DNA of 64,000 nucleotides from Desulfobacterales bacterium. GTDB lineage: Bacteria > Desulfobacterota > Desulfobacteria > Desulfobacterales > C00003060. Within the stretch, counting starts at the first letter, position 1; the number at the start of each line of letters is the position of its first letter. The translations under genes were made by a program, and so were the position numbers. The DNA lies in the NCBI GenBank assembly GCA_030616475.1, contig JAUWXF010000001.1, positions 6,845 through 70,844 on the forward strand. The letters are read 5' to 3'. The notes beneath the pieces are model-generated. The model made no database searches. It was not told the origin of the DNA and saw only the letters and a list, made by a program, of their open reading frames with translations. This document shows positions 1 to 64,000 of the stretch, piece by piece.

Positions 1-1635
1 GTTGACGTAGCGCGGCTTTTTCCGGATTTTGACCTTGTAGTTGCCGACGAACCCCGATATCTCCACCACTTCGCTATAGGTATGCAGCTCGATATTTGGG
101 TTTTGCCCCACGGAGACCATCTTAGGGGTCCCGATGCAGGCAGCACAATCGAGGGTGGGAAAGGTCTTGTCAAACTGAAGCATATGGCCGCCAATGGTAG
201 GATCCCTTTCCACCAGATATGCCTTATGGCCGGAATCGGCTATGTCCAGCGCTGCCTGCATGCCCGCGATTCCGCCGCCCACAACCAGAACATCAGGATG
301 TACGCTCACCTCTCGGGGAGTAAAGGTTCGATGATATTTCACCCGGTGGATAGCCGCTGCGACCAATGTCTTTGCCTTCCTGGTAGCCTCGGCAGGATCC
401 TCGGTGACCCATGAAACCTGTTCGCGCACAGAGGCCATCTGTAGATGGTGAGGTTTGAGGCCTGCTCGTTGGCAGGCATCCTGAAAGATCTTTTCGTAAG
501 GTTTTGGGCTACAGGCAGCAACGACCACCCGATTCAGGCCAAGCTCTCTAATGTCCTTTTCAATCATCTCCACGCCAGGATCGTAACACATGAACTTATT
601 ATCCCTGGCCACCACCACATTCGGTTGCTTCCGGGCAAAGGCAATCACCTCCTCCACAGAGACCTTTTCCGGGATGTCAATCCCGCAATGACAGATATAG
701 AATCCTGTTTTGACGACCTCTCCAATTTCAGTCACAACGGGCCCAAGGATTTCTTTGGTGAGGGCTTCTCGTCTCTCCTTCAGGGCCCTCTCGACCCTTG
801 CCATGAACTCCTCCTCTGTGAATGGCTTGGGCAGATACTCGGCGACCCCTGTCTTCATGGCTTCGACCGCCGAGGGGATGCTTCCATATCCCGTGATGAC
901 GATAACCTCTGTTTCGGGTCTCTCACCCTTCAGCCGTTTGATCACCTCCATGCCATCCATATCTGGCAACCGGAGATCGGCTACCAATAAGTCAAAACTT
1001 TTGTGACTCAAGGTATCGATGGCGCTCTGTCCTGTCATGGCCAAATCCACGCCATAACCCTCTTCTCTGAGGACCATCCGAAGCCCCTGTGCTACACTCG
1101 ACTCATCATCCATAACGAGGACCTGGGGCCGACCGGCAGTATCATCCTCCATGGTTTCCTTTACTTGATCCATTTCCATCCCTGCATCCGCGGTCTCAAC
1201 AGGCTCAAGGATCTCTTTTGAGAGGGCTTCTCGTCTCTCCTTCATGGCCTTCTCGACCCTTGCCATGAACTCCTCCTCCGTGAAGGGCTTGGGCAGGTAG
1301 TCGGCGACCCCTGCCTTCATGGCTTCGACCGCGGAGGGGACGCTTGCATATCCCGTAATGACGATAACCCCGGTCTCGGGCCTCTCAGCCTTTATCCGTT
1401 TGATCACATCCATGCCGTCCATATCGGGCAACCGGAGATCGGCTACCAGGAGATCAAACTCTTTGTGACTCAAGGTATCGATGGCACTCTGTCCTGTCAT
1501 GGCCAAATCCACGCCATAACCCTGTTCCCGGAGGACCATCTGAAGTCCCTGTGCCACACTGGACTCATCATCCACCAGAAGGATTTGGGGCTGACCAGCG
1601 GCATCATCCCTAACGGCTTCACCTAACTGATTCAC
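1..1635 (-). CDS. REC-REC-HdrA-like fusion: two tandem receiver domains fused to the N-terminus of an HdrA/HdrL-type FAD/FeS oxidoreductase. The 3' part lies beyond the left window edge.
   Basis: Absent from the ORF track because there is no stop inside the window. My minus-strand translation is open from 1635 to 1. GTG at 1633-1635 is preceded by GGGGGA. Sequence reads ..ILLVDDESSVAQGL..DLRLPDMDGMDVIK..ITGYASV..LPKPF, then a second near-identical REC, then [43 protein letters not shown]. This is collinear with the N-terminus of the 12344..15757 product. Confidence 0.85.
   Translation of the reverse strand, partial: MNQLGEAVRDDAAGQPQILLVDDESSVAQGLQMVLREQGYGVDLAMTGQSAIDTLSHKEFDLLVADLRLPDMDGMDVIKRIKAERPETGVIVITGYASVPSAVEAMKAGVADYLPKPFTEEEFMARVEKAMKERREALSKEILEPVETADAGMEMDQVKETMEDDTAGRPQVLVMDDESSVAQGLRMVLREEGYGVDLAMTGQSAIDTLSHKSFDLLVADLRLPDMDGMEVIKRLKGERPETEVIVITGYGSIPSAVEAMKTGVAEYLPKPFTEEEFMARVERALKERREALTKEILGPVVTEIGEVVKTGFYICHCGIDIPEKVSVEEVIAFARKQPNVVVARDNKFMCYDPGVEMIEKDIRELGLNRVVVAACSPKPYEKIFQDACQRAGLKPHHLQMASVREQVSWVTEDPAEATRKAKTLVAAAIHRVKYHRTFTPREVSVHPDVLVVGGGIAGMQAALDIADSGHKAYLVERDPTIGGHMLQFDKTFPTLDCAACIGTPKMVSVGQNPNIELHTYSEVVEISGFVGNYKVKIRKKPRYVN
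745..1612 (-). repeat. Tandem duplication of the REC-coding segment (copies about 745..1150 and 1207..1612; period 462 nt = 154 codons)
   Basis: GAGGGCTTCTCGTCTCTCCTTCA starts at 760 and again at 1222. The two units stay alignable without gaps, with scattered substitutions (high identity by eye). Confidence 0.9.
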
Positions 1636-1714
1636 AGTGATTCCCCCTTTTTCAAAAAGATTGGGTTACATTTGAAAGACTTTCTCAACTGTTGAACTGT
1701 TGTGAAAGTATTAG

Positions 1715-1730
1715 AGCAAGTTTTGTTCCA
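1715..1730 (-). promoter_or_regulatory. Candidate sigma54 (-24/-12) promoter upstream of the REC-REC-HdrA gene
   Basis: The minus-strand reading is TGGAACAAAACTTGCT. GG and GC have the spacing of TGGCAC-N5-TTGCW. It lies about 80 nt upstream of GTG 1635 and downstream of an NtrC-type activator gene. Confidence 0.6.
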
Positions 1731-1906
1731 AATGAGTCGGTGCTAAGGATAGAAAAGCGGTCGGATGGTTTTATCAATTATATGAGGGAGTTAAGGCCAA
1801 CGAGGGAAAAGTTTACTAAAACCCCGAGGGGGCAAAGCGTATGAGACCTTATACGTCAAAAGGGAGTTAAAATATGAATCTGTGTATCATTTCAAGGGGT
1901 TGGGGC

Positions 1907-1930
1907 TGTATGGCCAAATATACACCTGGT
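1907..1930. promoter_or_regulatory. Candidate enhancer (UAS) for the NtrC-type activator
   Basis: Imperfect palindrome TGTATGGCCAAATATACA. AAATATACACCTGGT (1916..1930) recurs as AAATATACACCTTGGT at 19795..19810, upstream of the second sigma54 promoter. Confidence 0.4.
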
Positions 1931-1970
1931 GCCATGGTTTAGGGCTTACCAGCGACGTAACCGTTCACGT

Positions 1971-2080
1971 GGTGTTGGAGTGTTGGAGTACTGGAGTACT
2001 GGAGTGTTGGGAAAAGACATGAAATCCCGGAGGTTCTTATGCATTTGGTTTCCATTACTCCATTACTCCATCACTCCATT
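1971..2080. repeat. Stutter-hairpin element (GGAGTACTGG arm / CCATTACTCC arm)
   Basis: Left arm GGTGTTGGAGTGTTGGAGTACTGGAGTACTGGAGTGTTGG (1971..2010). Right arm CCATTACTCCATTACTCCATCACTCCATT (2052..2080) is its imperfect reverse complement. Confidence 0.8.
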
Positions 2081-2143
2081 GCCGCCAGGACTCACGGCAA
2101 TGCCAGACAACTAAGAATAACCAACTGTGACCTCAAGGCGCGC

Positions 2144-3586
2144 CTATTCGGTCTCTGCTTTGGTGGTTTTGGTCGGCAGGTGACGCTTTTTCATCAAGGC
2201 AGAAAAGTTGGGCCTCTGCATACCAACCCTCTGGGCTGCATGCGTGATGTTGCCATTGCAAGCCTTGAGGGCCTTGATAAGAAAGGCCTTTTCTATTTGC
2301 CCATAATGTTCTTCCAGGAGTTGCTTTTTAACGGCCTTGAGATCTTCCAGGGTCTCCGGGATTGAATCCCCCTTCAAGAATAGTTTCATTTGTGGCGGTT
2401 CCAACAGATCGAGGCTGTCTAGAATAACGCGATCAGCGCTGTCTAGAATAACGCGATCAGCCATGATCACCAGGCGTTCAATCACATTTTTGAGCTGACG
2501 CACGTTACCCGGCCATTCATGGTTCACCAGAATCTCCAGGGCATCGTGGGAGAATCCGTCGATCTTTTTTCCGGTCTTCCTGGAGAAATGTCTCAAAAAG
2601 TGGTAGGCGAGTTTAGGGATGTCTTTTTTTCTTTCCCGCAGCGGGGGGAGGAAAAGGGGAAATACGTTCAACCGGTAGAAGAGGTCTTCCCTGAAACTTC
2701 CCTCATCCACCATGGCCTTCAGATCCTTATTGGTGGCAGCAATGATCCTCGCATTAGTCTTTTTGAAATGACTTACACCTACAGGTTTGTACTCGTGTAC
2801 CTCCAGCACCCGTAGGAGCTTTCCCTGGATCTCCATGTTCAGGTTCGCCACATCGTCCAGAAAGAGGGTCCCGTCGTGAGCCACCTCAAAGATACCCGCT
2901 TTGTTTTGAATGGCCCCGGTGAAGGCCCCCTTGACGTGACCGAACAGTTCGCTTTCCAGGAGACCTGGAGATAGAGTGCTACAGTCCACAGCCACGAATT
3001 GCCTGGCAGCCCGCTCGCTGTGGACATGAATGGCCCTGGCGAATAGTTCCTTTCCGGTTCCACTGTCTCCATATATGAGCACCGTGCTGTCGGTAGGGGC
3101 AACCTTTCCAATCTGATCGAATATACTGAGGATCTTGGGGGTCTCTCCCACGATGTTGCTAAAGCCGAACCGATCAACGAGCTCTCTTCGGAGGAAAAGG
3201 TTTTCCTCCACCAGCCGTTTTTTCTCCATAGCCCTTTCCACGGCCAGCACGAGTTCATCGTCGGAGAAGGGCTTAGCGATGTAATCGACAGCCCCCGACT
3301 TCATGGCCTCTACCGCATTCTTGACAGTGGAATAACCGGTCATGACAATAACATACACGCCCCGTTTTTCCTTTCGGAGAGTCCGCAGGATCTCCATGCC
3401 GTCCAGATCAGGAAGCTTCATATCCAGCAGGATCAATTCGTATTCACCCTCCCTGATCGCTTCAAGACCGGCTCTGCCGTTCATTCGAAAGTCCACGACC
3501 GAATAGCCTCCCTCCGAAAGCGCCAGTCGGCATCCCTCGCACATGACTTGTTCATCGTCAATGATCAGAATTTTCACGGAATTCAT
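2144..3586 (-). CDS. Sigma54-dependent response regulator (NtrC family: REC + AAA+ + Fis-type HTH)
   Basis: 480-aa ORF with REC (ILIIDDE..LLDMKLPDLDG..KPF), Walker A GDSGTGKE, the GAFTGA loop (GHVKGAFTGA) and a C-terminal HTH ITHAAQRVGMQRPNF. Confidence 0.95.
   Translation of the reverse strand: MNSVKILIIDDEQVMCEGCRLALSEGGYSVVDFRMNGRAGLEAIREGEYELILLDMKLPDLDGMEILRTLRKEKRGVYVIVMTGYSTVKNAVEAMKSGAVDYIAKPFSDDELVLAVERAMEKKRLVEENLFLRRELVDRFGFSNIVGETPKILSIFDQIGKVAPTDSTVLIYGDSGTGKELFARAIHVHSERAARQFVAVDCSTLSPGLLESELFGHVKGAFTGAIQNKAGIFEVAHDGTLFLDDVANLNMEIQGKLLRVLEVHEYKPVGVSHFKKTNARIIAATNKDLKAMVDEGSFREDLFYRLNVFPLFLPPLRERKKDIPKLAYHFLRHFSRKTGKKIDGFSHDALEILVNHEWPGNVRQLKNVIERLVIMADRVILDSADRVILDSLDLLEPPQMKLFLKGDSIPETLEDLKAVKKQLLEEHYGQIEKAFLIKALKACNGNITHAAQRVGMQRPNFSALMKKRHLPTKTTKAETE
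2414..2461 (-). repeat. Perfect 24-nt tandem duplication inside the NtrC-type gene (duplicates ADRVILDS)
   Basis: GCTGTCTAGAATAACGCGATCAGC occurs at 2414..2437 and again at 2438..2461. The protein reads MADRVILDSADRVILDSLDLL. Confidence 0.95.
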
Positions 3587-3603
3587 TTTCGTGACCCTTT
3601 GAT

Positions 3604-4815
3604 TTACTGTCTGAGAGGGATGTCAACGGTAAAGCGGGTTCCATGCCCCGGTTCGCTCCGGACCTGGATATTCCCCTCGTGTTTCTGGACGATTGCATAA
3701 CTCACGGACAGCCCCAGGCCGGTCCCGTTCGTCTTGGTGGAGAAGAAGGGTTCAAAGATTGTGGGCATATCATCTTGTGCGATACCACATCCGGTGTCCT
3801 TAATCTCGATCCTCTGGCTGTCTTGGTCCGAACTCATACGGCTCCGGATGCTGATCACTCCATTTTCTTGAATCGCTTCCACGGCGTTGATCAAAAGGTT
3901 CACAAAAACCTGCTGCAACTGGTTGGGGTCAAGCAGAGTGTCCGGCATCTTGCTATATAAATCCTTCTCCACCTGTATGTGATGGAGGCGAAACTCGTTA
4001 TCCAAAACTCTCACAGCCTTGTTGATAATGTGATTGATGTTGGCCAAAACCACTACTGGCTCCCTATCCCTGGAGAATTCCAAAAGATCCTGGATAATGA
4101 CTTTACACCGTTGGGTCTCGCGAATGATGACGTCCAGGCCTTCTGCAAGTGGCCCCTCATCCGGGACTTTTTTGCGCATATTTGTGCTGAAAAGCAGGAT
4201 ACCACCCAGAGGGTTGTTGATCTCATGAGCAATCCCTGCCGCCATTCGGCACAGGGCTGAAAGCTTTTCAGTATGGGAGGATAGCTGTTGGTATTGGGCC
4301 CGCTGCTCTTCGATCAAGCGGGCCTTATCGATCGCGCAGGCACATTGCTCACCTACGGCCACTACGAAATCGAGTTCCTCGCTGGAAAACTCCCTTGGTT
4401 CCTCGAAACAGACTCGAATGATCCCGATGATATCATCTTTGAGGGTGAGGGGGACATCCAATACCATACGGATCCCTTCTTCCAATGCCTCATCAGGGTA
4501 CATAATACGAGGGTCTGCCAGAATATCATCTATGACAATGACCTTGTTTTCCCGGCATAAATCCGTGATGATTTTATGGCTGAAGACGGGTCCTTTGGCA
4601 AGGTATTTCTCGCTCAATCCATATGCAGCGAACAGTTCCAACTTGTCTGTTGCGAGGTTGAGGATCCGGAGGATGGCGCCTTTAGCGCCGAGGACTTTGG
4701 TGGACTTCCAGACCACCAGCTCCATTACTTCCGTCAAATCCGTGCTGGAATGCACCACTTTGCTGATATCCCGAAAGATAGCGTAATATGTCTTGAAATC
4801 CATCGAAGAGTTCAT
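3604..4815 (-). CDS. Sensor histidine kinase with an N-terminal GAF-like domain
   Basis: 403-aa ORF with H-box AAGIAHEINNPLGG and N/G boxes NLLINAVEA, DTGCGI, GTGLGLS. It ends 18 nt upstream of the NtrC-type gene on the same strand. Confidence 0.9.
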   Translation of the reverse strand: MNSSMDFKTYYAIFRDISKVVHSSTDLTEVMELVVWKSTKVLGAKGAILRILNLATDKLELFAAYGLSEKYLAKGPVFSHKIITDLCRENKVIVIDDILADPRIMYPDEALEEGIRMVLDVPLTLKDDIIGIIRVCFEEPREFSSEELDFVVAVGEQCACAIDKARLIEEQRAQYQQLSSHTEKLSALCRMAAGIAHEINNPLGGILLFSTNMRKKVPDEGPLAEGLDVIIRETQRCKVIIQDLLEFSRDREPVVVLANINHIINKAVRVLDNEFRLHHIQVEKDLYSKMPDTLLDPNQLQQVFVNLLINAVEAIQENGVISIRSRMSSDQDSQRIEIKDTGCGIAQDDMPTIFEPFFSTKTNGTGLGLSVSYAIVQKHEGNIQVRSEPGHGTRFTVDIPLRQ

Positions 4816-4833
4816 GACAAACCTCTTTCAAAA

Positions 4834-4909
4834 CCCTGGCCCAGACCCTGGCCCAGACCGGGTTTTTCTCTCTGTGGCATGCTCCAGCTTCTGTCGCGCC
4901 AGGGCGGGC
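4834..4909 (-). repeat. Family-1 element (GCCCGCCCTGGCGCGACAGAAGCTGGAGCATGCCACAGAGAGAAAAACCCGGTCTGGGCCAGGG), reverse orientation
   Basis: This is the reverse complement of the copies at 45449..45532, 46486..46550 and 53288..53408. Confidence 0.85.
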
Positions 4910-5102
4910 AGGTTTAGGGGGATTTTTATGTTTGCGCAATGCAACTTTGACGGAGCCCTGCCCTTTTTCGGTAGTAGAGTATAGGAAGAAACGGCCTTAT
5001 GTGTCAACGAAAATACAGCCGCCACCGGCAACTACGATCTCGCGCCTTGCATCTGGAGCTTTCTACTTTGCCGTCCATTTTTGGATCTTTTGCGAAGCCG
5101 TC

Positions 5103-5139
5103 AAAAAAGGGGTGCTGGAACACCAAGCACCCCTTTTCC
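5103..5139 (-). terminator. Rho-independent terminator downstream of hdrB-like
   Basis: The minus strand reads GGAAAAGGGGTGCTTGGTGTTCCAGCACCCCTTTTTT: a GC-rich stem followed by a T-run. It is paralogous to the terminator at 27025..27059. Confidence 0.75.
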
Positions 5140-5192
5140 TTTATTCGTGGCTGGCTGAAGCCCTGACCTGTTTGTTGGTACTCCTCTTCTTC

Positions 5193-5325
5193 TAGCTCGA
5201 TACCGTCCATTTCATACTGGGCATCTCGTTCTTCATGGGACTTCTTGATCTCGTCCTCACTCCAAGGTTCGATGATCAGGGCTTCTGATACCAGCTCCCA
5301 GATGTAGAAGGTTTCAAAGGTTTCA
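5193..5325 (-). pseudogene. Remnant of the C-terminal tail of a CCG-domain (HdrD-like) gene
   Basis: Translation FYIWELVSEALIIEPWSEDEIKKSHEERDAQYEMDGIELEEEE matches the last ~45 aa of the 27092..28438 product (FYLWEMVAEALIIEPWSEEEVKKAHEERDAQYERDGVEIEEEE). No upstream part is present. It lies directly after the hdrB-like TAG. Confidence 0.7.
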
Positions 5326-5327
5326 TG

Positions 5328-6203
5328 CTATTTCTCCGTCTTCAGTTTGGCCCGAAACGAGTCGGTGAAGGCAAGATTGAGGTTCAGTTTCAGCTCTTTC
5401 TCAGACAGACCAAGTGCAAGCCCCATGAGCTGAGGAAGATACAGGATAGAGATATCCAACGCCTCACCGCGCGTCTTCGAGACCTTGGCTTGATAACCTT
5501 CCAGGTTGATCTGGCACATGGGACATACTGTGACGATGCAGTCGGCCCCCCTGGCTGCCGCAAGGATGCCGGTCACACGCTCTATGGCAACATTTTTCTT
5601 GGTTGACATCAACGCCGCACCACAACACTTGGCCCCCACGGTCCAGGGATGGACTTCAGCACCCAGGGCCTCGATCAAAGGTTCCATGGATTGGGGTTGC
5701 TCCGGATCATCAAAGGAGCAGTAAGGGCGCAGGGCCTGACAGCCGTAGTAAGGGGCTACTCGCACACCCGAGAGCTTTCGCTTCACCCGGGCATCGATAT
5801 CCTCAGGATCAAAATCAGTGGCCACCACGTCCAGGAGATGGCGTGCCTTGATCCCGCCTTTGTAGCTCAAACCTTCTTCACTCAGAACCTCATTGATCTT
5901 ATTTAGGAGTTCCGGGTCCTGCTTGACGTGTTCTCCAACCCTTGCAAGATTTAAATAGCAGGCGCTGCACGGAATCAAGAAATCGGCCCCAACTTCCATC
6001 CGCTCTCCCAGGGCCAGATTGCGAGCAGCCAGGACGATGGCGAGCAGATAGCTGGTCGCCTCGGCAGCGCTGGCCCCACAGCACGTCCAGTCTTCTAACT
6101 CCACCAATTCTGAACCGAGCGCCTGCATCGCGGCCCGAGTCGACACGTTATATTCGAGGGCCGTGCCCTGCAGGGAACAGCCTGAATAGTAAATGTACTT
6201 CAT
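5328..6203 (-). CDS. HdrB-like subunit (two CCG domains)
   Basis: 291-aa ORF with DWTCCGAS and GAKCCGAA CCG motifs plus PCSACY and VCPMCQ. It overlaps the preceding hdrC-like stop by 4 nt. Confidence 0.9.
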   Translation of the reverse strand: MKYIYYSGCSLQGTALEYNVSTRAAMQALGSELVELEDWTCCGASAAEATSYLLAIVLAARNLALGERMEVGADFLIPCSACYLNLARVGEHVKQDPELLNKINEVLSEEGLSYKGGIKARHLLDVVATDFDPEDIDARVKRKLSGVRVAPYYGCQALRPYCSFDDPEQPQSMEPLIEALGAEVHPWTVGAKCCGAALMSTKKNVAIERVTGILAAARGADCIVTVCPMCQINLEGYQAKVSKTRGEALDISILYLPQLMGLALGLSEKELKLNLNLAFTDSFRAKLKTEK

Positions 6204-6778
6204 CGCTTCGCCTCCAGCTCCTCCACCTTGCGAAACATCGCATCAAGCCTCCCTTTTCCAAAGAACTTCGGCATCTCAAGGGAGACCTTGCCTTTGCCCA
6301 TGAGCTTCAGCCCCAGAGAAGCAAACTTGAAGGGGAGAAAAGGGTTTTTCATGGCGAGGAAATAGCGGTTCATGAACTCCATCTCCCTCACCCGGCCATA
6401 GCGCCGCACAGTATCCATGAAACTCTTATAGAATTGAATGCTGCTTTTGTACATCTCTATGCCTTCGGCTGCGGCTATCCTCTTAAGAGCACCAATGGTC
6501 TCCGTCAGAGGAAGGCCACGCGGACAGCGGAGCGTACAGAAATAGCACGCTGAGCAAAGGTAAAAGGTTTTGCTGTTGAAGATCTCGTCTTTCTGTCCTA
6601 GTTGGGCCAACCGCCACAACTGCCTGGGCGTATAGTCCATGGCAGAAGCATTGGGACAAGAGCCACTACAGGTACCGCACTGCATACAGGCCTGAATCTT
6701 TTCCTGGATAGATGCCATGGCATCCGATGCAGCCGATTCATAAGCCTGGCTGGTTAGATCTAGCTGCTGGGCGCTCAT
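6200..6778 (-). CDS. HdrC-like subunit (2x[4Fe-4S])
   Basis: 192-aa ORF with CMQCGTCSGSCP and CSACYFCTLRCP motifs, immediately upstream of hdrB-like. Confidence 0.9.
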   Translation of the reverse strand: MSAQQLDLTSQAYESAASDAMASIQEKIQACMQCGTCSGSCPNASAMDYTPRQLWRLAQLGQKDEIFNSKTFYLCSACYFCTLRCPRGLPLTETIGALKRIAAAEGIEMYKSSIQFYKSFMDTVRRYGRVREMEFMNRYFLAMKNPFLPFKFASLGLKLMGKGKVSLEMPKFFGKGRLDAMFRKVEELEAKR

Positions 6779-6812
6779 TGAGCATAGTCTCCTATCTTCT
6801 TCAAACTATATG

Positions 6813-7062
6813 GTAGTCTGGGCATCTTTCATTTTCGCCGTAAAGTAGTTTACACCTATTGACCAGTGTTCAGGTTTCAGTGTTCAGGTTTCAGGTCTTG
6901 CTTTTTCAGTTTCTGACACCTGGTGCCTGGTTTCAGGTTTCAGTGTTCAGCTCTTGCGTTTATTCACTCCTGACACCTGACACCTGATTCGATCTCGCAC
7001 ACGATCTCCGGCAAAAAGCGTAAACTACGAAATGAAGGATGCCGTAGTCTGGATGAATCCTC
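6813..7062. repeat. Nested long hairpin between the giant hdrA-like gene and hdrC-like
   Basis: Outer arms are 6813..6853 (GTAGTCTGGGCATCTTTCATTTTCG..TAGTTTAC) and 7030..7062 (GTAAACTACGAAATGAAGGATGCCGTAGTCTGG). The inner part is a TCAGGTGTCAGG / CCTGACACCTGA stutter hairpin (6866..6988). Confidence 0.8.
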
Positions 7063-7066
7063 TCAT

Positions 7067-10000
7067 CTAAAAAGCCCCTTCCAGGGCGTCATCAATGACC
7101 TCAAACATCTGCTGGTCCCGATACCCCAGAAGCACCGAGGCGCTGTTGGGACACACTGCCGCACAAGAACCGCACCCCTGGCACATAAGCGTGTCCACCA
7201 GGATCTTCTCCTGCTCCTCATCATGCCATCTGGCCCCATAGGGACAGGCAGCAATGCACTGTTCGCACAGGGAGCAAAGACTGTGACGCACTTCGGCCAC
7301 GATGCCGCCTGCGGCCACCTGTTCGCTGCTCAGGATCCTGAGGGCACGCTGGGCGGCCGCCTCGGCCATGGCAATGGACTCTTTTATGGAACGGGGCGAA
7401 TGTGCCATGCCGCACGTAAAGATCCCTTCCTTCAGGAAATCCACCGGACGCCATTTAGATTCGGCTTCCTGGAAAAAGCCGTCCTCGTCCACCTCAACCC
7501 CGAATATCTCTGCGAGCTTTTTGTGGTCGCCCGGGATGACTCCAGTGCTGGGCACAAGTGCGAGCTTTTTCTGGTCGCCAGCAACGATCCCTGTGCTGAG
7601 CACAAGCAGGTCTGGCCGCAGCACAATTTCCCGGCCAAGGATTGGATCAATGGCGGAAATGCGTGGGCGGCCATTTTCAACCGTTACCTGGGGCTTTTCG
7701 CTCACTTCGTACTGTATAAAGAGCACCCCGGCCTGACGGGCCCTGGTATAATAAGCCTCCATGAACCCATAGGCCATGATGTCTCTGTAAAAGATGTAAA
7801 CCTGGATCTCAGGGTTTTGTTCCTTGAGGTAGAGGGCATTTTTCAGGGCCGAGGCACAGCAGATCCGGCTACAGTAATTGCGTGGTTCTTCCCTGGAGTC
7901 CACGCACTGGATCATTGCCACCACACCAAGGCCGGCAGGGGCCAGGGTTCCATCTGCAAGCTTCTGCTCAAATTCGTGCTGGGTGACGATCGCCTCGCTT
8001 TGTCCATAAGAGTAAGATTCGGTCTTGGCTTCATGAGCGCCGGTAGCCAGCACCGCCACGCCGTGCTCCAGGGTTTCGCCTGCCCCCTCCGCCTTCTCAA
8101 TGGTCGTGATAAAACGGCCGACTCGCCCCTCGGAGTGGATCACCCGCGCCTTCTTATAAACATGGATCTGCGGATGCTTTTCCACCCCGGAGATTGTCTT
8201 CTCCAGAAGCTCCTGGGGTGAATCCCCTTCAAGAGTCCGATGCAACAAGCGGACATTGCCTCCCAATTCATCTGCCTGTTCCACCAGGCCCACCTCAAAG
8301 CCGTGGTCGGCAATGGCAAGGGCTGCGGTCATCCCCGCAATACCGCCTCCCACAACCAGCGCCTTCTGGATGACCGGAGTAGTGGGTACTGGCAATGGGT
8401 CCTTGCCCTTCAGCTTGCCAACGCCCATGGCTATCGTGGCACGAATATCCCGACCTGCCTGCTCCTTATCCGCATCGTGGCCGGGAAATACCGCGGTTCG
8501 GATGTCCACCACATCCATGAGCGCCGGGTGAAGCCCAACCGCCCCACCCAATTCCTGAAGTTTTTTCGTATACACGTAGGGCATACAAGCGCCAATCAGA
8601 ACTCGATTCGCCTTGGTGTCCTGCAATTTCTCTTGAAGTTCATTCCAGCCCTCCTGGGTACAGACGCGCTCGATGCGCTGAACTGGACCCACGGAGTTAA
8701 GATCTGTGAGGCTTGCTTCCAGTGCTTCTATATTGACTACTTCTGTTAGGGCATCTCCGCAGGTACAAAGCGCTACAAAGACCTGCGGCGGTTCCCGTGA
8801 AACATCGCGAAACTCTGGTTGCCCCGGAGGCACCTCCGCCAGGCTGCCCCCCTTGGCATGAATCAGGCTGGATGCTGTTAGGGCGGCTGAACTTGCCTGG
8901 ATAACCGACTCGGAGATATCCTTTAGGCCGGAGAAGGACCCCCCAACAAGGATTCCTTCCTGGGCGGTGCGGCTTAAGGAAAAGCTTTCGGGGTGGCAGA
9001 AACCCCATGGATTCAGATCAAGTCCGGCGATTTCCGCCAAGGTCTCGGTCCCTTTAGAGGGCCTCTGGCCCGCTGCAAGTACCACCAGGTCGAAAACCTC
9101 TTCATGTAGCTCGCCGGCCACATCCGCATACCGAATTGCCAGGTCGCCATCCGTGCCTGCGTCTACAACCGAATGGACCCGGCATCTTTGAAAGCGGACC
9201 CCTTGTTCCTTTTCAGCCTGATCCCTGTAACGCTGGAAGTTCTTCCCAAAGGTGCGCATGTCCATATAAAAGATGGTCGTTTCCGCTTCACCCCCGCTAC
9301 GCTCCTTTGCCAGCAACGCTTCTTTGATAGCGAACATGCAGCAGGCAGAGGAGCAGAAGTCGGCATTGTGCTGCGGATCGCGTGACCCTACACACTGGAG
9401 CCAGGCCACCCTGCGGACCTCTTTGCCGTCGCTTGGCCGCAAGAGCCTTCCCTGATTTGGCCCGCTGCCGCTGACCCCCCGCTCGAACTCAACACTGGTA
9501 ACAACATTGGGAAGCACACCGTATCCGTAAGTGTTCGTGCCCGTGGCCGGGTCAAAGGAGGCAAACCCCGCAGCAAGAACCACTGCCCCAACTTCAATTT
9601 GCCGCTCTCCGGCGCGCTCAATTTTCTGGTGAAGTTCAACCACCAACGGAACCAGGGTATCCGGGTCAAAAGGCTTCATCAAGTACTCAAGGGCGCCGAT
9701 CTTCATCGCTTCCACGGCCGTCTCCACCGTGGCATAGGCGGTCATCATTACGACCGGGAGATCAGGGCGCATCTCTTTGGTCCGTTTTAGGACCTCCACA
9801 CCATCAATGCCCGGCATCTTGATGTCCAGCAGCACCAGATTGAAGGCCTCTTCCCGCAGCTTGTCCAGGGTTTCAGTTCCCGATTCGGCAGTATCCACCC
9901 GGAAGCCCTCATCCTCCAACCACTCTTTGAGTGAATCACGAACAACCAGTTCATCGTCCACGACCAGAATACGAAATGCCCGGCGCACCTCCACACCGAA

Positions 10001-10543
10001 GTCAATGGCATTGGTGGGACAGACCTTTTCACATTCTCCGCACAGGGTGCAAGAGGCCATGTCCACCACATAAGTGTTTGGAATATTATGGGGTACCGGC
10101 AGGTAAATCGCCTTTCTCCTGGTCAGACCGGCATTAAACTCATCAGGGGCCTCCGCCGGACAGACCCGGGAACACTCCCCGCAGCCGATACAACGCTCGG
10201 GATCCACCATGGTCGGTTTCTGACGCAGGGTGACCAGGAATTTTCCCGGCTCTCCTTCCATTGCCGACAGTTCTGTTGAAAGTAAGATATCAATGTTCTC
10301 GTGAAAGAGGCCCTTACGGAGACAATATTGTGAGGATCTATCGCGCTCCACCAGGGGAAGCATCCTGCACATTCCGCAGTGGTCGCTTGGAAACTGGTAA
10401 TCGAGTTGCATCAGGGTACCGCCCAGATTCGGGGCCTTGTCGATGAGTGTTACATGGTAGCCCACTTCTGCCAGGTCAAGAGCTGAACGGATGCCGCTGA
10501 TTCCGGCTCCCACCACCAAAGCTGAGCCAATCTTTTTCTTCAT
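7067..10543 (-). CDS. Giant double HdrA-like flavoprotein (QmoA-like + QmoB-like halves) with an internal receiver (REC) domain
   Basis: 1158-aa ORF. The N-terminal half has GAGISG, DHCGMC and two CxxCxxCxxxCP motifs. A complete REC (ILVVDDE..LLDIKMPGIDG..MTAY..KPF, about nt 9614..9976) is inserted. The C-terminal half has [19 protein letters not shown] and two terminal 4Fe-4S motifs. Confidence 0.9.
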   Translation of the reverse strand: MKKKIGSALVVGAGISGIRSALDLAEVGYHVTLIDKAPNLGGTLMQLDYQFPSDHCGMCRMLPLVERDRSSQYCLRKGLFHENIDILLSTELSAMEGEPGKFLVTLRQKPTMVDPERCIGCGECSRVCPAEAPDEFNAGLTRRKAIYLPVPHNIPNTYVVDMASCTLCGECEKVCPTNAIDFGVEVRRAFRILVVDDELVVRDSLKEWLEDEGFRVDTAESGTETLDKLREEAFNLVLLDIKMPGIDGVEVLKRTKEMRPDLPVVMMTAYATVETAVEAMKIGALEYLMKPFDPDTLVPLVVELHQKIERAGERQIEVGAVVLAAGFASFDPATGTNTYGYGVLPNVVTSVEFERGVSGSGPNQGRLLRPSDGKEVRRVAWLQCVGSRDPQHNADFCSSACCMFAIKEALLAKERSGGEAETTIFYMDMRTFGKNFQRYRDQAEKEQGVRFQRCRVHSVVDAGTDGDLAIRYADVAGELHEEVFDLVVLAAGQRPSKGTETLAEIAGLDLNPWGFCHPESFSLSRTAQEGILVGGSFSGLKDISESVIQASSAALTASSLIHAKGGSLAEVPPGQPEFRDVSREPPQVFVALCTCGDALTEVVNIEALEASLTDLNSVGPVQRIERVCTQEGWNELQEKLQDTKANRVLIGACMPYVYTKKLQELGGAVGLHPALMDVVDIRTAVFPGHDADKEQAGRDIRATIAMGVGKLKGKDPLPVPTTPVIQKALVVGGGIAGMTAALAIADHGFEVGLVEQADELGGNVRLLHRTLEGDSPQELLEKTISGVEKHPQIHVYKKARVIHSEGRVGRFITTIEKAEGAGETLEHGVAVLATGAHEAKTESYSYGQSEAIVTQHEFEQKLADGTLAPAGLGVVAMIQCVDSREEPRNYCSRICCASALKNALYLKEQNPEIQVYIFYRDIMAYGFMEAYYTRARQAGVLFIQYEVSEKPQVTVENGRPRISAIDPILGREIVLRPDLLVLSTGIVAGDQKKLALVPSTGVIPGDHKKLAEIFGVEVDEDGFFQEAESKWRPVDFLKEGIFTCGMAHSPRSIKESIAMAEAAAQRALRILSSEQVAAGGIVAEVRHSLCSLCEQCIAACPYGARWHDEEQEKILVDTLMCQGCGSCAAVCPNSASVLLGYRDQQMFEVIDDALEGAF
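7511..7606 (-). repeat. Imperfect 48-nt tandem duplication inside the giant hdrA-like gene
   Basis: TGCGAGCTTTTTGTGGTCGCCCGGGATGACTCCAGTGCTGGGCACAAG (7511..7558) compares with TGCGAGCTTTTTCTGGTCGCCAGCAACGATCCCTGTGCTGAGCACAAG (7559..7606). The protein reads STGIVAGDQKKLALVPSTGVIPGDHKKLAEIF. Confidence 0.85.
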
Positions 10544-10566
10544 AGCTGAAAAACCCCACTTTCACT

Positions 10567-11712
10567 CTATTCCTTGCCGCCAGTGAGCTCTAGAAACTCT
10601 CCTTCGCGAAAGATGGAAAGGGGCGGATCGTCCTCCACACTGCGCCCAGGCTCGTATTCAAAGGCTTTTTGGGTGTGACTCGAAACGGTTCGGAAAAGCT
10701 GCATCACGGGAATATTGTTGGGACACGCATTGGAGCACTGGCCGCAGCCGATACAGGCCGTGCTCATGTGGGCCAAACGGGTAATATGGAAAAAGACCGT
10801 GTCAGTAGGCATCTTGATGATACCTTTCCGCTTGGCCCAACGCAGATACTGCGTGGGTTCGTGGTCGAACACATCGGTGACAAAGACACACTCCTTGCAG
10901 TAGCAAACGGGGCAGGCCACCCGGCAGTTGAAACAGTTAACGCAGTTGGCCAGATAGCTCGTGAGCTTCTCAATGTTTGAAGTGGCCTCAGTGGTTTCCG
11001 CAAACATCTTGTCACGGTACTCGACGCGCTGGGCTACCAGGCTGTCGATTGCCTTTTTGCGGCCGTCCGGCTCCTTGGCCTCCGGCAGTTTCAGCTTTTC
11101 CAGCAGGGCCTCACCCTGGGGTGTGTTGGCCTTGACAAGCATTTGCTGATTGATGTCCACGCCCACCAGACCGATGAGCACATCAGCATTTTCCGGAACT
11201 GGATACTCGCAGGCCTTGCATGCCGGGGAGAGATCAAAATCCTCGACGGCCGTGCTTTTTCCTGCCAGGACATTCTGGCAAAACCGGAGTGTGGCCTCGG
11301 CGCCGTCATCCCCGACAAAACGGCGATAATCGACATTGGTGTAAGCTCCCAGGCAGTCTATACCCACCAGTACGACTTCCTCCATGCGCCCCTGTTTGAG
11401 CTTCACCAGTTCAATGAAGGCCCGAATCTCGCAGGGCCTGAGAACGACAGCCACACTCCCTCCCAGTGGTTTCCCGGTGAGTCTGGAAACTACCTTGGCT
11501 GCGTTCATTGGAAAGACAGGCGCCAGGGGATCAGTGCCGTTCAGCTTTTCCGGGTCGGTCACCAGGGTAGGCATGACCACGTCTTTCATTGGAAGATGCT
11601 GTGGCACCAGGATGGCGCTTATCTCTTCTTGTTCAAGAAGTGTCTTGAAAAACCCTTGCAACGAGTTGAGCGGGTTCTGCTCTTTCACCTCAATCTTCGC
11701 TATCTTCGCCAT
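10567..11712 (-). CDS. FeS protein with a C-terminal 2x[4Fe-4S] domain; the N-terminal part resembles FrhB/FdhB-type subunits (assignment tentative)
   Basis: 381-aa ORF with CVNCFNCRVACPVCYC and CIGCGQCSNACP motifs, lying between mvhD and the giant hdrA-like gene. The family call is from memory only. Confidence 0.75.
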   Translation of the reverse strand: MAKIAKIEVKEQNPLNSLQGFFKTLLEQEEISAILVPQHLPMKDVVMPTLVTDPEKLNGTDPLAPVFPMNAAKVVSRLTGKPLGGSVAVVLRPCEIRAFIELVKLKQGRMEEVVLVGIDCLGAYTNVDYRRFVGDDGAEATLRFCQNVLAGKSTAVEDFDLSPACKACEYPVPENADVLIGLVGVDINQQMLVKANTPQGEALLEKLKLPEAKEPDGRKKAIDSLVAQRVEYRDKMFAETTEATSNIEKLTSYLANCVNCFNCRVACPVCYCKECVFVTDVFDHEPTQYLRWAKRKGIIKMPTDTVFFHITRLAHMSTACIGCGQCSNACPNNIPVMQLFRTVSSHTQKAFEYEPGRSVEDDPPLSIFREGEFLELTGGKE

Positions 11713-11732
11713 TTTTTCTCTCCGTCCATGTC

Positions 11733-12155
11733 CTATAATACCATCTGATTCCTCACTTCATTTGGGCCCAGGGCCTTGAGCTCGGGCACCATCTCTGTAA
11801 TGGTTTCGGCAAATTGAATACCATCACTGGCACCGATCCAGGTAAGCTTCACCCGCTGTTCGTCAAAGCCGAACCTGGGCAGGAGCTCTTTCAGCAACTT
11901 GACGCGCCTGCGGGCCTTGAGGTTACCGTTCATGTAATGGCAGTCGCCTATGTGACATCCGCTGATAAGTACGGCGTCTGCGCCTTCCAGCAGGGCCTTG
12001 ATGACGTACTTGGGATCGACCATCCCGGTGCACATTACCCGGATCAATCGCACGTTGGGGGGATAGGACAACCTGGAGGTCCCTGCCAGGTCAGCCGCCG
12101 TATACGTGCACCAGTTGCACACAAAAGCAATGATGGTTGGTTGGTAGTCTTCCAT
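11733..12155 (-). CDS. mvhD: MvhD-like [2Fe-2S] protein (all-Cys version)
   Basis: 140-aa ORF with the motifs IIAFVCNWCTYTAADLAG, RVMCTG and ISGCHIGDCHY. Confidence 0.9.
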   Translation of the reverse strand: MEDYQPTIIAFVCNWCTYTAADLAGTSRLSYPPNVRLIRVMCTGMVDPKYVIKALLEGADAVLISGCHIGDCHYMNGNLKARRRVKLLKELLPRFGFDEQRVKLTWIGASDGIQFAETITEMVPELKALGPNEVRNQMVL

Positions 12156-12179
12156 GCTCTCCCTCCCGAGATAATTTTC

Positions 12180-12210
12180 CGTTGCGCAAATTCTACAAGC
12201 TATTTAGGCC
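12180..12210 (-). promoter_or_regulatory. Motif A copy (degenerate) upstream of mvhD
   Basis: CGTTGCGCAAATTCTACAAGCTATTTAGG aligns with the copies at 15766, 16838, 31082 and 63238. Confidence 0.35.
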
Positions 12211-12246
12211 ACAGGTTTCTTGTGCTTTCTTCTCCCGCCTCACACC

Positions 12247-12346
12247 TGGAATAATGGAATGTTGGAATATTGGAATATTGGAAACAAAAGCCGCAATCAG
12301 TTGTTCCCGATGCTACATTCCGCATTCCGCATTCCGCATTCCATTA
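12247..12346. repeat. Stutter-hairpin element (GGAATATTGG arm / CATTCCG arm) at the 3' end of the hdrL-like gene
   Basis: The arms are TGGAATAATGGAATGTTGGAATATTGGAATATTGGAAAC and CATTCCGCATTCCGCATTCCGCATTCCATTA. In the minus (mRNA) sense the mismatches become G-U pairs. Confidence 0.8.
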
Positions 12347-15300
12347 TATACCCACCGCACTGAGCGCATCCATGATGCCGTCGAGCTCTGCAAAGATTTG
12401 CTTCTCTTTGAAATGTCTGACCTGCGCAGCGCCGCTCGGGCAGAATCCGGCACAGCTCCCGCATCCCTTACAAAGGGCTTCGTTTACTACCGAGACTCCT
12501 CTTCGTGCATCAAACTCAATGGCGGTGTAAGGACACAGCCCGATGCAGGTCTGGCAGCCAGCGCATATATTCGGGTCTATCCAGGAAATGGTAGACGGAA
12601 TCTCCACACGTCCCAGCGTAGCCATGGCAAGGGCCTTGGCGGCTGCCCCGGATGCCTGGGCAACCGCGTCCGGAATATCTTTGGGTCCCTGGCAGGCGCC
12701 GGCCAAAAATACTCCGTCCGTAGCAGTATTCAGCGGTCCCAGCTTGGGGTGTTCCTCCAGGAAAAACCCATCTGCTCCCTGGCTGACCCCAAAAATCCTG
12801 CCTACATCAAGAGCATCCTTGCGGGCCTGCATGGCAACGCACAGGACCGCCATATCCACAGGCACTCTTAAACGCTTGCCCAGAAGGGTGTCTTCGCTGA
12901 TCATGATGAGCTTGTCTTCCTCTTCCGGTGTGATGGCCTGGTCGGTGATCTCGGCCACTTTGCCTCTGATGAAGGTGGTACCTTCTTCCTGACACCTCAG
13001 GTAAAACTCCTCGTAGCCTTTGCCAAAGCAGCGCATGTCAATGTAAAAATCATAGACTGGTGTTTCGTGTCCGACCTTTTCCTTGATCAGGTGGGTGTAC
13101 TTGATTGCATACATGCAGCAGACCCGTGAGCAGTATTCGTGGTAGTGCACATCCCGGCTGCCGATGCAGTGGACAATGGCCACGCTCTCCGGGGGCTTCG
13201 TAAGTTCTCCATTTTCGTCTCTGATAAGGATCTTGCCGCCGGTGGGCCCTGTGGCATTGCTGAGGCGCTCGAACTCGAGGCTGGTATAGACATTGGGATA
13301 GGTGCCGTAGCCAAACTGTTTCATGGGGGTGGGATCCAGGATGTCGTATCCGGTCGTCAGGATGATGCTGCCAACCTTGACCTCCATCTCTTCTTCCTTC
13401 ATGGTGTGGTCAACTGCCTTTGCCTCGCAGGCCTGCACGCACTCCATACATTCGCAGCAGATGCCGCAGTTGAGGCAGCGGTTTGCCTCCCGTTGTGCAT
13501 CTTCTTCTGAAAAGCCAAGCTCCACCTCGTCAAAGGAAGACGCCGCTTCCTTGGCGTCCCGATGCTGCGCCTTTGCCCGGGCTTCTGTGGCAAGGCCCTC
13601 AGGGATTTCTTTCCAATCCTGGCCCGGGGGTTCCTGGGCTGCCAACTCCTCGGCATAGAGGTCAAGATCCTCGCCATTGACGTAGCGGTGAATAGCCTCG
13701 ACCGCCTTGTGACCGTCTGCCACTGCCTCGATCACCGTTGCCGGGCCGGTGACCGCATCGCCCGCAGCAAACACATGGGGAATGGACGTCTGCATGGTGT
13801 GGCGGTTCACCACCAGAGTGCTCCGGCCGGTAACCTCCAAAGCGGCGCCATCTATGGCCCAGCCTACGTCTGTCTGCTGGCCAATGGCGGGAATGACCCC
13901 ATCGCAGTCGATCACAAACTCGGAGCCCTCCACAGGCACTGGTCGCCGCCTGCCGCTCTCATCAGGTGGTCCGAGTTCGGTGCGCACGCACTCGATGCCA
14001 GTGGCCTTTCCATCCGCACCAAGGATGCGCACAGGCGCGGTCAGGTAATGAATCTTGACACCTTCGGCCAGGGCGCCCTCGATCTCTTCGGCGAAAGCGG
14101 GCATCTCTTTTCGGCTGCGTCGATAGACCATACTCACCTCCTCACAGCCAAGCCGCTTGGCAACCCGGGCAGCATCAACGGCCACATTTCCGCCGCCAAT
14201 GATTACCGCGCGCCTGCCGGGCCGCTCCCGGCTACCCAAATTCACCTCCCTGAGAAAATCGACTGCATTCACCACACCCTCGAACTCATCCTCACCAGGG
14301 ACATTCGATTTCGTCCCGAGGTGCGCGCCAATCGCGAGGAAAACTGCGTTGAAGCCCTGCTTTTTGAGATCATCCAGCGTGAAGTCCGTACCTAAACGTT
14401 TGCCGGTTTCAGTCTCGATTCCCAGTCGGAGAATGTAATTTATCTCCCGGTCCAATACCTCCGGGGGCAGCCGGTAATCCGGGATACCCACCCGGAGCAT
14501 ACCGCCCAGCACCGGAAGCGCTTCAAAGATTGTCACCTGGTAGCCCTTAAGACGGAGATAGTAGGCCACAGTCAGCCCGGCCGGACCCGAACCAACCACA
14601 GCCACCTTTTCTGTGCGGTCCTCGATTTCCGGCAAAGGGAGATCATCAAGATTCACCTGGTCAGAGGCAAAACGCTTCAAATCCCTGATGGCAATCGCTT
14701 CATCCACATCCATCCTTCGGCATTTAGATTCGCACGGATGCGGGCAGACCCGTCCCAGGACCCCGGGCAAAGGGAGGCGCTCCATGATCAACTGGATAGC
14801 CTCCTTGTATTTGCCCTGGCCAATGAGCTGCACATAGCCCTGAATATTGATGCCTGCCGGACAGGTGGTCACGCAGGGGGCCCGGTCTTTCTTATCAACA
14901 CAGAAGGTGATCGGCACTGCCTGCGGAAAGGATCTGTAGATGGCCTTTCTCATCGCCAGACCCTCATCCCATTTGCTGGGCATTTCAACAGGACAGACCT
15001 TGGCGCATTCACCGCAGCCCGTGCAGACACCTTCTGTTACATACCGGGGCTTCCTGCGAATCTTCACAGTGAAGTTGCCAATATATCCCGATACCTCCTT
15101 AACCTCGCTATACGAGAGCAGCTCGACATTCGGATCCTGTGCCACAGAAACCATCTTTGGCGTTCCGATACAGGCAGCGCAGTCAAGTGTGGGAAAGGTC
15201 TTATCGAACTGGAGCATATGCCCGCCGATGGTGGTTTCTCTTTCCACCAGGTATACCTTATGGCCAGAGGCGCCTATGTCGAGCGATGCCTGCATGCCAG

Positions 15301-15757
15301 CAATGCCGCCACCAACCACCATGATATCAGGATGGACACCCACCTCACGGGTGGCAAGACGCTCATGATAGTTGACCCGGTTGATGGCCGCTGCCACCAA
15401 TGTTTTTGCCTTCCTGGTCGCCTCGTCTTCATCCAGGGTTACCCAGGAAACCTGTTCGCGCACAGAAGCCATCTGGAAAAGGTAAGGGTTGAGCCCGGCC
15501 CGCTGACAGGCGCCCTGAAAGGTCTTTTCATGGAGTCTTGGCGAACAGGAGGCCACCACGACCCTGTCCAGGCCAAATTCCCTGATGTCGCTTTCAATCA
15601 TCTCCTGCCCTGGATCTGAACACATGAACTTGTAGTCTCGGGCCACCACCACATTCCTCAGAGCCCTGGCAAATTCCGCCACCTCTTCCACGCGGACCCT
15701 ATAGGCAATGTTGATGCCGCAATGGCAGATATAAAATCCGATTTTCGTAGCCATCAT
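12344..15757 (-). CDS. Large HdrA-like flavoprotein with an inserted NfnB/GltD-like NAD(P)H module (HdrL-type architecture)
   Basis: 1137-aa ORF. It reads [36 protein letters not shown]. The insertion carries CPHPCESKC, VVGSGPAGL, GGGNVAVD and DESGRRRP. The HdrA C-terminal part follows (CIGSRD and two terminal 4Fe-4S motifs). Confidence 0.9.
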   Translation of the reverse strand: MMATKIGFYICHCGINIAYRVRVEEVAEFARALRNVVVARDYKFMCSDPGQEMIESDIREFGLDRVVVASCSPRLHEKTFQGACQRAGLNPYLFQMASVREQVSWVTLDEDEATRKAKTLVAAAINRVNYHERLATREVGVHPDIMVVGGGIAGMQASLDIGASGHKVYLVERETTIGGHMLQFDKTFPTLDCAACIGTPKMVSVAQDPNVELLSYSEVKEVSGYIGNFTVKIRRKPRYVTEGVCTGCGECAKVCPVEMPSKWDEGLAMRKAIYRSFPQAVPITFCVDKKDRAPCVTTCPAGINIQGYVQLIGQGKYKEAIQLIMERLPLPGVLGRVCPHPCESKCRRMDVDEAIAIRDLKRFASDQVNLDDLPLPEIEDRTEKVAVVGSGPAGLTVAYYLRLKGYQVTIFEALPVLGGMLRVGIPDYRLPPEVLDREINYILRLGIETETGKRLGTDFTLDDLKKQGFNAVFLAIGAHLGTKSNVPGEDEFEGVVNAVDFLREVNLGSRERPGRRAVIIGGGNVAVDAARVAKRLGCEEVSMVYRRSRKEMPAFAEEIEGALAEGVKIHYLTAPVRILGADGKATGIECVRTELGPPDESGRRRPVPVEGSEFVIDCDGVIPAIGQQTDVGWAIDGAALEVTGRSTLVVNRHTMQTSIPHVFAAGDAVTGPATVIEAVADGHKAVEAIHRYVNGEDLDLYAEELAAQEPPGQDWKEIPEGLATEARAKAQHRDAKEAASSFDEVELGFSEEDAQREANRCLNCGICCECMECVQACEAKAVDHTMKEEEMEVKVGSIILTTGYDILDPTPMKQFGYGTYPNVYTSLEFERLSNATGPTGGKILIRDENGELTKPPESVAIVHCIGSRDVHYHEYCSRVCCMYAIKYTHLIKEKVGHETPVYDFYIDMRCFGKGYEEFYLRCQEEGTTFIRGKVAEITDQAITPEEEDKLIMISEDTLLGKRLRVPVDMAVLCVAMQARKDALDVGRIFGVSQGADGFFLEEHPKLGPLNTATDGVFLAGACQGPKDIPDAVAQASGAAAKALAMATLGRVEIPSTISWIDPNICAGCQTCIGLCPYTAIEFDARRGVSVVNEALCKGCGSCAGFCPSGAAQVRHFKEKQIFAELDGIMDALSAVGI

Positions 15758-15765
15758 TCAACCTC

Positions 15766-15801
15766 ACGTTTCGGAATTTCTACAACCGATTGAGATCATA
15801 G
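15766..15801 (-). promoter_or_regulatory. Motif A copy, 9 nt upstream of the hdrL-like start
   Basis: ACGTTTCGGAATTTCTACAACCGATTGAGATCATAG. The core GTTGTAGAAATTCCGAAAC (minus sense) is a 19-bp imperfect palindrome, GTT-N3-GAA-N-TTC-N3-AAC. Confidence 0.45.
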
Positions 15802-15821
15802 TTTTTCTCTGGTATCTATTT

Positions 15822-15882
15822 ATGCCATCGCCACGCACAGTACACAGCTTTTATGCCAATATTCATGGCAATGGCGGGCAGG
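15822..15882. repeat. Family-6 hairpin (GCCATCGCC ... GGCAATGGCGGGCAGG)
   Basis: Related to CCTGCCCGCCATTGCC...GGCGATGGCAGGCGGG at 45868..45933 and to 56302..56367. Confidence 0.6.
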
Positions 15883-16062
15883 TAAAACCATCACTCTCTC
15901 CGAGGCGTAGGCTCTCCGAGCCGGAGGCCGGTACTCCAATTGGGCCGAAGCCCCTAAGTTCAATTACCACCACCAGAGGTAGTGGGTTGTATTGTTAATC
16001 CTTAAATCCGCCTGAGGCGGACTGGTCTAAGTGAGCTAAAGTGCCTAAAGTCCCTAAAATGC

Positions 16063-16368
16063 CTAAAGTTTAAGTGTTAACCTGCAACAGCAGACAAGGT
16101 TACTTGAATAGAATTGCCAGGTTGTATGATCTAATTGCGGTTCAGGCAGGGACTGGCCCGGACGGATATTTAGCATCTTCTGATAATGCAAGAAATTCTT
16201 CTTGGCTATGGCCGAGAGTATGACTGGAATGTGCTTCAATTGACCGTCGCTTTTGAGTTGCCGGCACATCTCAATGCCGCCGCCTTTTTTGGCAACATCA
16301 CGTCCGGAATGATGATGGGCAATGTCGAATATCCACCTGAATATGCGACATTTTTTGCCTTTGAACAA
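16063..16368 (-). pseudogene. Possible receiver-domain remnant
   Basis: GGGIEMCRQLKSDGQLKHIPVILSAIAKK resembles the central part of REC domains. The N-terminal acidic pocket and the C-terminal KPF are missing, and the ORF is isolated among repeats. Confidence 0.3.
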
Positions 16369-16474
16369 TGTGAGTATGAAGTGGCTTTCTTATACTAGTC
16401 TGGCTAAAATGTCAACAAAAAAAAAGAATTCCCCTCCCCTAGGGGCAATGCTGTTGAATTAAGGAGTTGGCTGG

Positions 16475-16523
16475 AAAAAATCAACCCCTCCTCAAAATCT
16501 GTCTTAGCCTTAAGACCAAAATC
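16475..16523 (-). repeat. Roughly 45-nt repeat shared with 22945..22989 (remnant of an epimerase/dehydratase 3' end)
   Basis: ATCAACCCCTCCTCAAAATCTGTCTTAGCCTTAAGACC occurs here and, with 2 substitutions, at 22950..22987. The minus-sense translation is GLKAKTDFEEGLI. Confidence 0.7.
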
Positions 16524-16714
16524 TTTCTTTGCTTTCTCAGTTTCCGGCCTCGGGCCCGTCAGGCCTACGCCCTCTCCGAGCTGTAGGCTTTCCGAGCCGG
16601 AGGCCTACGCCTGGTTTATTGTTGTCAAGAGTTTATTTGTTTATGAGTGTATTCTCCTGCGGAGAGGGAGGCGGTGCTAACGGAGGGAGCCAGTAGGGTG
16701 ACCGGGTATTAGTT

Positions 16715-16802
16715 CTGGTCATTTGGTCATTCGGTATTCGAATTTGTTTGCGGCGTGCGCCTTGAGAAGAGTACGGATTTCGGGTTTCGATACTCGGATT
16801 TT
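16715..16802. repeat. Partial copy of the ~220-bp element (40725..40941, 61989..62206)
   Basis: It shares TGGTCATTTGGTCATT and TTTGCGGCGTGCGCCTTGAGAAGAGTACGGATTTCGG with those elements (reverse-complement match to TTCTCAAGGCGTGAGCCGCAAA). Confidence 0.6.
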
Positions 16803-16837
16803 GCCTGAATATGACTTTTCGTTCAGGCACTAATTGG

Positions 16838-16873
16838 ACGTTTCGGAAATTCTACAACTTATTGAAGTTAAAG
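16838..16873 (-). promoter_or_regulatory. Motif A copy (orphan, no convincing downstream gene)
   Basis: ACGTTTCGGAAATTCTACAACTTATTGAAGTTAAAG. Confidence 0.35.
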
Positions 16874-16905
16874 ATATTTATTCGTGCTATTGCAAGTTCG
16901 ATCAG

Positions 16906-17071
16906 GGACACGAAGTGAAGCTTGCGCTCATAATGGAATGATGGAATATTGGAATTATGTAAAAGAAAAAAAGACTGAAATCCTCTTAAACCCAACATGA
17001 GCGCAAGCTTCACTTCGTGTCCAACATGAGCGCAAGCTTCACTTCGTGTCCAATATTCCAGTATTCCAATT
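16906..17071. repeat. Composite element: a 26-nt perfect inverted repeat with a tandemly duplicated right arm, interleaved with GGAATGATGG/CCAATATTCC arms
   Basis: GGACACGAAGTGAAGCTTGCGCTCAT (16906..16931) has its exact reverse complement at 16997..17022 and again at 17026..17051 (29-nt period). AATGGAATGATGGAATATTGGAATT (16932..16956) faces CAATATTCCAGTATTCCAATT (17051..17071). Confidence 0.85.
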
Positions 17072-17150
17072 GTGAGCGAAGCGAACTAACTTGGGTTATC
17101 AGCCGGGGGTAATGGGGGCCATCCTTGTACAGTTGTTCCATAAGGATTCT

Positions 17151-18215
17151 CTACTCGGCTTTGGTATCGTTGTGCCTTTTGTTGATCGGCAGTCTGATTG
17201 TGAAAGTCGTCCCCTGGCCTAATTTGCTCTTCACATCTATGGTTCCACCATGCTGTTCAATGATGCCAAGAGTTATGGCCAATCCCAGACCGGTTCCACC
17301 TTTTTGGGTCGTAAAAAAAGGCTCGAAGATTTTATCTGTTTCATCTTTAGCAATACCTTTCCCCGTGTCGCTCATTGCAATCTCGATTACTTCATCCACG
17401 GGAAAGAATCTGGTGGTAACGATGATCCTTCCACCTGGATCGGTTGCCTCTATAGCGTTTAGGGCAAGGTTAATAAGACACTGTAGAATCTGATTTTTAT
17501 TCACACTAATGATCGGAATATCCTCAGACAAGTCATGCGTTAGGGCGATGTCTTTAAATTCTGCCTTTTTTTGGGTCAGGTGCATACTTGCAATAACAAT
17601 ATCATTGATATGATGTTCCTCTCTATCCGATTCTGTTTGACGAGCGAAATCGAGTAGACTGGTTACTATCTTGCGACAACGAAGCGTTTCACTGCTAATT
17701 GTTTCCAATTCTTGGAAATTTGGATCATCCGGGTCGATATCCTCTTGCATCAACATTGCTGTGGTTAAGATGGTGGTCAAAGGGTTATTTATTTCATGAG
17801 CAACTCCTGCGGCTATGCGACCGACGGCCTCCATTTTCTGAACTTGCCGGAGTTGGGCTTCGAGTCGCTTTATGTCGGTCATGTCGCGGATGAATCCCTG
17901 CTTTCCGATAATACTTCCGTGATTAGCCCGCCGCAGGGTCGCAGTGAGCAAGCAGTCCATCTGCGTTCCATCTTTCCTGCGAAACTTCACCTCAAAGTCT
18001 CTCACAGATCCTTTCTCTTCTATCTCCTGCTCAAACCGGTACCTGTCATCAGGATTCATACATATCTCTTCGATGTCCAGACGCATCATCTCTTCTCTTA
18101 TATAGCCAAAGAGGTCGAGGGAAGACTGGTTGACGTCAATTGCAACGTTAAGTATCTTATCTTGTACCATCTTTTTGCCATAAAGAGATTCGAGAATTGC
18201 AACGTTATTTTGCAA
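17151..18215 (-). CDS. Sensor histidine kinase (PAS + HisKA + HATPase)
   Basis: 354-aa ORF with H-box AAGVAHEINNPLTT and the boxes NLALNAIEA, DTGKGI, GTGLGLA. Confidence 0.9.
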   Translation of the reverse strand: MQNNVAILESLYGKKMVQDKILNVAIDVNQSSLDLFGYIREEMMRLDIEEICMNPDDRYRFEQEIEEKGSVRDFEVKFRRKDGTQMDCLLTATLRRANHGSIIGKQGFIRDMTDIKRLEAQLRQVQKMEAVGRIAAGVAHEINNPLTTILTTAMLMQEDIDPDDPNFQELETISSETLRCRKIVTSLLDFARQTESDREEHHINDIVIASMHLTQKKAEFKDIALTHDLSEDIPIISVNKNQILQCLINLALNAIEATDPGGRIIVTTRFFPVDEVIEIAMSDTGKGIAKDETDKIFEPFFTTQKGGTGLGLAITLGIIEQHGGTIDVKSKLGQGTTFTIRLPINKRHNDTKAE

Positions 18216-18224
18216 TCTTTGTAA

Positions 18225-19547
18225 CTAGGCTGCACGGCGGAAAGCCTGTTCAGTTGCGTCGCGAATTTCATCCGGAGTAAATGGTTTGCGTACGTAATCG
18301 ATAGCCCCCGATCTACCGGTTTCCACAGCCGACTCTATGCTGGCATATCCGGTAATAATAATGACCGAGGTGTCTGGATCCTTATCACGAATAGCCTCCA
18401 TAAGCTCCAAACCTCTTACCTCCGGAATTCTCAAGTCTAACAGAACAACGTTGTAGGCTGTTTCTTCAATTTTTTGAAGAGCCTCGTTCTTGGTGACGGC
18501 CTGATCTACATGGTAACCCGTCTTGGAAAGTATTTTCCTGATATTGTTACTGATAGCAACTTCGTCGTCGATAACCAATACGTCTTTGTAGGCAGGTTCT
18601 GGCATAACTTCAGGGTAGATTGGTATGGGCTCAGGCTCTTTTTCCATCAGTCGAGCAACGTCTTTCTTTAGTTCCTCATAAGACTTCAGCTCGTCATAAG
18701 GGATAAAAGAGATGCCATCACGGTGCAAGTTCTGAACATATTCAGGTCCGGTTATCGAGACCACCTCTGCGTAATTAAAGGGATGATCTATGCCGATTAG
18801 TCTTTTTGCATCAAACGCTTTTTCTATCCTAGCAGCCTTTTTCTTTCTTGCCTTTTTCTCGGGACATTCCGCGGTCTTAGCCCCTGCCTTACATGTATGC
18901 ATTAACTTTTTGTATATTTTGCACACCTTCCCTCCCACTTCACAGAAATTCTCCAGAGTTTCTGGTGCTGGCATTTCAACAACCGGCATATCCGAAGGGC
19001 CAAGCATCCTGGCATATTCTTCACCGGTATATTTCGCCACCTCATCTCTGTCAAAAGGCATATCAACATCTATGATATCAACACCTTCTCTTTCTTTTTC
19101 TTCTTTTTCCGCAGCAGAGACTTCAACTGTAATATCAATAGCCTCTCTCTCTTTTTCCGCAGTAGAGGCTTCAACCAATTCCCCTGCCAGGGCCCGTTCC
19201 ACCTTAGATCTTAACTCATCCGGGGTGAATGGCTTGGGGATGTAGTCCACGGCTCCCAACCGCATTGCTTTCAGTGCTGTATCGGTGGTTGCATAGGCTG
19301 TAATCATCATAACCTTGGTGAGTGGCCATTGGTCCTTAACAAGTTTCAAGAATTCAAGGCCATTCATTCCTGGCATGACGACATCGGAAATAAGAAGGGA
19401 ATACGCTTCCTTGGCCATTTTTTCCATGGCTTCTTCCGCACTTATGGCATAACTTACCTCATAATTACTTTTGGACAGGACCTTTTCCATGTTTTGACAG
19501 ATTAGCTTTTCATCATCGACTACCATAATCTTGGCTGTTGTTTCCAT
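18225..19547 (-). CDS. Dual-receiver protein (REC - ~200-aa unknown middle region - REC), with no recognisable output domain
   Basis: 440-aa ORF. REC1 is IMVVDDE..LLISDVVMPGMNG..ITAY..KPF and REC2 is VLVIDDE..VLLDLRIPEVRG..ITGY..KPF. The middle holds an internal repeat (DMPFDRDEVAKYTGEEYARML / DHPFNYAEVVSITGPEYVQNL) and a Cys cluster CEVGGKVCKIYKKLMHTCKAGAKTAEC. Confidence 0.85.
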   Translation of the reverse strand: METTAKIMVVDDEKLICQNMEKVLSKSNYEVSYAISAEEAMEKMAKEAYSLLISDVVMPGMNGLEFLKLVKDQWPLTKVMMITAYATTDTALKAMRLGAVDYIPKPFTPDELRSKVERALAGELVEASTAEKEREAIDITVEVSAAEKEEKEREGVDIIDVDMPFDRDEVAKYTGEEYARMLGPSDMPVVEMPAPETLENFCEVGGKVCKIYKKLMHTCKAGAKTAECPEKKARKKKAARIEKAFDAKRLIGIDHPFNYAEVVSITGPEYVQNLHRDGISFIPYDELKSYEELKKDVARLMEKEPEPIPIYPEVMPEPAYKDVLVIDDEVAISNNIRKILSKTGYHVDQAVTKNEALQKIEETAYNVVLLDLRIPEVRGLELMEAIRDKDPDTSVIIITGYASIESAVETGRSGAIDYVRKPFTPDEIRDATEQAFRRAA

Positions 19548-19693
19548 TTTTTCCTCCTTTTATTTTGATGAATTGTTAATTACTTTGGCTCCGCTTCGTC
19601 CGACTTAGGCGGAGTTGAGTGGTTGAGTCGTCGAGTAGTTGAGTGGTATTGCATCTAGCCATCAGGACCTGTTTGTGTTTGTCAACAGAACAT

Positions 19694-19709
19694 AGCAGGT
19701 TGCGTGCCA
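19694..19709 (-). promoter_or_regulatory. Candidate sigma54 (-24/-12) promoter upstream of the dual-REC gene
   Basis: The minus-strand reading is TGGCACGCAACCTGCT: a perfect TGGCACG -24 box with TGC at the -12 spacing. It lies about 150 nt upstream of ATG 19547 and downstream of the second NtrC-type gene. Confidence 0.65.
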
Positions 19710-19783
19710 AAAGAATTCAAATTAGGTAACTATCAGATATCTCTGAGGAAAGTTTCATGCGTAGGATTAACGCAAAAGATGAA

Positions 19784-19810
19784 GTGTATAAGAAAAATAT
19801 ACACCTTGGT
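19784..19810. promoter_or_regulatory. Candidate enhancer (UAS): GTGTATA-N7-TATACAC palindrome
   Basis: GTGTATAAGAAAAATATACAC spans 19784..19804. Further GTATAC-type half-sites lie at 19808..19816, 19892..19899 and 19908..19919. AAATATACACCTTGGT is shared with 1916..1930. Confidence 0.45.
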
Positions 19811-19923
19811 ATACGGAAGGATATTAACGGAGTGACTTTAAGTAGGCGAGATTAGAGGTTGATTATTGATATAAAGCTGAAAATTCAACGGGTGTATACA
19901 AAAAAAATACAGGGTATAAGTTT

Positions 19924-21369
19924 TTACCGAGAAGAGCCCAGGCTCCTGTTTTTGCTTAATCTACGATCAAGCGGGAGACTAATGCCATGTTTTTTCATAA
20001 GATTCTGAAAGTTGGTTCTCTGGAGTCCCACTTTTTTTGCTGCACGGGTAACGGTCCAGTTGCTTTGCATCAGGGCATTCAGAACGAAGTTCTTTTCAAC
20101 CGTGCTAACCGCCTTCTGTCTGATCTCCTTCTTGATTCTCTTGAGTTCTTCATTGGTTGAAGGAATGCGGTCAATCAATTGCTCGATATCATTTAGAAAG
20201 GGGAGCTCCTTTGGGCTGATTTGCTCTTTTTCGCAAAGAATGATCGCTCTTTCAGTCACATTTCTCAATTGCCTTACGTTTCCGGGCCAGTCATATTGTC
20301 TTAATCTATTCACTGCGTCGTTGTCAAAACCTGCGATATTCTTTCCCAAACTGCGGGTGAACTGCCTCATGAAATGATATGCGATGGGCAAGATATCCAT
20401 TTTTCTTTCCCTTAATGGAGGCATAATTATGGGGTATACGAATATTCGATAATAGAAGTCTTCTCTGAAAGAACCCCCGGATACCATTTTCTTAAGATCC
20501 TGATTGGTGGCAAGTATCAGGCGATTGTCCGCCTTCTGTGGGGATGTGCTACCCAGAGGTAAAAACTCGCGGTCCTCTAAGAAGCGAAGAAGTTTGGCCT
20601 GGACTTCTAACGACATATTACTTATCTCATCCAAAAAAACGGTGCCTCCATCCGCCAACTTGAAAATACCGGGTTTGTCTTTATGAGCCCCGGTAAATGC
20701 TCCTTTGGTATGACCAAATAGCTCACTCTCCAAAAGGTTGCTTGATAAAGTCCCGCAGTCAACGGCAAAAAAGACCTCGTCTTTCCTTCTGCTATTGGCA
20801 TGTATTGCCCGTGCGATCAATTCTTTTCCTGTTCCGCTCTCACCACAGATAAGAACCGTAGAATGTGTTGGTGCCACTTTTTTCACCATATCGATAACTT
20901 TTCTTATCTTAGGACTCTCTCCTATGAGTTGGTGAGAAAATGATTTTAAATCTCCTTTTTGTTGCCTCAGTTTTTGGTCTTGGAGTCGGACTTCTCTTTC
21001 AGTCACGGCTTGACGGACAATAGCGCGAAGCTCATCTGGCGTAAACGGTTTTGGAAGGTAGTCAAAGGCCCCCATTTTCATTACCTCGACGGCAGAAGAA
21101 ACGCTGGCGTAGCCAGTAATCACAATAACTATCGTGTCAGGATGGCCCTCTTTCACCCGACGAAGTACTTCCATGCCGCCAAGGCTACTCATTTTCAAGT
21201 CAGTTATTATTACATCAAACCCTTTCTCCTCCACTATTTTCAGGGCATCATATCCGTTCAGAGCATATTCAACTTCACATTCCATTTGTGACAATATCTT
21301 TACGCAATTCTGGCAGATAGGGAGTTCATCATCTATGACCAGGATACGAGGTGTAGAATCAATGTACAT
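19924..21369 (-). CDS. Sigma54-dependent response regulator (NtrC family)
   Basis: 481-aa ORF with REC (ILVIDDE..VIITDLKMSSLGG..KPF), GESGTGKE, GHTKGAFTGA and the HTH VTRAAKKVGLQRTNF. Confidence 0.95.
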   Translation of the reverse strand: MYIDSTPRILVIDDELPICQNCVKILSQMECEVEYALNGYDALKIVEEKGFDVIITDLKMSSLGGMEVLRRVKEGHPDTIVIVITGYASVSSAVEVMKMGAFDYLPKPFTPDELRAIVRQAVTEREVRLQDQKLRQQKGDLKSFSHQLIGESPKIRKVIDMVKKVAPTHSTVLICGESGTGKELIARAIHANSRRKDEVFFAVDCGTLSSNLLESELFGHTKGAFTGAHKDKPGIFKLADGGTVFLDEISNMSLEVQAKLLRFLEDREFLPLGSTSPQKADNRLILATNQDLKKMVSGGSFREDFYYRIFVYPIIMPPLRERKMDILPIAYHFMRQFTRSLGKNIAGFDNDAVNRLRQYDWPGNVRQLRNVTERAIILCEKEQISPKELPFLNDIEQLIDRIPSTNEELKRIKKEIRQKAVSTVEKNFVLNALMQSNWTVTRAAKKVGLQRTNFQNLMKKHGISLPLDRRLSKNRSLGSSR

Positions 21370-22798
21370 CTATATCTCCCAGGTCGAGAGGCAGTCTGAT
21401 TGTGAAAGTCGTCCCCTGGCCTAATTTGCTCTGCACATCTATGGTTCCACCATGCTGTTCAATGATGCCATGAGTTATGGCCAATCCCAGACCGGTTCCA
21501 TTTTTCGTGGTTGTAAAAAAGGGATCAAAGATTTTATCCATATCTTCATATGGAATACCCCTCCCTGAGTCGCTGACCGTAATTTCGAACGTTTCAGTTT
21601 CCGGAACAAATTTCACAGAAAGGGTGACTTTTCCTCCGGGATCAGTCGCTTCTATTGCATTAAGTGCCAGGTTGATCAGAGCCTGTTCGATCTTATCTTT
21701 ATCTATATTAATGAGCGGCAGATCCTCCGAAAGGCTCTCCTCTATAGCCACATTATTGAACGCCGCCTGTTTTCTGGTCAGTACAATACATTCCATGACA
21801 AGATCGCTGAGGTTATGTGCTGTCTTAGACGGTTTCATCTGGCGAGCAAAATCGAGAAGGCTGGTAACGATTTTGGAACAGCGCAGGGTTTCGTCGGTAA
21901 TAGTTTGCAATTCCTGGTATCTTGGATCACCATGGTCGGTATCCTCCTGCATCAACATGACGCTGGTCAAGATTGTGGTCATCGGATTATTGATTTCATG
22001 GGCTACGCCGGCTGCCAACCGACCAATGGAAGCCAATTTCTCTTGCTGCATCATGACCTTCTGAATATTGACATCCTTTGTGATGTTCCTTGATATTCCT
22101 ACCACCCCGATCACCTCACCGTTTTCAAAGAGAGGATAGCAGGAAACTGCATAAAAAAGCTCTCTATTATCCTTGTCTAAGTGAATATGGGTTGTCTGGG
22201 AAGGCTTCTGGCTTTTGAGGGCTTCGGGCAGTGGACAGGGTTGTCTTTCGCCGGAGCATGGTGCGTTACGATGGTGTGAAACTTCGTAGCAGTATCGACC
22301 AATGGCCTCCTCCCGTTCAAGGCCCACTTTCTTCAACAGGGTCTCATTGACATCCAGAATTCGGTAATCAGGCGCGATAACCATAACGTCTTCGTTAATG
22401 GCCACATTCATTATCACATCGTACCTTGCTCTTGTCTCTCTAAGCTCCTGTTGTGTTAAATTCTGGTCGTCGTAAACAACAGAAATCTCTCTTAAAAGTA
22501 GTGCAATCCGGTGGTCGACGGCCCGAACCGTTTTTTTCTTTTTATCACAGATATCATTGTAGATATCCTGATTGCCCGTCAATTCCATTATAAGATCAAT
22601 ATCGTCTCTATCAAAAAGATCATTATAATCGTTTGTGACGAACAGACCTTTTTTTCTTGCCTTGACCAGACCGGCAGCGTTGTCTCTTTTGTCGGCCACG
22701 GCCACTACTTTGGGAAATATCTCTTGAAAAGAGTGTCTTTCAATCAAATCCAACAGGTTACGACACCGAGTACCTCCACCTACGACAGCAATGTTCAT
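21359..22798 (-). CDS. Sensor histidine kinase with an N-terminal Rossmann-like domain and a Cys/His-rich PAS domain
   Basis: 479-aa ORF. The N-terminus is MNIAVVGGGTRCRNLL..VVAVAD. The PAS region has CYEVSHHRNAPCSGERQPCPLP. The H-box is AAGVAHEINNPMTT. It overlaps the NtrC-type start by 11 nt. Confidence 0.9.
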   Translation of the reverse strand: MNIAVVGGGTRCRNLLDLIERHSFQEIFPKVVAVADKRDNAAGLVKARKKGLFVTNDYNDLFDRDDIDLIMELTGNQDIYNDICDKKKKTVRAVDHRIALLLREISVVYDDQNLTQQELRETRARYDVIMNVAINEDVMVIAPDYRILDVNETLLKKVGLEREEAIGRYCYEVSHHRNAPCSGERQPCPLPEALKSQKPSQTTHIHLDKDNRELFYAVSCYPLFENGEVIGVVGISRNITKDVNIQKVMMQQEKLASIGRLAAGVAHEINNPMTTILTSVMLMQEDTDHGDPRYQELQTITDETLRCSKIVTSLLDFARQMKPSKTAHNLSDLVMECIVLTRKQAAFNNVAIEESLSEDLPLINIDKDKIEQALINLALNAIEATDPGGKVTLSVKFVPETETFEITVSDSGRGIPYEDMDKIFDPFFTTTKNGTGLGLAITHGIIEQHGGTIDVQSKLGQGTTFTIRLPLDLGDIDVH

Positions 22799-22876
22799 GG
22801 TAAATCTCCTATTTCAAAAGGTTGGTGAATTTTCCTTAATTTCTGCCCCTTATGGAAACCAACGATTGATTCAATA

Positions 22877-22987
22877 TTAGCTAGCCCGACAAATAAAATC
22901 AACTTTTGAATCCTTAACTTTTTCCTTATACCATTTTTCTATTGTTTTTATCAACCCCTCCTCAAAATCTGTCTCAGCCTTAAAACC
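22877..22987 (-). pseudogene. 3'-terminal remnant of an NAD-dependent epimerase/dehydratase gene
   Basis: The minus-sense translation GFKAETDFEEGLIKTIEKWYKEKVKDSKVDFICRAS* resembles the C-terminal signature of this family (..feeGl..Ti.WY..). In-frame stops lie immediately upstream. Confidence 0.5.
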
Positions 22988-23035
22988 ACTATTTTTTGAC
23001 CAGATTCACAGGATTCACAGGATTTTTCGTAATAG

Positions 23036-23224
23036 TTCAGTCTGGCCGACTATTGGGATCAGACCCAGGAAGTTGAATTCGAAGTCAGGGCCAAACGTAG
23101 ACGGCGTGTAACCCTTGCTCCGGAAGTCTACGCACGAATTGAGGCTCAGGCCCGTGCACGTGGTATTTTGCCAGAAACATTGGTCAACTTGTGGCTAGTT
23201 GAACGGCTGCAGGAGATACGGTAG
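23036..23224 (+). pseudogene. 5'-truncated BrnA/CopG-like antitoxin fragment
   Basis: An open frame without ATG reads ..LADYWDQTQEVEFEVRAKRRRRVTLAPEVYARIEAQARARGILPETLVNLWLVERLQEIR*. This resembles the C-terminal ribbon-helix-helix part of such antitoxins. No toxin partner is present. Confidence 0.45.
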
Positions 23225-23261
23225 GACTTGTCCAGCTTGACCTCAATAGCTCCTTCATGCT

Positions 23262-23486
23262 TCAGGCCTTCTCGAGCAAGGGTTCCATTTCCGGATGACT
23301 CGACCTGTCCACCTTTATTCTTCCTTCCTTGATATATTTTATCATCAGGTCAAGACCGTGTACACGCCGTATTTGTTGAAGAAGTTTCATATCGCAGCTT
23401 CCGAAGCACCTTTGTTTGCAGAAACCGGAAAGAAGATGACAGAGCGTGCTAGAGATATGGGGCCAAATCCGTTGAGGGACGGTCAT
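23262..23486 (-). pseudogene. Possible remnant of a CCG-domain gene
   Basis: MIKYIKEGRIKVDRSS resembles VLKEYLETGRIKVDKSK of the 27092..28438 product. The rest of the ORF has no recognisable motif. Confidence 0.25.
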
Positions 23487-23710
23487 TGGTCATTAGTCAG
23501 ACTTAAGAAGGGTATTAACTCCGGAAGATCCAGCTTAGGTAGTTCAGATATAAGCTTTACTATTCTGCGGAGTTCAGGCATAAGCCTTTTAATTGGAACC
23601 TGTAGACCTAAAATCTTTTTCTTGAGGCCTGTAGAAACATGATGCAATCCTTGGCAAGGTACAACCAATGGCCAGTGACTAATGATCAATGACCAGTGAC
23701 CAATGACTAA
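23481..23710. repeat. Stutter-hairpin element (GGTCATTGGTCATT arm / CAATGACCAGTGACCAATGAC arm)
   Basis: GGTCATTGGTCATTAGTCAG (23481..23500) faces CCAATGGCCAGTGACTAATGATCAATGACCAGTGACCAATGACTAA (23665..23710). Confidence 0.7.
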
Positions 23711-23726
23711 ACCGGGGGTAGCATAA

Positions 23727-23945
23727 ATGATTGTAGCCAAGAGAAAACCCTTTAATGAGATCAAAGAATCGATTTCCGGTGCGAATAAGATTCTTGTTCT
23801 CGGATGTGGCACCTGTGTGGCAGTGTGTCTGGCCGGAGGTGAAAAGGAGGTGGCCATTCTGGCCTCGCAGTTGAGGATGGCCCTCCAGTTGGAAGGTCAG
23901 AATGCGCACGTTGACGAACTCACCATTGGATGGAAAAATGCGTGA
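23727..23945 (+). pseudogene. Truncated MetV-like (methylene-THF reductase C-terminal-domain-like) gene fragment
   Basis: MIVAKRKPFNEIKESISGANKILVLGCGTCVAVCLAGGEKEVAILASQLRMAL.. resembles the N-terminus of MetV-type proteins (from memory). The frame stops after 72 aa, where such proteins continue. Confidence 0.4.
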
Positions 23946-23999
23946 AGATCGCAGGCGATCTTCTCAAGGAGATAAAGTCCGCCAAGTTGGTTTTCACGA

Positions 24000-24280
24000 T
24001 AGCGTCTTGAACCGCCATGTGAAGCTGATACCCGACATGGTGGTGGTTGAGGAGGCCTTCCGCCCTCATCCAGATGCCGCACGTGTGTCGCGAGTGCTGC
24101 GGATCGACACCGATTCTGAAGGTTTTTTTTCAGCAGGATAATGTTCACTATCTTCCGATCCGTACCAACCGGGAAGGGATCTTTGTGATTGGTTCGGCAA
24201 TGCAACCGCGCAATCTGATGCACGGGTGGACGGATAAGGAGCTGGGACCCAATCGCATAAAAAAACAGGCTGCTGCCTAA
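24000..24280 (+). pseudogene. Frameshifted remnants of an HdrA C-terminal region
   Basis: Two different frames give RIDTDSEGFFSAG and IRTNREGIFVIGSAMQPRNL. Compare the intact paralogues: G..DGFFLEEH and TATDGVFLAGACQGPKDI. Confidence 0.45.
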
Positions 24281-24347
24281 CCACCTTCATGAATCTCTTG
24301 GTTAATCAGGCGGCGAAGGGGCTCATCAAGGACGGGACGTAAACGTT

Positions 24348-26003
24348 ATGTTTTACACAATCACCCTATATGCTTCCCTGGCCATTTTCGGTATTGGTTT
24401 GGTCTACAAGATATCGGCCTGGTTCCGATACAAGATCGGCCGAGATGCCAGAAATATTTCGGTCTCAACCAGGATTTCTGCAGCCATAAAGGGGATTCTA
24501 TCGACTCTTTTCAGTGCAAAGATCGGTATACTGCTTAAGGTCTTTATCCTGGATGTACTCCTTCAGACATGGTTATTGAGGAAGGACTTTGTCCGGTGAT
24601 TGGCCCACATATGTATCTTCGGCGGTTTTATGTTGCTCCTTTTGATGCATGCGCTGGAGAAGTACATTACCTCGGTTCTATTTGCAGAGTATTATTCGAC
24701 CCTGAACCCTTTTATGTTCTTAAGAGACCTCTTTGGCGCCATGGTGATCGTGGGGTTAGCCCTTGTCCTTTATCGAAGATTTTTTTCTAAGAAAGCCCGT
24801 CCCACAACGAGTGGTATGGATTACTACGCCATCATCATCCTGGCTGCCATTATGATCCTTGGTGTTCTGTTGGAGGCAACCAAAATAGTATCGCATTCCA
24901 GGTATGAGGAGATGGTGGAAGAATACGCCATGTTGGAAGAAGAAGAGGCGATGTCTCTTGAGGCCTACTGGGTCGAAAAATTCAGTGTGATTTCCCCTGA
25001 CGTAAAAGGGCCTTTTGATAAGGATACCCTGGAAGAGGGTAAGGGATTGCACGAAATGAGCTGTGCCGACTGCCACTCCCGTCCCCAATGGGCATTCATG
25101 GGCTATGCCGTAGCCAAGGTAATTCAGCCTGTATACTTTGCCCATACTTTCATGTGGTATCTACATTTCTTAGCCTGCTTCATTGGCCTGGCCTATCTTC
25201 CTTTCAGCAAATTTTTCCACATCTTTGCCACCCCTGTGACCCTCCTTCTCAATGCTGTGATGGAGCGAGGAAAATCAGATCCGGCCAATATGGCCACCAA
25301 GCAGGCTATTGAACTGGACGCCTGCATCCGCTGTGGCGACTGCACGACGCGGTGTTCTGTTGCCGTGGCTTTTAAACAAATTCCCAATCCGAACATCCTT
25401 CCGTCTGAGAAAATGGCTGCATTAAGGGCCCTGGTCTCTGGCAAGAAACTGAGTGAAAAAGAACTTCGGACTATTCAGGAAGGGAGCCATATCTGCACAG
25501 ATTGTCATCGTTGCACGGATGTCTGTATGGTAGGCATCAACCTGGAGGACCTGTGGTTCAGCATGAGAGATAATCTGGCTCAACTGGGGTATCCGAAACC
25601 CGAGGCTTGGGCCAGAGAGGCCATGCGTGCTGATTACGGTTTGACAAAGATGAAGGACAAGACTTTATCCCTTACACCTGCTGACAGAGGATTCTTAGGG
25701 GAATTAACCGGCTCGGCACAGGCCAGTACCTTCTCTGTCTGCTTTGGGTGTGAGAATTGCACCAATGTGTGCCCTGTGGTAGGCAACTATGAGAACCCGC
25801 AGGAGGTCGTGGGTTTAATGCCGCATCAGATCATGCACACCCTTGCGTTGGGCTGCAGAGATCTCGCTTTAGGCTCCAGTATGCTGTGGGACTGTGTGAC
25901 CTGCTACACATGTCAGGAGTACTGTCCCCAGGGGGTATGTATAACCGATGTGCTTTATGAGCTGAAGAACCTGGCATTTCGTCAGTTGAAGAAGGTGGCC
26001 TAA
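24348..26003 (+). CDS. Membrane NarI/HdrE-like domain fused to an HdrC-like FeS domain with four Cys-cluster motifs. The frame is interrupted by an in-frame TGA at 24597..24599.
   Basis: Track ORFs 24348..24599 and 24600..26003 share one frame. Hydrophobic helices with conserved His are present (LAHICIFGG, MHALEKY, HFLACF). Cluster motifs are CIRCGDCTTRC, CTDCHRCTDVC, CFGCENCTNVCP and CVTCYTCQEYCP. Confidence 0.7.
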
Positions 26004-26023
26004 CTTGTTAGGCACTTTTTATC

Positions 26024-26869
26024 ATGAAATATGCACTATTTCTGGGCTGTACCATTCCTGCCCGCCTGAAAGCGTATGAGTCTTCTTCAAGGGCTGTCTT
26101 AGGGAAGCTGGATGTCACCCTGGTGGATATCGACGAATTCAAGTGTTGTGGATATCCATTGAGAAACATCGACTTCAAGGCCTTTGTGCTCTCTTCAGCC
26201 AGGAATTTGGCCCTGGCTAAAAAGGAAGGCTTAGAGGTTATGACGCTGTGCAAGTGTGGCTACGGGACCTTGAAGAAGGCAGCGCATCTCATGAAGGAGA
26301 ATACTTCCTTACGAGAAGAGATCAATGCGATCTTGGCCGAGGAGGGCTTGCAATATGAGGCAGGGATTGACATCATGCATCTTCTCACGGTGCTTTATAA
26401 GGAGGTGGGGCTTGAGGCCATAAAGGAAAAGATAACGAGGCCTTATGAAAACCTCAAGGTTGCCACCCACTACGGTTGCCATGCCTTGCGCCCAAGTCAA
26501 GTCACCCAATTTGATGATCCTGTAGCCCCGACCCTCTTTGATGAACTTGTCAACATCACCGGTGCCAAGAGTATAGAGTGGTCCACCAAGCTCGAATGTT
26601 GCGGGGGCCCGTTGCTCGGGCTAAATGACGAGCTTTCTTTTGTTTTCAGAGACAAAAAGCTGTTAGATGCCAAAAAAGCGGGGGCTGACTATCTAACCAC
26701 CGGATGCCCATTTTGTCAGATTCAGTTCGACACGGTCCAAAACCACCACATCCCCTCCATTCTCTATTCCCAACTCCTGGGGCTTTGTCTGGGGTTGGAC
26801 AAACAGGCTCTTGGGCTCGACAGCAAGCGTACAGACATAGCAAAGATAGAGAATTTTTTGGCGCCGTAG
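26024..26869 (+). CDS. HdrB-like subunit (two CCG domains)
   Basis: 281-aa ORF with FKCCGYP and LECCGGP CCG motifs plus GCPFCQ. It starts 20 nt after the preceding gene. Confidence 0.9.
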   Translation: MKYALFLGCTIPARLKAYESSSRAVLGKLDVTLVDIDEFKCCGYPLRNIDFKAFVLSSARNLALAKKEGLEVMTLCKCGYGTLKKAAHLMKENTSLREEINAILAEEGLQYEAGIDIMHLLTVLYKEVGLEAIKEKITRPYENLKVATHYGCHALRPSQVTQFDDPVAPTLFDELVNITGAKSIEWSTKLECCGGPLLGLNDELSFVFRDKKLLDAKKAGADYLTTGCPFCQIQFDTVQNHHIPSILYSQLLGLCLGLDKQALGLDSKRTDIAKIENFLAP

Positions 26870-27024
26870 AGACGCCTGCCTGCCCCACACAATAAGCCGA
26901 TACACTGGTGAAGAGTTGTCCAAGGTCGGCACATGTCATCTGTCGCATAAAACACCCTTTCACGATTGGCACCCAGTGCCGTTGGCGGGCGGTGCGAAGC
27001 GATGAACGAACCTTCGGGCAAACG

Positions 27025-27059
27025 AAAAAGGGATGCTCGAAAACCAAGCATCCCTTTTC
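27025..27059. terminator. Bidirectional hairpin terminator between convergent genes
   Basis: AAAAAGGGATGCTCGAAAACCAAGCATCCCTTTT: a GGGATGCT/AGCATCCC stem flanked by A- and T-runs. Confidence 0.7.
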
Positions 27060-27091
27060 GTCTGTTCAGAGTTAGCTGAAAGTCCGGCTTG

Positions 27092-28438
27092 CTATTCTTC
27101 CTCTTCTATCTCAACACCGTCCCTTTCATACTGGGCATCTCGTTCTTCATGGGCCTTCTTGACCTCTTCCTCGCTCCACGGTTCGATGATCAGGGCCTCT
27201 GCCACCATCTCCCAGAGATAGAAGACCCTGGCGGTAACATTGAACTCCTTGCTGAGGGCCTTCATGATCTGGTCCCGGCAGTTGTGGCAGGGGGCGCAGA
27301 GCAGTTCGGCGCCTGTCGCGTTGATCTGGTCAGCCTTCCACTTGCCGTAGTCGAGCCGCTCCTTTGTATAAGGCATGGCCCAGGCCCCGCCGCCTGCACC
27401 GCAGCAAATGCCGTTTAGCCCGTGGGGTTCCATCTCAACTATATCTTCGTCATTGAACAAATGCTTGATTATGTACCGATACTCTTCCATGTAGTGCTGG
27501 CCAAAAGACATTTGTGACTTTCTAAAATAATTGCACGGCTCGTGCAGGGTTACCTTCTTGCCGGCAAACTTTGACTTATCTACCTTGATCCTGCCTGTTT
27601 CAAGGTATTCTTTTAAGACGTCATAAATACTTACACATCTGAATTCTTCAAAGGCCTCTGGAAACCATTTCGTGAAACCCAACCGGGTCGCAAAGTATGC
27701 ATGGCCTCATTCCGGATATAGGAGCGTCTTGGCACCTACCTTTCTGGCATTCTCAATCACGCGACCGACCTGCTCTTTCATGGCCTCATCATCACCGGAA
27801 AAAAGGCCCCAGTTGACCCCCTCCCAATTCTGCTTGGGCACCGTCCAGCTCTCTTTGGCCGCATAAAAGATCCGCCACCAGAACATCATGTCGTACGGCT
27901 CGCCCATGGGCTCCTTGGAGTTGATGGTGACAATAATGTTTGCCCCTTCCTTATCGACAGGGCAATAAAATCCCGGGTAGGGAGGATATTCCTCAGCGTC
28001 TTCTTCTTCCAGCTCAACAGTTCCTTCTTCCATCTCCTTGCTCAGATCGGCAAGCAAAAAGAGATAATCGAACTCGGGAATCCCAAGGTTGTTCCCCCTT
28101 TCCAGGTTCATGACAACCCCTTTGTGGATGACACCGGGGACCTTGTCGCGCTCACGATGCGTGCGCGCATTTCTCAAAAGTGACAACAGTTGAACCCCCT
28201 GGGGGCACGCATACTGGCACCGGCCGCACAGGGTGCAGATCCAGGGCCACCGGGAGTCGATCAGCTCCTGTTCCAGGCCCAGAAGCACGGCACGGACCGC
28301 CTTTCTCGGGTCCCAGCCGTCCACGCCCGTGACCGCGCAGCCGCTGGCACAGGTGCCGCACGTAAAGCATACGTCTGCCCACTCGGGCTGTACTGCCAGC
28401 TTGTTCTTTGGTCGTTTGGTCAGGTCTAAAGCTTCCAT
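27092..28438 (-). CDS. HdrD-like FeS/CCG-domain protein with an in-frame TGA (predicted selenocysteine) at 27707..27709
   Basis: Track ORFs 27707..28438 and 27092..27682 share one frame and are joined through ..LLYPE-TGA-GHAYFATRLGFTKW. The N-terminus has CFTCGTCASGC and CTLCGRCQYACP. The C-terminus has GICCGAGGG and CAPCHNC. The hairpin ACCCGGUUGGGU (27677..27688) lies 18 nt 3' of the UGA. Confidence 0.8.
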
Positions 28439-28488
28439 ACAAATCCTCCTAGGTCATCAAGGTTTCGTGGAAAAAATCGCATATACAT

Positions 28489-29376
28489 TTATACATTCTG
28501 GGCCAGCACAACACCGGGCTTGTCGGTTTCGACTATCTCTCCAGGCTTGCCCAGGAAGCTGGCATAATCGACTTCAACGCCTAACCGCTTTGCTGCTCCT
28601 TCGATGATGGGCGGAAGCTGGGGCTGGGTCAAGAGCACAAGGAGGTCAAAGGTTTCGGTCTTTTCACTGCCGTCTGCCTCATACTTGAGTTCAATGTCTT
28701 TGTTTTCGCCCACCTCGGCAGCATCAACCACCGTGCCATTGATGAACGTTATGCCGGAAACCTTGTCCAGGTCGCTGCCTGCACTCGTTTTAAAGGCGTC
28801 CATATTCGGGGATACAAAACTGATTTCGACTCCGTCTATTCTCTTCTGGGCAATGACGGCCTCATTGATCCCAAGGATAAGGGCGGCATCCCGGACCTTA
28901 TCATCAACCGATCCAAAGGTCTGTACAAACCCAATTTTTTTCGGAATCTCACCGTCCTGGGGGCGGAGGATGAACCCGTTGCTCGCCCCTGTGTCGGCCA
29001 GCATCCGCTCCACCTGTAGATCGGTGACCACGTTCATATGTCTGTTGCCATAGCTGCCGGCTATGGGCCTGATCTTTCGCTGCATCCCGGAACTAAGGAT
29101 AACTTCGTCCACTTCGAGGTCAAGATCTTCGTCCTGCATCTCAAAGTTGATCGCCTCAGGCTTGCACTCGGCCCAGCACAGGGCGCATCCGAGACATCGC
29201 CGGCAGGAAAAGCACCGCTTGGCCTCGGCAACGGCCACCTCTTCAGGGAACCCGGTTTCAACTTCCTTAAAGTTTCCCTGACGTTCTTCAACCTCAATCT
29301 CCGGCATCTCTGCCCGCTCGGCCGGAATATCCTGGAAGTCTATGATGTAGCGTCCCTTTTTCTCGTAGATATACAT
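28489..29376 (-). CDS. HdrA C-terminal-half-like protein (second part of a split HdrL-type enzyme)
   Basis: 295-aa ORF. FPEEVAVAEAKRCFSCRRCLGCALCWAEC aligns with FSEEDAQREANRCLNCGICCECMECVQAC of 12344..15757. It starts 1 nt after the stop of 29378..31048. Confidence 0.8.
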   Translation of the reverse strand: MYIYEKKGRYIIDFQDIPAERAEMPEIEVEERQGNFKEVETGFPEEVAVAEAKRCFSCRRCLGCALCWAECKPEAINFEMQDEDLDLEVDEVILSSGMQRKIRPIAGSYGNRHMNVVTDLQVERMLADTGASNGFILRPQDGEIPKKIGFVQTFGSVDDKVRDAALILGINEAVIAQKRIDGVEISFVSPNMDAFKTSAGSDLDKVSGITFINGTVVDAAEVGENKDIELKYEADGSEKTETFDLLVLLTQPQLPPIIEGAAKRLGVEVDYASFLGKPGEIVETDKPGVVLAQNV

Positions 29377-29377
29377 T

Positions 29378-31048
29378 CTACTTCTTCCCTCTCAGATATT
29401 TGTGAATCGATTCCGCTGCGGTTTTGCCACCTGCACAGGCCCGGACAGCAATATTTGCACCTGTGGCAGCATCGCCTGATGCAAACACCCCTTCCACATT
29501 GGTCTCAAAGGTCTTGGGGTTCACCTCAAAATTGAACTTTCTGCCGATCTTAAACCCGTGCTTTTCTTCAACCACACTGGTGTCCGTGACCTGGCCAATG
29601 GCGGCAAAGACGGTATCAGCGTCCATGACAAATTCCGAACCCTCAATCGGCACAGGTCTTCGCCTGCCGCTGGCGTCAGGTTCGCCAAGCTCCATTTTCA
29701 AACATTGCATCCCCACGGCCTTGCCATCCTTGACGACAACTTCCTGGGGGGCTACCAGAAAGTGAAACTTGATCCCCTCGTGCTCTGCCGCGTCTACTTC
29801 CCACGGGCTTGCCGGCATCTCCTTACGGGTTCGACGGTACAGCAGATTGACCTCGTCAAAGCCTACACGGAGACCAGTCCTTGCAACGTCCATGGCCACA
29901 TTGCCGCCGCCAACCACGATCGCTATACCCTTGTTGGGGACCTCATTGCCGAGGCCCGCGTCCCTCAAGAACTTAACACCCTCAAAGACGCCCTCGGCAT
30001 CCTCGTTCTTGACCCGCATGCTCATGCCCATATGGGCGCCAATGGCAACGAGAACCGCGTCATAGTCCTTTCGGATATCATCAAAGCTGATGTCCTTTCC
30101 AATCCGGACACCGCACTTGATCTCCACCCCGTGTTTTTCGACAAATTCAACATCCTTGGCCAGAATCGCCTTGGGAAGCCTGTATTCGGGAATCCCCACC
30201 AGAAACATCCCGCCGGGTTTGGGGAGGGCCTCAAAAACCGTTATGTTATTCTGATATCCGAGCAGTGCCAGGTGATAGGCACAGGTCAACCCGCTGGGGC
30301 CCCCTCCGATAATCGCGATCTTTTCAGGATAGGTCTCATCAGAAACGGTGATCGTGGGCTCAATGTCATTATAAACCTCGTGGTCGGCCACAAAACGCTT
30401 CAAGAAACAGATGCTGATCGGCTCATCCTTGTACCCGCGGTTGCACTCGAACTCGCACGGATGGGGGCACACACGCCCTATACTCAAGGGAAAGGGGAGC
30501 TTCTTTCGGATGGCGGCCAGAGACTCGGCATACTTCCCGTCTGCAATGTAGCCAACATATGTGCGAATATCTAAATTGATCGGACAGGTCCGCTGGCAAA
30601 CAGGCATATCCTCCTTGAACACATTGTAGTTGCCCGAACCTTTGTTGAAAAAATCAACAGCAGTGCGCCATTCAAGGGCCTCATTGTAGTCATCATACAT
30701 GTGGATCGGGCATACCTTGATACACTCCCCACAGTCATCACATTTCTCACGGTCAACCCGGGGTGTTCGACGGTGGATCTTGACCTTGTATTTGCCGTTT
30801 TCCCCGACCAGCGATCGCAGCTCAGCGCTATCTATGACCTGTATTGCCTTGTTTTCTTTTACTGCTGCCAAATCAGGCGCCGTGAAGAAATCACCATCAT
30901 TTATTATCCTGTCCTGCGAAATCCTTTCCCCGCCAATGCTGGGAAAGTCTTCCACCATAAAAACCTTATTGCCGGCATCGGCCTGGGCCAACGCCGCCCT
31001 AACGCCTGCAATACCGCCACCAATGATCAATACATTTTTCTCAGCCAC
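29378..31048 (-). CDS. HdrA-N-terminal-like + NfnB/GltD-like NAD(P)H:FAD module (first part of a split HdrL-type enzyme); GTG start
   Basis: 556-aa ORF with IIGGGIAGVRAAL, CDDCGECIKVCP, CPHPCEFEC, IIGGGPSGL, GGGNVAMD and DASGRRRP. Confidence 0.85.
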   Translation of the reverse strand: MAEKNVLIIGGGIAGVRAALAQADAGNKVFMVEDFPSIGGERISQDRIINDGDFFTAPDLAAVKENKAIQVIDSAELRSLVGENGKYKVKIHRRTPRVDREKCDDCGECIKVCPIHMYDDYNEALEWRTAVDFFNKGSGNYNVFKEDMPVCQRTCPINLDIRTYVGYIADGKYAESLAAIRKKLPFPLSIGRVCPHPCEFECNRGYKDEPISICFLKRFVADHEVYNDIEPTITVSDETYPEKIAIIGGGPSGLTCAYHLALLGYQNNITVFEALPKPGGMFLVGIPEYRLPKAILAKDVEFVEKHGVEIKCGVRIGKDISFDDIRKDYDAVLVAIGAHMGMSMRVKNEDAEGVFEGVKFLRDAGLGNEVPNKGIAIVVGGGNVAMDVARTGLRVGFDEVNLLYRRTRKEMPASPWEVDAAEHEGIKFHFLVAPQEVVVKDGKAVGMQCLKMELGEPDASGRRRPVPIEGSEFVMDADTVFAAIGQVTDTSVVEEKHGFKIGRKFNFEVNPKTFETNVEGVFASGDAATGANIAVRACAGGKTAAESIHKYLRGKK

Positions 31049-31081
31049 TTTTTATCCCTCTTGTTCAACATAGTTTAATGT

Positions 31082-31114
31082 CTCGTAAATTCTACGGCCT
31101 ATTGAAATCATAAC
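31082..31114 (-). promoter_or_regulatory. Motif A copy (degenerate) upstream of 29378..31048
   Basis: CTCGTAAATTCTACGGCCTATTGAAATCATAAC. Confidence 0.3.
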
Positions 31115-31188
31115 TCATCGTTCGCTTAATAAATTCGTACTTAGTACTTAGATTAATTCTTATATGGACCTAAATCTTTATCCCGTTT

Positions 31189-31402
31189 TGGTTTCAGGTT
31201 TCAGGGCACATGTAGGTTTCAGGTGTCAGTGTTCAGGTGTCAGGAAAGTAAAACGGCAGTGCTGAAACCTGATTGTCCCTGACACCTTTATATGTCCTGA
31301 CACCTGACACCTGACACCTCAATCCTCGGGTACGGGCCAGCCTTGAGGGAGGGGTTCATCATTGTCACTGCGTTCTCCCCTGAAACCCGAAACCTGAAAC
31401 CA
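31189..31402. repeat. Stutter-hairpin element of the TCAGGTGTCAGG / CCTGACACCTGA family
   Basis: GGTTTCAGGTTTCAGGG..GGTTTCAGGTGTCAGTGTTCAGGTGTCAGG faces CCTGACACCTGACACCTGACACC and CCTGAAACCCGAAACCTGAAACC. The same family occurs at 6866..6988 and 37533..37604. Confidence 0.8.
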
Positions 31403-31497
31403 GAGGAATATATATATCTTTTTATAGATTCTCAAAATTAACAAAAGTCTATCCCTATTAAGCGAATGATAAGATTCCATTAATCCATTAATTCCAA

Positions 31498-32280
31498 TTA
31501 GGGCGAAGCCCCTAACTTGTATAAAGGTGTATGATCCTTTACACTCTCCATCTCCACAAAGCCACGCCGCTTCAAACCGAGTATGTATTTCAAGGTCTCC
31601 GGAGGAGGAATTTCAAGCTCCTTCGCCAACTGCTTGACTGAGGCCGATTTGTTCTGCAAGGCTGCCAGAATGGAATGGGTGGCCATCTCGTCAATAACAA
31701 TGCCGCTTAAGGTGCGGTTTATCTCGTGCTCGGTAAAAACCTCATGATACTTGTTGCCTGTATCAACGAAGACAGGCTTTTTCCCAACGACCCACCGCAA
31801 TTTGGGCCCTGCAAGGGCCGTTTTGGCAATTTCAAGGTTCTCCTTGAGCTTTGGCAAGGGGACCTTGTCAGCCTCGCCTCCTAGTGGGCCGAGTTCTCTT
31901 ATCTCTGTGGAAAAATCGGTGACATGTTTCACAAAAAGCTCACTCTCCGCAGAAGAGAGGTTGCGAAATGACAACCGTCCCGGATTCATCCCTGCATAAG
32001 CGAGCATTTCCCCGGTCATGTTTATCTTGTGCCTGGCATTAAAATTCCCGCTCACATAATGACATTCGCCAAAAAGACAGCCGAGCACCAACAACCCATC
32101 AAGACCGTGAATAAAGGCATCAGCCATAATGACAGGGTCCATCCTGCCCGTGCACATAAGACGAATGACCCTGATATCCGTTGTGTATTGCATCCTGGAC
32201 ACGCCAGCGAGGTCACCTGCCGAGTAACCTCACCACGTGCAGCAAAAGGTCAATATCTTAGGGGTAAAATCCTCTGCCAT
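31498..32280 (-). CDS. MvhD-like domain (in-frame TGA, predicted Sec, at 32230..32232) fused to a C-terminal winged-helix-like domain
   Basis: ATG at 32278-32280 lies 8 nt after AGGAGG. My translation is [36 protein letters not shown].., continuing in frame into track ORF 31498..32202. The C-terminus ASVKQLAKELEIPPPETLKYILGLKRRGFVEM looks like a wHTH. Confidence 0.75.
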
Positions 32281-32296
32281 CAGGGATCCCTCCTTT

Positions 32297-32321
32297 TATA
32301 AAATCGCTCCGCGATTTTATA
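32297..32321. repeat. Family-5 mini-hairpin (TATAAAATCGC-TCC-GCGATTTTATA) directly 3' of the 32324 stop
   Basis: A perfect 11-bp stem. The same module occurs at 35785..35809, 46631..46655 and 53107..53129. Confidence 0.8.
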
Positions 32322-32323
32322 TG

Positions 32324-34000
32324 TTAAGCTGCCAGAAAACCGTGTATCTGGGCTTGTATTTGTTCGTCCGTAAACGAATTAATACCAAGGGCATGTCGGA
32401 AACAGGTCGCTGCACACACACCGCATCCCTTACATGCCACGGTAATAATGTTAGCCTTACGCCCTTCGTCAGTCTCCTCTATCTCCAGCGCACCGTAAGG
32501 ACAGAGCGCTACGCAGAGGCCACATCCGCGGCAGGCATCCCTGTCTACAAAAGTGGAGATAATCGGTTCGATCTTGATCTCGCCCTGTGCTAACGGAATA
32601 GAGGCACGGGATGCCGCTCCCAGGGCCTGCAAAATGCTTTCACGAACATCCTTGGGATAGTGGGCGCTGCCACAAAGGAAAATACCGTCTGTCGCACAAT
32701 CAAGCGGCCTTAGCTTCACGTGGGCCTCAAGGAAAAACTTGTTTTCATCCAGGGTAACCCTGAAGAGATTGGCAATCTTGACCGCGTCTTCACTGGCTAT
32801 CAGCGGCGTTGAGAGGACGACCATGTCCTGGGGTAGTTCAAGCTCTTTGCCCATAAGGTGATGGAAAACAGTCACCTTATCCTCTTCCACCACCGGCGGC
32901 CTTTCAGGATCATACTTGACAAACCGGACGCCAAGCTGTTTTGCCTTACGCAGCTCCTCTTCGTTCTCAACCCCGTACGCCATGATATCTCGATAGAGGA
33001 TATAAACCTTTGCGGCCGGATTCATCTGCTTGATCAGAATGGCATTCTTGATAGCTACCGCGCAGCATATACGAGAGCAATATTGTCTCTCCGCGCTTCT
33101 CGCCCCAACGCACTGGATCATCACCACATTGTTCCCATCGATCTTGCCGATCTTTAGTTTTTCCTCCAATTCCCACTGGGTAATAACCTTCTGGCCGTCA
33201 TATTGATACATACCTTCCGGCACAAGGTTGCCGGCCCCAGTGGCGATAATAACCACACCCAGCCTGACGTCTTTGGTGGTCCCGTTGGCGCTAAAGGTTA
33301 CATCAAACTTGCCGATAAATCCCTCCACCTTATCAATGGCGGCACCGGTATAAACATCGATATTGGGGTGGTCTTCAGCCTCTTTGATCTTCTTGCTTAT
33401 GACCTCAGAGGCATCCACATCCATTGGGGCCAGCCTGTTCAAAGATCTAAGCATGCCTCCCAGTTCTTTTTCCTTTTCCAGCAGTATCACCGGGAAACCC
33501 CGATTAGCCAGAGACGTGGCGGCTGTCAGACCGGCGATGCCGCCGCCAATAACAAGTGCCCTGACCTCCACCTCCGATGTAATGATCTCCTGAGGTTCAA
33601 GAAGTGCGGCCTTGGCTACACCCATGCGGATAAGATCCCTGGCCTTGGCCATAGCCGGTTCTCTTTCGTTCATGTGGACCCATGAGCATTGGTCTCTGAT
33701 ATTGACCATCTCAAACAGGTATGGGTTGAGCTCCGCCTCTGCACAGATTGACCGGAAAAGGGGCTCGTGGGTACGGGGTGAACAAGAGGCTACCACAACC
33801 CGATTAAGATTCTGCTCCTTGATCCCCTTCTTGATTTCATCGAGACCGACGTCTGAACAGGTATAAAGATTCCATTGGGTAAACACGACATTGGGCAAAG
33901 CAGAGGCATATTCATCCAGTGCCTCTACATCCAGATAGCCTGCGATATTGCTGCCGCACTTACAAACAAATACGCCTATTCTCAATTCTTCTTTTTCCAA
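32324..34000 (-). CDS. QmoB/HdrA-like flavoprotein (N-terminal HdrA-type Cys domain, FAD domain, C-terminal 2x[4Fe-4S])
   Basis: 558-aa ORF with [43 protein letters not shown] and CKGCGVCAATC. Confidence 0.9.
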   Translation of the reverse strand: MEKEELRIGVFVCKCGSNIAGYLDVEALDEYASALPNVVFTQWNLYTCSDVGLDEIKKGIKEQNLNRVVVASCSPRTHEPLFRSICAEAELNPYLFEMVNIRDQCSWVHMNEREPAMAKARDLIRMGVAKAALLEPQEIITSEVEVRALVIGGGIAGLTAATSLANRGFPVILLEKEKELGGMLRSLNRLAPMDVDASEVISKKIKEAEDHPNIDVYTGAAIDKVEGFIGKFDVTFSANGTTKDVRLGVVIIATGAGNLVPEGMYQYDGQKVITQWELEEKLKIGKIDGNNVVMIQCVGARSAERQYCSRICCAVAIKNAILIKQMNPAAKVYILYRDIMAYGVENEEELRKAKQLGVRFVKYDPERPPVVEEDKVTVFHHLMGKELELPQDMVVLSTPLIASEDAVKIANLFRVTLDENKFFLEAHVKLRPLDCATDGIFLCGSAHYPKDVRESILQALGAASRASIPLAQGEIKIEPIISTFVDRDACRGCGLCVALCPYGALEIEETDEGRKANIITVACKGCGVCAATCFRHALGINSFTDEQIQAQIHGFLAA

Positions 34001-34020
34001 TTTGATTCTCCGTGTGTTAG

Positions 34021-34132
34021 TTATTCGTTATTGGTTATTGGTTATTTGATTGTCGATTGTTGATTGTCGACTTTCGATTTGTTTTATTCAATCGTCAATC
34101 GTCAATCGTCAATCCAAAAATCATCAATCCAA
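34021..34132. repeat. Stutter-hairpin element (GATTGTCGATTG arm / CAATCGTCAATC arm)
   Basis: TTGGTTATTTGATTGTCGATTGTTGATTGTCGAC faces CAATCGTCAATCGTCAATCGTCAATCC. The same family occurs at 50900..50997, 59407..59618 and 62934..63008. Confidence 0.8.
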
Positions 34133-34174
34133 AGGTTCACGGTCTCATTCCGCATTCCGCACTCCGCATTCGAT

Positions 34175-35695
34175 TTAGGCTTTTCCCGCAACCGCCTCGG
34201 CGGCCCGGGAAGCAGCACTGCTGGCCTGGGCCACCGACTCTGGTATATCCATCGGCCCCTGGGCGCACCCGCACACAAAGATGCCGGGCACGGTAGTATC
34301 CAAAGGATTGAGCGGATCTGTCTTAAAAAACCTGTTATGGTCTAACTCCACGCCGACCATCTCAGCTATTTTTTCTATCCCCTTTGGAGCTTCACACGCC
34401 ACAGCCAGGATGGCCAGGTCAACTGTTAAGCTCTTTGGGGTCTGAGAGGTGGTCTCTTCATACCAGATAATGGGGTTTTCGTTTTCATCCTGGGTAATTT
34501 CAGCCACACGCCCACGAACGTAATTAAGACCGGTCTTTTCTGCCCCCCGTACCTTGTATTCTTCAAAACCCTTGCCAACCGTGCGCAGGTCCATGTTGAA
34601 GATATATGCATCGGTTCTGGCTTCATGGTCCTTGGCAATCATCGCCTCTTTAATGGAATGCATACAGCAATAACTTGAGCAGTACTTATTAAAGCGAAAG
34701 TCCCGGGAACCCACACACTGGATAAAGGCCAGCCTGGTGGCAACGTCAAACTTCTCCGCCTTGGCCTTCAGGGCCTCCAGTTTCTTGGTCGCCTCCTGTA
34801 CGCTCTCATACTGCTTTGCCCATTTTGCAAACTCATCCCCGTCCGATATGTTCCCTGCCGTGAATTCCTTATAGAAATCAGCAGATGACTTCTTGTGTTT
34901 CTTTTCGTATTTACCGAGGGTCTTTGTTGCCTTCTTCAGCTTCTTCTCCCCGCTGTGGATAAGCTCGTGATCTCTTAGATCCGAGAGCCTTTCCACGTGG
35001 CCTTCCGTGGGGCCGCTGGCGCTCAGCAGGCGTTCAAATTCGAGGGCATTGATCACATTTGTAATCCGCCCATAGCCGTATTCCGGCAACTTCGCGGCAT
35101 CAAAAAGGTCATACCCGACCGCCAAAACGATAGCGCCCACCTTTAACTCAAGGATTTTATCCTCCTGCTTGTAATCTATGGCTTTGGCCTGGCATATCTT
35201 TTCACAGACACCGCACTTTTTCCCCTTTTGAAAGGTCCGACAATGAACGGCATCTATACAGAAGGTAGAAGGGATACCCTGAGTATAGTACTTGTAGATC
35301 GCCTTTCGCTTCCCCAGCCCCATGTTAAATTCATCTGGTACCGTGGTTGGACATTTTTCGGCACATGCGCCGCACCCCGTACACAAATCTTCGTCAACGT
35401 AGCGGGCCTTTTTCCTCACGGTAACTGCAAAATCACCATTGCTGCCCGTTACTTTTTCCACAACGCTGTATGCCAAGAGATTGATCTTAGGATGCCGACC
35501 GACATCCTGTAACTTTGGCCCGATAATTCACATAGCACAGTCATTTGTGGGAAAGGTCTTGTCCAACTGGGCCATCTTGCCGCCGATGCAAGGGAGCTTT
35601 TCGACCATATGGACCTGAAGGCCCATATCCGCCAGATCAAGCGATGCCTGCATACCGGCTATCCCCCCGCCAATGACCAATATATCTTTGCTCAC
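34175..35695 (-). CDS. QmoA/HdrA-like flavoprotein with an in-frame TGA (predicted Sec) at 35528..35530
   Basis: GTG at 35693-35695 lies 9 nt after GGAGG. My translation is [48 protein letters not shown].., continuing in frame into track ORF 34175..35476. The hairpin AGGAUGUCGGUCGGCAUCCU (35489..35508) lies 19 nt 3' of the UGA. Confidence 0.85.
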
Positions 35696-35737
35696 GACAA
35701 CCTGCCTCCTTACCCGGTTTCCTGATACTTGCTCAAC

Positions 35738-35762
35738 AACTTGATAGTATAGGAATTTCCTT
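35738..35762 (-). promoter_or_regulatory. Motif B (AACTTGATAGTATAGGAATTTCCTT) in the leader of the Sec-hdrA/qmoA-like gene
   Basis: The same 25-mer with one substitution occurs at 45143..45167, upstream of the 41845..45126 gene. Confidence 0.4.
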
Positions 35763-35768
35763 TTTCAA

Positions 35769-35809
35769 GCGGCGTAGCCGCGTTATATAAAATCGCGTAG
35801 CGATTTTAT
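35769..35809. repeat. Family-5 double mini-hairpin (GCGGC-GTA-GCCGC + ATAAAATCGC-GTA-GCGATTTTAT) overlapping the 35806 stop
   Basis: GCGGCGTAGCCGCGTTATATAAAATCGCGTAGCGATTTTAT. Copies occur at 46615..46655 and, inverted, at 53107..53147. Confidence 0.8.
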
Positions 35810-36936
35810 CCACCGTTCATGGCAGAAACGACCATTTCAGTGAGATCTTTAATCTTGATATCAATACCCTCTATAAAACTTGCAGCACAACTAAAATGAA
35901 TATTACACTTGGGACAGGCAGTAATCAAAGTGTCCGCCCCGGTTGCCATCGACTCTTTCAATCTGTTGCCTTGAATCTCCTTTGAGCAGGTAGAACAGTT
36001 CATCCATCCGGTAGTCCCGCAGCAAACAGAATTTTCGCCGTTCCTTTCCATCTCCACAAAGGAGGCCGCAACCCCGTTAATGATGTCGCGCGGGCTCTCA
36101 TATATACCTGCCAGCCGCCCCAGCCGGCACGGATCCTGGTACGTCACCACGCCATTCGATTTTTCTAATGTTAATTCCCCGGCCTTTAACCTTTCCGCCA
36201 GAAAATCGTAGAAGTGAATAACCTCAAAATCGAGATCTCCGAAATACTTTGTATAGTAATTCTTGAAGATATAATATCCTTCAGGGCAATGGAAGATGAC
36301 CTTCTTACTCCCCGCCTCTTTGATTACTTCAATATTGGCCGCAGCCAACTTCTTGAAGGTTTCAACCTCGCCATTCCAGAGCATATCATGTCCGCAGCAT
36401 TTTTCGTCGTTGCTAACCACCGGCTCAATGCCCAATTTATTCAAAATCTTGATGACATTTCGTCCGATATCTAATGGCTGCGAAGGAAAATTTGCAAAAA
36501 TGACATTGAAATAGGGTAAGCAGCCCACAAAATAGAAATACTCCCCCTTGTCTGCAATACTGCCTGCCTCTTTTGCCCAGGTAATCCTGTCCTGCTTGAT
36601 TCCGGATGACTGTATCTCCATAATCGATTGGAACATACCACTGTGTGCAGGGCTGCCCTTATTGCCAAGCCTCAGTGCCTCCTCTCTGATCCCCCTGGCA
36701 AATTCCAGGTAGTCGATGTTAGCCGGGCACCTGTGGGTACACCGTGCACAGGTCAGACAGGACCATACATCGGGATCCGTCAGGAAATCTTCGGCCTTGC
36801 CCATAAGAGCCTTTTCAACCATCAGGCGGGGCGAGAATCCGGGTGAATACCGCGCCACCGGGCAGCTACCTGTACAAACGCCGCAGTCCAAACAGTAGTA
36901 AGCCTTGGTTTCATCTACTAATGCTTCAATGTTCAT
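35806..36936 (-). CDS. HdrD-like protein (HdrC-type 2x[4Fe-4S] + two CCG domains)
   Basis: 376-aa ORF with CLDCGVCTGSCP, CLTCARCTHRCP, EKCCGHD, SVCCGTTG and CPKCN. Confidence 0.9.
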   Translation of the reverse strand: MNIEALVDETKAYYCLDCGVCTGSCPVARYSPGFSPRLMVEKALMGKAEDFLTDPDVWSCLTCARCTHRCPANIDYLEFARGIREEALRLGNKGSPAHSGMFQSIMEIQSSGIKQDRITWAKEAGSIADKGEYFYFVGCLPYFNVIFANFPSQPLDIGRNVIKILNKLGIEPVVSNDEKCCGHDMLWNGEVETFKKLAAANIEVIKEAGSKKVIFHCPEGYYIFKNYYTKYFGDLDFEVIHFYDFLAERLKAGELTLEKSNGVVTYQDPCRLGRLAGIYESPRDIINGVAASFVEMERNGENSVCCGTTGWMNCSTCSKEIQGNRLKESMATGADTLITACPKCNIHFSCAASFIEGIDIKIKDLTEMVVSAMNGG

Positions 36937-37018
36937 TCTTTAGCCCCCATTGGTATTCTCTGGGCAATCGATTCATCTCATCCACCCAATACTCCATCAC
37001 TCCATTACTCCAATTCAA

Positions 37019-37438
37019 CTAAGCGGCTAGCCGCAGCGAAGACATCCCCAGATCCTTGATCTTCTGGGTAAAAGAGGTGACGACTTCGGCAAAACGGCCC
37101 CCTTCGGCAGACGAAACCCACTCCAGGGCCAGGCGCTCATTGTCGATGCCCAGCAGGGCCAGCAATTGACGCGTCATCTCAATCATCAGTGTTGCTTTCT
37201 TGTTACCTTCCAGGTAACGACAGTCGCCGATGTGTCAGCCACTCACCAGTACCCCATCGGCGCCCAGTTGAAACGCCTTCAGAATGAAATTAGGGTCGAC
37301 CCGGCCAGAGCACATCAGCCGGATCACTCGAATGTTGGGGGGATATTGCATGCGGCTGACTCCAGCCAGATCTGCCGCGCCATAGGCGCACCAGTTGCAG
37401 CAAAAAGCAATAATTGTTGGCTCGTACTCTGCACTCAT
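37019..37438 (-). CDS. mvhD: MvhD-like protein with an in-frame TGA (predicted Sec) at 37235..37237
   Basis: Track ORF 37235..37438 ends ..GVLVSG. My continuation is [74 protein letters not shown], with the stop at 37019. The hairpin GUUACCUGGAAGGUAAC (37202..37218) lies 16 nt 3' of the UGA. Confidence 0.85.
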
Positions 37439-37532
37439 GATCTCTCTTCCTTCATATTGACCGAGTGTAAATCACGGCTGTTGGCAATGAGAAAATCCGT
37501 GTCCGTCTGCTGCGTATTTAGTTTTGGGGAAA

Positions 37533-37604
37533 AGGTGTCAGGCTTCGGGTTTCAGGTGTCAGGATTGAGAAACTTAAAGAGCTGAAACCTGAACACTGAC
37601 ACTT
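37533..37604. repeat. Stutter-hairpin element of the TCAGGTGTCAGG family
   Basis: GGTGTCAGGCTTCGGGTTTCAGGTGTCAGG faces CTGAAACCTGAACACTGACAC. Confidence 0.75.
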
Positions 37605-37630
37605 GGCCATTGAACTCAATAACCAACAAT

Positions 37631-37668
37631 CTTGATTTACACCCATATTCTTGATTTACACCCATATT
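37631..37668. repeat. Perfect 19-nt tandem direct repeat (CTTGATTTACACCCATATT x2) just 3' of the 37672 stop
   Basis: Copies lie at 37631..37649 and 37650..37668. An inverted partial copy GTGTAAATCA lies at 37465..37474. Confidence 0.9.
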
Positions 37669-37671
37669 AAT

Positions 37672-40600
37672 CTACCCGCCGAGGCCGGCCTCGACCATGG
37701 CAAGCACTTGGCTGTCCATAAAATGACGAAGGCCTGCGGCCCCGGTAGGACAGGCCACCGAGCAAGCACCGCAGCCCTTGCACAACGCCCCCTCAACATA
37801 GGCTGCTCTCCTGCCCTCTTCGCGTTCCGCAACAGCAATGGCACCAAAAGGGCAGGCATCTTCACACTTGCCGCAACCGCGGCACAAAATCTCATTTACG
37901 TGGGATATAACGCCTTCGATCGTGAGTTCATCCTTGGAGAGTACTACCGACGCCCTCGAAGCTGTTGCTTTGGCTTGCGCGATGCTTTCATCAATCGGCT
38001 TCGGGTAATGGGCCATGCCAGCCAGGAAAATCCCTTCTGTAGCGGACTCTACCGGCCTGAGTTTGGCATGGGCCTCCATGAAGAACCCTTCCTCGTTGAG
38101 GGCCAGCTTATACATCTGGGCCAGGGGTGTGTTATCTCTGGGTACAATGGCACACGCGAGGACCACCAGGCCAGGTTTAATCTCAATATCCCGACCGAGT
38201 ATAGGATCTTTGACCGCCACTGAGATCCCGTCTCCGTTTTTCTTAACATCAGGTTTTTGCTCCAGATCGTACCTGATAAAAATGACACCGCGGCTTCTCG
38301 CCTCTCTATATAGCTCCTCTCGCTGGCCATAGGTGCGAATGTCCCGGTAAAGGATATAGATATCCATTTCCGGGTTCATTTCCTTTAGTTCCAAAGCTGA
38401 ATGGATTGTATGGGTGCAGCAGAGCTTGGAGCAGTAAGGCCTTTCCGGTTCCCGTGATCCCACACACTGGATAAATACGGCGGTTTTGGCCTTTGTTATC
38501 CGTTCTTCTTTACTGGCAACGGCCGAATCGAGGTCCAGGTGGGTCAAGACCCTGTCATCTTCGCCATAAAGGTATTCACTCGGCTTGTATTCCTCGGCAC
38601 CGACCGCCACGATCACAGCCCCATGTTTCAGGGTAACATCTGTGCCGTTCTGTGAGACGGTGGTTTCAAAGTTTCCAACAAATCCGGTGGCCTCTTTGAT
38701 ATTCGATCCTTTGTACACATCAATCAAGGGATGATCCTCCACCTGGCGCACCATCTCTTCAACGCCATCTGCAATCTTCTCTCCCCTCCACGTGCTGACG
38801 AGCTTAAGGGCGTTTCCACCCAGTTCATTTGCTTGCTCCACAAGATATGTGTGGAAGCCCTGATCGGCGAGACCAAGAGCCGCTGCCATACCGGAGACAC
38901 CGCCTCCTACCACAAGGGCCTTGTGGTCCACCGAGATGGTAGGCTGTGGTAATGACTGTATCAATCGAGCCCTGGCAACCGCCATGCGCACCAGATCCTT
39001 TGCCTTCTCGGTAGCCTTCTCCCCTTCCTTGAAGTGGACCCAGGAGCACTGATTGCGAATATTGGCCATTTCGAACAGATACTGGTTCAGACCTGCATCC
39101 TTCAGGGTCTCCTGAAACATGGGCTCATGGGTCCTGGGTGAGCAGGAAGCCACCACCACCCGGTTCAACCCCTCCTGTTTGATCACCTCTGTTATCTTCT
39201 CCTGAGTATCCTGCGAACAGGTGAAGAGGTTATGCTCAGCGTAGACCACCGCGGGGAGTGTTCGGACGTATTCGGTCACCGCGGGCACGTCCACGATTCC
39301 CCCGATGTTGATACCACAGTTGCACACGAAGACTCCGACCCGTGGTTCTTCAGAGGATACGTCTTTCTCTTCAGGATAGCTCTTTTCCTTAACCAGCGTG
39401 CCCCGGGCATCCGACAGAATTTCTTCTGCCCCGCAGGCAGCACCACTCGCTTCCATAACCGAATAGGGAATATCCTTGGGTTCCAGGAAGGTTCCGCAGA
39501 CGTAAACCCCCTTTCTGGATGTCTCTACAGGAGTAAATGTTGCTGTCTCAACAAAATGGTCCTTGTCCAGGTCGATATCGAGACGTTTGGCCAGCTCCTT
39601 GAGCTCTTTGGGAGTTTCAAGTCCTACGGAAAGTATCACCATATCGAATTTCTCGACCTGGATGTTACCGCTTTCATCCGCATACCGAAGGATCAGGTCA
39701 TTGGTATCAGGGTCCTCTTCAATGGAATGGATCCGGGAGCGAACGTACCTGACCCCCACCTCTTCCCTGGCACGGTTATAATATTTCTCGAAGTCCTTAC
39801 CATAGGTCCTCATGTCCATGAAAAAGATAGCCGTGTCGAGTGGATGCTCGGAATGTTCCTTGGCAATAACCGCCTCTTTAGTGGCATACATACAACAGAC
39901 CGATGAACAATAGGGATTGTCACATTGGTTCATATCCCTGGAACCGATGCACTGGAGCCAGGCAATCTTTTCAGGTTCCTTCAGGTCCGAGGGCCGGTGG
40001 ACGTGCCCCAGATAGGGGCCTGTGGCGCTCAAAATGCGCTCAAATTCCATACTGGTAACCACATTAGGAAATTCGGCATACTTGTAAACATCCAGGTTGC
40101 CCGGATTGAATACATCATTGCCCAGGGCCAGGATTACTGCTCCTGCTTCCAGCTCCGTCCTTCTCGGTTCATCATCATAGCGAATTGCTTCAGCCAGACA
40201 GACCTTTTCACATAGCCCGCAGCCGATGCACAGGTCCCTATCAATGGTATAGGCCAGGGGTACGGCTTGAGCGTACTTGATGTAAATGGCGGCCCTGAAA
40301 TCAAAACCGCGGTTGAATTCATTCCCGGCGGTCACAGGGCAGGCCTGGGCGCACACCCCACAGCCGGTACATCTAGCAGGATCAATGTGCCGGGGAACAT
40401 TCTTTAGTGTTGCCTTGAAATGTCCGGGTTCGCCTTCAAGGGATTCAACCTGGGTGTTCGTAATGATATTGATGTTAAGATGCCGGCCGACCTCGACCAG
40501 TTTGGGCGAGATAAGTCACATGGTGCAATCATTTGTTGGAAAGGTCTTATCCAACTGTGCCATTAATCCGCCGATGGTCGGCGATCGATCAACCAGATGC

Positions 40601-40695
40601 ACGTAATAACCTGAGTCTGCCAGATCGAGGGAAGCCTGCATCCCTGCGATCCCGCCCCCGATGACAATCACGCTACCTATCTTCTCATTTGTCAT
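37672..40695 (-). CDS. Double HdrA-like flavoprotein (QmoA-like + QmoB-like fusion, 1007 aa) with an in-frame TGA (predicted Sec) at 40516..40518
   Basis: ATG at 40693-40695. A codon-by-codon check gave [52 protein letters not shown].., in frame with track ORF 37672..40356. The hairpin GAGGUCGGCCGGCAUCUU (40477..40494) lies 21 nt 3' of the UGA. Confidence 0.9.
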
Positions 40696-40724
40696 GACAA
40701 TCCCTCAATATCGCTTTTTAAAAC

Positions 40725-40941
40725 AAATCCGAAATCCGTATATCGTACTGTTCTCAAGGCGTGAGCCGCAAATCCGAAACAAATCCGACACGAAGTGAAG
40801 CCTGCGCTCAATTCAAATGTCTAAATGTTCAAAACTCTATTTACGCTGAGTGCTCTCCTTGAGCTATTCGGGTTTGTTTTGAATTTTGTATTTTGGTCAT
40901 TTGATATTGTTTCGAATTTCGTGCTTCGAATTTCGAATTTT
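40725..40941. repeat. Roughly 220-bp composite repeat element, copy 1
   Basis: AAATCCGAAATCCGTATATCGTACTGTTCTCAAGGCGTGAGCCGCAAATCCGAAACAAATCCGACACGAAGTGAAGCCTGCGCTCAATTCAAAT ... TTTTGGTCATTTGATATTGTTTCGAATTTCGTGCTTCGAATTTCG. It is largely alignable with 61989..62206, and its ends are imperfect inverted repeats. Confidence 0.85.
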
Positions 40942-41013
40942 CCCTGTTGTTTCTGTGAAATTTAATTTCTGAGAATCTTTAGCATATTGGAACGTTATTT
41001 TGGAGTCCTCATA

Positions 41014-41775
41014 CTATGCTGCCAGAGCGACGAACTTTGGGGTAGTCTCGTCATACCCCTTTATCTCCGCCTGGCCGGAATTCTTCAAATGACTCAACCA
41101 GAAAGAAACCCTTGGCTTCGGCAATCCGATCCTTCCGGAAATCTCCCGCACTAACTGGGGACTTTCCTTGATTGCCTCCAAGACCAGGGCCTTTTCATAC
41201 TCCTCTTCAATGGCCTGGTGAAGGAGTCTTGTGTACTCTTCCTCGTTCAGTTTTTCATGATAGACGTTCTCACGCTCGGTGAGCTGCCTGCTCATTCCCA
41301 TCAGCCATCGGATGCGAGGCGAGGTCAGGGTTTGTTCAACAGCAGCCAGCGGAAGCTTAAATTGGTCCAGATCAAAAGGCCCCAATTCCCGAGTCAAGTC
41401 ACTAAATTGCGTCACATAATCTGCGAACAACTGCCCTTCAGCCGAACTGACCCAACGAAGCTGCATCCGATTTCGTCCAATGCCGGAGAGATCGAGCAGA
41501 TATTCCACCACATGCATCCTTTTAGAAGCATAGACATTACCATCCAGGTAATGACAGTCTCCAAGGTGTCATCCGGACACAAAGACGCTATCAAACCCGC
41601 TCTTTAAACCGTTCACTATATAAAGGGGATCAACCCTGCCGGAACACATCACCCGAATTACACGGATCGCAGGGGGATATTGGAGGCGGGATACACCCGC
41701 TAAATCTGCACCTGCATAGGCGCACCAGTTGCACAAAAATGCGAGGATTTTCGGTTCAAATGGTTCACTCATCAC
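41014..41775 (-). CDS. MvhD-like domain (in-frame TGA, predicted Sec, at 41569..41571) fused to a C-terminal winged-helix-like domain
   Basis: Track ORFs 41569..41775 and 41014..41517 share one frame: ..SVFVSG-TGA-HLGDCHYLDGNVYASKRMHVVEYLL... The hairpin CAUUACCUGGAUGGUAAUG (41535..41553) lies 15 nt 3' of the UGA. The C-terminus SPQLVREISGRIGLPKPRVSFWLSHLKNSGQAEI looks like a wHTH. Confidence 0.85.
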
Positions 41776-41844
41776 TTCTCTCCTGCTGTACCCGTTAGGA
41801 GTTTCATTTACTCCAACACTCCATTACTCCAATACTCCATCGCA

Positions 41845-44800
41845 TTACCCCCTTGCACCGCCTGCCTGAATCGCTGCAAATATCTGCCGATCGCGGAAAT
41901 GCTGCATATCAATAGCCTTTTGCGGGCAAGCCGCGGCACAGCTCCCACAACCCTTACATACTGCTGAGATATTTTCGGCTCTATACCCTTTCCCGGGTAT
42001 CTTCTCAAGGCGTATAGCGCCAAAAGGACACGATGTCTCACACAAGCCGCATCCAATACAGAGATCCTGGTCAACGACCGATACAATAGGTTCTATTTCC
42101 ACATATTTTTGCGCCAGGATGGTAGCAGCTCGAGCTGCTGCCGCCTCAGCCTGGGCGATGCTTTCCTCAATCGGTTTGGGGTAATGGGCCATGCCGCACA
42201 CAAAAATACCATCCGTGGCAAAGTCCACAGGCCGGAGCTTCATGTGAGCCTCGAGGAAGAAATTGTCCTGGCTGATGGACACCTTGAAGATCTGGGCCAA
42301 TTCCTCAATCCCACGGGTATAGATGGCTGTGGCCAGGGTGATAAAGTCCGGCTTGAGGGTGATGGGCCGCTGGAGCACGTGATCCATTACCGTAACCTCC
42401 AGGGTGCCTCCCTCGGTTTCCCTGACGACCGGTTTATTCTCCAGGTCATAGCGAATAAAAATCACACCGAGGGCCCGGGCTTCTTTGTACAGATCTTCAC
42501 GTTCCCCGTAGGTTCGCATGTCCCGGTAGAGGATGTAGACATCTATGTCCGGGTTGCGTTTCTTTAGCTCCACCGCCTTCTGAACCGAGAAGGTGCAGCA
42601 AATCTTGCTGCAGTGAGGGCGCTCCGGTTCCCGGGAGCCGACACATTGAATGAAGACTGCACTGCCGGCGTTTTTGACCTGATCACTCTCCCATGCCTTG
42701 TCAAGCTCGTGCCACCGGAAGACCCGGTCATTCTTGCCGTAAAGGTACTCATCCGGCTTGATAGAATGGGCGCCGGTTGCCAGCACTGTTACGCCGTGCT
42801 CCACCTCGCGAACGTCCCCTCCACCATTCAGAGTGATGGCTGTCTTGAAGTTGCCGATGAAACCGGAAGCCTCCTTGACCTTAGCGTTGAGGTGCACCTC
42901 GATATTGTCGTGCCCGGTTACGTCATCTACGAGCTTGCTCACAAACTCCGGGACACCTTCGCCCTTCCACGTTTTCTTTAGCTTCAGGGCATGGCCACCC
43001 AGGTGTTCCTTCTCCTCGACAATGTGCACCTTGAATCCTTGCTGGGCCAGATTGAGGCCGCACACCATCCCGGCCACACCACCGCCCACCACCAAAGCCG
43101 CCGGGGTAACCGGCGCCGAGGGCACGGGCAGGGGCTCGATGAGTGAAGCCCGGGAAACTGCCATCCGCACCAGGTCCTTGGCCTTTTCAGTGGCAGCATC
43201 AGGATCACTCGAATGCACCCAGGAGCACTGGTCGCGGATATTGGCCTGCTCGAAAAGGTACTTGTTCAGGCTGCTGTTGCGCAAGGTTTCCTGGAAGAGC
43301 GGCTCATGGGTGCGCGGCGAGCAGGCGGATACTACCACCCGGTTGAGGTTCTGCTCCTTGATTACTTCAACCAATTGCTCAAGGGCATCCTGGGAACAGG
43401 AGAAGAGGTTCTCCTGAACATAGGTCACGTTCGGAAGCGTTTTGGCGTATTCGGCCACTTCAGGAACCCGCACCACACCGCCTATGTTCACCCCGCAATT
43501 GCAAACAAAAACACCGATACGGGCTGGCTCAGCACTGATATCCCGCTCCTCGGGGAAAGTCTTTTCCTTTACCAGGGTGTGACGCGCCCCGGCAAGCCTG
43601 CTCCCTGCCGCACCCGCGGCAGCCGAGGCCTCCATCACCGAATAAGGAATATCTTTGGGGCCCTGCAAGGCTCCGCAGGCATAGATCCCGGGAACAGACG
43701 TATTCACAGGGGCAAAGCTGGCGGTGCGGGCAAATCTGTAATGATCCAGATCGATTCCCAGCTTCTCTGCCAGCTCTGCTGCACCAGGAGGGGACTCAAG
43801 CCCGACAGAGAGCACCACCATGTCAAACTCTTCTGTTTCGGCCCTGCCGTCTTCCGTAGCGTAGCGAATCTTCAGGTTATCTGAACCGGCCACAGGGTCA
43901 ATAGTGTGCACCCGGCAGCGTATGAAACGGACACCACTTTCTTTTGCCCGGTTGTAATACTGATCGAATTCCTTCCCATAAGTGCGCATGTCCATGAAAA
44001 AGATGGCCGTCTCCAGCCCGTCTTTGGCATGCTCCCTGGCAATGACCGCCTCCTTGATTGCGTACATGCAACAGACACCTGAACAGTAAGCATTGTCACA
44101 GCGGTTGATGTCTCGGGAGCCCACGCACTGGAGCCAGGCAATCTTTCTGGGGGCATGGGACGCTGCCTCTTTCTCTTTTAGCGCGGCGAGCTTGCCGTCC
44201 GAGGCGGCAAACTTTTCAGCCAGCGAGGCCCAGCTTTTATAATCCTCGTCCTCGGCTCCCGCTTTGAACTGCTCGACTACCTCGGCAGTGGGCTTGCCGT
44301 GCTTTTTTTCCAGTTGTTTCAACTGGCGGTCCAGTTTTTTCAGCCCTTTCTCCGCCTTAACAATCTCTTCCCGGAGGGCCAGGTCAGAAGGTCTCTCCAC
44401 GTGACCGGCAGTAGGACCGCCTGCACTCAAGAGTCGTTCAAACTCCATGGAGGTGATCACATTGGGTTGACTGGCATAAGCGTAAGCCTCAAACTGGCGG
44501 GGATCGAAGGTCTTAAAGCCGGTGGCCAGGATAACGGAACCGACTTCCAGGTTCAGAAGCTGCTCTTTTTGCTCGAAGTCAATCGCATCGGAGGGACAGA
44601 GCTTGGCACAGACCTCGCACTTTTTTCCGTCGCCCAAAAGGCGGCACTTCTCAGCGTCGATAGCATAGCCCGACGGAATCGCCTGGGGATAGAGCTTGTA
44701 AATTGCCTTGCGCTTGGCAAGGCCTTCATTGAATTTGTCCACCACCACCTTCGGGCACTTTTCCGCACAAGTGCCACAGGCGGTGCATTTGTCCAGATCG

Positions 44801-45126
44801 ACGTACCGGGGTTTCTCCCGAACCGTTACCTGGAAATGGCCTTCTTCACCGGTGACGCTTTCCAGCTCCGCAGAGGTAATCAGATTGATATTGAGATGCC
44901 GGCCGACCTCGACCAGCTTGGGGGAGATGATTCACATGGCGCATTCGTTGGTGGGGAAGGTCTTATCAAGCTGTGCCATGCCCCCACCGATAGCGGAGTT
45001 TTTTTCCAGAAGATGAACATAATAGCCTGAATTGGCCAGATCCAGGGAAGCCTGCATCCCGGCTATGCCACCGCCCACGACTAAAACCGACCCGACGGCC
45101 CCTTTGCCAGGTTCTTTGTTTTTCAT
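41845..45126 (-). CDS. Double HdrA-like flavoprotein (QmoA-like + QmoB-like fusion, 1093 aa) with an in-frame TGA (predicted Sec) at 44932..44934
   Basis: Track ORFs 44932..45126 (..[11 protein letters not shown]) and 41845..44748 share one frame. The bridging translation is [65 protein letters not shown]. The hairpin GAGGUCGGCCGGCAUCUC (44893..44910) lies 21 nt 3' of the UGA. Confidence 0.9.
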
Positions 45127-45142
45127 GTTTTCTCCTGCCTCG

Positions 45143-45167
45143 AACTTGATAGTATGGGAATTTCCTT
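45143..45167 (-). promoter_or_regulatory. Motif B (AACTTGATAGTATGGGAATTTCCTT) in the leader of the 41845..45126 gene
   Basis: Matches 35738..35762 with one substitution. Confidence 0.4.
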
Positions 45168-45448
45168 CCGTTATTCCAATTACCGGAAAGCCACTAAATT
45201 CGCGCCTCGGCAGCGCGTCCCCACCTAAAATTCCTGTGCTTCAAACCTTGACCCCCATAGCATTCAGGCTGATCGTTGTCAAGCAAAAAAAAGGCAAAGA
45301 TCTGGCGTAGCCTCTCCAGGCCTGAGACCAGCCGCGACGGTCGCGGCAAGCCCGCCCTGCCTGCCCTGGACTCCGGCTCGTAGAGGCACGAGCCTACGCC
45401 TCGGAGAGCGCGATAGCCTTAGCATTGATGTCCGTCCCCATCATCCCG

Positions 45449-45532
45449 GCCCGCCCTGCCCGCCCTGGCGCGACAGAAGCTGGAGCATGCCACAGAGAGA
45501 AAAACCCGGTCTGGGCCAGGGTCTGGGCTAGG
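45449..45532 (+). repeat. Family-1 element
   Basis: GCCCGCCCTGCCCGCCCTGGCGCGACAGAAGCTGGAGCATGCCACAGAGAGAAAAACCCGGTCTGGGCCAGGGTCTGGGCTAGG. Confidence 0.85.
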
Positions 45533-45867
45533 GGCGCTACCTCCTTAAATTAATCTACTAAGCCTATAATGCCGGTCTGGGCCAGGGAATGCCGCTCCGA
45601 CATAACACCTGTTGATAGGATGAAAATAGACCTACTTTTTCCTTGACACCTCCCTTGATATTTGCTAATGCCTTGCGCAATTTTTTGCTATCTGGAGGCC
45701 GTGAACGCCGACAATAGTTCTTGGTGTCGTTAGGCGCTTAAGAGTAAAGTTCGTGTTCTTACTGGCAGAAAATTATAAAAAACAATCACGCCTTTTCTCA
45801 AGGCGAAAAGCCGCAAAGCACGAAATAGAACAACTTTCAGACTTTCGTGTCTTCGTCCTTTCGTGCT

Positions 45868-45933
45868 CCTGCCCGCCATTGCCACGTATGCTAGCATTGA
45901 AGCTGTATGCCGTGCCAGGCGATGGCAGGCGGG
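45868..45933. repeat. Family-6 hairpin
   Basis: CCTGCCCGCCATTGCCACG...GCCAGGCGATGGCAGGCGGG. Confidence 0.7.
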
Positions 45934-46094
45934 TTCGTGAAAAATTTATTTTTCTTGTTCCGGCTTGTCCGGGTTAGGTTTCTGAAAACCCAACATGATA
46001 ATGAAATTGCTGGCATGTCACAGGAGTAATAGTATTAGAATCTTTAAGCGGTCAGCCAAGCGAACAAAGAGAGAAAGGAACGTGAGGTAATAAG

Positions 46095-46460
46095 ATGACA
46101 TCAAAGGGAGAACAAGCGTTCGCATTTGCCCTTGCGGCGATATTACTCGTCGTAGGCGTTGTATGCTATGCCGCCTTTCCGCAAGAAGAACCTGAAGAAC
46201 CTGTAAGACTCATGTTCAAGAGCACTGCTGGAAAGATCTTGTTTGATCACAAAACCCATACTGCCGACGCAGGGTATGGCATTGCGTGCGATGATTGCCA
46301 TCACGAAGAGCAGGAAGGTTCCAGCTCGTGTAGTGGTGAGGACTGCCATGGCCCGGACAGCGACCCAAAAAGGGGCGATGCCCTGCACACCAATTGCAAA
46401 GGCTGCCACGAAGAGAGCGGGGCAGGTCCGGTCGAATGTGCGACATGTCATGTTATGTAG
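46095..46460 (+). CDS. Small membrane-anchored tetraheme cytochrome c (c3-type)
   Basis: 121-aa ORF with an N-terminal hydrophobic helix AFAFALAAILLVVGVVCYAAF. Heme motifs are CDDCH, CSGEDCH (Cx4CH), CKGCH and CATCH, with extra His residues (FDHKTH). Confidence 0.85.
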   Translation: MTSKGEQAFAFALAAILLVVGVVCYAAFPQEEPEEPVRLMFKSTAGKILFDHKTHTADAGYGIACDDCHHEEQEGSSSCSGEDCHGPDSDPKRGDALHTNCKGCHEESGAGPVECATCHVM

Positions 46461-46485
46461 CGGGCACCTGGGATAATGGAATGTT

Positions 46486-46550
46486 GGCCCGCCCTGGCGC
46501 GACATGAGAATAATAAGCGGTGCCATGTAAAAACCCGGTCTGGGCCAGGG
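46486..46550 (+). repeat. Family-1 element (variant loop)
   Basis: GGCCCGCCCTGGCGCGACATGAGAATAATAAGCGGTGCCATGTAAAAACCCGGTCTGGGCCAGGG. Confidence 0.8.
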
Positions 46551-46614
46551 AATACTGGGCACGAAGTGAAGCTGCGCGCTATATTGGGTTAAGAGGAACT
46601 TTCTTAATTTTCGA

Positions 46615-46655
46615 GCGGCGAAGCCGCGTTACATAAAATCGCGAAGCGATTTTAT
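46615..46655. repeat. Family-5 double mini-hairpin upstream of rnfC
   Basis: GCGGCGAAGCCGCGTTACATAAAATCGCGAAGCGATTTTAT, with both loops reading GAA. Confidence 0.8.
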
Positions 46656-46668
46656 AAAGGGTTAAGCT

Positions 46669-47934
46669 ATGATAAAGAGATCTTTTTTAGGTTTGGCCAA
46701 GCCGAGGTTACAGTACAATCTGGTTCCAGATCCGATCCAGGAGCTTCCAATTCCAGGCACTGTTACATTGTTGTTGAAAGAGCCGCAAAACGGAGGGGGT
46801 GCAACCGCTCTCAAAGTTGGCGATGCTGTCAAGACGGCCCAGAGACTCGCCGCATCACCGGACAGTGCCGAATATGTCATTTCATCGGTGACGGGAACCG
46901 TATCGGCCATGGCCCCTTATATTGATGCCTATGGCCAGAAATACACTGCCATCACCATCCAGGCCAGCGGCCAGGACGACTGGGATGATGAGTTCAAAAA
47001 GGAACAGACCATTGATACGGCCCTGAAGTTTTTTGAATACGCCCCCGGAAGCCCTTCTTTCAAGCCGTTTGCCGATCCCGAAAAGAGCATACGGACCATC
47101 GTCGTAAATGGGATGGATCAGGATTTACTCCTTACAGCCAATCAATATGCTGTCCAGAATGAGGCCGCTGAGATCAAGAGCGGTGTTCAAGCCTTAAGAA
47201 AGATGACAGGCGTGGACCGGATTGTTATCACAGTGCCAGACATCTTAGTTCAGCAAGCCAATACCACAGGTGCAGAAGTTAAGACTGTCAGCGCCACCTA
47301 TCCTGACGGCCTCCCTCATATGATCATGAAAGAGGTGGTCGGCCAGGTGGTCCCAGGTGGTAACACCCCGGAGGACCAGGGTGTTTCCTTTATAAGCGCT
47401 GAAGCCGCGGCGGCATTAGGGGCTGCTTTTGAGACCGGCCAGCTTCGCGTTACTAAGGTCGTGACCGTGGTGGGAAAAGACGGCAAGACTACCAATGTTA
47501 GGACCCGAATCGGCACGCCCTTGAGGGATGTCCTTCAAGCTTGTAATGTCTCGCTGAACGATCGGGATCGTCTCATCCTGGGGGGGGCAATGAGAGGCGC
47601 CGCCACCTATTCCGTAGACCTGCCAATAGAACCCCGCACAGACGGCATCGTGGTTCAGGATGAGGCCGATAGCGCCCAGACCACGAATTATCCGTGCATC
47701 AACTGTGGTGAATGTATCAGGATCTGTCCGGTTAAGATCCCGGTGAACATGCTCGTCAGGTTCCTGGAGGCTCGCCTTTATGAAGACGCGGCGGCCATGT
47801 ACGATCTGGAATGCTGTATCGAGTGCGGGTTATGCTCGTATGTCTGTATATCCAGAATTCCTATTTTCCAATATATTATGCTCGGAAAGTATGAACTTGG
47901 CCTGATCAAGACAGCGGAGGCAGCATCAGCCTGA
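46669..47934 (+). CDS. rnfC: RnfC-like subunit with a degenerate nucleotide/FMN-binding region
   Basis: 421-aa ORF, first in the C-D-G-E-A-B order, with C-terminal CINCGECIRICP and CIECGLCSYVC. The region where RnfC normally has G-G-A-G-F-P-T and N-G-A-E-C-E-P-Y reads APGSPSFKPF and NGMDQDLL (about nt 47041..47142). Confidence 0.8.
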   Translation: MIKRSFLGLAKPRLQYNLVPDPIQELPIPGTVTLLLKEPQNGGGATALKVGDAVKTAQRLAASPDSAEYVISSVTGTVSAMAPYIDAYGQKYTAITIQASGQDDWDDEFKKEQTIDTALKFFEYAPGSPSFKPFADPEKSIRTIVVNGMDQDLLLTANQYAVQNEAAEIKSGVQALRKMTGVDRIVITVPDILVQQANTTGAEVKTVSATYPDGLPHMIMKEVVGQVVPGGNTPEDQGVSFISAEAAAALGAAFETGQLRVTKVVTVVGKDGKTTNVRTRIGTPLRDVLQACNVSLNDRDRLILGGAMRGAATYSVDLPIEPRTDGIVVQDEADSAQTTNYPCINCGECIRICPVKIPVNMLVRFLEARLYEDAAAMYDLECCIECGLCSYVCISRIPIFQYIMLGKYELGLIKTAEAASA

Positions 47935-47953
47935 TCGAAACTCTGGAGGCACT

Positions 47954-48922
47954 ATGAATAATGAAAAGAAACTTGTTGTTGCTCACGCCCCTTATTGGCA
48001 TGACGGCAGCAAGATATCGACAAAGAATTACAATATCATAATTGCCGCACTTCCGGCCGTGTTGATGGGCATTAGCCAGTACGGAGCACCGGCTCTCGCG
48101 GTGATTGCCTTTGCCATGGCCTGTGCCATGATCTGGGAAGTCATCATGAATCTTGTCCTGAGAAGGCCTATTCCCATTGGCGACGGCAGCGCTGCGGTGA
48201 CCGGGCTGCTCCTGGGGATGCTTATGCCTGCCACTGCGCCCTGGTGGGTAATTGCCCTGGGAACCTTTATTGCCATTATCGTGGGCAAACAGATATTCGG
48301 CGGAATCGGGTTTAATCCATTGAATCCTCCCCTACTCGCCCTGGCTATGCTCGTCATCTCGTTCAAGGGTGTCTTTGATTTTAACGTAGCCCTTCGCCAT
48401 TATGATCTGGGTTTTGTCATGACTTATCCCCTGGCCGATCTAAAGTACTTTGGCACAGAGGCCATTGCAAAGTTTAGCCTGGGCGATCTCATTATGGGCA
48501 GACAGGCAGGGGCCGTTGGATCCACATTCGGCCTGGGACTCATTGTAGGGGGCCTCTACCTTATGTTAAGAGGATATACGCGATGGGAGATCTCCCTTTC
48601 TTTCCTGGCAGGCGTGTTTATTACCGCCCTCCTGTTTAACCTCTCCGATCCCGCAAAATACGCCGGGCCGTTTTTCCACCTGTTTACGGGTTATACATTG
48701 ATCGCGGCCTTTTTCCTGGTGCCCGAGGACTCTTCATCTCCGGCTAACTTTATCCCCATGCTCATCTTTGGGGCGTTGGCCGGCCTGGGGACCGTACTTA
48801 TAAGAAATGTCGGGGTTTATGTGGATGGTATTCCTTTTTCCATCCTCCTCATGAATCTTGCTAATCCGCTTTTTGACAGAATTAGACCCAAAGCGATTGG
48901 AAAGGTGGTAGAAAATGCGTGA
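47954..48922 (+). CDS. rnfD: RnfD-like integral membrane subunit
   Basis: 322-aa polytopic hydrophobic ORF between rnfC and rnfG. Confidence 0.85.
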   Translation: MNNEKKLVVAHAPYWHDGSKISTKNYNIIIAALPAVLMGISQYGAPALAVIAFAMACAMIWEVIMNLVLRRPIPIGDGSAAVTGLLLGMLMPATAPWWVIALGTFIAIIVGKQIFGGIGFNPLNPPLLALAMLVISFKGVFDFNVALRHYDLGFVMTYPLADLKYFGTEAIAKFSLGDLIMGRQAGAVGSTFGLGLIVGGLYLMLRGYTRWEISLSFLAGVFITALLFNLSDPAKYAGPFFHLFTGYTLIAAFFLVPEDSSSPANFIPMLIFGALAGLGTVLIRNVGVYVDGIPFSILLMNLANPLFDRIRPKAIGKVVENA

Positions 48923-49508
48923 TGTCATCAGGATGATTGTGGTTCTGGCCACTCTGGCGGCCGTTTCCGGATTCGTGCTGTGGGGTGTTAAAACAGGCAC
49001 TGCGGCAAAAATCGAATACCAGCAGCTAAAGTTTGTAAAAGGCCCTGCCATAATAGAGATCTTGCAAGGATGCACCAACGACCCGATCGTTGATCGTTTC
49101 AAGATCAAAGACGGTGAAATAGAGAGGAGCTTTTATGTCGGGGTATTCGATGGCAAGGCGAATGCCGTAGCCTATGAGACCTTTGGCAAAGGCTTTGGCG
49201 GAGACATTGGCGTCATGGTGGGTGTCAACCTTGAGACGGATGAATTATTGGGTATGGGTGTCACCACCCACGCTGAGACCCCGGGCCTCGGTTCCAGGGC
49301 AAAAGATGATCCGTCTTTCAGGGCGCAGTTCAAGGGTTTGTCCATCACTGAGCCTATGAAGGTTAAACCGGACGGGGGGCAGATAGATGCAGTATCAGGC
49401 GCTACGATAACATCAAGGGGTGTGTGCCAGGGTGTTACGGACAGCGCAGAATTGTATAGCAGACTGAAGCCGCAAATCATAGAGCAAGCCAGGACCTTTG
49501 CTCAATAG
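48915..49508 (+). CDS. rnfG: RnfG-like FMN-binding subunit
   Basis: 197-aa ORF with an N-terminal anchor and the SGATITS flavinylation-type motif. It overlaps the rnfD stop by 8 nt. Confidence 0.85.
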   Translation: MRDVIRMIVVLATLAAVSGFVLWGVKTGTAAKIEYQQLKFVKGPAIIEILQGCTNDPIVDRFKIKDGEIERSFYVGVFDGKANAVAYETFGKGFGGDIGVMVGVNLETDELLGMGVTTHAETPGLGSRAKDDPSFRAQFKGLSITEPMKVKPDGGQIDAVSGATITSRGVCQGVTDSAELYSRLKPQIIEQARTFAQ

Positions 49509-49652
49509 TGTCCATCCAGAAATGGTAAGTTTTGTCACAAGACAAGGCCGCACAAAGGTTTCTACCGCAGTCGTAGCAACGCTACGTCGAGGATAGAAAC
49601 CTGCGGAGAACGCAGTATTGGGGCAAAAGATGCCGTTTCTGGATAGACACTA
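49506..49652 (+). other. Highly structured intercistronic element between rnfG and rnfE
   Basis: A 20-nt outer stem pairs UAGUGUCCAUCCAGAAAUGG (49506..49525) with CCGUUUCUGGAUAGACACUA (49633..49652): 18 Watson-Crick pairs, 1 G-U and 1 mismatch. It encloses small hairpins TTGTC-ACAA-GACAA, CGTAGC-AAC-GCTACG and CTGCG-GAGAA-CGCAG. Confidence 0.7.
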
Positions 49653-49668
49653 AATAGGGAGAAGAGTA

Positions 49669-50307
49669 ATGGCCAAAACAGTTGTTCAAGAATTTACCAA
49701 GGGGTTATGGGAGGAGGTCCCGCCTTTCAGACTTGTCCTCGGGCTGTGTCCGGTGTTGGCGGTGACCAAAACGGTGGCAAATGGCATCGGCATGGGGATT
49801 GCGACCACCTTTGTTCTTGTGTGTTCGAATATCCTGGTCTCTGTGCTTCGTAAGATCATACCAAGCCAGGTGAGGGTGCCCATTTTCATCATCATCATCG
49901 CGACCTTTGTGGTGGTCGTGGAACTCGTGATGCAGGCAGTAGCCTATGAGCTTTTTCTGCTGCTTGGGATCTTTATCCCCTTAATTGTGGTGAACTGTAT
50001 TATCCTTGGCCGGGCCGAGGCCTTTGCCTCCAAGAATGGCGTGTTACCATCAGCAGCAGACGGGCTCGGTATGGGCATCGGATTTACGATTTCCCTCGGT
50101 GTGCTGTCCGCTATTCGTGAGGCCTTCGGTAGTGGTACCTTCTCCATTCCATTCCCAGAGCAACTCGCTCCACTATTCGGGATAGATCCAGTCATTCAAC
50201 TGTTCGGGCCGTCCTTTCAGCCCTTTACGTTCATGGTTGAGGCCCCTGGCGCCTTTGTCTGCCTGGGCCTAATGCTCGCTGTGATGAATCTGTTTGGAAA
50301 AAAGTAA
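49669..50307 (+). CDS. rnfE: RnfE-like membrane subunit
   Basis: 212-aa hydrophobic ORF in the conserved position before rnfA. Confidence 0.85.
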   Translation: MAKTVVQEFTKGLWEEVPPFRLVLGLCPVLAVTKTVANGIGMGIATTFVLVCSNILVSVLRKIIPSQVRVPIFIIIIATFVVVVELVMQAVAYELFLLLGIFIPLIVVNCIILGRAEAFASKNGVLPSAADGLGMGIGFTISLGVLSAIREAFGSGTFSIPFPEQLAPLFGIDPVIQLFGPSFQPFTFMVEAPGAFVCLGLMLAVMNLFGKK

Positions 50308-50322
50308 TTAAGGAGTAGTCAG

Positions 50323-50898
50323 ATGGGAGATTATATTTTACTTGCCGTAGGCGCCATCCTGGTCAACAACATCTTGCTGATTCAGTACCTGGGTAACTGC
50401 CCCTTTCTGGGCACATCCAAGAAGATGGAGACCGCTACGGGGATGGCCATGGCCGTGGTCTTTGTCCTTGCCCTGGCAGGTATTATCACGTGGATCTTCG
50501 AGGCAGTCTTCCTGAAGCCGTTGGGCCTTGAGTATATCAGGACGATCGTATTCATCGTGGTGATCGCGTCGCTGGTGCAGTTCGTGGAAACCTTCATGAA
50601 GAAGAGCATCCCGGCACTTTATGCGGGCCTGGGTATCTTTCTCCCCCTCATTACTACCAACTGTGCGGTCATGGGTGTGTGCCTGATCAATATCAAGGAA
50701 GAGTATAACTTCCTGGAGATGCTTGTCTCCGCTATAGCCTACCCGGCTGGTTTTGGCCTTGCCCTGATTCTGTTTGCCGGGGTACGCGAGAGAATCATCA
50801 TAGGACGGGTGCCCGGGCCGTTGCAGGATGTTTCGATTGCCCTGGTTACGGCTGGATTTATGTCCCTTTCGTTTCTTGGGTTTAAAGGGATGATTTAG
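50323..50898 (+). CDS. rnfA: RnfA-like membrane subunit
   Basis: 191-aa hydrophobic ORF, paralogous in pattern to rnfE. Confidence 0.85.
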   Translation: MGDYILLAVGAILVNNILLIQYLGNCPFLGTSKKMETATGMAMAVVFVLALAGIITWIFEAVFLKPLGLEYIRTIVFIVVIASLVQFVETFMKKSIPALYAGLGIFLPLITTNCAVMGVCLINIKEEYNFLEMLVSAIAYPAGFGLALILFAGVRERIIIGRVPGPLQDVSIALVTAGFMSLSFLGFKGMI

Positions 50899-50899
50899 T

Positions 50900-50997
50900 G
50901 GATTGAATATTGACGATTGATGATTGACGATTGACAATTGAATATTTGAGGATCGAGGCTTGTTTTTACAATCTTCAATCGAAAATCGTCAATTGAT
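50900..50997. repeat. Stutter-hairpin element (GATTGACGATTG family) between rnfA and rnfB
   Basis: GGATTGAATATTGACGATTGATGATTGACGATTGACAATTGAAT faces CAATCTTCAATCGAAAATCGTCAATTGATTGG. Confidence 0.75.
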
Positions 50998-51019
50998 TGG
51001 TCCGGTTTAGGAGGAAGAA

Positions 51020-53110
51020 ATGTTAGAAGCCTTACTTCTCATGATGGGTTTAGGAGGTGTCGCCGGAACATTGCTGGGGGTTGCCTCCAGGATATTTTAT
51101 GTGTGGGAGGATCCCCGCATTGCGGAGGTAGAAAACTGTTTGGCCGGTGCTAACTGCGGTGGGTGCGGCTTTACTGGATGCGCTGCCTGCGCAAAGGCTA
51201 TTGTGGAGGGTAGAGCGGATGTGGGTGCCTGTCTCGTAGCGGGCGCGGATGGTGCAGCAAAGGTGGCTGCCGTTCTGGGTTTGGAGGCCGGCGCAGCCGA
51301 GCCGCTCACGTCACAAAACACCTGTACGGGCGGATTTAGGGCGCCTGAGAAATTCTCTTATATGGGCGTTAACGATTGCCGGGCTGCCTACCTGCTTTAT
51401 GCAGGGGCCAAGGATTGCGATGTGGGTTGCCTCGGGTTTGGGAGTTGTGTGAAGGCATGCCTGTTTGACGCCCTTAAGATTGGGCCTGATGGTTATCCTG
51501 TGGTTGACGCGGAAAAATGCGTGGGTTGCGGCGCCTGCGAAAAGGCATGCCCCAAGGGGATCATGCAGGTGCGCAAACCTTCTGATCGAATTCTCCATGT
51601 GAATCTTGTTACCGATCGTCTGGCCCCATGCCGTCAGACCTGCCCTGCTGAGATCAACATTCCCAAATATATCCACCATATTAGGAATAAGGAATACGAC
51701 AAGGCCTATCTGACCATTATGGAGCGCAATCCAATGCCCCTGTCTACGGGCCGGGTCTGTCCTCATCCGTGCGAAGATGCCTGTCGCAGGGCGTTGGCCG
51801 ATGATCCGGTTTCCATCAACCAACTGAAACGGTTCTGCTCAGACTGGGTCTACGATGAAGGGGCACAGGTGAAGATCCCTGTGGCACCTGATACGGGATA
51901 CAAGGTAGCCATTGTGGGTGGAGGGCCGAGTGGTCTTACGGCTGCCTATTTCTTGCGGCGCCTCGGCCACAAGGTAAAGATCTTTGAGTGGTTGCCCAAG
52001 TTAGGGGGGATGATCTACTACGGTATTCCCGAATACCGCCTGCCTAAAGAGATCCTTTACAAAGACATTAATCGGATTCTTGATCTCGGTATTGAGGTCA
52101 AGACCGACGTAAAATTCGGTGTGGACTTTGATCTTGAATCCCTTGTGGGAGGCGGTTTTGATGCCGTCCTCATGTCGATCGGGGCCATGAATCATGCCTC
52201 TGCCAGGATACCTGACGAAGACAAGGTCAAGGGAGTGGTCCCGGCCACAGACTTTCTTAGAAAACAGGGTTTGGGAGATCCGTATCGGGTCGGAAAAAAG
52301 GTTGGGATCATCGGCGGCGGGAATGTCGCTATGGATTGCTTGAGGTCCAGCGTTCGCCTGGGCGCTGAGAAGGTCTACTGCCTCTATCGGCGGACAATCA
52401 AGGAGATGCCTGCCAATGTGGTGGAGATAGAGGCGTGTGAGCACGAGGGGATCGAGTTTATTACTTTGTGTACCCCAACCAAGTTCACAACGGATGATGA
52501 GGGAAACCTCACAGGTATTGAATACCTGAAAAATGAGTTAGGAGAACCGGATGCGAGCGGCAGGCGCAAGCCCGTACCCATCGAAGGCTCTGAGACCGTG
52601 ATCCCCCTTGATAACTTTATCCTGGCAATAGGTCAGACCACCGATTCAGCCTTTGCGGATAAAGAAGGGACCGCAGTATCGAGGCTTGAAACCAAGAGGG
52701 GCTCGATTCTGAATGATCCGGATACTCATCAGACAGCCATCCCTTACGTGTTTACCAGCGGGGACTCCGCAGGACCTCCCGGGCTTTTGGTTGCGGCCAT
52801 TGGGGCCGGTAGGCGAGCTGCCAGGGGAATCCATAAGTATCTCATGGGAGAGGATATGGCATTTCCTCCGGCAAGGCTTCGGGTGGACTCAAGGCGCATG
52901 AAAGGTCACATACCCGGTACGATCTTCGATAGCATCGAGGGCATCAAGAAAAAAGGCCGCATTGCCCAGCCCGAGCTGGAGCCAGGCTCTTACGAAAGGC
53001 AGCATACTTATGCCGAGGTGGACCTGACGGTTACCGAGGAGGAGGCCCTGAAAGAGGCCAACCGTTGCATGCGGTGCTGTCTTACGTGTTATAACAAAGA
53101 CGCTAGATAA
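51020..53110 (+). CDS. rnfB: RnfB-like FeS subunit fused to an NfnB/GltD-like NAD(P)H:FAD module
   Basis: 696-aa ORF. It has an N-terminal anchor, CGGCGFTGC and CVGCGACEKACP (RnfB-type). The fused module has CPHPCEDAC, IVGGGPSGL, GGGNVAMD, DASGRRKP and a C-terminal EANRCMRCC. Confidence 0.85.
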   Translation: MLEALLLMMGLGGVAGTLLGVASRIFYVWEDPRIAEVENCLAGANCGGCGFTGCAACAKAIVEGRADVGACLVAGADGAAKVAAVLGLEAGAAEPLTSQNTCTGGFRAPEKFSYMGVNDCRAAYLLYAGAKDCDVGCLGFGSCVKACLFDALKIGPDGYPVVDAEKCVGCGACEKACPKGIMQVRKPSDRILHVNLVTDRLAPCRQTCPAEINIPKYIHHIRNKEYDKAYLTIMERNPMPLSTGRVCPHPCEDACRRALADDPVSINQLKRFCSDWVYDEGAQVKIPVAPDTGYKVAIVGGGPSGLTAAYFLRRLGHKVKIFEWLPKLGGMIYYGIPEYRLPKEILYKDINRILDLGIEVKTDVKFGVDFDLESLVGGGFDAVLMSIGAMNHASARIPDEDKVKGVVPATDFLRKQGLGDPYRVGKKVGIIGGGNVAMDCLRSSVRLGAEKVYCLYRRTIKEMPANVVEIEACEHEGIEFITLCTPTKFTTDDEGNLTGIEYLKNELGEPDASGRRKPVPIEGSETVIPLDNFILAIGQTTDSAFADKEGTAVSRLETKRGSILNDPDTHQTAIPYVFTSGDSAGPPGLLVAAIGAGRRAARGIHKYLMGEDMAFPPARLRVDSRRMKGHIPGTIFDSIEGIKKKGRIAQPELEPGSYERQHTYAEVDLTVTEEEALKEANRCMRCCLTCYNKDAR

Positions 53111-53147
53111 AATCGCTCCGCGATTTTATATAACGCGGCTACGCCGC
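53107..53147. repeat. Family-5 double mini-hairpin (inverted orientation) overlapping the rnfB stop
   Basis: ATAAAATCGCTCCGCGATTTTATATAACGCGGCTACGCCGC. Confidence 0.8.
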
Positions 53148-53171
53148 TCAAAAGTGGAAATTGCTTAGACG

Positions 53172-53217
53172 AAAAAAAAGTCCGTCTGCCTTAATTGGAC
53201 AGGCGGACTTTTTTTTG
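53172..53217 (+). terminator. Rho-independent (bidirectional) terminator after rnfB
   Basis: AAAAAAAAGTCCGTCTGCCTTAATTGGACAGGCGGACTTTTTTTT: a 9-10-bp stem flanked by an A-run and a T-run. Confidence 0.85.
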
Positions 53218-53287
53218 ACTTTACATGGTATAATCATATATAAAGAATTAGGTTAGTTCAGCCCATGTTGTCATTTCGAACGAATGT

Positions 53288-53408
53288 GCCCGCCCTGGCG
53301 CGACAGAAGCCGGAGAATGCCCAGCAGAGAAAAACCCGGTCTGGGCCAGGGAAGCTGGAGCATGCCACAGAGAGAAAAACCCGGTCTGGGCCAGGGTCTG
53401 GGCCAGGG
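53288..53408 (+). repeat. Family-1 element with an internally duplicated core (1.5 copies)
   Basis: GCCCGCCCTGGCGCGACAGAAGCCGGAGAATGCCCAGCAGAGAAAAACCCGGTCTGGGCCAGGG is followed by AAGCTGGAGCATGCCACAGAGAGAAAAACCCGGTCTGGGCCAGGGTCTGGGCCAGGG. Confidence 0.85.
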
Positions 53409-53563
53409 AGAAATCTTGATCGGAAAGTGACAGAAAAAGCAATGGGTGCTGAACTATTACGAATATAGGTTCACGAATTATTTCAATTGATCCAGAGAGG
53501 AGGTGGTACCAACCAGGTTTACTGGTAGTAGCCATATAACAACCCTATGAAAGGAGGTTCAAT

Positions 53564-54538
53564 GTGAACAGGTTACTCGGAGAAATATCGCGCAGGGACT
53601 TCATGAAGTACTGTGCAACCACTGCGGCCGTTTTGGGTCTTTCAGAGCTTGAGTTCGCAACCAGGGTTTCAGAAGTCCTGGCTGCCGCCCCCGCAAAGCC
53701 TCCTGTAATCTGGCTTGAAGGCCAGGATTGCGCCGGGTGCTCGATTTCATTTGCAGGCTCCCTTAACCCGCCCTTTGCTTCCATGATCCTGGACAGGGTA
53801 TCGGTCAGATATCACGAGACCATCATGGCGGCTTCAGGGCATGTGGCAGAGGCGGCATATCACGAAGCCGTTGAAGCAGGCGGCTTTGTATTGGGTGTGG
53901 AAGGATCGATCCCCACGGCCGATGACCGCTTTTGCATGGTAGGGGGTCGCCCCTTCAGGGAAATGGTAGAGGAGGCCGGGGCAAAGGCGGCCGCTATTAT
54001 TGCGGTTGGTGCGTGTGCCGCATACGGTGGCATCCCGGCAGCCGGCCCAACCGGTGCTGTCGGGGTCAGCAAGATCATTAAGGACAAACCGGTCATCAAT
54101 CTTCCCACCTGTCCGGTCCATTGCGATCACCTGATAGGTACCATCCTGTACTATCTAACCACCGGATCAGTTCCACCCCTTGACAAGTTGGGCCGTCCAA
54201 AGATGTATTTTGGGGAGCTTATCCATGACAACTGCAGGCGGCGATCCTATTTTGACAATGAGCAGTTCCTGACAGACTGGAACGATCCTGCCCAGAAGAA
54301 CTGGTGTCTATATGAAAAGGGCTGTAAAGGGCCTGACACCTATGCGGACTGCCCTGTGCGCAGGTGGAACGACGGGCTGAATTTTTGCATCGACTGCGGG
54401 GCCGGGTGCATGGGGTGTGCTGAGCCGGGATTTTATGCTGAGATGAGTCCTCTGTACACGGCAGAGAGCGAGCGGTCACTGAACATTATGGCTCGAAAAG
54501 CGGCCGGGTTGATTCCGCCGCTGAAAGAAAAGGTATGA
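53564..54538 (+). CDS. Periplasmic [NiFe] hydrogenase small subunit (Tat signal; GTG start)
   Basis: 324-aa ORF. The twin-arginine motif is SRRDFMKYCATTAAVLGL. EGQDCAGCSISF and further Cys ligands are present. The GTG lies 7 nt after AAGGAGG. No C-terminal membrane anchor is evident. Confidence 0.9.
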   Translation: MNRLLGEISRRDFMKYCATTAAVLGLSELEFATRVSEVLAAAPAKPPVIWLEGQDCAGCSISFAGSLNPPFASMILDRVSVRYHETIMAASGHVAEAAYHEAVEAGGFVLGVEGSIPTADDRFCMVGGRPFREMVEEAGAKAAAIIAVGACAAYGGIPAAGPTGAVGVSKIIKDKPVINLPTCPVHCDHLIGTILYYLTTGSVPPLDKLGRPKMYFGELIHDNCRRRSYFDNEQFLTDWNDPAQKNWCLYEKGCKGPDTYADCPVRRWNDGLNFCIDCGAGCMGCAEPGFYAEMSPLYTAESERSLNIMARKAAGLIPPLKEKV

Positions 54539-54554
54539 AAGGAGGTGGTAAAAG

Positions 54555-56117
54555 ATGGGAAAGAAAATAGTTGTTGATCCGGTAACAAGGATTGAGGGAC
54601 ACCTCAAGATAACAGTTGAAGTCGAAAACGGTAAGGTCAAAGATGCCTGGAGCAGCGGCACCATGGCGCGCGGCATTGAGGCCCTTCTTCAGGGGAAAGA
54701 CCCGAGAGATGCCCCTTTTGTAACCAGCCGCTTATGCGGTGTATGCTACAGTGTTCACCAACTTACGGGGTGCTATGCGCTGGATGAAGCCTTTGGGGCC
54801 AGGGTGCCCTGGGGCGGTACGCTCCTGAGGAATCTGGCCATGGGTGCCCAGTATATCTATGACCATGTTCTCCATTTTTACCACCTCAGCGCCCTTGACT
54901 ATATCGATATCATGGCCGTAGCCGCGTATAAGGGCAAGGACAAGGCCCTGATCGCGGTAAAGGACAAGATAGTCGGCCTGGTCAAGGCAAAGGACACCTT
55001 CCCCCTCACACCCCGGTATAAACCGGACGAATTCTGTGTGACGGACCCGGAAATGGTGATTTCAGCAGTCAAGCACTATATAGACGCCCTTTCCGTGCAT
55101 GCCAAGGCCCGGAATATGGGCGCCATCTTTGGAGGCAGGCAGCCGCACTACCAGAGTATTGTGGTGGGTGGTTTTACACAGTTGCCCGACGTCAACCAGG
55201 TGGCTATGTTCCGCGCTATGCTTGATGAGCAGGCTAAGTTTGTCAACGATGTTTATATCCCGGACGTACTTGCCTTCGGGATGGGCCCGCTCTTCCCCCT
55301 GGCCAAGGCAGGCTTGGGCGGGGGCCATTACAACTATCTCTCTTATGGAGCGTTTGCCTTGGATAAGGCGGGTAAAGAGCAGGTTTTTCCGCCAGGGGTT
55401 ATCGTGGGCTTGAACCCTGCCAACATCAAGGTTGATCGATTTGATCCCAACAAGGTCACCGAATCGGTAAAATATGGCTGGTATAAGAAAGATAAACCCC
55501 GGCATCCGTACAAGGGGAAGCAGGTATTTGATCTTGACAAGAAGGACGCCTATTCTTTTGTCAAGGCCCCTCGCTATAAGGGCAAGCCCATGGAGGTTGG
55601 GCCGCTGGCACGGATGCTAATAGCCAAGAATCCGGATGTCCTGGGATTGGTAGCAAAGGGTGTAAAACCGGGTGTGGTCGCGCGTCATGCGGCCCGCGCC
55701 ATTGAGACCAAACTGGTCGTGGATGCTTGCTACAAGTGGTTGGATGAACTCCTTTCGGAAATGACCAAGCCGGGATTCAAGATCCACGATACAGCGCACT
55801 GGGAGCCTCCGAATACTGGTATGGGTGCCGGATTCTATGAGGCACCGCGCGGTGCACTGGGTCACTGGGTTAAGATCAAGGACAAAAAAACCGCCAACTA
55901 TCAAATGGTAGTCCCTTCGACCTGGAACGCATCACCCAGGTGTGAGAAAAAGCTGAGGGGGCCATATGAAGAAGCCTTGATAGGCGCGCCGGTACCAGAC
56001 CCGGACAATCCGATCAATGTGGTGCGCATAGTCCGTTCCTTTGATCCCTGTCTGGCGTGTGCCATCCACCTAATCGATCCAAAGACTAACGAAATCAAGA
56101 AATTCCTTGTAGAATGA
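54555..56117 (+). CDS. [NiFe] hydrogenase large subunit
   Basis: 520-aa ORF with N-terminal RLCGVCYSVH and C-terminal DPCLACAIH Ni-binding motifs (Cys, not Sec). Confidence 0.95.
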   Translation: MGKKIVVDPVTRIEGHLKITVEVENGKVKDAWSSGTMARGIEALLQGKDPRDAPFVTSRLCGVCYSVHQLTGCYALDEAFGARVPWGGTLLRNLAMGAQYIYDHVLHFYHLSALDYIDIMAVAAYKGKDKALIAVKDKIVGLVKAKDTFPLTPRYKPDEFCVTDPEMVISAVKHYIDALSVHAKARNMGAIFGGRQPHYQSIVVGGFTQLPDVNQVAMFRAMLDEQAKFVNDVYIPDVLAFGMGPLFPLAKAGLGGGHYNYLSYGAFALDKAGKEQVFPPGVIVGLNPANIKVDRFDPNKVTESVKYGWYKKDKPRHPYKGKQVFDLDKKDAYSFVKAPRYKGKPMEVGPLARMLIAKNPDVLGLVAKGVKPGVVARHAARAIETKLVVDACYKWLDELLSEMTKPGFKIHDTAHWEPPNTGMGAGFYEAPRGALGHWVKIKDKKTANYQMVVPSTWNASPRCEKKLRGPYEEALIGAPVPDPDNPINVVRIVRSFDPCLACAIHLIDPKTNEIKKFLVE

Positions 56118-56284
56118 TCGGTATTGACCAATTTGATACCTCTGAACGAGTTAACACCTCCTCCCAAACCCTCCTTGAAGGGGAGGGCAGGGTGGGGGTG
56201 AAAAAAGCAAATCCCTATGCAATCGACTTGGGCGGGGGCAGCAATGTCCCCCCAAAAAACTCAACGTGTGGTTACTTGGAAAAT

Positions 56285-56391
56285 TCCCCCTAACCCCCCT
56301 TCCCGCCTGCCAACGCCACGTAGGGCATGCAGCTTACATGCAAGCGTACCTGGCAATGGCGGGCAGGTCCAAAAGGGGGGAGGGGGGGATT
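56285..56391. repeat. Long hairpin (C-rich arm / family-6 core / G-rich arm) between the hydrogenase large subunit and the protease gene
   Basis: TCCCCCTAACCCCCCTTCCCGCCTGCC ... GGCGGGCAGGTCCAAAAGGGGGGAGGGGGGGAT. Confidence 0.7.
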
Positions 56392-56411
56392 TTAATGGTG
56401 TTGCTACGATT

Positions 56412-56891
56412 ATGAATGTACCAACCGCACAGGTCGAAAAAATTGTCGTCTTAGGGGTAGGCAACCTGCTATTGTCTGACGAAGGCGTAGGTGTGCATGT
56501 GGCCAATAAGATGATGGAGATGAACCTGCCTGCCGGCGTAGAGGTAGTGGAGGGGGGAACCGATGGTTTTGGGCTCATGAATGTTGTAACAGGAGCAGAA
56601 CGGGTTATAGTCGTTGATGCGGTAAAGGCCGGGGGGGCCCCTGGTTCGATCTACCGGTTTGACATCAAGGATGCGCCTTCATATCCTGATGCTTATAAGA
56701 CCTCGGTTCACCAGATTGGGATTCTGGAGGTAGTTCACCTCTCAGAACTCATCGGCCAGACCCCTGAAACCACGATCATCGGGGTTGAACCCAAATCCCT
56801 GGACATGGGCATGGAACTCTCACCCGAGGTGCAGGCCAAGCTTCCAAGGATTATCGAACTGGTCCTGGACGAGGTCAAGCGCCCTGCGTGA
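56412..56891 (+). CDS. Hydrogenase maturation endopeptidase (HyaD/HybD-type)
   Basis: The track ORF starts at 56217, but 56217..56411 is repeat DNA. The in-frame ATG at 56412 gives MNVPTAQVEKIVVLGVGNLLLSDEGVGVHV.., typical of this protease family. Confidence 0.8.
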   Translation: MNVPTAQVEKIVVLGVGNLLLSDEGVGVHVANKMMEMNLPAGVEVVEGGTDGFGLMNVVTGAERVIVVDAVKAGGAPGSIYRFDIKDAPSYPDAYKTSVHQIGILEVVHLSELIGQTPETTIIGVEPKSLDMGMELSPEVQAKLPRIIELVLDEVKRPA

Positions 56892-56955
56892 AACTTCGCT
56901 GGAGCAGCGGAGCATACGAACAGTCAGCGTAGAACTAGAGCATAAGAAAACAAGA

Positions 56956-57978
56956 TTAACAAATGCGCGGAAGCTGTTCTCCTGTAAGCATGTCCACGAT
57001 CCGGCTTCCTCCGATACGCGTTTTCATAAAGACCTTGCCGGGCGAATCGGCAACGACCTCCCCTATGATGCAGGCGTCTTTTCCGTATTTGCTCGCTTTA
57101 ATCGTCTCCAATACCTTTTCCGCATGATTTGGTCCCACAAAGGCAAGGAGTTTTCCCTCATTGCCGATATAAAGGGGATCAAATCCCAGAAGTTCACATA
57201 TTCCTGAAACTTCTTCTCGGATGGGCAAGGCTTCCTCGTAGATCTTTATTCCCACCTTTGACTGGGCGGCAATCTCGTTCAGCGAGGTTCCCACACCCCC
57301 GCGGGTCGGATCCCTCAGGGCATGAATTTGGTCGCTTGCACCGATCATTTTGCGTACCATGTGGTTTAAGGGGGCAGTATCGCTTCGTATCGGGGATTCA
57401 AAGGTCATCCCTTCCCTTTGGGTCAACACGGTAATGCCGTGATCGGCAATAGTTCCACTGATGATAACCATGTCTCCAGGACGGGCGTTATGCGCGGAAA
57501 TATTTATCCCCTCTGGGATGAGCCCGATCCCGGAGGTGTTGATAAATATCTTGTCTGCTGCCCCGTTCGGCACCACCTTGGTATCGCCGGTGACAATCAG
57601 AACATCGGCCTTTATTGCCGCTTCCTTCATCGCTCTGAGTATCTTTTTCAAGTCAGCTAAAGAAAAGCCTTCTTCGATGATCAACCCTACGCTCAGATAA
57701 AGGGGGGTTGCCCCGCACATGGCAAGATCGTTTACCGTGCCGTTGACGGCAAGGTGTCCGATGTTTCCACCCGGAAAAAAAATCGGATCAACCACATAGG
57801 TGTCGGTCGAAAAGGCGAGCCGCTTTCCTTCAATATCAAGGACGGCGCTGTCATTGAGTTCCGCAAGGATCGGGTTGTCGAACTCGGGGACCAAAAGATC
57901 GGCTATCAGGCTATGAGATGCCTTTCCTCCACTCCCGTGATCCAGAAGAATCTTATCCGTGCTCATGGGTAAATCCAT
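56956..57978 (-). CDS. hypE: Hydrogenase maturation protein HypE
   Basis: 340-aa ORF with ..DHGSGGK.. and the C-terminal PRIC motif, next to hypA/hypD. Confidence 0.9.
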   Translation of the reverse strand: MDLPMSTDKILLDHGSGGKASHSLIADLLVPEFDNPILAELNDSAVLDIEGKRLAFSTDTYVVDPIFFPGGNIGHLAVNGTVNDLAMCGATPLYLSVGLIIEEGFSLADLKKILRAMKEAAIKADVLIVTGDTKVVPNGAADKIFINTSGIGLIPEGINISAHNARPGDMVIISGTIADHGITVLTQREGMTFESPIRSDTAPLNHMVRKMIGASDQIHALRDPTRGGVGTSLNEIAAQSKVGIKIYEEALPIREEVSGICELLGFDPLYIGNEGKLLAFVGPNHAEKVLETIKASKYGKDACIIGEVVADSPGKVFMKTRIGGSRIVDMLTGEQLPRIC

Positions 57979-57986
57979 ACTATTCC

Positions 57987-58328
57987 TTACTCAGCCTCGA
58001 TATGGGTTATTTGAAGCTCTTTTCCCGAGATGATTTCACTGGCAATCCCCCCACATTCGGGACAGAGAAAAAAGAAGCTATCCACTTCAAAGTCTGTGTT
58101 GCAATTATGACATCGTCCCCTGGCAGGTACAACCTCTATGTCAAGTCCGGCCCCTTCAGCTACAGTCCTCTCTGAGATCACCTGAAAAGAAAAGGTCAGG
58201 GCCTCAGGAACAATGGCGGAAAGGGTCCCTATCCGGACACACACTCGGGTAACCCGGGAGACCCCGTGTTTTTTGCTTTCATCTTCGACGATCTTGAGCA
58301 GGCTTTGGGCAATGGAAAGTTCATGCAT
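57987..58328 (-). CDS. hypA: Hydrogenase nickel-insertion protein HypA
   Basis: The internal start MHELSIAQSLL.. gives 113 aa with CHNC..CPEC zinc motifs. The longer track ORF (to 58532) would overlap hypD. Confidence 0.85.
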   Translation of the reverse strand: MHELSIAQSLLKIVEDESKKHGVSRVTRVCVRIGTLSAIVPEALTFSFQVISERTVAEGAGLDIEVVPARGRCHNCNTDFEVDSFFFLCPECGGIASEIISGKELQITHIEAE

Positions 58329-59403
58329 GGTACTTATAATACGCAGCGCACGTTCCCTCGGTTGAAACCATACAGGGGCCCACGGGACAGCTCGGTGTGC
58401 AGGCCGTTTTGTACAGAGGACACTCCGGCGGGGTCTTGAGCCCCATGAGTATCTCACCACAGGCACACCCTTTTGGTTCTCTTGAATCAGGGACTGAAAG
58501 ATCAAACCTTTTTTCTGCGTCGAAGCGATCAAATTCCCTTCGGATCTTGAGTCCGCTTTGCGGGATCATCCCGATTCCGCGCCAGGCAGCATCAATCGGC
58601 TCAAAGACCTGATACATGATTTGTGTGGCCTTTTCGTTCCCTTCAAAAGTCACTGCCCGGCGGTATGCGTTTTCCAGTTTCGCATCTTCCACCTCGATCT
58701 GTCTTACCAGCATATAGATGGCCTGCAACATATCCGCCGGTTGAAACCCTGAGACAACGCAAGAGGTACGGTACGTTTCAACCACCGGAAGGTAGGCCCT
58801 GGTCCCGATAATCACGGAAACGTGGCCCGGACAGATAAAGCCGTCAATTTTCACGTCATCTGCTGCCACGAGGGCGGCCAGTGCCGGGGGGACCAGCTTG
58901 TGAGCGGAAAGTACGGAAAAGTTTTTTAATTTCCGCTTTTCTGCTTCCACTATTGAGGCGGCAATTGTAGGGGCAGTAGTTTCGAATCCCACGCCAAGGA
59001 AGGCCACCTCTTTTTGAGGATTTTTCTGAGCAATATCAAGGGCGTCAAATGCCGAGTAGACGATGCGAATCTCCTTCCCCTCGGCCCGTTCTTTTTGCAA
59101 TGAAGAATGGGTGCCGGGGACCCTCATAAGGTCCCCAAATGTGGCCACTATGACATCTTTTATTCCGGTCAGTTTGATAAAGGTATCGACCTCTTGCTGA
59201 GAGGTTACGCATACAGGACAGCCCGGTCCTGAAAGGAGCGTAATAGTTTCTGGCAGCAGTGCCCGGATGCCGCTCCGAAAGATGGCCATGGTGTGTGTCC
59301 CGCATACCTCCATCAATCTGACTTTTCTCCGGCTTGTTGCCTTGATCTTGTCTACTATTCTGCGGGAGAGTCCTGGGTCCCGGTATTCGTTTATATACTT
59401 CAT
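58321..59403 (-). CDS. hypD: Hydrogenase maturation protein HypD
   Basis: 360-aa ORF: MKYINEYRDP.., CGTHT, GPGCPVCV, FETT, PGHVS. Confidence 0.9.
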   Translation of the reverse strand: MKYINEYRDPGLSRRIVDKIKATSRRKVRLMEVCGTHTMAIFRSGIRALLPETITLLSGPGCPVCVTSQQEVDTFIKLTGIKDVIVATFGDLMRVPGTHSSLQKERAEGKEIRIVYSAFDALDIAQKNPQKEVAFLGVGFETTAPTIAASIVEAEKRKLKNFSVLSAHKLVPPALAALVAADDVKIDGFICPGHVSVIIGTRAYLPVVETYRTSCVVSGFQPADMLQAIYMLVRQIEVEDAKLENAYRRAVTFEGNEKATQIMYQVFEPIDAAWRGIGMIPQSGLKIRREFDRFDAEKRFDLSVPDSREPKGCACGEILMGLKTPPECPLYKTACTPSCPVGPCMVSTEGTCAAYYKYHA

Positions 59404-59406
59404 ATT

Positions 59407-59618
59407 CGATTGTTGATTGTTGATTGTTGATTGTTGATTGTCGATCGTTTTTTCCTCTGTGCCGTCTTCCTTGTTGTAATGAAAATTGATGATAGCTCAT
59501 GCGCTTCATTGAAGAGAGGAAGAACCCTTTTTCTTTCCATCAATTCTTCATCCATAATCCAGACAATCACCAATCACCAATCACCAATCATCAATCGTCA
59601 ATCACCAATCATCAATCC
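59407..59618. repeat. Stutter-hairpin element between hypF and hypD (GATTGTTGATTG x5 arm / CAATCACCAATC arm)
   Basis: CGATTGTTGATTGTTGATTGTTGATTGTTGATTGTCGATCG (59407..59447) faces CAATCACCAATCACCAATCACCAATCATCAATCGTCAATCACCAATCATCAATCC (59564..59618). The right arm runs into the hypF stop codon. Confidence 0.8.
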
Positions 59619-61921
59619 AAAGATTTGGCAATAGCGGCCGCCACAGCCGCCTGTCCCAAAGAGATCCCTCCGTCGTTGCACGGAACAACACAATGGGTGA
59701 AGACCTGAAAATGTTTTTCTTCCAGGGCCTTTTTCAGGCCGGCTAATAAGATCGCGTTTTGAAAGACCCCGCCGCTTAAGACCACATGATCCAGATCGGT
59801 CTCTTGACGCAGAACTGTGCAAAGGTCGGAAAACAATCGGATCAGGGTCATGTGAAATTTGCTGCTGATATCAGACACCTCAAGGCCATTTTCCATATCC
59901 CTTACCACACCGCGTACAATCGGGCCAACCAGCACCTGGTACGACTCTTTTCCCAGTTCCCATTCATAGTCATAAGATTCCTCTGTCTCTTCGCGTATTG
60001 CCATCTCCAGTTCCATGGCGGCCTGTCCTTCGTAAGCCACCTTCTTTCTGATACCGAGTATCGCAGCGATTCCGTCAAAAAGACGGCCGAGGCTGGAGGT
60101 TTGAGGAGCGTTGACCTTTTTGGAGATCATGTGCATGATAATTTTGATCTTTTCTTTCTCAAGACCCTGAAAGAGAGGAAGCTTCAGGCCGAGGAACCCT
60201 TCTCCAAAGGCATCGTAAAGGTAACTGATGGCCATTCGCCACGGCTCTCTAATTGCTGCTGCGCCACCCGGCATTGGGAGATACGCAAGATGGGCCGCAC
60301 GCGTAAATTGATGTGCTTCAGCGATCAGCACCTCTCCTCCCCAGATGCGACCGTCTGTTCCATAGCCTGTTCCATCAAAAGAAAGTCCCAGGACCGGCCC
60401 GTCCAACCTATTTTCCACCATACAGCTTACGATGTGTGCATGGTGATGTTGCACGGCGATATTTTTTATGCCTTTTTGTTCTTCTGCGTAGCGGGTGCTG
60501 AGATAATCAGGGTGAAGGTCGCAGGCCACGATCTGGGGATCAATGTCAAGAATTCGTTTCATATGTCGTACCGTCATCTCAAAAAACCGATATGTCTCAA
60601 GGTTTTCCAGATCCCCTATGTGCTGGCTGAGAAAGGCATTCTTTCCCTTGGTGAGGCAGACCGTATTTTTCAGTTCCGCGCCGCACGCAAGTATCTGCGG
60701 ACCCTTTTCTTTAAGGAAAATAGGGATCGGGATGTAGCCTCTTGATCGGCGAATAAATCGGGTTGCTCGGCCCACCCTCCTGACGATGGAATCGTCGCTG
60801 CGCAGATAGATGTCCCGGTTGTGGACCAGGAAATAATCGGCAATGGCGCCAAGGCGTTCAAATGCCTCCTCATTATCAATAGCGATCGGTTCCTCTCTTA
60901 TGTTTCCGCTGGTCATGACCAGTGCTGTGAAATCATAGCTCAAAAGGAGATAATGAAGCGGGGTATATGGAAGCATGACCCCGAAGTTTATATTGTGCGG
61001 CGAGATTTCATGGGAAAGCGGATTCGAATTCCTTTTTTTTACCAGCACGATTGGACGCTGTGGCGAGGTTAGAAGAACCTCTTCGTCCGGTTCGATGTAG
61101 GCATATCCACGGACCCGGTCAATGTCGTAAGACATCAGGGCGAGCGGTTTTTCTTCCCGGTGTTTCCTTTGCCTTAGACGGACGACCGCATCACTATTTT
61201 CGGCATCCACGGCCAGGTGGAATCCACCCAAACCTTTTATTGCAACAATATGGCCTTTTTTCAGAAGCTCTGCTGTCCTTTTGATGGGGTCTCGGGATAG
61301 AACATGAGTGCGACCGTTGTCATAAAGGGCGACGTTTGGGCCACAGACCGCACAGGCGTTCGGTTGGGTATGAAACCTGCGATCTGCCGGATCATCATAT
61401 TCTTTCTGGCATGGCTGACACATTGTGAAACGTTTCATGGAGGTGTTTGGCCGGTCGTAGGGGATATCGTCTATGATGGTATAGCGAGGGCCGCAGTTGG
61501 TACAGTTGATGAAAGGATATTGATAACGGCGGTCTGTTGGATCAAACAGCTCCCGAAGACAATCATCGCATATAGCCGTATCCGGTGAAATCAGTGCCCA
61601 TCGAGAAGATTGGCGTTTACTCGGCTCTATGGTAAATTCCGTATAGTTCCTGGCCGGTTCATAAGAAGTTGAAACTTCGGTAATGTGGGCAAGAGGCGGG
61701 CTCTTTTCGGCAAGATCCCGGATAAAGGCCTGAAGCTTTTCTTCGCTACCCTCAATATGGATGGTTACTCCGGAAGAGGTATTGGAAACCTCTCCTTTAA
61801 GCCCGTATTGGTGTGCCAGTTGATAGACAAAAGGGCGAAACCCAACCCCCTGCACGATACCATTTACCGCCAGTCTTCGTCCAACTATAGGTTCTTCCGG
61901 GGTGACACGGTATTTCATCAT
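59612..61921 (-). CDS. hypF: Carbamoyltransferase HypF
   Basis: 769-aa ORF with an acylphosphatase-like N-terminus, zinc-finger motifs (CDDCLREL..CTNCGPRY, CQPCQKEY..CAVCGP) and a YrdC/Kae1-like remainder. Confidence 0.95.
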   Translation of the reverse strand: MMKYRVTPEEPIVGRRLAVNGIVQGVGFRPFVYQLAHQYGLKGEVSNTSSGVTIHIEGSEEKLQAFIRDLAEKSPPLAHITEVSTSYEPARNYTEFTIEPSKRQSSRWALISPDTAICDDCLRELFDPTDRRYQYPFINCTNCGPRYTIIDDIPYDRPNTSMKRFTMCQPCQKEYDDPADRRFHTQPNACAVCGPNVALYDNGRTHVLSRDPIKRTAELLKKGHIVAIKGLGGFHLAVDAENSDAVVRLRQRKHREEKPLALMSYDIDRVRGYAYIEPDEEVLLTSPQRPIVLVKKRNSNPLSHEISPHNINFGVMLPYTPLHYLLLSYDFTALVMTSGNIREEPIAIDNEEAFERLGAIADYFLVHNRDIYLRSDDSIVRRVGRATRFIRRSRGYIPIPIFLKEKGPQILACGAELKNTVCLTKGKNAFLSQHIGDLENLETYRFFEMTVRHMKRILDIDPQIVACDLHPDYLSTRYAEEQKGIKNIAVQHHHAHIVSCMVENRLDGPVLGLSFDGTGYGTDGRIWGGEVLIAEAHQFTRAAHLAYLPMPGGAAAIREPWRMAISYLYDAFGEGFLGLKLPLFQGLEKEKIKIIMHMISKKVNAPQTSSLGRLFDGIAAILGIRKKVAYEGQAAMELEMAIREETEESYDYEWELGKESYQVLVGPIVRGVVRDMENGLEVSDISSKFHMTLIRLFSDLCTVLRQETDLDHVVLSGGVFQNAILLAGLKKALEEKHFQVFTHCVVPCNDGGISLGQAAVAAAIAKSLD

Positions 61922-61988
61922 TTGTAACGGTTCCCTATGCTATGATATGTACTACAATCTTTCTAAGTTTGTGGAACCGCTGTCTTAA

Positions 61989-62206
61989 ACCCGAAATCCG
62001 AATATCGTACTGTTCTCAAGGCGTGAGCCGCAAATGCGAAACAAATCCGACACGAAGTGATGCCTGCGCTCAATTCAAATTTCAAATTTTCAAAACGTTT
62101 ACTCTGTGTGCTATAGTTTTCGTGATTTGTATTTGTTTAATGTCTTGGGTTTGATATTTTGGTCATTTGATATTGTTTCGAATTTCGTGCTTCGAATTTC
62201 GTATTT
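61989..62206. repeat. Roughly 220-bp composite repeat element, copy 2
   Basis: Aligns with 40725..40941: CCGAAATCCGAATATCGTACTGTTCTCAAGGCGTGAGCCGCAAATGCGAAACAAATCCGACACGAAGTGATGCCTGCGCTCAATTCAAAT ... TTTTGGTCATTTGATATTGTTTCGAATTTCGTGCTTCGAATTTCG. Confidence 0.85.
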
Positions 62207-62271
62207 TCATGGTTGCGTCATTGTGGCTCACAAATAACTCTCTCGGACATCACAGATTAGCGATCCATGTC

Positions 62272-62919
62272 TCATGTCTTAATATGGTCTGAAACCCATT
62301 GGAACCAGTTATGAAGTCCCTCTTTTGTCTGGCAGGAGATTTCAAAGATCGCAATGTTGGGGTTGATCTTTAAGACCGTCTCGCGAATCTTGTTCATATC
62401 ACAATTCACATAGGGCAGAAGATCGATCTTGTTAATCAGGAGGACAGATGCCTCGTGAAACATCAGGGGATATTTTTCCGGTTTGTCATCCCCTTCGGCG
62501 ACGCTCAATATCATCACCTTGTAATTCTCACCCAGATCAAATTCTGCAGGGCAGACTAGGTTTCCCACATTTTCGATAAACAGGAGATCTGTTTCTTCAA
62601 TGTTGATAGCGGGAAGGGCAGCTTTTATCATGTTTGCGTCCAGGTGGCACGCACCGTCCGTATTGATCTGTACGGCGACGGCTCCTGCCCGGAGGATTCT
62701 TTCAGCGTCTGCCGAAGACTGGATGTCTCCTTCAATGACTCCAATACGGATTGTTTCCTTCAGATGTCCGATGGTATGTTCCAGCAATGCGGTCTTCCCG
62801 GCCCCAGGCGCACTCGTAAGGTTGAGGACCAGAAGGTTGTTTTTCCGAAACAACTCCCTGTGTTCGTTCGCAATACGATCGTTGACCTCAAGAATGTCGC
62901 GTACAACAGGTATTTTCAA
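62272..62919 (-). CDS. hypB: Hydrogenase nickel-incorporation GTPase HypB
   Basis: 215-aa ORF with P-loop SAPGAGKT, ENVGNLVCP and NKIDL motifs. Confidence 0.9.
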   Translation of the reverse strand: MKIPVVRDILEVNDRIANEHRELFRKNNLLVLNLTSAPGAGKTALLEHTIGHLKETIRIGVIEGDIQSSADAERILRAGAVAVQINTDGACHLDANMIKAALPAINIEETDLLFIENVGNLVCPAEFDLGENYKVMILSVAEGDDKPEKYPLMFHEASVLLINKIDLLPYVNCDMNKIRETVLKINPNIAIFEISCQTKEGLHNWFQWVSDHIKT

Positions 62920-62933
62920 AGTAAAACCCCCTT

Positions 62934-63008
62934 CAATTGACTATTGACTATTGACGATTGAAGATTGATTTCTGATTCCCTTTCGATTGTCACTTGTCAA
63001 TAGTCAAT
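62934..63008. repeat. Stutter-hairpin element (GATTGAC family) between hypC and hypB
   Basis: CAATTGACTATTGACTATTGACGATTGAAGATTGAT faces GATTGTCACTTGTCAATAGTCAATATTCAATT. Confidence 0.75.
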
Positions 63009-63015
63009 ATTCAAT

Positions 63016-63234
63016 TCATTGTGCTGCTGCCAATTCTCGAAGGAGCCTAAGAGATTCTTGCGCTTCTTCCGGATCTACCCTGTGTATGGCAAACCCTGCA
63101 TGAACAATGACGTAATCTCCCAGAACCACATCAGTAACGAGCATAAGAGAGGCAGAACGTGTTACACCGCCAACCTTGATTGTGGCCATATCACCATCGA
63201 TTTTCGTTACTTTTGCAGGTATGGCAAGACACAT
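63016..63234 (-). CDS. hypC: Hydrogenase assembly chaperone HypC
   Basis: 72-aa ORF starting MCLAIPAKV.., typical of HypC/HupF. Confidence 0.9.
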   Translation of the reverse strand: MCLAIPAKVTKIDGDMATIKVGGVTRSASLMLVTDVVLGDYVIVHAGFAIHRVDPEEAQESLRLLRELAAAQ

Positions 63235-63237
63235 TAG

Positions 63238-63273
63238 ACGTTTCGGAATTTCTACAACTTATTGAACTTATAG
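63238..63273 (-). promoter_or_regulatory. Motif A copy, 3 nt upstream of the hypC ATG
   Basis: ACGTTTCGGAATTTCTACAACTTATTGAACTTATAG. No Shine-Dalgarno sequence lies between the motif and the ATG. Confidence 0.45.
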
Positions 63274-63305
63274 CACATCATTAACCTGGCTGCAGTCTCA
63301 AGAAA

Positions 63306-63392
63306 GGAATGATGGAATGATGTAGAAGTCAAAAAGACCAAAACCCTCTTAAACCCATTATTCCATCATTCCATCATTCCATTATTCCAATT
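63306..63392. repeat. Stutter-hairpin element (GGAATGATGG arm / CCATCATTCC arm) with a conserved loop
   Basis: The loop AAAAAGACCAAAACCCTCTTAAACCCA resembles the loop AAAAAGACTGAAATCCTCTTAAACCCA of the 16932..17000 element. Confidence 0.8.
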
Positions 63393-63398
63393 GAGGAG

Positions 63399-63614
63399 CT
63401 AAGTTCCATCCGGCTTCTCTATGAGTAAACGCCAAATGAAAAGCTTTCCCAACACTTTTCTGAAAAGCCAAACACGGACAAGGCCTATGGACTTGAAAAA
63501 ACGTTTGATCGCATGAGAAGAAGCCATTGTTTCCGGACTCTGTTCGATAGTACCAGCGTATGCTTCATCTTTTATCTTGCTAATCCTGATTTGCTGGTCT
63601 TGTGCTTTCAACAA
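63399..63614 (-). pseudogene. Possible N-terminal fragment of a DDE transposase (IS1380/IS4-like)
   Basis: The 71-aa ORF ..ETMASSHAIKRFFKSIGLVRVWLFRKVLGKLFIWRLL.. resembles the N-terminal region of such transposases (from memory). No catalytic domain follows. Confidence 0.3.
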
Positions 63615-63814
63615 CTTTTTCCTTTCACCCAGTGGGTTAATAACTCTACATTACCTAACGGGATGATATTGCACATAATGCCACCAAAAACAAGCAAAAA
63701 TCGCTCAACTTAGGTTTCAGCTTCTTCAAAATCAACCAGCCCCTTGAGAAAAAGTAGCTTGCTGTTTAACAGAACTTCATATCAGAAAACAAAGGCTCCT
63801 CGATGAGCTTCACG

Positions 63815-64000
63815 CTACAATTCTTTGGAAAGCAATTCGTAAAAAGGAAGAAAGTACAGCATGGTTTTGCCGATTCTAACTGCTTTTCGAAAATCAAGAT
63901 TAACAATATATGCCTCAGAAGGATCATACTTTTCAATGAAACTACGCAAAGAACGCGTAATCTCTTGTTTTTTTAAAGATTTAAACTTTACTTCTATCGG
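63815..64000 (-). CDS. C-terminal end of an AAA-ATPase-associated DUF4143-like protein; the 5' part lies beyond the right window edge
   Basis: My minus-strand translation from the edge is PIEVKFKSLKKQEITRSLRSFIEKYDPSEAYIVNLDFRKAVRIGKTMLYFLPFYELLSKEL*, with the stop at 63815..63817. The pattern ..iEvK......f......vv......i.f.P.. is typical of that family. Confidence 0.5.
   Translation of the reverse strand, partial: PIEVKFKSLKKQEITRSLRSFIEKYDPSEAYIVNLDFRKAVRIGKTMLYFLPFYELLSKEL

Follow-up and report, generated by a model that had tools for sequence, protein, structure and literature searches.

At the left end of the 64,000-nt stretch of Desulfobacterales DNA that we analyzed (the window) lie a histidine kinase gene and an NtrC-type activator gene, both upstream of a gene that joins two receiver (REC) domains to HdrA-type sequence, and all on the minus strand (Table 1). 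This layout had been proposed in a first-pass annotation made from the sequence alone and was borne out by Pfam. The kinase matched GAF_2 (3.6e-12), HisKA (4e-14), and HATPase_c (2e-28); its top NCBIfam matches were AtoS and ZraS, and no hydrophobic stretch was seen in the translation of its N-terminus. The activator, which starts after a 17-nt gap from the kinase stop, matched Sigma54_activat (1e-64), Response_reg (2e-29), HTH_8 (4e-7), and AAA_lid_14, contains GAFTGA, and has AtoC and NtrC as its top NCBIfam matches. An activator was likewise found upstream of the REC-REC-HdrA genes of L003, L004, L006, L007, and the P0004 contig, or at least its HTH_8-containing C-terminal end where contigs are truncated. 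A candidate sigma-70-like promoter for the kinase–activator pair lies 163 nt 5' of the kinase start codon.

Table 1. Features at the left end of the window, by position
Feature	Position	Strand	Evidence
REC-REC-HdrA(N) gene, 5' 94% in window	1..1635	-	translation and homologues
HdrA FAD (thioredoxin-reductase-like) domain, first part	1..300	-	Pfam FAD_oxidored and 5odc_A alignment
HdrA N-terminal [4Fe-4S] domain, aa 309–430	346..711	-	alignment to HdrA 5odc/8rvu from residue 5
REC2, aa 169–289, acceptor D220	769..1131	-	CheY alignment, AF2
REC1, aa 15–135, acceptor D66	1231..1593	-	Pfam, CheY alignment, AF2
Sigma-54 -24/-12 promoter TGGAACaaaacTTGCT, TGGAAC-N5-TTGCT	1715..1730	-	motif match and conservation
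Candidate proximal upstream activator site, dyad GTAT-N8-ATAC	1839..1854	.	motif count and conservation
Candidate distal upstream activator site, dyad GTAT-N8-ATAC	1908..1923	.	motif count and conservation
Hairpin-forming short-repeat element, GGAGTAATGG... / ...CCAGTACTCC	1978..2101	-	RNA folding
NtrC/AtoC-type sigma-54 activator, REC-AAA+-HTH_8, 480 aa	2144..3586	-	Pfam and NCBIfam
GAF-HisKA-HATPase_c histidine kinase, 403 aa, cytoplasmic, AtoS/ZraS-like	3604..4815	-	Pfam and NCBIfam
Candidate sigma-70-like promoter of kinase–activator pair, TTGACA-18-TATACT, 11/12	4978..5007	-	consensus scan only

The REC-REC-HdrA(N) gene starts at a GTG codon preceded by a GGGGG ribosome-binding site and was missing from the list of open reading frames because it runs off the left window edge. 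The source organism's full-length product (P0392) has 579 aa and is identical to the window translation over 545 aa, so the gene stops 34 codons beyond the edge; homologues have 585, 579, and 577 aa (P0001, P0002, and P0004). The domain check foreseen in the annotation returned two Response_reg stretches (1e-61) and the start of an FAD Rossmann fold (aa 448–485), FAD_oxidored and related families matching in their N-terminal stretch only, and the HdrA part was identified by alignment, with aa 309–562 matching residues 5–259 of solved HdrA (E 1e-85 to 1e-90). The first cluster domain (AF2 pLDDT ~90) has the cysteine motifs CHCG, FMCYD, and AACSP. The FAD part has a GGGIAG Rossmann start and FPTLDCAAC, whose second cysteine aligns with Cys197 of 5odc_A (residue number counted by hand), an N-terminal cluster cysteine that HdrA shares across its dimer (PMC9012536). 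Also present is the first cluster motif of the inserted ferredoxin domain, through which the low-potential branch of HdrA runs (PMC9012536). As judged by alignment, the window protein comprises only HdrA residues ~5–260, the N-terminal ~40% of HdrA; of the receiver-fused HdrA/HdrL enzyme first proposed, the order of REC-REC and HdrA-type sequence stands, and the complete flavoprotein does not. AF2 modeled three confident modules connected by low-confidence linkers (143–167 and 293–306), with a pTM of 0.32, so the model is uninformative on REC–enzyme contacts.

The sigma-54 promoter was present as annotated, with TGGAACaaaacTTGCT (read 1730..1715) differing at one position from TGGCAC-N5-TTGCW. 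Across the whole window, the motif had six matches versus 2.6 expected, a weakly significant excess, and the significance of this copy comes instead from its conserved position: five independent relatives (L001, L003, L004, L005, and L006; 56%–98% protein identity) have the motif 71–79 nt upstream of the start codon. L006, in which the start as called lies 118 nt away, fits this range only with an upstream in-frame ATG, which we read as the true start. Of 46 species genomes, 25 also have a motif ahead of their first REC gene. Applying the usual spacing from the -12 GC predicts a transcription start near 1704 and a 5' UTR of ~69 nt, and a consensus scan of the intergenic region (1636–2143) found no sigma-70-like site.

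The GTAT-N8-ATAC dyad occurs three times in the 64 kb (0.29 expected), with two of the three copies upstream of the REC-REC-HdrA gene, centered ~124 bp (proximal) and ~193 bp (distal) upstream of the promoter center. The pair recurs with an identical 69-bp spacing in L003 and L006, where, by arithmetic on coordinates, the proximal dyad is also 124 bp from the promoter center, and 38 of the 46 species genomes have one or more dyads ahead of their first REC gene. Distant relatives share this geometry of promoter and dyads. Directly 3' of the activator stop is a short-repeat element that folds as RNA with an MFE of -53.9 kcal/mol (z = -4.2; 0/200 shuffles fold as well); the window and L001 differ in the pattern of its repeat units, and it is possibly an insulator or terminator.

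The operon downstream, which lies outside the window, was read from a 98%-identical contig (L001) and a 72%-identical genome (L003). The gene order in the contig is REC-REC-HdrA(N), BfuC/NuoE-like, BfuB/NuoF-like, BfuA(N-terminus)-HdrA(246–652), and, last, a REC-PAS-HisKA-HATPase histidine kinase (the PAS kinase); the seven-gene module recurs in L003, at 72% identity and among other neighbors. Over its full length, BfuB matches solved BfuB/HydB chains (WorB, 9mqx_B: E 6e-238), and BfuC aligns with solved HydC/WorC chains. In the 600-aa BfuA–HdrA protein, residues 1–180 match BfuA/HydA/NuoG N-termini and residues 156–591 align with HdrA 246–652 (E 1e-110), and the protein is 62% identical to the C-half of an unsplit REC-REC-HdrA (P0007). 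HdrA is thus split and interrupted by a Bfu NADH/ferredoxin module, and the break falls exactly at the hot spot of the inserted ferredoxin domain, the site that NfnB occupies in HdrL. Two points of the first-pass annotation change as a result of this gene order in relatives. The gene starting at GTG 1635 does follow the promoter, whose predicted target is, however, an operon of five genes and not that single gene; and the full gene sought to the left of the window exists as the 579-aa product, with the remainder of HdrA encoded three genes further downstream. There are no HdrBC genes in the REC-REC-HdrA(N) operon. Neighboring HdrCB genes follow another HdrA. REC-bearing HdrA is not rare in databases: at 90% clustering, the neighboring HdrA of 1158 aa, whose REC is internal, has at least 120 relatives.

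Both receivers retain the full phospho-acceptor set, as the annotation had stated: D22/D23, D66, T94, Y113, and K116 in REC1 and D176/D177, D220, T248, Y267, and K270 in REC2 align to CheY D12/D13/D57/T87/Y106/K109. AF2 gave REC1 a (beta-alpha)5 fold with an extended alpha5 over 120–142, and REC2 an alpha5 over 274–293 (pLDDT ~90 for both); the receivers of NtrC1 and DctD are among the best solved relatives of REC2. Among 53 copies of the subfamily, D57, T87, and K109 are each invariant (53/53), the aromatic switch residue is always Y or F (53/53), and D13 is kept in 52. This conservation suggests that REC1 and REC2 are fully phosphorylatable. The two are 86% identical as proteins in the window (~90% in coding DNA in L001), and the REC of the PAS kinase is 83%–85% identical to them, whereas that of the activator is only ~40% identical. 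Five alpha1 residues, at positions corresponding to Spo0F 14/15/18/21/22, read S, V, G, M, V in REC1, REC2, and the PAS-kinase REC and V, M, G, L, A in the activator REC. Third-position identity among the three similar RECs is 79%–86% within a genome versus 49%–63% between genomes. In this lineage, their 83%–91% similarity is partly the product of recent gene conversion and is therefore weak evidence for a shared partner.

The survey of this architecture that the annotation had proposed found members of the same REC subfamily in ~46 species genomes, most of them from Desulfobacterota, where they neighbor related genes for GAF kinases and activators. A majority of the 46 loci have an adjoining GAF-kinase match, and the same holds for an activator match; the arrangement of kinase, activator, promoter, and REC-REC-HdrA is real and evolutionarily conserved. 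The RECs vary in form. They stand alone as the first gene in L034 (227 aa), L024 (243 aa), and L036 (244 aa), and they are fused to BfuC in a formate dehydrogenase–Bfu enzyme locus (L024, 321 aa), as REC-REC to HdrL (a single 1453-aa ORF in L013; also P0006), to HdrA that is unsplit (P0007 and, with three RECs, P0121), and to split HdrA in the window. Such fused and free-standing forms amount to Rosetta-stone evidence, which suggests a phospho-regulated enzyme operon.

On balance, we modestly favor a reading in which the region is the regulatory end of an operon that encodes a chimeric HdrA–Bfu electron-bifurcating complex and is phospho-regulated in two tiers. In the first tier, whose elements are found in the sequence and whose function we infer, the soluble GAF kinase would sense a cytoplasmic signal and phosphorylate the adjacent NtrC/AtoC-type activator, which would bind both dyads and open the sigma-54 promoter. 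In the second, the two N-terminal receivers would be genuine phospho-acceptors on flexible linkers, and their phosphorylation state would alter the activity or assembly of the complex, suggesting direct switching of the HdrA–Bfu enzyme. The most likely route would be a REC dimer switch in the style of NtrC1/DctD that acts on the domain of the N-terminal cluster; in solved HdrA, this domain belongs to the low-potential branch and has a cysteine shared between the dimer partners (PMC9012536). The most parsimonious phosphodonor would be the GAF kinase, because related GAF kinases accompany the REC subfamily across the architectures examined; the PAS kinase, with its near-identical REC, may be a lineage-specific second input or relay. 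The shared alpha1 residues and the presence of the PAS kinase directly downstream in all HdrA-type loci examined argue for that kinase as donor instead. If the two-tier reading is true, one operon would be under phospho-control at the levels of both transcription and enzyme, with an electron-bifurcating enzyme as REC output. In line with the first-pass annotation, which knew of no functional description of the arrangement, our literature search found no paper describing a receiver-fused HdrA enzyme or its phospho-control.

A stricter scheme, possible though on the unlikely side, has the GAF kinase alone phosphorylating both the activator and the enzyme RECs, with the PAS kinase being just another substrate or an unrelated passenger. 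Control of transcription and activity by one kinase is plausible at the family level: no kinase besides the GAF kinase was detected in the formate dehydrogenase–Bfu loci L024 and L034, which have the same REC subfamily; the free REC gene of L036 directly precedes the GAF kinase gene behind shared dyads, which we read as co-transcription; and a GAF-kinase match accompanies the subfamily in most loci. Yet the activator REC is distant from REC1 and REC2 and differs at four of the five alpha1 specificity positions, the GAF and PAS kinase cores are only 35% identical and diverge directly after the phospho-acceptor His, and even in L004, where REC-REC-HdrA is unsplit, a PAS kinase orthologue (56% identity) is encoded directly downstream. 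Single-domain receivers are established phosphate sinks in chemotaxis systems, and the RECs here could likewise drain phosphoryl groups from the kinase, so that build-up of the operon's first product would damp activator phosphorylation and limit expression, with the enzyme itself unregulated and the fusion only tying sink dosage to enzyme dosage. We consider this improbable. A REC gene or fusion is the first sigma-54 operon product in every locus examined, copy numbers of one to three would fit a dosage device, and free-standing versions exist, but a sink needs no covalent attachment, and the module was independently fused to BfuC, HdrA, HdrL, and split HdrA(N), with the linker-plus-alpha5 architecture kept at the junction.

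We give little credence to the RECs being phosphorylation-independent scaffolds or dimerization domains for complex assembly only. REC domains are common dimerization modules, and those modeled here are independent and flexibly tethered; however, pseudo-receivers typically lose catalytic residues, which the subfamily retains across many species, and kinase genes adjoin its loci. An assembly or annotation error, or a decaying HdrA pseudogene fragment, is scarcely credible as the source of the fusion and split, even though the gene is truncated relative to full HdrA, the related long-read contig L007 is visibly frameshifted, and REC-REC and HdrL are overlapping ORFs in L041. Independent assemblies from ENA, NCBI, and JGI contain the same 577–587-aa ORF, at 66%–98% identity; the complementary C-half is intact and conserved; and REC-less HdrA(N)-BfuC plus BfuA-HdrA(C) is common, with many clusters and 20 contigs for P0029 alone.

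Control of an Hdr-type operon by sigma-54 and a two-component system is already precedented in Desulfovibrio vulgaris, where DVU2394 regulates the alcohol dehydrogenase/heterodisulfide reductase operon DVU2405–2397 (Rajeev et al. 2011, PMC3333781), named flxABCD-hdrABC by Ramos et al. 2015 as cited in PMC6129605. Both systems place an NtrC-type activator and a sigma-54 promoter before a Hdr-type NADH-linked cytoplasmic redox operon of Desulfobacterota. The DVU2394 operon has complete HdrA plus HdrBC and Flx, in contrast to the Bfu-interrupted split HdrA here, and is reported with no enzyme-borne receiver and described with no second kinase, whereas loci of the window type have both.

Class II benzoyl-CoA reductase (Bam-Bfu, BamBCDEFGHI) likewise joins an HdrA-type bifurcating module, BamE, with BfuABC/NuoEFG-like modules (BamGHI) in one complex. 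In Bam these are separate complete subunits working with a tungsten catalytic unit, whereas here HdrA is cut and its C-half fused to BfuA; no BamB-like gene was seen in the loci examined. The passages of Schut et al. on Bam-Bfu propose two bifurcation steps in series (PMC9304861) and do not mention REC domains. HdrL, too, is an HdrA into which a foreign NAD(P)H module has been placed at the inserted ferredoxin domain, described as an NfnB-like insertion in a figure legend (PMC9012536, S8 Fig), and the window's own HdrL (15757..12344) has this layout; that insertion is NfnB/GltD-like and within one polypeptide, whereas here the insert consists of three Bfu genes and leaves the protein in physically separate pieces. 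BfuB and BfuC align full-length with WorABCSL (PDB 9MQX) and other solved BfuABC (NiFe-, FeFe-, and Nfn-Bfu), and the 600-aa protein, over its N-terminal ~180 aa, matches the corresponding part of the 247-aa WorA and of other solved BfuA. No chain of the solved Bfu complexes is described with a REC or an HdrA half, whereas here the third partner of the Bfu core would be an HdrA flavin module.

CheB, PleD, and RpfG are examples of enzymes under the control of REC domains. Like response regulators with non-DNA-binding outputs and the NtrC1/DctD switches, the window protein has a canonical REC N-terminal to its effector and an extended alpha5. Our search of the literature on receiver domains found no paper with an iron–sulfur bifurcating-flavoenzyme output. 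Unlike the outputs of other response regulators, the one in the window protein would be an iron–sulfur flavoenzyme subunit for electron bifurcation.

The first-pass annotation had proposed a sigma-54/two-component module driving a receiver-fused HdrA flavoprotein, a proposal that our sequence analysis partly supports. The kinase, the activator, the sigma-54 promoter and a gene joining two receiver (REC) domains to an HdrA-type part were all found on the minus strand by Pfam, consensus scan and translation (see table). The target gene begins at a GTG and is open at the window's left edge, for which reason it was omitted from the ORF listing. In its product, Pfam recognizes a pair of Response_reg domains (1e-61) and the initial beta-alpha-beta unit of an FAD domain, and residues 309–562 align to residues 5–259 of solved HdrA (E 1e-85 to 1e-90). 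The full length of the product is known from P0392: the source organism's 579-aa protein is identical to our translation over the window part, which places the gene end 34 codons beyond the window. Its closest homologs are 577–587 aa long, with identities of 98% (P0001), 72% (P0002) and 66% (P0004). The downstream operon was taken from two 98%-identical ENA contigs (L001 and L002); P0268 gave only a 5-kb Logan contig.

Features of the window, with coordinates
Feature	Coordinates	Strand	Basis or remark
Target gene, GTG start codon	1635	-	translation
Sigma-54 -24/-12 element TGGAACaaaacTTGCT (TGGAAC-N5-TTGCT; GG-N10-GC type)	1730..1715	-	consensus scan
Two GTAT-N8-ATAC dyads, candidate upstream activator sites	1839-1854, 1908-1923		dyad scan
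Hairpin-forming short repeats, GGAGTAATGG units facing CCAGTACTCC units	1978..2101		MFE -53.9, z -4.2
In-frame 24-nt tandem duplication in activator gene	2414..2461	-	ADRVILDS twice
REC-AAA+(Sigma54_activat)-HTH_8 activator, AtoC/NtrC-like	3586..2144	-	Pfam
GAF-HisKA-HATPase_c kinase	4815..3604	-	Pfam
Sigma-70-like site TTGACA-18-TATACT, 5' of kinase gene	5007..4978	-	consensus scan
HdrB-like gene	5328..6203		
HdrC-like gene	6200..6778		
1158-aa double HdrA-like protein	7067..10543	-	internal receiver, aa 192-298
Separate HdrL	15757..12344		NfnB-like module
1.4-kb spacer 5' of HdrL	15758..17150		short repeats
Second, paralogous cassette (whole)	17151..22798	-	
Second cassette: PAS kinase	22798..21359	-	
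Second cassette: NtrC-type activator	21369..19924	-	
Second cassette: two GTAT-N9-ATAC dyads	19786-19802, 19894-19910		3 in window vs 0.28 expected
Second cassette: sigma-54 motif TGGCACgcaacCTGCT	19709..19694	-	
Second cassette: 440-aa REC-[Cys-rich ~200-aa linker]-REC protein	19547..18225	-	
Second cassette: further PAS kinase	18215..17151	-	
HdrA-like and NfnB/GltD-like flavoprotein genes, and one NarI-like/FeS membrane protein gene	29378..31048, 32324..34000, 37672..40356, 41845..44748, 51020..53110, 24600..26003		

The annotation's assignment of an HdrA/HdrL-type enzyme holds for the stretch that aligns to HdrA 5–259; the protein is an incomplete HdrA, and the HdrL-type Fer4_20 plus Pyr_redox_2 (NfnB-like) module is absent from the target gene and its operon. 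Such a module does occur in the window's separate HdrL, in the homolog P0006 and in two related loci (L013 and L041). Of HdrA, the target product has no more than the N-terminal [4Fe-4S] domain, the beginning of the FAD domain and a single CxxCxxCxxxCP motif. Its DCAAC aligns to HdrA DCSIC (residues 194/197, numbering counted from the alignment to 5odc_A residues 5–259) and so retains the equivalent of Cys197, which in solved HdrA is the residue that completes the N-terminal cluster of the partner, a cluster lying on the low-potential branch (PMC9012536). A single polypeptide with the FAD, inserted ferredoxin and C-terminal ferredoxin domains of a complete HdrA was not found: the target product ends within the inserted ferredoxin domain, and the counterpart of HdrA 246–652 is found, joined to BfuA(N), in another protein of 600 aa.

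In both L001 and the more distant L003, the target gene is followed by a BfuC/NuoE-like gene (160–162 aa), a BfuB/NuoF-like gene (617 aa, with a [2Fe-2S] at the N-terminus, an FMN site and a pair of [4Fe-4S] motifs at the C-terminus), the 600-aa BfuA(N)-HdrA(C) gene and, last, a REC-PAS-HisKA-HATPase kinase gene (590–592 aa; the PAS kinase). Residues 1–180 of the 600-aa protein are BfuA/NuoG/HydA-like and residues 156–591 align to HdrA (E 1e-110), with 62% identity to the C-half of an unsplit relative. BfuB and BfuC align over their full lengths to solved Bfu enzymes, WorABCSL (9MQX) being the best match. Measured by Pfam and against solved BfuA/B/C chains on L001, outside the window (98% identical in the common gene), the subunits carry the cofactor sites of the Bfu family, namely the [2Fe-2S], FMN/NADH site, NADH_4Fe-4S and two C-terminal [4Fe-4S] of BfuB, the [2Fe-2S] of BfuC and the N-terminal clusters of BfuA. 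No HdrB or HdrC gene was found in the operon in L001 or L003. Together, the alignments of the N- and C-terminal pieces indicate that HdrA is split at its inserted ferredoxin domain, with the Bfu module in the gap.

Both receivers keep the full phospho-acceptor set, as the first-pass annotation had noted, and also an aromatic switch residue: D22/D23, acceptor D66, T94, aromatic switch Y113 and K116 in REC1, and D176/D177, acceptor D220, T248, aromatic switch Y267 and K270 in REC2. D57, T87 and K109 (CheY numbering) are invariant over 53 REC copies of the subfamily. These residues and a predicted (beta-alpha)5 fold (AF2 pLDDT ~90) suggest that REC1 and REC2 are phosphorylatable CheY-like receivers. 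The AF2 model comprises confident REC1, REC2 and HdrA N-domain modules, low-confidence linkers and extended alpha5 helices; its pTM of 0.32 makes the inter-domain geometry uninformative, so no REC–enzyme contacts can be read from it.

REC1 shares 86% identity with REC2, and both are 83%–85% identical to the N-terminal REC of the PAS kinase; their identity to the activator REC is only ∼40%, and that to the REC inside the 1158-aa HdrA is 39%. At the DNA level, similarity between the target gene and the PAS kinase gene of L001 starts ∼21 nt 5' of the kinase start codon and includes the ribosome-binding site (85%–86% DNA identity over this 5' end of the hybrid kinase gene). Since the similarity begins upstream of the kinase start codon, it indicates that a kinase 5' module was copied onto hdrA(N) and was the source of its RECs. 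An origin from the free-standing REC genes that precede an HdrA(N)-BfuC fusion in the REC-less relative L009 was rejected, identity being 28%–30%. The three REC-coding segments of the window lineage (L001 10001–10930 and 16199–16670) share 88%–91% DNA identity, and third-codon-position identity is 79%–86% within this lineage versus 49%–63% between lineages. The copies of L003, on the other hand, resemble one another no more than copies from different genomes do (third-position identity 49%–53%). This pattern points to recent gene conversion or re-duplication in the window lineage only.

The activator combines Response_reg (2e-29), Sigma54_activat (1e-64) with GAFTGA in the translation, and HTH_8 (4e-7), the composition of an NtrC-type protein. 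One-mismatch sigma-54 consensus matches are mildly enriched in the window (six vs. 2.6 expected), and we take the promoter to be real because of its conservation and not because of motif count. The -24/-12 element lies 71–79 nt 5' of the start codon in L001, L003, L004 and L005, whose products range from 98% (L001) and 72% (L003) identity to the window's protein to an unsplit HdrA (L004; 56%) and a REC-REC-HdrL type (L005). In L006, which encodes an HdrA(N)-BfuC fusion, the element lies 118 nt from the start as called, but within this range if an upstream in-frame ATG is the true start. Across the 46 species loci of the wider family, a sigma-54 motif lies 5' of the first REC gene in 25, and at least one GTAT-N8-ATAC dyad in 38. 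Three such dyads occur in the window against 0.29 expected, and the pair recurs in L003 and L006 with the same 69-bp spacing and, by coordinate arithmetic, an equal distance of 124 bp to the promoter centre. These candidate activator sites would fall in the ∼100–200 bp upstream range of NtrC-type units. No sigma-70-like site was found by consensus scan in the interval 1636–2143, and the usual -12 GC spacing predicts a transcription start near 1704. rpoN was not identified among the annotated ORFs of the window.

Two other features of this region deserve mention. The tandem duplication in the activator lies between the AAA+ lid and the HTH; the protein is 480 aa long in L001 and L002 too, and its L003 orthologue has 470 aa. 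The hairpin-forming repeats follow the activator stop, with a unit pattern that differs between the window and L001. Similar GGAATACTGG/CATTCC units, with a ∼30-nt direct plus inverted repeat, occur in the spacer 5' of HdrL, and our guess is that both elements are REP- or MITE-like.

A survey of the REC-HdrA architecture, envisaged in the first-pass annotation, was run on species-representative genomes with the REC2-junction region as query, followed by tblastn classification. It recovered the REC subfamily in ∼46 genomes, mostly Desulfobacterota, and most of the loci have a GAF-kinase match nearby and an activator with a core 65%–81% identical to the window's. The REC is followed by BfuC in 13 loci, by HdrA(N) in three and by a GAF kinase gene in 13; in 17 the next gene was unresolved or the contig ended. 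In one locus (L024), genes for a 243-aa free REC and a 321-aa fusion of REC to BfuC are accompanied by those for BfuB and a 926-aa BfuA-formate dehydrogenase; another (L034) has a free REC (227 aa), then BfuC, BfuB and BfuA-formate dehydrogenase. L013 has a single 1453-aa ORF with the tblastn order REC, REC, HdrA(N), a ∼1.5-kb gap and HdrA(C), which fits REC-REC-HdrL, and in L041 a REC-REC adjoins HdrL and a REC-PAS kinase. A class of RECs fused to the GAF kinase, inferred from tblastn spacing, was rejected: L036 has adjacent separate genes for the activator, REC (244 aa) and GAF kinase. Next in L036 come the gene for an HdrA-like protein and two ORFs (146 aa and 541 aa) of a formate dehydrogenase, read as a selenocysteine-type enzyme with an in-frame TGA. 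N-terminal REC(n)-HdrA is rare in an exhaustive representative library, with one full-length cluster (P0121; three RECs and HdrA) plus fragments; most apparent partial matches into the REC region there are double HdrA/HdrL proteins without REC. The representative search also returned a 1121-aa protein (P0250) in which Pfam detects six receiver-domain stretches in tandem and no further domain with confidence.

Which kinase would phosphorylate the receivers can be argued both ways. The cores of the GAF and PAS kinases are only 35% identical. Co-occurrence across the family speaks for the GAF kinase, local gene order and REC identity for the PAS kinase, which lies directly downstream even of an unsplit REC-REC-HdrA (56% identity); owing to the gene conversion in the window lineage, the similarity of the three RECs is down-weighted as evidence for a shared kinase. 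In the mechanism we consider, the GAF kinase would activate the activator and thereby sigma-54 transcription, and the tethered receivers, once phosphorylated, would modulate the enzyme. The favoured route is a dimer switch of the NtrC1/DctD type that would act on the cluster domain at the dimer interface; REC2's best solved relatives include the NtrC1 and DctD receivers. From comparative evidence, we hypothesize that electron-bifurcating enzymes may be under direct phospho-control. More broadly, and as a tentative reading that we hold to be possible rather than probable, the REC subfamily could be a portable phospho-switch, repeatedly attached to at least three kinds of bifurcating enzyme (formate dehydrogenase-Bfu, HdrA-Bfu and HdrL/HdrA) and gating bifurcation post-translationally under one GAF-kinase/sigma-54 cassette, with the split HdrA as a two-stage machine whose coupling is switched by Asp phosphorylation.

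The window contains further HdrA systems and is unusually dense in HdrA-like and NfnB/GltD-like flavoprotein genes. In the 1158-aa double HdrA-like protein, which is followed by HdrC- and HdrB-like genes, the internal receiver comes right after the ferredoxin motifs of the first half. This internal-REC HdrA architecture abounds: at the 90% identity level there are at least 120 clusters, each ∼1140 aa and nearly all with PF00072, and D57, T87 and K109 of the receiver are kept in 117–118 of 119. NCBI names these proteins "response regulator" or "FAD-dependent oxidoreductase," and our literature search found no description of them. The second cassette lies upstream of HdrL, FlpD-like, FrhB-like and internal-REC HdrA genes. 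The REC-less relatives L009–L012 (e.g., GCA_964561845.1, CAZLRK010000003.1) retain the same gene families as a single cluster, which comprises genes for a Tmc-like membrane complex, free RECs (116 aa and 146 aa), a REC-PAS kinase sharing 45% identity with its window-lineage counterpart, a PAS-input sigma-54 activator, an HdrA(N)-BfuC fusion of 450 aa, a BfuB-NfnB fusion of 1037 aa and a BfuA-HdrA(C) protein of 604 aa, continuing with FlpD-like, FrhB-like, HdrC-like and HdrB-like genes and then internal-REC HdrA. Such a single cluster suggests that the split HdrA-Bfu and internal-REC HdrA systems cooperate.

In sulfate reducers, syntrophs, acetogens and methanogens, it is the electron-bifurcating enzymes of the HdrA and Bfu types that set the energy economy, and the proposed switch, if true, would be the first case of a two-component system directly controlling flavin/FeS-based electron bifurcation. 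Receivers tethered to, or encoded just before, bifurcating subunits across many Desulfobacterota would offer a testable fast control of flux or direction, possibly used to avoid futile NADH/ferredoxin cycling. The parts are tractable: two soluble kinases, defined acceptor Asp residues, a defined promoter and candidate activator sites. The names now given to these proteins, "response regulator" or "FAD-dependent oxidoreductase", mask their nature.

The first-pass annotation knew of no functional description of such an arrangement. This stands for receivers on HdrA or BfuC, for which we found none in the literature, nor for a physical split of HdrA by Bfu genes or a dedicated REC subfamily with a GAF-kinase, activator and GTAT-N8-ATAC cassette. 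No relevant paper came from searches that paired receivers or response regulators with HdrA, heterodisulfide reductase or electron bifurcation, a search on HdrL/HdrA/NfnB returned nothing, and a bioRxiv survey of domain architectures in HdrA has no mention of receivers. It does not stand for the transcriptional part, as sigma-54 control of an Hdr operon has precedent: the DVU2394 system of D. vulgaris places an Hdr-type operon under sigma-54/two-component control, as here, and the regulation reported in the literature found for such an operon is transcriptional only (PMC3333781). The literature found has no report of these complexes being controlled directly at the post-translational level. 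For Desulfotignum phosphitoxidans, hdrA-nuoEFG gene clusters are on record, but only at annotation level (PMC4046663). A Bfu-split HdrA would be a third way of wiring HdrA to pyridine nucleotides, alongside the plain ferredoxin domain and an insertion of NfnB, and bears on the evolution of modular bifurcating enzymes. In Bam-Bfu, HdrA and a Bfu module are combined in one complex (PMC9304861), and in the HdrA of other organisms the inserted ferredoxin domain is where an NfnB-like module interrupts the protein (PMC9012536), the same insertion site as that of the Bfu module here.

Follow-up and report, generated by a model that had tools for sequence, protein, structure and literature searches.

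How the gene gaps of a sulfate-reducer-type (Desulfobacterales) genome came to hold hairpins with arms built from repeated 7- or 8-base units is the question raised by the window, a contiguous stretch of 64,000 nucleotides. The original prediction described a mosaic of such stutter hairpins and hinted at a function at the RNA level. We favor, with a probability of about 60%, the view that the mosaic is the DNA-level debris and ongoing activity of several very small element families, none of them protein-coding, in spacers where they are tolerated.

The mosaic itself is real. Our own detector found 18 period-7/8 tandem runs in the window compared with 0 in 50 first-order Markov simulations, and 0-1 runs at periods other than 7/8. 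TRF placed over 40 arrays with periods of 7-8 where they had been predicted, and each of the six proposed unit types is present. Of the 20 arrays of periods 6-10 found by our detector, 17 are intergenic, in a window whose intergenic share is 16%. Two of the three 'coding' arrays fall within spurious ORFs. The idea that nearly every spacer over 60 nt is occupied was too strong: about 17 of 29 real spacers hold a stutter array, and several supposed spacers actually encode protein (hypA, or the N-termini of selenoprotein genes). Over 59416-62030 the window agrees at 100% identity with an independent Logan assembly (L001), so the mosaic is no assembly artefact. Across 932 kb of DNA from related Desulfobacterales the periods peak sharply: 153 arrays have a period of 7 nt and 44 a period of 8 nt, periods 14 and 16 come next, 12 arrays have period 9, and each remaining period has at most 4. 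Ordinary slippage does not account for this strong preference. An inverted partner lies within 400 nt for 43% of arrays versus 7% of control segments.

About 13 arrays in the window pair with their own reverse complement into long imperfect hairpins. The arms are internally homogeneous and differ from their partner at one unit position, so that a stem mismatch recurs every 7-8 bp. Given on the + strand, the first of these hairpins (1972-2082) consists of a 5' arm (GTGTTGGA/GTACTGGA)x5 at 1972-2010 and a 3' arm (TCCATTAC)x4 at 2051-2082; its stem has 25 Watson-Crick pairs and 3 periodic T:T-type mismatches and lies just 3' of the stop codon (2144) of a minus-strand sigma-54 activator gene. At 6864-6987, CAGGT(T/G)T heptamer arrays and a complementary CCTGACA array lie between two minus-strand Hdr-type genes. 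The region 12174-12346 combines a leader-type motif (12174-12214) with a hairpin (12247-12346) that pairs (TGGAATNT)x4.6, of period 8, with (CATTCCG)x3.9, of period 7, and whose last unit ends with the stop codon of the 12344..15757 gene. The octamer hairpin of GGAATNNT units (16906-17072) belongs to a composite at 16833-17097 that opens with a leader-type motif (16833-16873) and terminates in the family 3' terminus CCAATTG-TGAGCGAAGCGAAC-TAACTTGG. Further along, a GGTCATT array (23481-23499) and its complement ACCAATG/TGACCAA (23664-23707) span 23481-23707, with 19-nt complementary arms (23481-23499 / 23676-23694) 176 nt apart. The nested hairpin at 31189-31402, within 31073-31520, has outer arms GGTTTCA/GAAACC and inner arms AGGTGTC/CCTGACA; it is preceded by a leader-type motif (31073-31113) and followed by an octamer-family 3' end, TTCCAATTA-GGGCGAAGCCCC-TAACTTG (31476-31520), which provides the 31498..32202 gene with its stop codon. 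Arrays of GTTATTG, GATTGTC / TCAATCG and CATTCCG (34020-34171) fill a 174-nt spacer between two minus-strand genes, and a GATTGAC heptamer hairpin (50901-51001) separates rnfA from an rnfB-like gene. In the hyp operon, a (GATTGTT)x6 / (CAATCAC)x7.7 hairpin (59407-59617) fills the hypF-hypD junction, its last unit containing the hypF stop TGA; an ATTGACT/GTCAATA heptamer hairpin (62935-63016) occupies the hypC-hypB junction; and 63233-63410 holds a leader-type motif (63233-63273) 2 nt from the hypC start, an GGAATGAT/CCATCATT octamer hairpin (63300-63389) and a terminal CCAATTG...CTAAGTTCC. The remaining two, at 40717-40945 and 61978-62206, are MITE-like and are described below.

Smaller and partial pieces occur alongside, again on the + strand. 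Single-arm octamer arrays are found at 36977-37024 (ACTCCATN, with a terminal CCAATTCAACTAAG containing the stop codon, 37019, of an MvhD-like gene) and at 41804-41843 (TACTCCAA, abutting the stop codon at 41845), and a single-arm GTTGAGTG array, x4.2, stands without inverted partner at 19614-19647. A CAGGT-family hairpin, GTGTCAGGCTTCGGGTTTCAG / CTGAAACCTGAACACTGACAC, lies at 37535-37602, and 15761-15960 holds a leader-type motif (15761-15801), an CCTGCCCGCCATTGCCA element fragment (15866-15883) and an octamer-family 3' end remnant, CTCCAATTG-GGCCGAAGCCC-CTAAGTTC (15930-15960). In this octamer family the 3' terminus is fixed, and the stem sequence of the mini-hairpin varies while its GAA loop is kept. 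The hairpin module AAAATCGC-loop-GCGATTTT, to which we assign no strand, has four copies (32297-32322, 35773-35809, 46633-46656 and 53107-53143). As predicted, the stop codons at 12344, 31498, 37019, 41845 and 59612 abut or fall inside elements.

The clearest sign of movement comes from a recurring 24-mer, which turned out to be a discrete insert of exactly 21 nt, CACGAAGTGAAGCYTGCGCTC. No copy of the module GACACGAAGTGAAGCYTGCGCTCA is expected by chance, yet it occurs without mismatch at 16907(+), 16998(-), 17027(-) and 40787(+) and with a single one at 62049(+). These sites bear out the recurrence that had been reported, except at 46558, where the copy is a degenerate variant, GCACGAAGTGAAGCTGCGCGCTA, beyond 3 mismatches. 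The inverted module is a tandem pair (16998, 17027), a point overlooked before. The loop CCTCTTAAACCCA said to be shared is likewise exact at 16982 and 63345, and its inverted copy at 46585 differs by an indel. The composite at 16833-17097 holds three inserts, 16909-16929(+), 16999-17019(-) and 17028-17048(-), the latter two forming a 29-nt tandem duplication. Two contigs of one MAG (L002 and L028) provide a filled/empty pair, one element with and without exactly 21 nt; the ends of the insert are exact, the target is GA^A, and there is neither target duplication nor microhomology at the ends. The hosts are GGAAT octamers, REP loops and CCGAAAT arrays. In the octamer contexts (18+) the insert always sits in one phase, GGA^ATNNT; the flanks sum to one 8-nt unit only for an insert length of 21 nt. 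Genome contigs contain 41 exact-match stretches of the module, spread over 12 or more different MAGs whose labels are almost all Desulfobacterales or relatives, compared with about 0.01 chance matches expected in 596 Gb by our own calculation. The copies in REP contexts all have identical flanks and the C variant, and hitch-hiking within an amplifying host element may account for most module copies, so that independent 21-nt insertions perhaps number only ~4-6.

Larger elements behave similarly. A 62-nt MITE-like element with terminal inverted repeats enters the GGAAT octamer arrays that also receive the 21-nt insert, its termini constant across differing flanks, and a ~70-nt element with terminal inverted repeats is inserted into GGAAT octamers too. 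The 62-nt element, CCCGCCCTGGCGCGAC...CCGGTCTGGGCCAGG, occurs at 4847-4908 (within 4833-4913, - strand, with a 12-nt terminal stutter at 4833-4859), at 45459-45520 (within 45457-45533, +, also with a 12-nt terminal stutter) and as a tandem pair of 45-nt period at 53287-53409 (+). Another copy (46488-49) splits the octamer array of a composite at 46473-46656 (+), which also carries the degenerate 21-mer (~46558-46582), the inverted loop motif and GCGAAGC-type mini-hairpins (46617, 46640). The ~230-nt MITE-like element at 40717-40945 (+), about 20 nt upstream of the HdrA start (40695), is composed of CCGAAAT arrays, an GGCGTGAGCC hairpin and TTTCGAA arrays, with a 21-nt insert at 40789-40809. 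A second CCGAAAT/TTTCGAA copy (61978-62206, +), with an insert at 62051-62071 (1 mismatch), fills the hypB-hypF junction, and 16716-16800 (-) is an inverted copy of this GGTCATT / CGAAAT family. The suggestion that modules recombine between loci was thus right, and is explained by nested insertion of discrete small elements.

Comparison of related hyp operons shows the same junctions empty, occupied by the same hairpin with another unit count, or filled with unrelated stutter elements; larger elements of 130-400 nt fill junctions that are empty in relatives. At hypB-hypF, two relatives (L046 and L047) have an ATGA stop/start overlap; 350 nt are inserted at this place in the window and a different 265 nt in L044, there between the copies of a 9-nt duplication, GAAATGATG. 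Between hypC and hypB, L046 has 20 nt and no hairpin, the window and L047 have the same ATTGAMT hairpin with differing unit numbers (the L047 ortholog is shorter), and L044 has an unrelated 400-nt CAGGTGT/GAAACCT element. At hypF-hypD the window, L044 and L046 share a GATTGNT hairpin with differing unit numbers and loop inserts. A 130-nt element with 22-bp terminal inverted repeats in L043 is absent from all other compared operons. Target duplications are clear for some inserts only (9 nt in L044, GTAG in L043).

Could the hairpins instead be functional RNA structures in polycistronic mRNAs, kept by selection while their sequence turns over? As 3' exonuclease barriers, RNase processing sites or means of bringing stop and start codons together for translational coupling, they would be well placed between co-oriented hyp, rnf and hdr operon genes, starting at or within the stop codon. 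Among 60 more distant operons, hypF and hypD are separated by at most 31 nt or by a stutter hairpin built from one of many unrelated units. About three quarters of these lineages have a hairpin there, which in many cases has its base at the stop codon and ends 5-25 nt ahead of the start codon, an occupancy that could equally reflect selection for a hairpin at this site. A parallel mRNA-structure role has been proposed for the STRR hairpins between cyanobacterial hupS and hupL (PMC2670836). Nevertheless we consider this explanation unlikely. In arm alignments of 17 candidate regions, 31 of 50 mismatches are transversions, mismatched on either strand; the remainder are 14 of G:T type on the + strand versus 5 on the -. 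With most neighbouring genes on the - strand, this makes G:T-type mismatches commoner in the antisense, and a strand-specific wobble signature is absent. We could not reproduce the claim that mismatches at 12247-12346 become G-U pairs solely in the mRNA sense. A gapped alignment of the arms gives T:G for both transition mismatches on the + strand, which is antisense to the gene, and the MFE folds contain 4 G-U pairs for + against 3 for -. The mismatch pattern is thus strand-neutral, an outcome that the original prediction had itself named as speaking against an RNA-level function. MFE is evenly split over the 12 hairpins with known gene direction, 6 being more stable in the mRNA sense and 6 in the antisense, unit variants are not mirrored between arms (mean z ~0 for the 9 of 11 tested array pairs in which z is defined), and close relatives manage without hairpins, with overlapping ATGA or 20-nt junctions. 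No terminator-like U tract accompanies any hairpin in the two regions scanned, and Rfam gives no match even at E<=1.

The sharp period preference suggests more than generic slippage and would suit arrays of binding sites for sequence-specific RNA- or DNA-binding regulators, as would the single-arm arrays and those that stop a few nt before a start codon without Shine-Dalgarno (for example CAATCAACAATCGAAT-ATG at hypD). There is precedent in Beggiatoaceae, cyanobacteria and Bacteroidetes, where TAACTGA heptamer direct repeats immediately precede start codons and regulator binding has been suggested for them (PMC4679880). We find this reading highly improbable: with at least 8 unrelated unit cores in the window and dozens in related loci, a single binding protein cannot account for the arrays, which moreover occur in both orientations, would be mostly sequestered in stems and vary freely in unit number among orthologs.

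Returning to small mobile elements as the preferred reading, two processes would build the mosaic. Small palindromic or foldback elements insert into gene junctions and then into one another, and 7- or 8-nt units are gained or lost locally in each arm, probably by replication slippage, which is favoured because repeat arms pair in several registers. Unit number does vary among orthologous hairpins. As long perfect palindromes are unstable, the imperfect periodic stems may be the survivors, and elements would accumulate wherever tolerated, in short intergenic spacers including those within operons.

Which activity moves them is pure inference, as the window yielded no transposase, reverse transcriptase or RAYT and no protein recurs beside module copies across the 41 loci. 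GAA-looped mini-hairpins, of a kind typical for stable single-strand DNA structures, are concentrated in spacers (9 of 13 within 16% of the sequence), and our preferred guess is a trans-acting Y1/RAYT-type single-strand DNA enzyme recognising them. The broader proposal, that the whole system is REP/REPIN-RAYT and that one or a few domesticated Y1 transposases, encoded elsewhere in the genome, act on all the hairpins as REP-like substrates, draws on the same enrichment and on the genome of Candidatus Desulfaltia bathyphila (L030). The latter encodes a RAYT (NCBIfam REP_Tyr_transpos, 94 bits versus a cutoff of 80) flanked by GTAGGTTGGGTTGAG REPs, a family that holds the 21-nt insert in its loop. 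The earlier RAYT suggestion, with its counterpart in a relative, is of indirect relevance only. The window has neither a RAYT nor a copy of these GTAG REPs, and the L030 protein covers just the first 80 of 146 profile positions and may be defective. We regard this proposal as very unlikely.

The comparison with known systems agrees with the original exclusions. CRISPR arrays have regularly spaced direct repeats with unique spacers, which are absent here, and REPs share a common head sequence, whereas the stutter hairpins have none and fall into many unrelated unit families. The nearest parallels are the cyanobacterial STRR hairpins and Elhai's small dispersed repeats (SDRs). The latter reportedly have been proposed to move through RNA, a route that is an equally plausible alternative for the small inserts discussed here. 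To our knowledge, a closely similar repeat system, still poorly understood, has so far been described only in filamentous cyanobacteria. The intergenic unit-run hairpins of the window host still smaller inserted elements, one of exactly 21 bases, and the Desulfobacterales elements closely resemble the STRR and SDR repeats and would represent the same kind of element in a new phylum.

The short-unit stutter repeats at the core of the original prediction are borne out by TRF, which reports dozens of short-period arrays. With a uniform detector, 18 arrays of period 7 or 8 were found in the window (13 of period 7 and five of period 8, other periods being essentially absent), compared with none in 50 composition-matched simulations. 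Our own detector, run at periods of 6–10, placed 17 of 20 arrays in intergenic DNA, which makes up 16% of the window. Around 13 arrays have a reverse-complement partner array nearby and hence give long imperfect hairpins; those at 19614, 36977 and 41804 are single-armed. Inverted arm pairs at the hyp and rnf junctions are able to fold between the genes of a putative transcription unit, and the stop codons proposed to touch elements do abut them or lie in them, the element itself supplying the stop codon in two cases. The claim that nearly every spacer is occupied went too far, arrays being present in about 17 of 29 true spacers.

The same periods dominate in 932 kb of sequence comprising all collected loci and the window, with 153 arrays at 7 nt, 44 at 8 nt, and 22 and 17 at the doubled periods of 14 and 16 nt; elsewhere within the range 3–20, period 9 accounts for 12 arrays and every other period for at most four. 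An inverted partner within 400 nt accompanies 43% of the arrays and 7% of control segments. Ordinary slippage does not predict a 7/8-nt periodicity as strict as this. Only one public contig encodes the window HypF exactly, a short assembly from Logan (L001); it is 100% identical to window positions 59416–62030 with the hairpins included, so the repeats are no assembly artefact.

The genes of the window belong to anaerobic energy metabolism and include several HdrA-like, MvhD/FlpD and CCG-domain heterodisulfide-reductase paralogs, the Rnf complex, sigma-54 two-component regulators and a hypC-hypB-hypF-hypD-hypA-hypE operon. Some apparent spacers among them are coding, namely hypA and the N-terminal parts of HdrA and MvhD genes split by an in-frame TGA. 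Such codons stand at classical selenocysteine positions in an HdrA-like gene (37672–40695, minus strand) and an MvhD-like gene (37019–37438, minus strand), and probably also in the gene from 41845 to about 45090 (minus strand); one of two site contexts reads ..GVLVSG*HIGDCRY... Judged from their sequence, these HdrA-like and MvhD-like genes probably encode selenoproteins, and mechanical ORF lists split them, so that coding sequence partly looks like spacer. Paralogous sets with 72–82% nucleotide identity occur at 5–630 and 15039–15664, at 17181–17480 and 21383–21682, and at 37.9–40.7 and 42.1–45.1 kb. The paralogous HdrA-like genes and the histidine-kinase/sigma-54-activator pairs, as read from the DNA, indicate repeated segmental duplication of Hdr/Mvh modules. 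A tandem duplication of 462 nt (731–1609; 1.9 copies, 87% identity) lies in what appears, by eye, to be the region of a minus-strand response-regulator-type gene. Gene orientation and GC skew switch at about 45.3–46.7 kb, with minus-strand genes before and plus-strand genes after, and the 1.3-kb gap at this switch is packed with 62-nt and ~70-nt elements, an octamer array and mini-hairpins.

At the level of the single unit, a conserved 5-nt core (GGAAT/GGAGT, GATTG, CAGGT, GGTCA or CGAAA) is followed by two to three variable bases. Units are nearly identical inside one arm and the partner arm deviates at one unit position, so that the helices are broken by a periodic mismatch; the stems are runs of 6–7-bp helices, and the mismatches, spaced 7 or 8 bp apart, are mostly transversions (T:T, for example). 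The octamer family with the GGAAT core is oriented, its 3' terminus being fixed as (ATTCCANN)n-ATTCCAATTG-[mini-hairpin with GAA loop]-CTAAGTT, in which the mini-hairpin stem varies among copies (TGAGC..GCGAAC versus GGGC..GCCC) and the loop is constant. GAA mini-hairpins as a whole are not more numerous than chance (13 versus 7.9); only their placement in spacers is unusual. Larger elements are a ~230-nt CCGAAAT/TTTCGAA element, with one copy upstream of HdrA and one upstream of hypF, and a MITE-like 62-nt element with five occurrences, whose termini CCTGGCGCGAC / GTCTGGGCCAGG are terminal inverted repeats.

A leader-type motif of ~40 nt (in gene sense ..TTCAATAAGTTGTAGAAATTCCGAAACGT) was also observed at 12174–12214, 15761–15801, 16833–16873, 31073–31113 and 63233–63273, as well as in four of the loci collected for comparison (L009, L031, L032 and L033). 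Its distance to the start codon that follows (MvhD, two HdrA-like genes or hypC) is 2–25 nt, and it always adjoins a GGAAT-octamer cassette, usually on the side opposite the cassette's 3' terminus. Its TAGAAT could be a –10 box giving a nearly leaderless mRNA; a simple sigma-70 scan of two element-rich regions did not call the motif as a promoter. One possibility is a promoter/leader module that travels as a unit; another is a site at which a regulator of hydrogenase and Hdr genes binds.

One sharply defined element lies inside a recurring 24-nt module. Module and loop recur as had been proposed, except that the copy at 46558 is degenerate and the loop at 46585 carries an indel; an inverted module at 17026 is present, but it is in fact a tandem pair with a 29-nt period. 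Within the module sits a discrete 21-nt insert, represented in the window by five copies and one variant (16909–62071). Exact matches to the 24-nt module, searched in GTDB contigs with one genome per species, fall almost entirely in Desulfobacterales / Candidatus Desulfaltia MAGs, and genome_contigs yielded 41 exact-match stretches from at least 12 different MAGs. One module-bearing contig, L016, matches a window Hdr gene at 81% nucleotide identity; in the region upstream of the HdrA-like gene, the gene arrangements do not correspond, which precludes an orthologous comparison. The module was found in GGAAT octamer arrays (18 loci and the window), in GTAG-REP loops (15 loci), in CCGAAAT arrays (four loci and the window) and at four other intergenic or coding sites, including a position in frame inside an ORF.

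In one MAG, a ~150-nt element occurs with the insert on contig L002 and lacking it on contig L028. The two sequences agree at every position over the 32 nt that precede the indel and the 33 nt that follow it, and diverge only farther out, in the upstream flank. The empty site in L028 reads GGTACGA^AACCCAAC and the filled site in L002 GGTACGA[CACGAAGTGAAGCCTGCGCTC]AACCCAAC; the difference amounts to exactly 21 nt that can be placed in one way only, with neither microhomology nor target duplication. In all octamer contexts a complete GGAATNNT unit is restored only when the same 21 nt are removed, at GGA^ATNNT, and the same rule restores CCGA^AAT in the CCGAAAT arrays. Taken together, the two phases define the target as GA^A. 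This clean pair of filled and empty sites settles the length of the element (21 nt) and its target (GA^A). Apart from this insert, only two elements interrupt octamer arrays, the 62-nt element and another of ~70 nt with inverted repeats, and each does so at G^GAAT.

Copies in the REP context all have common flanks and the C variant, which implies that many copies arose when host elements with the insert already inside were amplified. Almost no sequence variation is seen among the copies, since they were gathered by exact match; the Y position would fall in the loop of a possible AGC-YTGC-GCT mini-hairpin. Self-nesting of the 21-mer was not seen, the only comparable structure being the 29-nt tandem duplication at 16992–17053, and in one contig (L020) a copy is interrupted by a different insert. 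The 21-mer is absent from IMG/VR viral contigs, which thus give no evidence for a phage vector. Some 21-mer contigs (L003, L005, L006, L019 and L020) are assigned to MAGs of Gammaproteobacteria and ANME-1 (Methanophagaceae), one MAG in each case. These assignments are likely binning errors because the contigs are near-identical to Desulfobacterales contigs, as L006 is to L010 from a Desulfobacterales MAG, and the repeats could serve as lineage markers.

Comparison of related operons offers a view of how such elements come and go. A HypD scan of metagenome contigs retrieved 80 syntenic hyp operons with HypD identities of 64–88%, the closest relatives lying at 77–88%. In two of this closest set hypB and hypF overlap in ATGA; the same junction holds 350 nt of the CCGAAAT element in the window and an unrelated 265-nt element between a 9-nt duplication in the relative L044. 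The hypC-hypB junction measures 20 nt in L046, contains a heptamer hairpin common to the window and L047 with unequal unit numbers, and is filled by a 400-nt CAGGTGT/GAAACCT stutter element in L044. Between hypF and hypD, a GATTGNT hairpin occurs in three genomes that differ in unit number and loop inserts, two units being left in L047, and among 60 operons at greater distance, those junctions that are not very short are filled with stutter hairpins of many unrelated units, among them 16-nt units that each contain a GCGAAGC mini-hairpin. Target duplications measure 9 nt at the L044 insert and 4 nt (GTAG) at an insert in L043, and the window hypC-hypB insert has a possible duplication of 6–7 nt. 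The apparent 342-nt hypD-hypE spacer of the window (57979–58320) is the hypA gene, of which a 65-nt remnant is present in L045 and L047; in L043 hypA is followed by a 130-nt element with 22-bp terminal inverted repeats and the GTAG duplication. Insertion into gene junctions, gain and loss of units in place, and nesting are all observed.

The frequent occupation of the hypF-hypD junction by hairpins leaves room for a subsidiary function in stabilising the mRNA or coupling translation. A function in the RNA had also been suggested by G-U pairs seemingly confined to the mRNA sense, an argument that we dropped when the mismatches proved strand-neutral: the 50 arm mismatches in 17 candidate regions comprise 31 transversions, 14 of G:T type on the plus strand and five of G:T type on the minus strand, and the genes adjoining these regions lie mostly on the minus strand. 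Minimum free energies of 12 hairpins with known gene direction are equally even, the mRNA sense being the stabler in six and the antisense in six. Unit variants are not mirrored between arms when unit order is permuted (mean z 0.04; z was defined for nine of 11 array pairs, and the test has low power), which argues against pairing-driven selection, and likewise against nested self-insertion, as the source of the arrays. No stutter hairpin was called as a terminator, and none had a U tract, within 12100–17200 or 59300–63600; intrinsic terminators were rejected as an identity, the combination of a G+C-rich stem and a U tract not being found in these two regions. Rfam returned no match at the gathering threshold or at E ≤ 1. 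Finally, relatives with empty junctions show that the hairpins are dispensable, which also speaks against a role in the transcript.

The preferred reading is placed at the level of DNA, where the repeats exhibit insertion polymorphism, change of unit number and nesting, and where the 21-mer has exact ends and an exact target. Families of very small non-autonomous elements would insert in tolerated spacers and in each other, hairpin arms would lengthen and shorten, presumably by unit slippage, and only imperfect palindromes would survive. One origin considered for the stutter, namely target-site duplications piling up in tandem through cycles of insertion and excision, was rejected, as the arms are inverted rather than direct copies. 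For the mobilising enzyme we favour a single-strand-DNA activity, putatively of the Y1 type, because in a related genome (L030) a RAYT is flanked by REPs of the GTAG type that host the 21-mer, and because GAA-looped mini-hairpins are concentrated in spacers. In the window itself, Pfam annotation of 38 ORFs revealed no transposase, integrase or reverse transcriptase, and tblastn with the L030 RAYT gave no match; clustering of ORFs around the 41 module loci returned no protein that recurs beside the copies.

In its most far-reaching form, the proposal is that ultra-small mobile DNA is active in some Desulfobacterales, with 7/8-nt stutter hairpins serving as landing pads for a 21-nt insert that enters GA^A without target duplication, that this is mechanistically the same phenomenon as the cyanobacterial SDR/STRR repeats, and that one enzyme, shared or exchanged between the lineages, both moves the mini-elements and makes the 7/8-nt arrays. 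We regard this as tentative and would give it roughly one chance in four. If true, a comparison of the gene contents of both lineages could identify the machinery. The repeats also have practical effects, as they inflate intra-operon spacers, supply stop codons, break assemblies and mislead binning.

Several known systems invite comparison. CRISPR arrays consist of 24–48-nt direct repeats regularly interspaced with unique spacers of similar length, and REPs are 20–40-nt imperfect palindromes whose families each have a consensus and a head of GTAG or CGTC. The original prediction had set the repeats apart from both, rightly so: units of 7–8 nt run head to tail and are then followed by their reverse complement, the window contains no GTAGGTTGGGTT copy, and its more than eight unit families have no common head. 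Intergenic imperfect palindromes, BIME-like mosaics and hairpins used as landing sites are nevertheless shared with REP/BIME/REPIN-RAYT systems (PMC3116915, PMC3733652). A true GTAG-REP/RAYT pair even hosts the 21-mer in a related genome. In contrast, the window hairpins lack a common consensus and a GTAG head, their arms are tandem arrays, and no RAYT is encoded in the window.

MITEs inserted in operons are represented by Chunjie of Geobacter uraniireducens and Nezha of cyanobacteria. As in MITEs, the elements described here are small, without an ORF and with terminal inverted repeats, the hairpins themselves being foldbacks; they are present or absent between relatives, leave operon genes unbroken and in some cases have target duplications. 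They differ in that no related autonomous IS was found in the window or at the 41 module loci, in that the inverted repeats are made of tandem subunits, and in that the 21-nt insert has neither inverted repeats nor a target duplication. Drosophila foldback (FB) transposons, which are eukaryotic, kilobase-scale and transposase-associated, share long inverted arms built from short tandem subrepeats whose number varies between copies, whereas the arms here span 20–55 nt. TAACTGA heptamers form direct repeats of two to six intergenic copies in Beggiatoaceae, cyanobacteria and Bacteroidetes (PMC4679880). They resemble the present arrays in that they often stop directly ahead of a start codon lacking a Shine-Dalgarno sequence, and in their patchy phylogenetic distribution (PMC4679880), but they consist of a single unit, almost always direct and in one orientation, instead of many units mostly in inverted arm pairs. 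The REP-type systems, operon MITEs, foldback transposons and TAACTGA repeats are each alike in part and fail on a defining feature.

The closest match is a pair of cyanobacterial phenomena, the STRR heptamer arrays and Elhai's SDRs. STRR heptamers of filamentous cyanobacteria were reportedly described by Mazel et al. in 1990. Here too 7-bp tandem units populate intergenic DNA and hairpins lie between the genes of one operon, even in hydrogenase gene clusters. The unit GGTCATT of hairpin H7 (23481–23499 / 23664–23707) is a rotation of what we take to be the cyanobacterial STRR2, TTGGTCA, and AACTGTTG at 1687–1702 contains the complement of CAACAGT, presumably STRR3; these sequence matches may have arisen by coincidence or may reflect a common origin. 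SDR1–8 of Nostoc punctiforme and relatives, said to have been described by Elhai et al. in 2008 (Genome Res 18:1484), are reportedly 21–27 nt long and found in heptamer-type arrays and mini-transposons, with SDR5 in HIP1, SDR1 and SDR4 nested in copies of themselves, and a conserved secondary structure that is said to be backed by compensatory changes. The 21-mer resembles SDRs as a discrete dispersed element within the 21–27 nt range that is embedded in heptamer or octamer arrays and mini-transposons, forms nested composites, has a short specific target and encodes no protein. We know of no established mechanism or function for the Nostoc-type heptamer hairpins, on record since 1990, or for the 21–27-nt elements, on record since 2008.

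In cyanobacteria, hairpins of STRR arrays occur between genes of one operon, hupS-hupL being the notable case (PMC2670836), and SDRs were not found outside Nostocaceae (PMC5861425). The repeats described here differ from STRRs in their host, Thermodesulfobacteriota, in having many more unit families and a second period of 8 nt, and in arms with periodic mismatches and an octamer family with fixed terminal motifs. The 21-mer differs from SDRs in its unrelated sequence, its phylum and its lack of observed self-nesting; if it is of the SDR kind, it is an independent occurrence, its hosts being Desulfobacterales MAGs. Our literature search found no account of such repeats in Desulfobacterales. The same syndrome as that of the Nostoc-type repeats is now seen in an unrelated and environmentally abundant order of sulfate reducers, which gives an independent second setting in which to trace the responsible enzyme through co-occurrence and to measure repeat dynamics in metagenomes. 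We class the Desulfobacterales repeats as very small repeats of the STRR/SDR kind, in a phylum new for that kind.

Follow-up and report, generated by a model that had tools for sequence, protein, structure and literature searches.

We found a complete receiver (REC) domain within a two-module HdrA-like flavoprotein that is encoded in a stretch of 64,000 nucleotides from a Desulfobacterales bacterium (hereafter the window). The segment at 9614..9976 on the minus strand is, judged by its sequence, a genuine and apparently phosphorylatable receiver domain, and its location next to the sole inserted ferredoxin-type exit of the protein suggests direct action of a kinase signal on an energy-conserving redox enzyme of sulfate-reducing Desulfobacterales.

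Architecture of the HdrA-like protein and its receiver domain

The host gene reads as one continuous frame with a product of 1158 aa and is composed as follows:

7067..10543, minus strand: gene of a type II two-module HdrA-like flavoprotein with internal REC (ORF, Pfam, alignment in four stretches to HdrA of 5ODC, 8RVU and 7BKB, Foldseek)
10214..10543, minus strand: module A, first part of the thioredoxin-reductase-like FAD domain (aa 1-110; aligns to 5ODC HdrA from 146)
9989..10213, minus strand: inserted ferredoxin domain (aa 111-185; Pfam Fer4 and Fer4_7 at 117-181; aligns to 5ODC 239-313)
9614..9976, minus strand: REC domain (aa 190-310; PF00072, PDB receivers, AF2 fold)
9824..9826, minus strand: codon of D240, the predicted phospho-acceptor Asp (LLDIKMP, end of beta3; conservation)
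8855..9613, minus strand: module A, rest of the FAD domain (aa 311-563; aligns to 5ODC 318-514)
8384..8794, minus strand: HdrA N-terminal-type FeS domain between the two flavin modules (aa 584-720; aligns to 5ODC HdrA 2-140)
7319..8368, minus strand: module B, FAD domain of thioredoxin-reductase type that lacks an inserted ferredoxin domain (aa 726-1075; Pyr_redox_2 and NAD_binding_8 in Pfam from aa 728; alignment)
7070..7306, minus strand: C-terminal ferredoxin domain with two 4Fe-4S motifs (aa 1080-1158; Pfam Fer4_10 and Fer4_21 at 1083-1133; aligns to 5ODC 570-647)

HdrA chains were the top Foldseek matches of the 1158-aa protein (E 1e-37 to 2e-38), and by sequence it matched 5ODC HdrA with E 3e-122. 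The homology is repeated further along the chain (aa 584-755 to HdrA 2-173 and aa 1011-1151 to HdrA 505-647), as expected from the double HdrA of the original prediction. Altogether the protein holds one N-terminal-type FeS, one inserted ferredoxin and one C-terminal ferredoxin domain together with two flavin modules. It shares with type II HdrA, a class defined on archaea, the two thioredoxin-reductase domains, the N-part being of A6 and the C-part of A12 type. Module A carries its GxGxxG motif at aa 12-17, with G12, G14, G17, C56 and C59 invariant, and its cluster ligands C384/C397/C401/C402 are likewise invariant. The inserted ferredoxin domain has two CxxCxxCxxxC motifs with invariant cysteines (C118/121/124/128 and C165/168/171/175) and is present once per protein, both motifs being absent from module B in the alignments. 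Module B has a Rossmann motif at aa 732-737 and invariant C880/C891/C895/C896. A lysine and a glutamate at the flavin (K409 and E356 in M. thermolithotrophicus) are used to mark bifurcating HdrA (PMC12054007). Counted along the 5ODC alignment, E354 and K407 of module A are the equivalents of these residues and are invariant, and in module B E859 occurs in 26 and K901 in 29 of 32 aligned sequences (one mis-picked ORF and two truncated ones that this alignment took in were excluded from conservation scoring). On these markers, both flavin sites appear to keep the residues of a bifurcating HdrA.

Against the NCBIfam equivalogs for CoB-CoM HdrA (NF041778, NF041891 and NF040770) the protein scored 554, 540 and 701 bits and thus below all cut-offs (1400, 1300 and 1100). 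Since the scores are this far below the cut-offs, we regard the protein as HdrA-like and not as an orthologue of the methanogen enzyme, and its substrate is probably not CoM-S-S-CoB. Automatic annotation of REC-HdrA proteins is inconsistent and gives 'response regulator', 'FAD-dependent oxidoreductase' or 'heterodisulfide reductase subunit A'.

Read on the minus strand, 9614..9976 encodes FRILVVDDE...LLDIKMPG...VVMMTAYA...YLMKPFDPD...HQKIER; a plus-strand reading was ruled out by stop codons. The Pfam profile Response_reg (PF00072) is covered by aa 192-298 from position 1 to 107 of its 111 (E 9.5e-33, 113 bits, cut-off 30), and the segment alone retrieved CheY-like, NtrC1, FixJ and Spo0F receivers from the PDB sequences (E 1e-25 to 1e-22). 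AlphaFold2 (AF2) predicted a canonical (beta-alpha)5 fold for REC (pLDDT 81-90, whole-chain pTM 0.75), with beta1 at 191-195, alpha1 at 199-211, beta2 at 215-219, alpha2 at 222-231, beta3 at 236-240, alpha3 at 248-258, beta4 at 264-268, alpha4 at 270-282, beta5 at 286-289 and alpha5 at 294-308. The acidic pair after beta1 is D196/D197 (VVDDE) and the acceptor D240 ends beta3, while the switch set consists of T268 at the end of beta4, Y287 in beta5, and K290 followed by P291 in the beta5-alpha5 loop. The claim of a complete REC with conserved phospho-acceptor residues was thereby confirmed. Aspartate-less or pseudo-receivers have lost the acceptor Asp or other catalytic residues; here all catalytic residues are kept.

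The position of the domain is defined by the alignment to 5ODC HdrA, in which aa 8-185 correspond to 146-313 and aa 315-512 to 318-514, leaving about 129 residues inserted at a single point. The inserted stretch comes immediately behind the inserted ferredoxin domain's second 4Fe-4S motif (..CEKVCPTNAIDF) and precedes ..EVGAVVLAAGF, which is where the chain exits the inserted ferredoxin domain and returns to the flavin fold (5ODC 313/318 equivalents), and an internal location at this place had indeed been proposed. A gap at the same site was found against three REC-less sequences, namely two paralogues in the window and one natural REC-less orthologue. The comparison with the two paralogues had been suggested with the original prediction. 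In the AF2 model a short helix (184-189) runs into REC beta1, and about four residues connect alpha5 to the next TrxR strand. The REC junctions are without indels in 29 species-level orthologues, except for two additional residues in one of them. Other type II relatives carry insertions of 270-570 aa in the inserted-ferredoxin region.

Conservation and distribution of the receiver domain

Homologues of the same length with PF00072 were found in more than 120 protein clusters at 66-80% identity, and the REC-HdrA architecture occurs in at least 33 species-level Desulfobacterales genomes; no cultured type strain was among these genome matches listed. Its members are common in Desulfobacterales of both marine and freshwater habitats. 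In REC-bearing members D196, D240, Y287, K290 and P291 are each conserved in 51 of 51 sequences, T268 in 50 and D197 in 49. D240 is an Asp in 31 of the 32 sequences of the species-level alignment, the remaining one being gapped, and the residues of the phospho-chemistry are invariant across species-level orthologues that share 42-76% identity. Overall conservation is higher for REC (0.757) than for the flavin domains (0.66-0.67) or the N-terminal domain (0.48), and purifying selection on REC in HdrA has been strong. Within REC, conservation is lowest in alpha5 (0.48) and the exit linker (0.32).

Three REC-less members (P0085, P0123 and P0124) are nested inside the REC-bearing clade of our tree, and P0123 sits in the same operon type. 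Because REC-less members nest in the same clade and the same operon, REC is an accessory domain that is dispensable for the core enzyme and lies outside the catalytic geometry. This status fits regulation, and is silent on what is regulated. A single gain of REC in the Desulfobacterales type II HdrA lineage is weakly indicated (NJ bootstrap 42/100).

Operon and signalling genes

The gene lies in an operon with the order hdrL-mvhD-frhB-like-hdrA-hdrC-hdrB, which is conserved in nearly all of the 33 loci among the matches listed. Besides hdrA itself, the genes of the operon and the nearest signalling genes are:

12344..15757, minus strand: hdrL / type III HdrA, first gene of the operon, no REC (Pfam Fer4_20 and Pyr_redox_2 at 292-682 within an HdrA frame; NCBIfam; translation)
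11733..12155, minus strand: mvhD (FlpD) (Pfam PF02662, E 5e-53; syntenic)
10567..11712, minus strand: FrhB/FdhB-like FeS flavoprotein, directly upstream of hdrA (Pfam FrhB_FdhB_C and Fer4_8; syntenic)
6200..6778, minus strand: hdrC-like gene, same operon, downstream of hdrA (Pfam Fer4_17/Fer4_8; syntenic in nearly all loci listed)
5328..6203, minus strand: hdrB-like gene with two CCG domains, last gene of the operon (Pfam CCG twice; synteny)
3604..4815, minus strand: GAF-HisKA-HATPase histidine kinase, nearest candidate phosphodonor (Pfam)
2144..3586, minus strand: sigma-54 response regulator of NtrC type, partner of the GAF kinase (Pfam REC, Sigma54_activat and HTH_8)

The hdrL product carries a GltD-like NAD(P)H-binding insertion, and the hdrC-like product scored below the cut-off of the NCBIfam HdrC models. 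Terminator-like hairpins follow the hdrB-like gene (5124-5111 and 5035-5015). Type II HdrA clusters contain MvhD, FdhB and a non-catalytic molybdopterin-oxidoreductase homologue (PMC12054007); among the genes scanned here (2144 to 19547) there was no Pfam match to a molybdopterin-oxidoreductase. A search of 15758..17150 for a sigma-54 promoter before the hdrL operon (TGGCACN5TTGC, one mismatch allowed) returned no site, and in the whole window this pattern is not above chance, with 7 sites against 5.4 expected.

The expectation of a second REC-HdrA topology in the window was borne out by the minus-strand ORF 1..1665, which is truncated at the edge of the window and encodes REC-REC followed by an HdrA N-terminus. 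The 1137-aa product of 12344..15757 was considered for this role as well and rejected, being of HdrL type without REC. The kinase gene 3604..4815 has its own sigma-70-like promoter in a promoter scan (5007->4978), and a sigma-54-like site lies downstream of the kinase/regulator pair, ahead of the REC-REC-HdrA gene, which the pair may serve instead. Within a span of 22 kb in the window there are three kinases (3604-4815, 17151-18215 and 21359-22798) and six RECs besides the HdrA REC, including a stand-alone double REC and the REC-REC-HdrA. In most of the related loci listed, the downstream region encodes a sensor-HAMP-PAS-PAS kinase of about 770 aa together with a REC-HATPase hybrid or a PAS-sigma54 activator. 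Kinase genes also flank the REC-less relative P0124, so that their presence next to these operons may be due to control of transcription alone. Receiver similarity did not single out a cognate kinase, as all six other RECs of the window share 37-43% identity with the HdrA REC and none stands out clearly as its nearest relative. Its alpha1 (VVRDSLKEWL) is conserved in the family, with R202 and S204 at 100%, and is unlike alpha1 of these six RECs. Alpha1 is the usual kinase-docking helix of receivers, and a distinct alpha1 that is conserved in the family fits a dedicated partner.

Possible roles of the receiver domain and comparison with known systems

Our best reading, with in our judgement about an even chance of being correct, is a phosphorylation switch that controls the enzyme and would probably do so at the low-potential (ferredoxin) port. 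The route of low potential, by which ferredoxin is reduced, runs through the inserted ferredoxin domain in solved HdrA complexes (PMC13518236; PMC12054007). A histidine kinase among those flanking these operons would phosphorylate D240, and the T268/Y287 switch would then alter the alpha4-beta5-alpha5 side, from which alpha5 enters the flavin fold via the linker of about four residues. Consequently the inserted ferredoxin domain would shift or change in accessibility, or the two flavin modules would pack differently, and the HdrL-MvhD-FrhB-HdrA-HdrBC complex would be switched or tuned post-translationally, most likely in its ferredoxin coupling. We infer that REC is phosphorylated; the kinase would be one of the neighbouring genes, and gating of the ferredoxin branch is the presumed output. 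More tentatively, it is possible that a two-component signal here acts on a bifurcating or confurcating HdrA complex with REC, fixed at the foot of the sole inserted ferredoxin domain, opening or closing the low-potential ferredoxin branch. The idea, put forward with the original prediction, that REC controls the flavin/FeS geometry through conformation and is not simply tethered is plausible and is favoured because the junctions are short and of fixed length and because REC is more conserved than the flavin domains. The weakly conserved alpha5 and exit linker, on the other hand, are not what a precisely tuned lever predicts.

An alternative is an assembly switch, in which phosphorylation would act between subunits and not by shifting the ferredoxin domain inside one chain. 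In NtrC-, FixJ- and OmpR-type regulators, phosphorylation leads to REC dimerization via the alpha4-beta5-alpha5 face. The HdrA REC is closest to NtrC-family and FixJ receivers, and its alpha4 and beta5-alpha5 loop are 92% conserved, such that phospho-REC could dimerize and thereby join two HdrA chains, or recruit or release HdrL, the FrhB-like protein, MvhD or ferredoxin. As type II HdrA is already a fused pseudo-dimer, a further interface would be required for assembly beyond it; large super-assemblies are seen among solved Hdr complexes (PMC13518236). However, the near-invariant alpha4 motif (SAVEAMKxGAxDY.KPF) is common to all seven RECs in the window and therefore reflects an NtrC-like REC subfamily; the interpretation of alpha4 conservation as an HdrA-specific interface was dropped for this reason. 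Short linkers at both ends of REC would furthermore limit the rotation needed for a symmetric REC-REC dimer, and we consider such an assembly switch rather unlikely.

The abundance of receivers over kinases (seven to three within 22 kb) would fit a phosphate sink, in which the HdrA REC competes with sigma-54 regulators for phosphoryl groups and is phosphorylated or dephosphorylated at a rate set by the redox state of the adjacent FeS/flavin centres, so that the enzyme reports its load to the transcriptional circuit. The REC-HATPase hybrids of related loci suggest multi-step relays, and the kinases beside a REC-less relative indicate that the circuit exists independently of the REC insertion. 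We nevertheless regard signalling in this direction as improbable, since the HdrA REC differs in alpha1 from the sigma-54 regulators of the window, which argues against one common kinase, and since a sink would not require junctions free of indels at one defined place in the enzyme. We know of no precedent for a REC half-life under redox control.

Still less probable is a structural pseudo-receiver that is never phosphorylated and serves as a mere spacer or docking surface. REC folds reportedly can work without phosphorylation, and one divergent member of alignment A1 has a degraded site (VVDKDE..., T268 replaced). In contrast, catalytic and switch residues are kept in 49 to 51 of 51 sequences and down to 42% overall identity, a pattern expected only if the phospho-chemistry is used, and the REC-less orthologues argue that the domain is structurally unnecessary. 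An assembly chimera or frame artefact joining a response-regulator gene to hdrA is refuted by the uninterrupted frame, by a 100% identical protein in an independent Logan assembly, by junctions common to all the clusters and species genomes counted above and by uniform base composition (REC segment versus rest of the gene: GC 0.547 versus 0.569, GC3 0.659 versus 0.632), with which the concern about a misassembly at the insertion borders is also settled.

Methanogens, acetogens and sulfate reducers depend centrally for energy conservation on the flavin-based electron bifurcation that HdrA-type enzymes carry out. In the searchable literature on HdrA, heterodisulfide reductase or electron bifurcation together with receivers, we found no description of a REC inside HdrA, and control of HdrA bifurcation was described there only as gene expression and as intrinsic conformational gating seen in structures. 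Returning to the phosphorylation switch, our hypothesis is that kinase signalling directly tunes the electron split between ferredoxin and the disulfide acceptor. If true, Desulfobacterales could turn a redox module for energy coupling on or off, or change its direction, in a matter of seconds and without new protein synthesis. As far as the literature was searched, an electron-bifurcating enzyme under post-translational control by signalling would thereby be described for the first time. The REC-REC-HdrA fusion would then make signalling on HdrA a general strategy in this organism, and the outputs of response regulators would come to include a multi-cofactor FeS flavoenzyme whose internal topology is unusual. 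Desulfobacterales are major carbon mineralizers, and such regulation would therefore be ecologically relevant. The hypothesis is genetically and biochemically tractable, with the natural REC-less orthologues in the same operon as controls.

Phosphorylatable RECs that control an attached enzyme or the binding of a partner, and not DNA binding, are known from CheB, PleD/WspR, RpfG and RssB-type adaptors. CheB/PleD-type regulators have an N-terminal REC on one flexible linker, whereas the REC described here is internal, with HdrA sequence on either side, and is fixed at both ends, and the output differs in being a multi-cofactor FeS flavoenzyme of energy metabolism.

Among HdrA enzymes, those of the methanogen complexes HdrABC-MvhAGD, Fdh-Hdr-Fmd and Hdr-Vhu-Fwd (5ODC, 7BKB and 8RVU) share fold and cofactor motifs with the 1158-aa protein, but are single-module homodimers without REC, whereas the latter has two modules and REC. 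Closer in layout is the type II HdrA of methane-metabolising archaea (PMC12054007), which likewise has two FAD modules per chain, each with equivalents of E356/K409, with the inserted ferredoxin in the N-module and the N-terminal-type FeS and C-terminal ferredoxin domains in the C-module; mvhD and an FdhB/FrhB-like gene are clustered with it in both cases. Unlike the archaeal proteins, the one described here is bacterial (Desulfobacterales), is clustered with hdrL (type III) and hdrCB, and carries REC; the word 'regulator' does not occur in PMC12054007. The same gene set and order, with tandem hdrL-hdrA, mvhD, FdhB-like and hdrCB genes, is found at locus VIII of Desulfobacterium autotrophicum HRM2 (hdrL/hdrA4/fdhB/hdrCB; PMC2702500), near which a 'CheY-like regulator' and kinase genes are drawn; a receiver domain inside HdrA4 is not described in that paper. 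A further parallel is offered by type III HdrA/HdrL, as at 12344..15757, in which a foreign domain likewise occupies the inserted-ferredoxin region and in which the GltD insertion has been proposed to re-purpose or block access of Fd (PMC12054007). GltD is, however, a catalytic NAD(P)H module placed between the two cluster motifs, whereas REC is a signalling module placed after the second.

Receiver domain and insertion site

The original prediction placed a complete receiver domain (REC) inside a double HdrA, encoded by the 1158-codon open reading frame at 7067..10543 (minus strand). Our analysis revealed that the minus-strand translation of 9614..9976 (FRILVVDDELVVRDSLKEWLEDEGFRVDTAESGTETLDKLREEAFNLVLLDIKMPGIDGVEVLKRTKEMRPDLPVVMMTAYATVETAVEAMKIGALEYLMKPFDPDTLVPLVVELHQKIER) is stop-free and corresponds to residues 190-310; a plus-strand reading was ruled out by stops in frame. 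The Pfam domain PF00072 (Response_reg) matched residues 192-298 over profile positions 1-107 of 111 (E 9.5e-33; 113 bits, gathering score 30). Compared with solved structures, the isolated segment hit the receivers 3CRN (CheY-like), NtrC1 1ZY2, FixJ 5XSO and Spo0F (E 1e-25 to 1e-22), and the best NCBIfam receiver matches were NtrC-family regulators (ZraR, AtoC, NtrC) and FixJ. An AlphaFold2 model of the whole chain, computed from a 52-sequence family alignment (mean pLDDT 76, pTM 0.75), contains residues 191-308 as a canonical (beta-alpha)5 fold (pLDDT 81-90). Pfam coverage and modelled fold agree on the predicted completeness, and the receiver is intact.

The target aligned in four stretches to the solved HdrA of Methanothermococcus thermolithotrophicus (5ODC).

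Alignment of the target with 5ODC HdrA
Residues 8-185: HdrA 146-313
Residues 315-512: HdrA 318-514
Residues 584-755: HdrA 2-173
Residues 1011-1151: HdrA 505-647

These stretches bear out the double HdrA with two FAD modules, and between HdrA positions 313 and 318 they leave an insert of about 129 residues. As predicted, the REC is internal: it lies where the chain exits from the inserted ferredoxin domain (two CxxCxxCxxxC motifs, C118-C128 and C165-C175) and re-enters the thioredoxin-reductase-like FAD fold. Alignment with three REC-less sequences, namely the double HdrAs at 37672..40695 and 41845..45126 (41-42% identical) and the natural orthologue P0085 (80% identical; ..AIDFGVSERSAERQIEVGAV.. 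at the junction), left a single clean gap precisely at the REC position. At the sequence level the insertion site is thus established. The domain plan is that of a fused pseudo-dimer.

Domain order of the target
Module A: FAD domain with the only inserted ferredoxin domain
HdrA "N-terminal" FeS domain, between the modules
Module B: FAD domain without inserted Cys motifs
C-terminal ferredoxin domain

Foldseek ranked HdrA chains first (8RVU, 8RVY, 5ODC, 7BKB). The Glu/Lys pair that marks bifurcating HdrAs (PMC12054007) is kept in both modules (E354/K407 and E859/K901, assigned by counting along the 5ODC alignment). A 48-bp in-frame tandem duplication in module B (7511..7606; two copies, 81% match, giving STGIVAGDQKKLAL / STGVIPGDHKKLAE) accounts for the length of 1158 aa versus about 1142 in most relatives and is absent from all three REC-less sequences; AlphaFold2 confidence is below 50 for residues 990-1005.

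Conservation, distribution and origin of the architecture

An independent assembly encodes the same protein with 100% identity. In a word-indexed search the number of clusters (90% level) sharing 66-80% identity exceeded 120; almost all measure 1138-1163 aa and contain PF00072, under source labels as varied as "heterodisulfide reductase subunit A", "response regulator" and "FAD-dependent oxidoreductase". When one genome per GTDB species was scanned for the ferredoxin-REC-flavin junction, it was complete in at least 33 species. All matches listed were Desulfobacterales-type MAGs (Desulfobacteraceae, Desulfosarcinaceae, Desulfococcaceae; labels Desulfobacula, Desulfotignum, Desulfosarcina and one Syntrophobacterales label). 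Within the 52-sequence alignment the phospho-acceptor residues are conserved as had been claimed: D196, D240, Y287 and K290, along with P291 and F292, occur in 51/51 REC-bearing members, T268 in 50/51 and D197 in 49/51. Across species-level orthologues D196, D197, D240, T268, Y287 and K290 are invariant down to 42% overall identity, and the junctions are free of indels except for two additional residues in one sequence. Mean column conservation is higher in the REC (0.757) than in either flavin domain (0.66-0.67) or the N-terminal FeS domain (0.48). These comparisons establish strong purifying selection on the predicted phospho-chemistry and on junction lengths, and the orthologues show the architecture to be widespread among Desulfobacterales and strongly selected. 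In one relative the receiver is partly degraded (ILVVDKDEE.., FLDVRMSG.., VVLTATDE..), which suggests that the phospho-site is occasionally relaxed in this family. The REC segment matches the remaining gene in GC and GC3; together with the identical protein in the independent assembly and the shared junctions this excludes a misassembly or recent chimera, and the chance that the architecture is an artefact is negligible.

Searched with HMMER without filters, 1.84 billion 50%-identity representatives yielded 2543 proteins at E <= 1e-30, and 52 of the best 150 were sorted by alignment. Among these, eight clusters align straight across the REC, most other classified matches are type II HdrAs that lack the REC and measure about 1000-1050 aa, and a third group of 1200-1530 aa (P0156, P0161, P0168 and others) carries insertions of 270-570 residues within the inserted-ferredoxin region. 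Because many type II relatives carry such insertions there, this domain looks like a recurrent site of domain acquisition. In a neighbour-joining tree on 987 shared core columns all 12 REC-bearing sequences fell within one clade of 15, with the REC-less P0085, P0123 and P0124 nested inside. One gain followed by losses would be the simplest history, which we infer only weakly because the bootstrap of the REC-bearing clade is 42/100. P0123 is located in the same operon type (hdrL-mvhD-frhB-like-hdrA-hdrC) and P0085 is followed by hdrC and then hdrB, which means that the core enzyme works without the REC and that the REC is therefore accessory.

Gene neighborhood and further HdrA paralogues

The target gene belongs to an hdr operon whose order is kept in nearly all of the 33 related loci listed.

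Operon and nearby two-component genes
12344-15757, minus: hdrL, HdrA with GltD-like NAD(P)H module ("type III")
11733-12155, minus: mvhD
10567-11712, minus: frhB/fdhB-like
7067-10543, minus: REC-bearing hdrA (target)
6200-6778, minus: hdrC
5328-6203, minus: hdrB
3604-4815, downstream of hdrB: GAF histidine kinase
2144-3586, downstream of hdrB: NtrC-type sigma-54 regulator
17151-18215, upstream of operon: PAS kinase
18225-19547, upstream of operon: double-REC protein
19924-21369, upstream of operon: second sigma-54 regulator
21359-22798, upstream of operon: another PAS kinase

Terminator-like hairpins and a sigma-70-like promoter (11/12 matches) separate hdrB from the kinase and regulator genes 3' of it. 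In most REC-HdrA loci of relatives a kinase of about 770 aa lies directly 3' of hdrB (e.g. L013:14628-16940, L025:14449-16767, L033:10272-12563), comprising a periplasmic Mcp40H-20-like sensor, HAMP, two PAS, HisKA and HATPase, and the next gene encodes a REC-HATPase hybrid or a PAS-sigma54 activator; in the genome of the window this kinase is missing there and the GAF kinase takes its place. Two-component genes thus surround the hdr operon across the family. They also precede the REC-less P0124, though, so gene proximity by itself is not enough to pair the HdrA REC with a kinase. This REC shares 37-43% identity with each of the six other RECs in the window, from which it differs in alpha1 (VVRDSLKEWL; R202 and S204 invariant in the family); its near-invariant alpha4 motif is common to all six.

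The intergenic region upstream of hdrL (15758..17150) is repeat-rich, with a 29-bp unit (two tandem copies at 16992-17049, inverted copy at 16906-16937), a 41-bp motif immediately 5' of the hdrL start (15766-15806; again at 16838-16878, 78%) and a 55-bp repeat pair at 15875 and 16551. It also holds a 101-aa open reading frame (16063..16368, minus strand) with a receiver-like fragment (..GIEMCRQLKSDGQLKHIPVILSAIAKK..), which may be the remnant of a gene.

The second REC-HdrA fusion topology claimed for the window was found on the minus strand at 1..1665, truncated by the start of the window, where two N-terminal RECs (aa 28-137 and 181-288) precede an HdrA N-terminal FeS domain and FAD Rossmann fold from aa 319. 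Just 5' of it, and directly 3' of the NtrC-type regulator gene, lies a sigma-54-like element (TGGAACAAAACTTGC; candidate promoter, 1716..1730). Only nine relatives turned up at E <= 1e-150; several of them stop at around 580 aa, where an in-frame TGA may end them. The REC-less type II paralogues 37672..40695 and 41845..45126 (minus strand) each have one in-frame TGA (40516..40518 and 44932..44934) on the second Cys of a CxxC motif (CTM*, CAM*; C59 in the target), consistent with selenocysteine, which was reported for Desulfobacterium autotrophicum HdrAs (PMC2702500). The 41845..45126 product also has a Lys/Glu-rich, probably helical insertion of about 74 residues (aa ~245-320) at another site of flavin module A, seen in none of the other aligned sequences.

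Possible mechanism and comparison with known systems

When a receiver domain is phosphorylated on its beta3 Asp, the Thr in beta4 and the aromatic residue in beta5 move, and the alpha4-beta5-alpha5 side changes shape. In the AlphaFold2 model alpha5 (294-308) connects to the next flavin-domain strand (313-318) via about four residues, and a short helix lies between the last ferredoxin-domain element and beta1. Phosphorylation of D240 would therefore remodel a side whose alpha5 leads into the flavin domain, with the ferredoxin port or the packing of the two flavin modules as output. As the best explanation, with about an even chance of being right, we regard control of the enzyme by such a phosphorylation switch, one of these places being its most likely target. 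The original description of the architecture proved right in all its details, and the conformational control of flavin/FeS geometry proposed originally appears reasonable. Conservation within the REC is lowest in alpha5 (0.48) and the exit linker (0.32), which would count against over-reading a lever model. In Hdr complexes of known structure the low-potential branch from the bifurcating FAD to ferredoxin/polyferredoxin runs through the inserted ferredoxin domain (PMC13518236, PMC12054007), of which the target has only one, and the GltD inserted in the same region of type III HdrA was proposed to block ferredoxin access (PMC12054007). A kinase might even gate the low-potential branch directly in an electron-bifurcating enzyme. 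We put this reading forward tentatively, as somewhat unlikely; if true, its interest would be high. Phosphorylation might alternatively govern assembly or dimerisation, which we consider unlikely, and a role of the REC as phosphate sink or in redox-to-signal feedback seems more doubtful still. A non-phosphorylated, structural REC is highly improbable, being disfavoured both by the conserved phospho-site residues and by the existence of REC-less orthologues.

In its working the target can be likened to enzymatic response regulators such as CheB and PleD, from which it differs in that its REC is internal, a position that is not part of their defining topology. We found no description of a REC-HdrA fusion in the searchable full-text literature on HdrA, heterodisulfide reductase or electron bifurcation, the word "regulator" is absent from a 2025 survey of HdrA domain diversity (PMC12054007), and no NCBIfam model reaches its own cut-off for this architecture. 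The target's NCBIfam scores for CoB-CoM HdrA fall well short of the cut-offs, and it is therefore not the methanogen enzyme. It fits the two-module type II plan recently defined for methane-metabolising archaea (PMC12054007). As for the disulfide substrate, DsrC-type acceptors have been discussed in sulfate reducers (PMC2702500, PMC10553843). The gene order of the operon matches locus VIII of D. autotrophicum HRM2, where tandem hdrL/hdrA4 with fdhB and hdrCB are drawn beside kinase and "CheY-like regulator" genes (PMC2702500).
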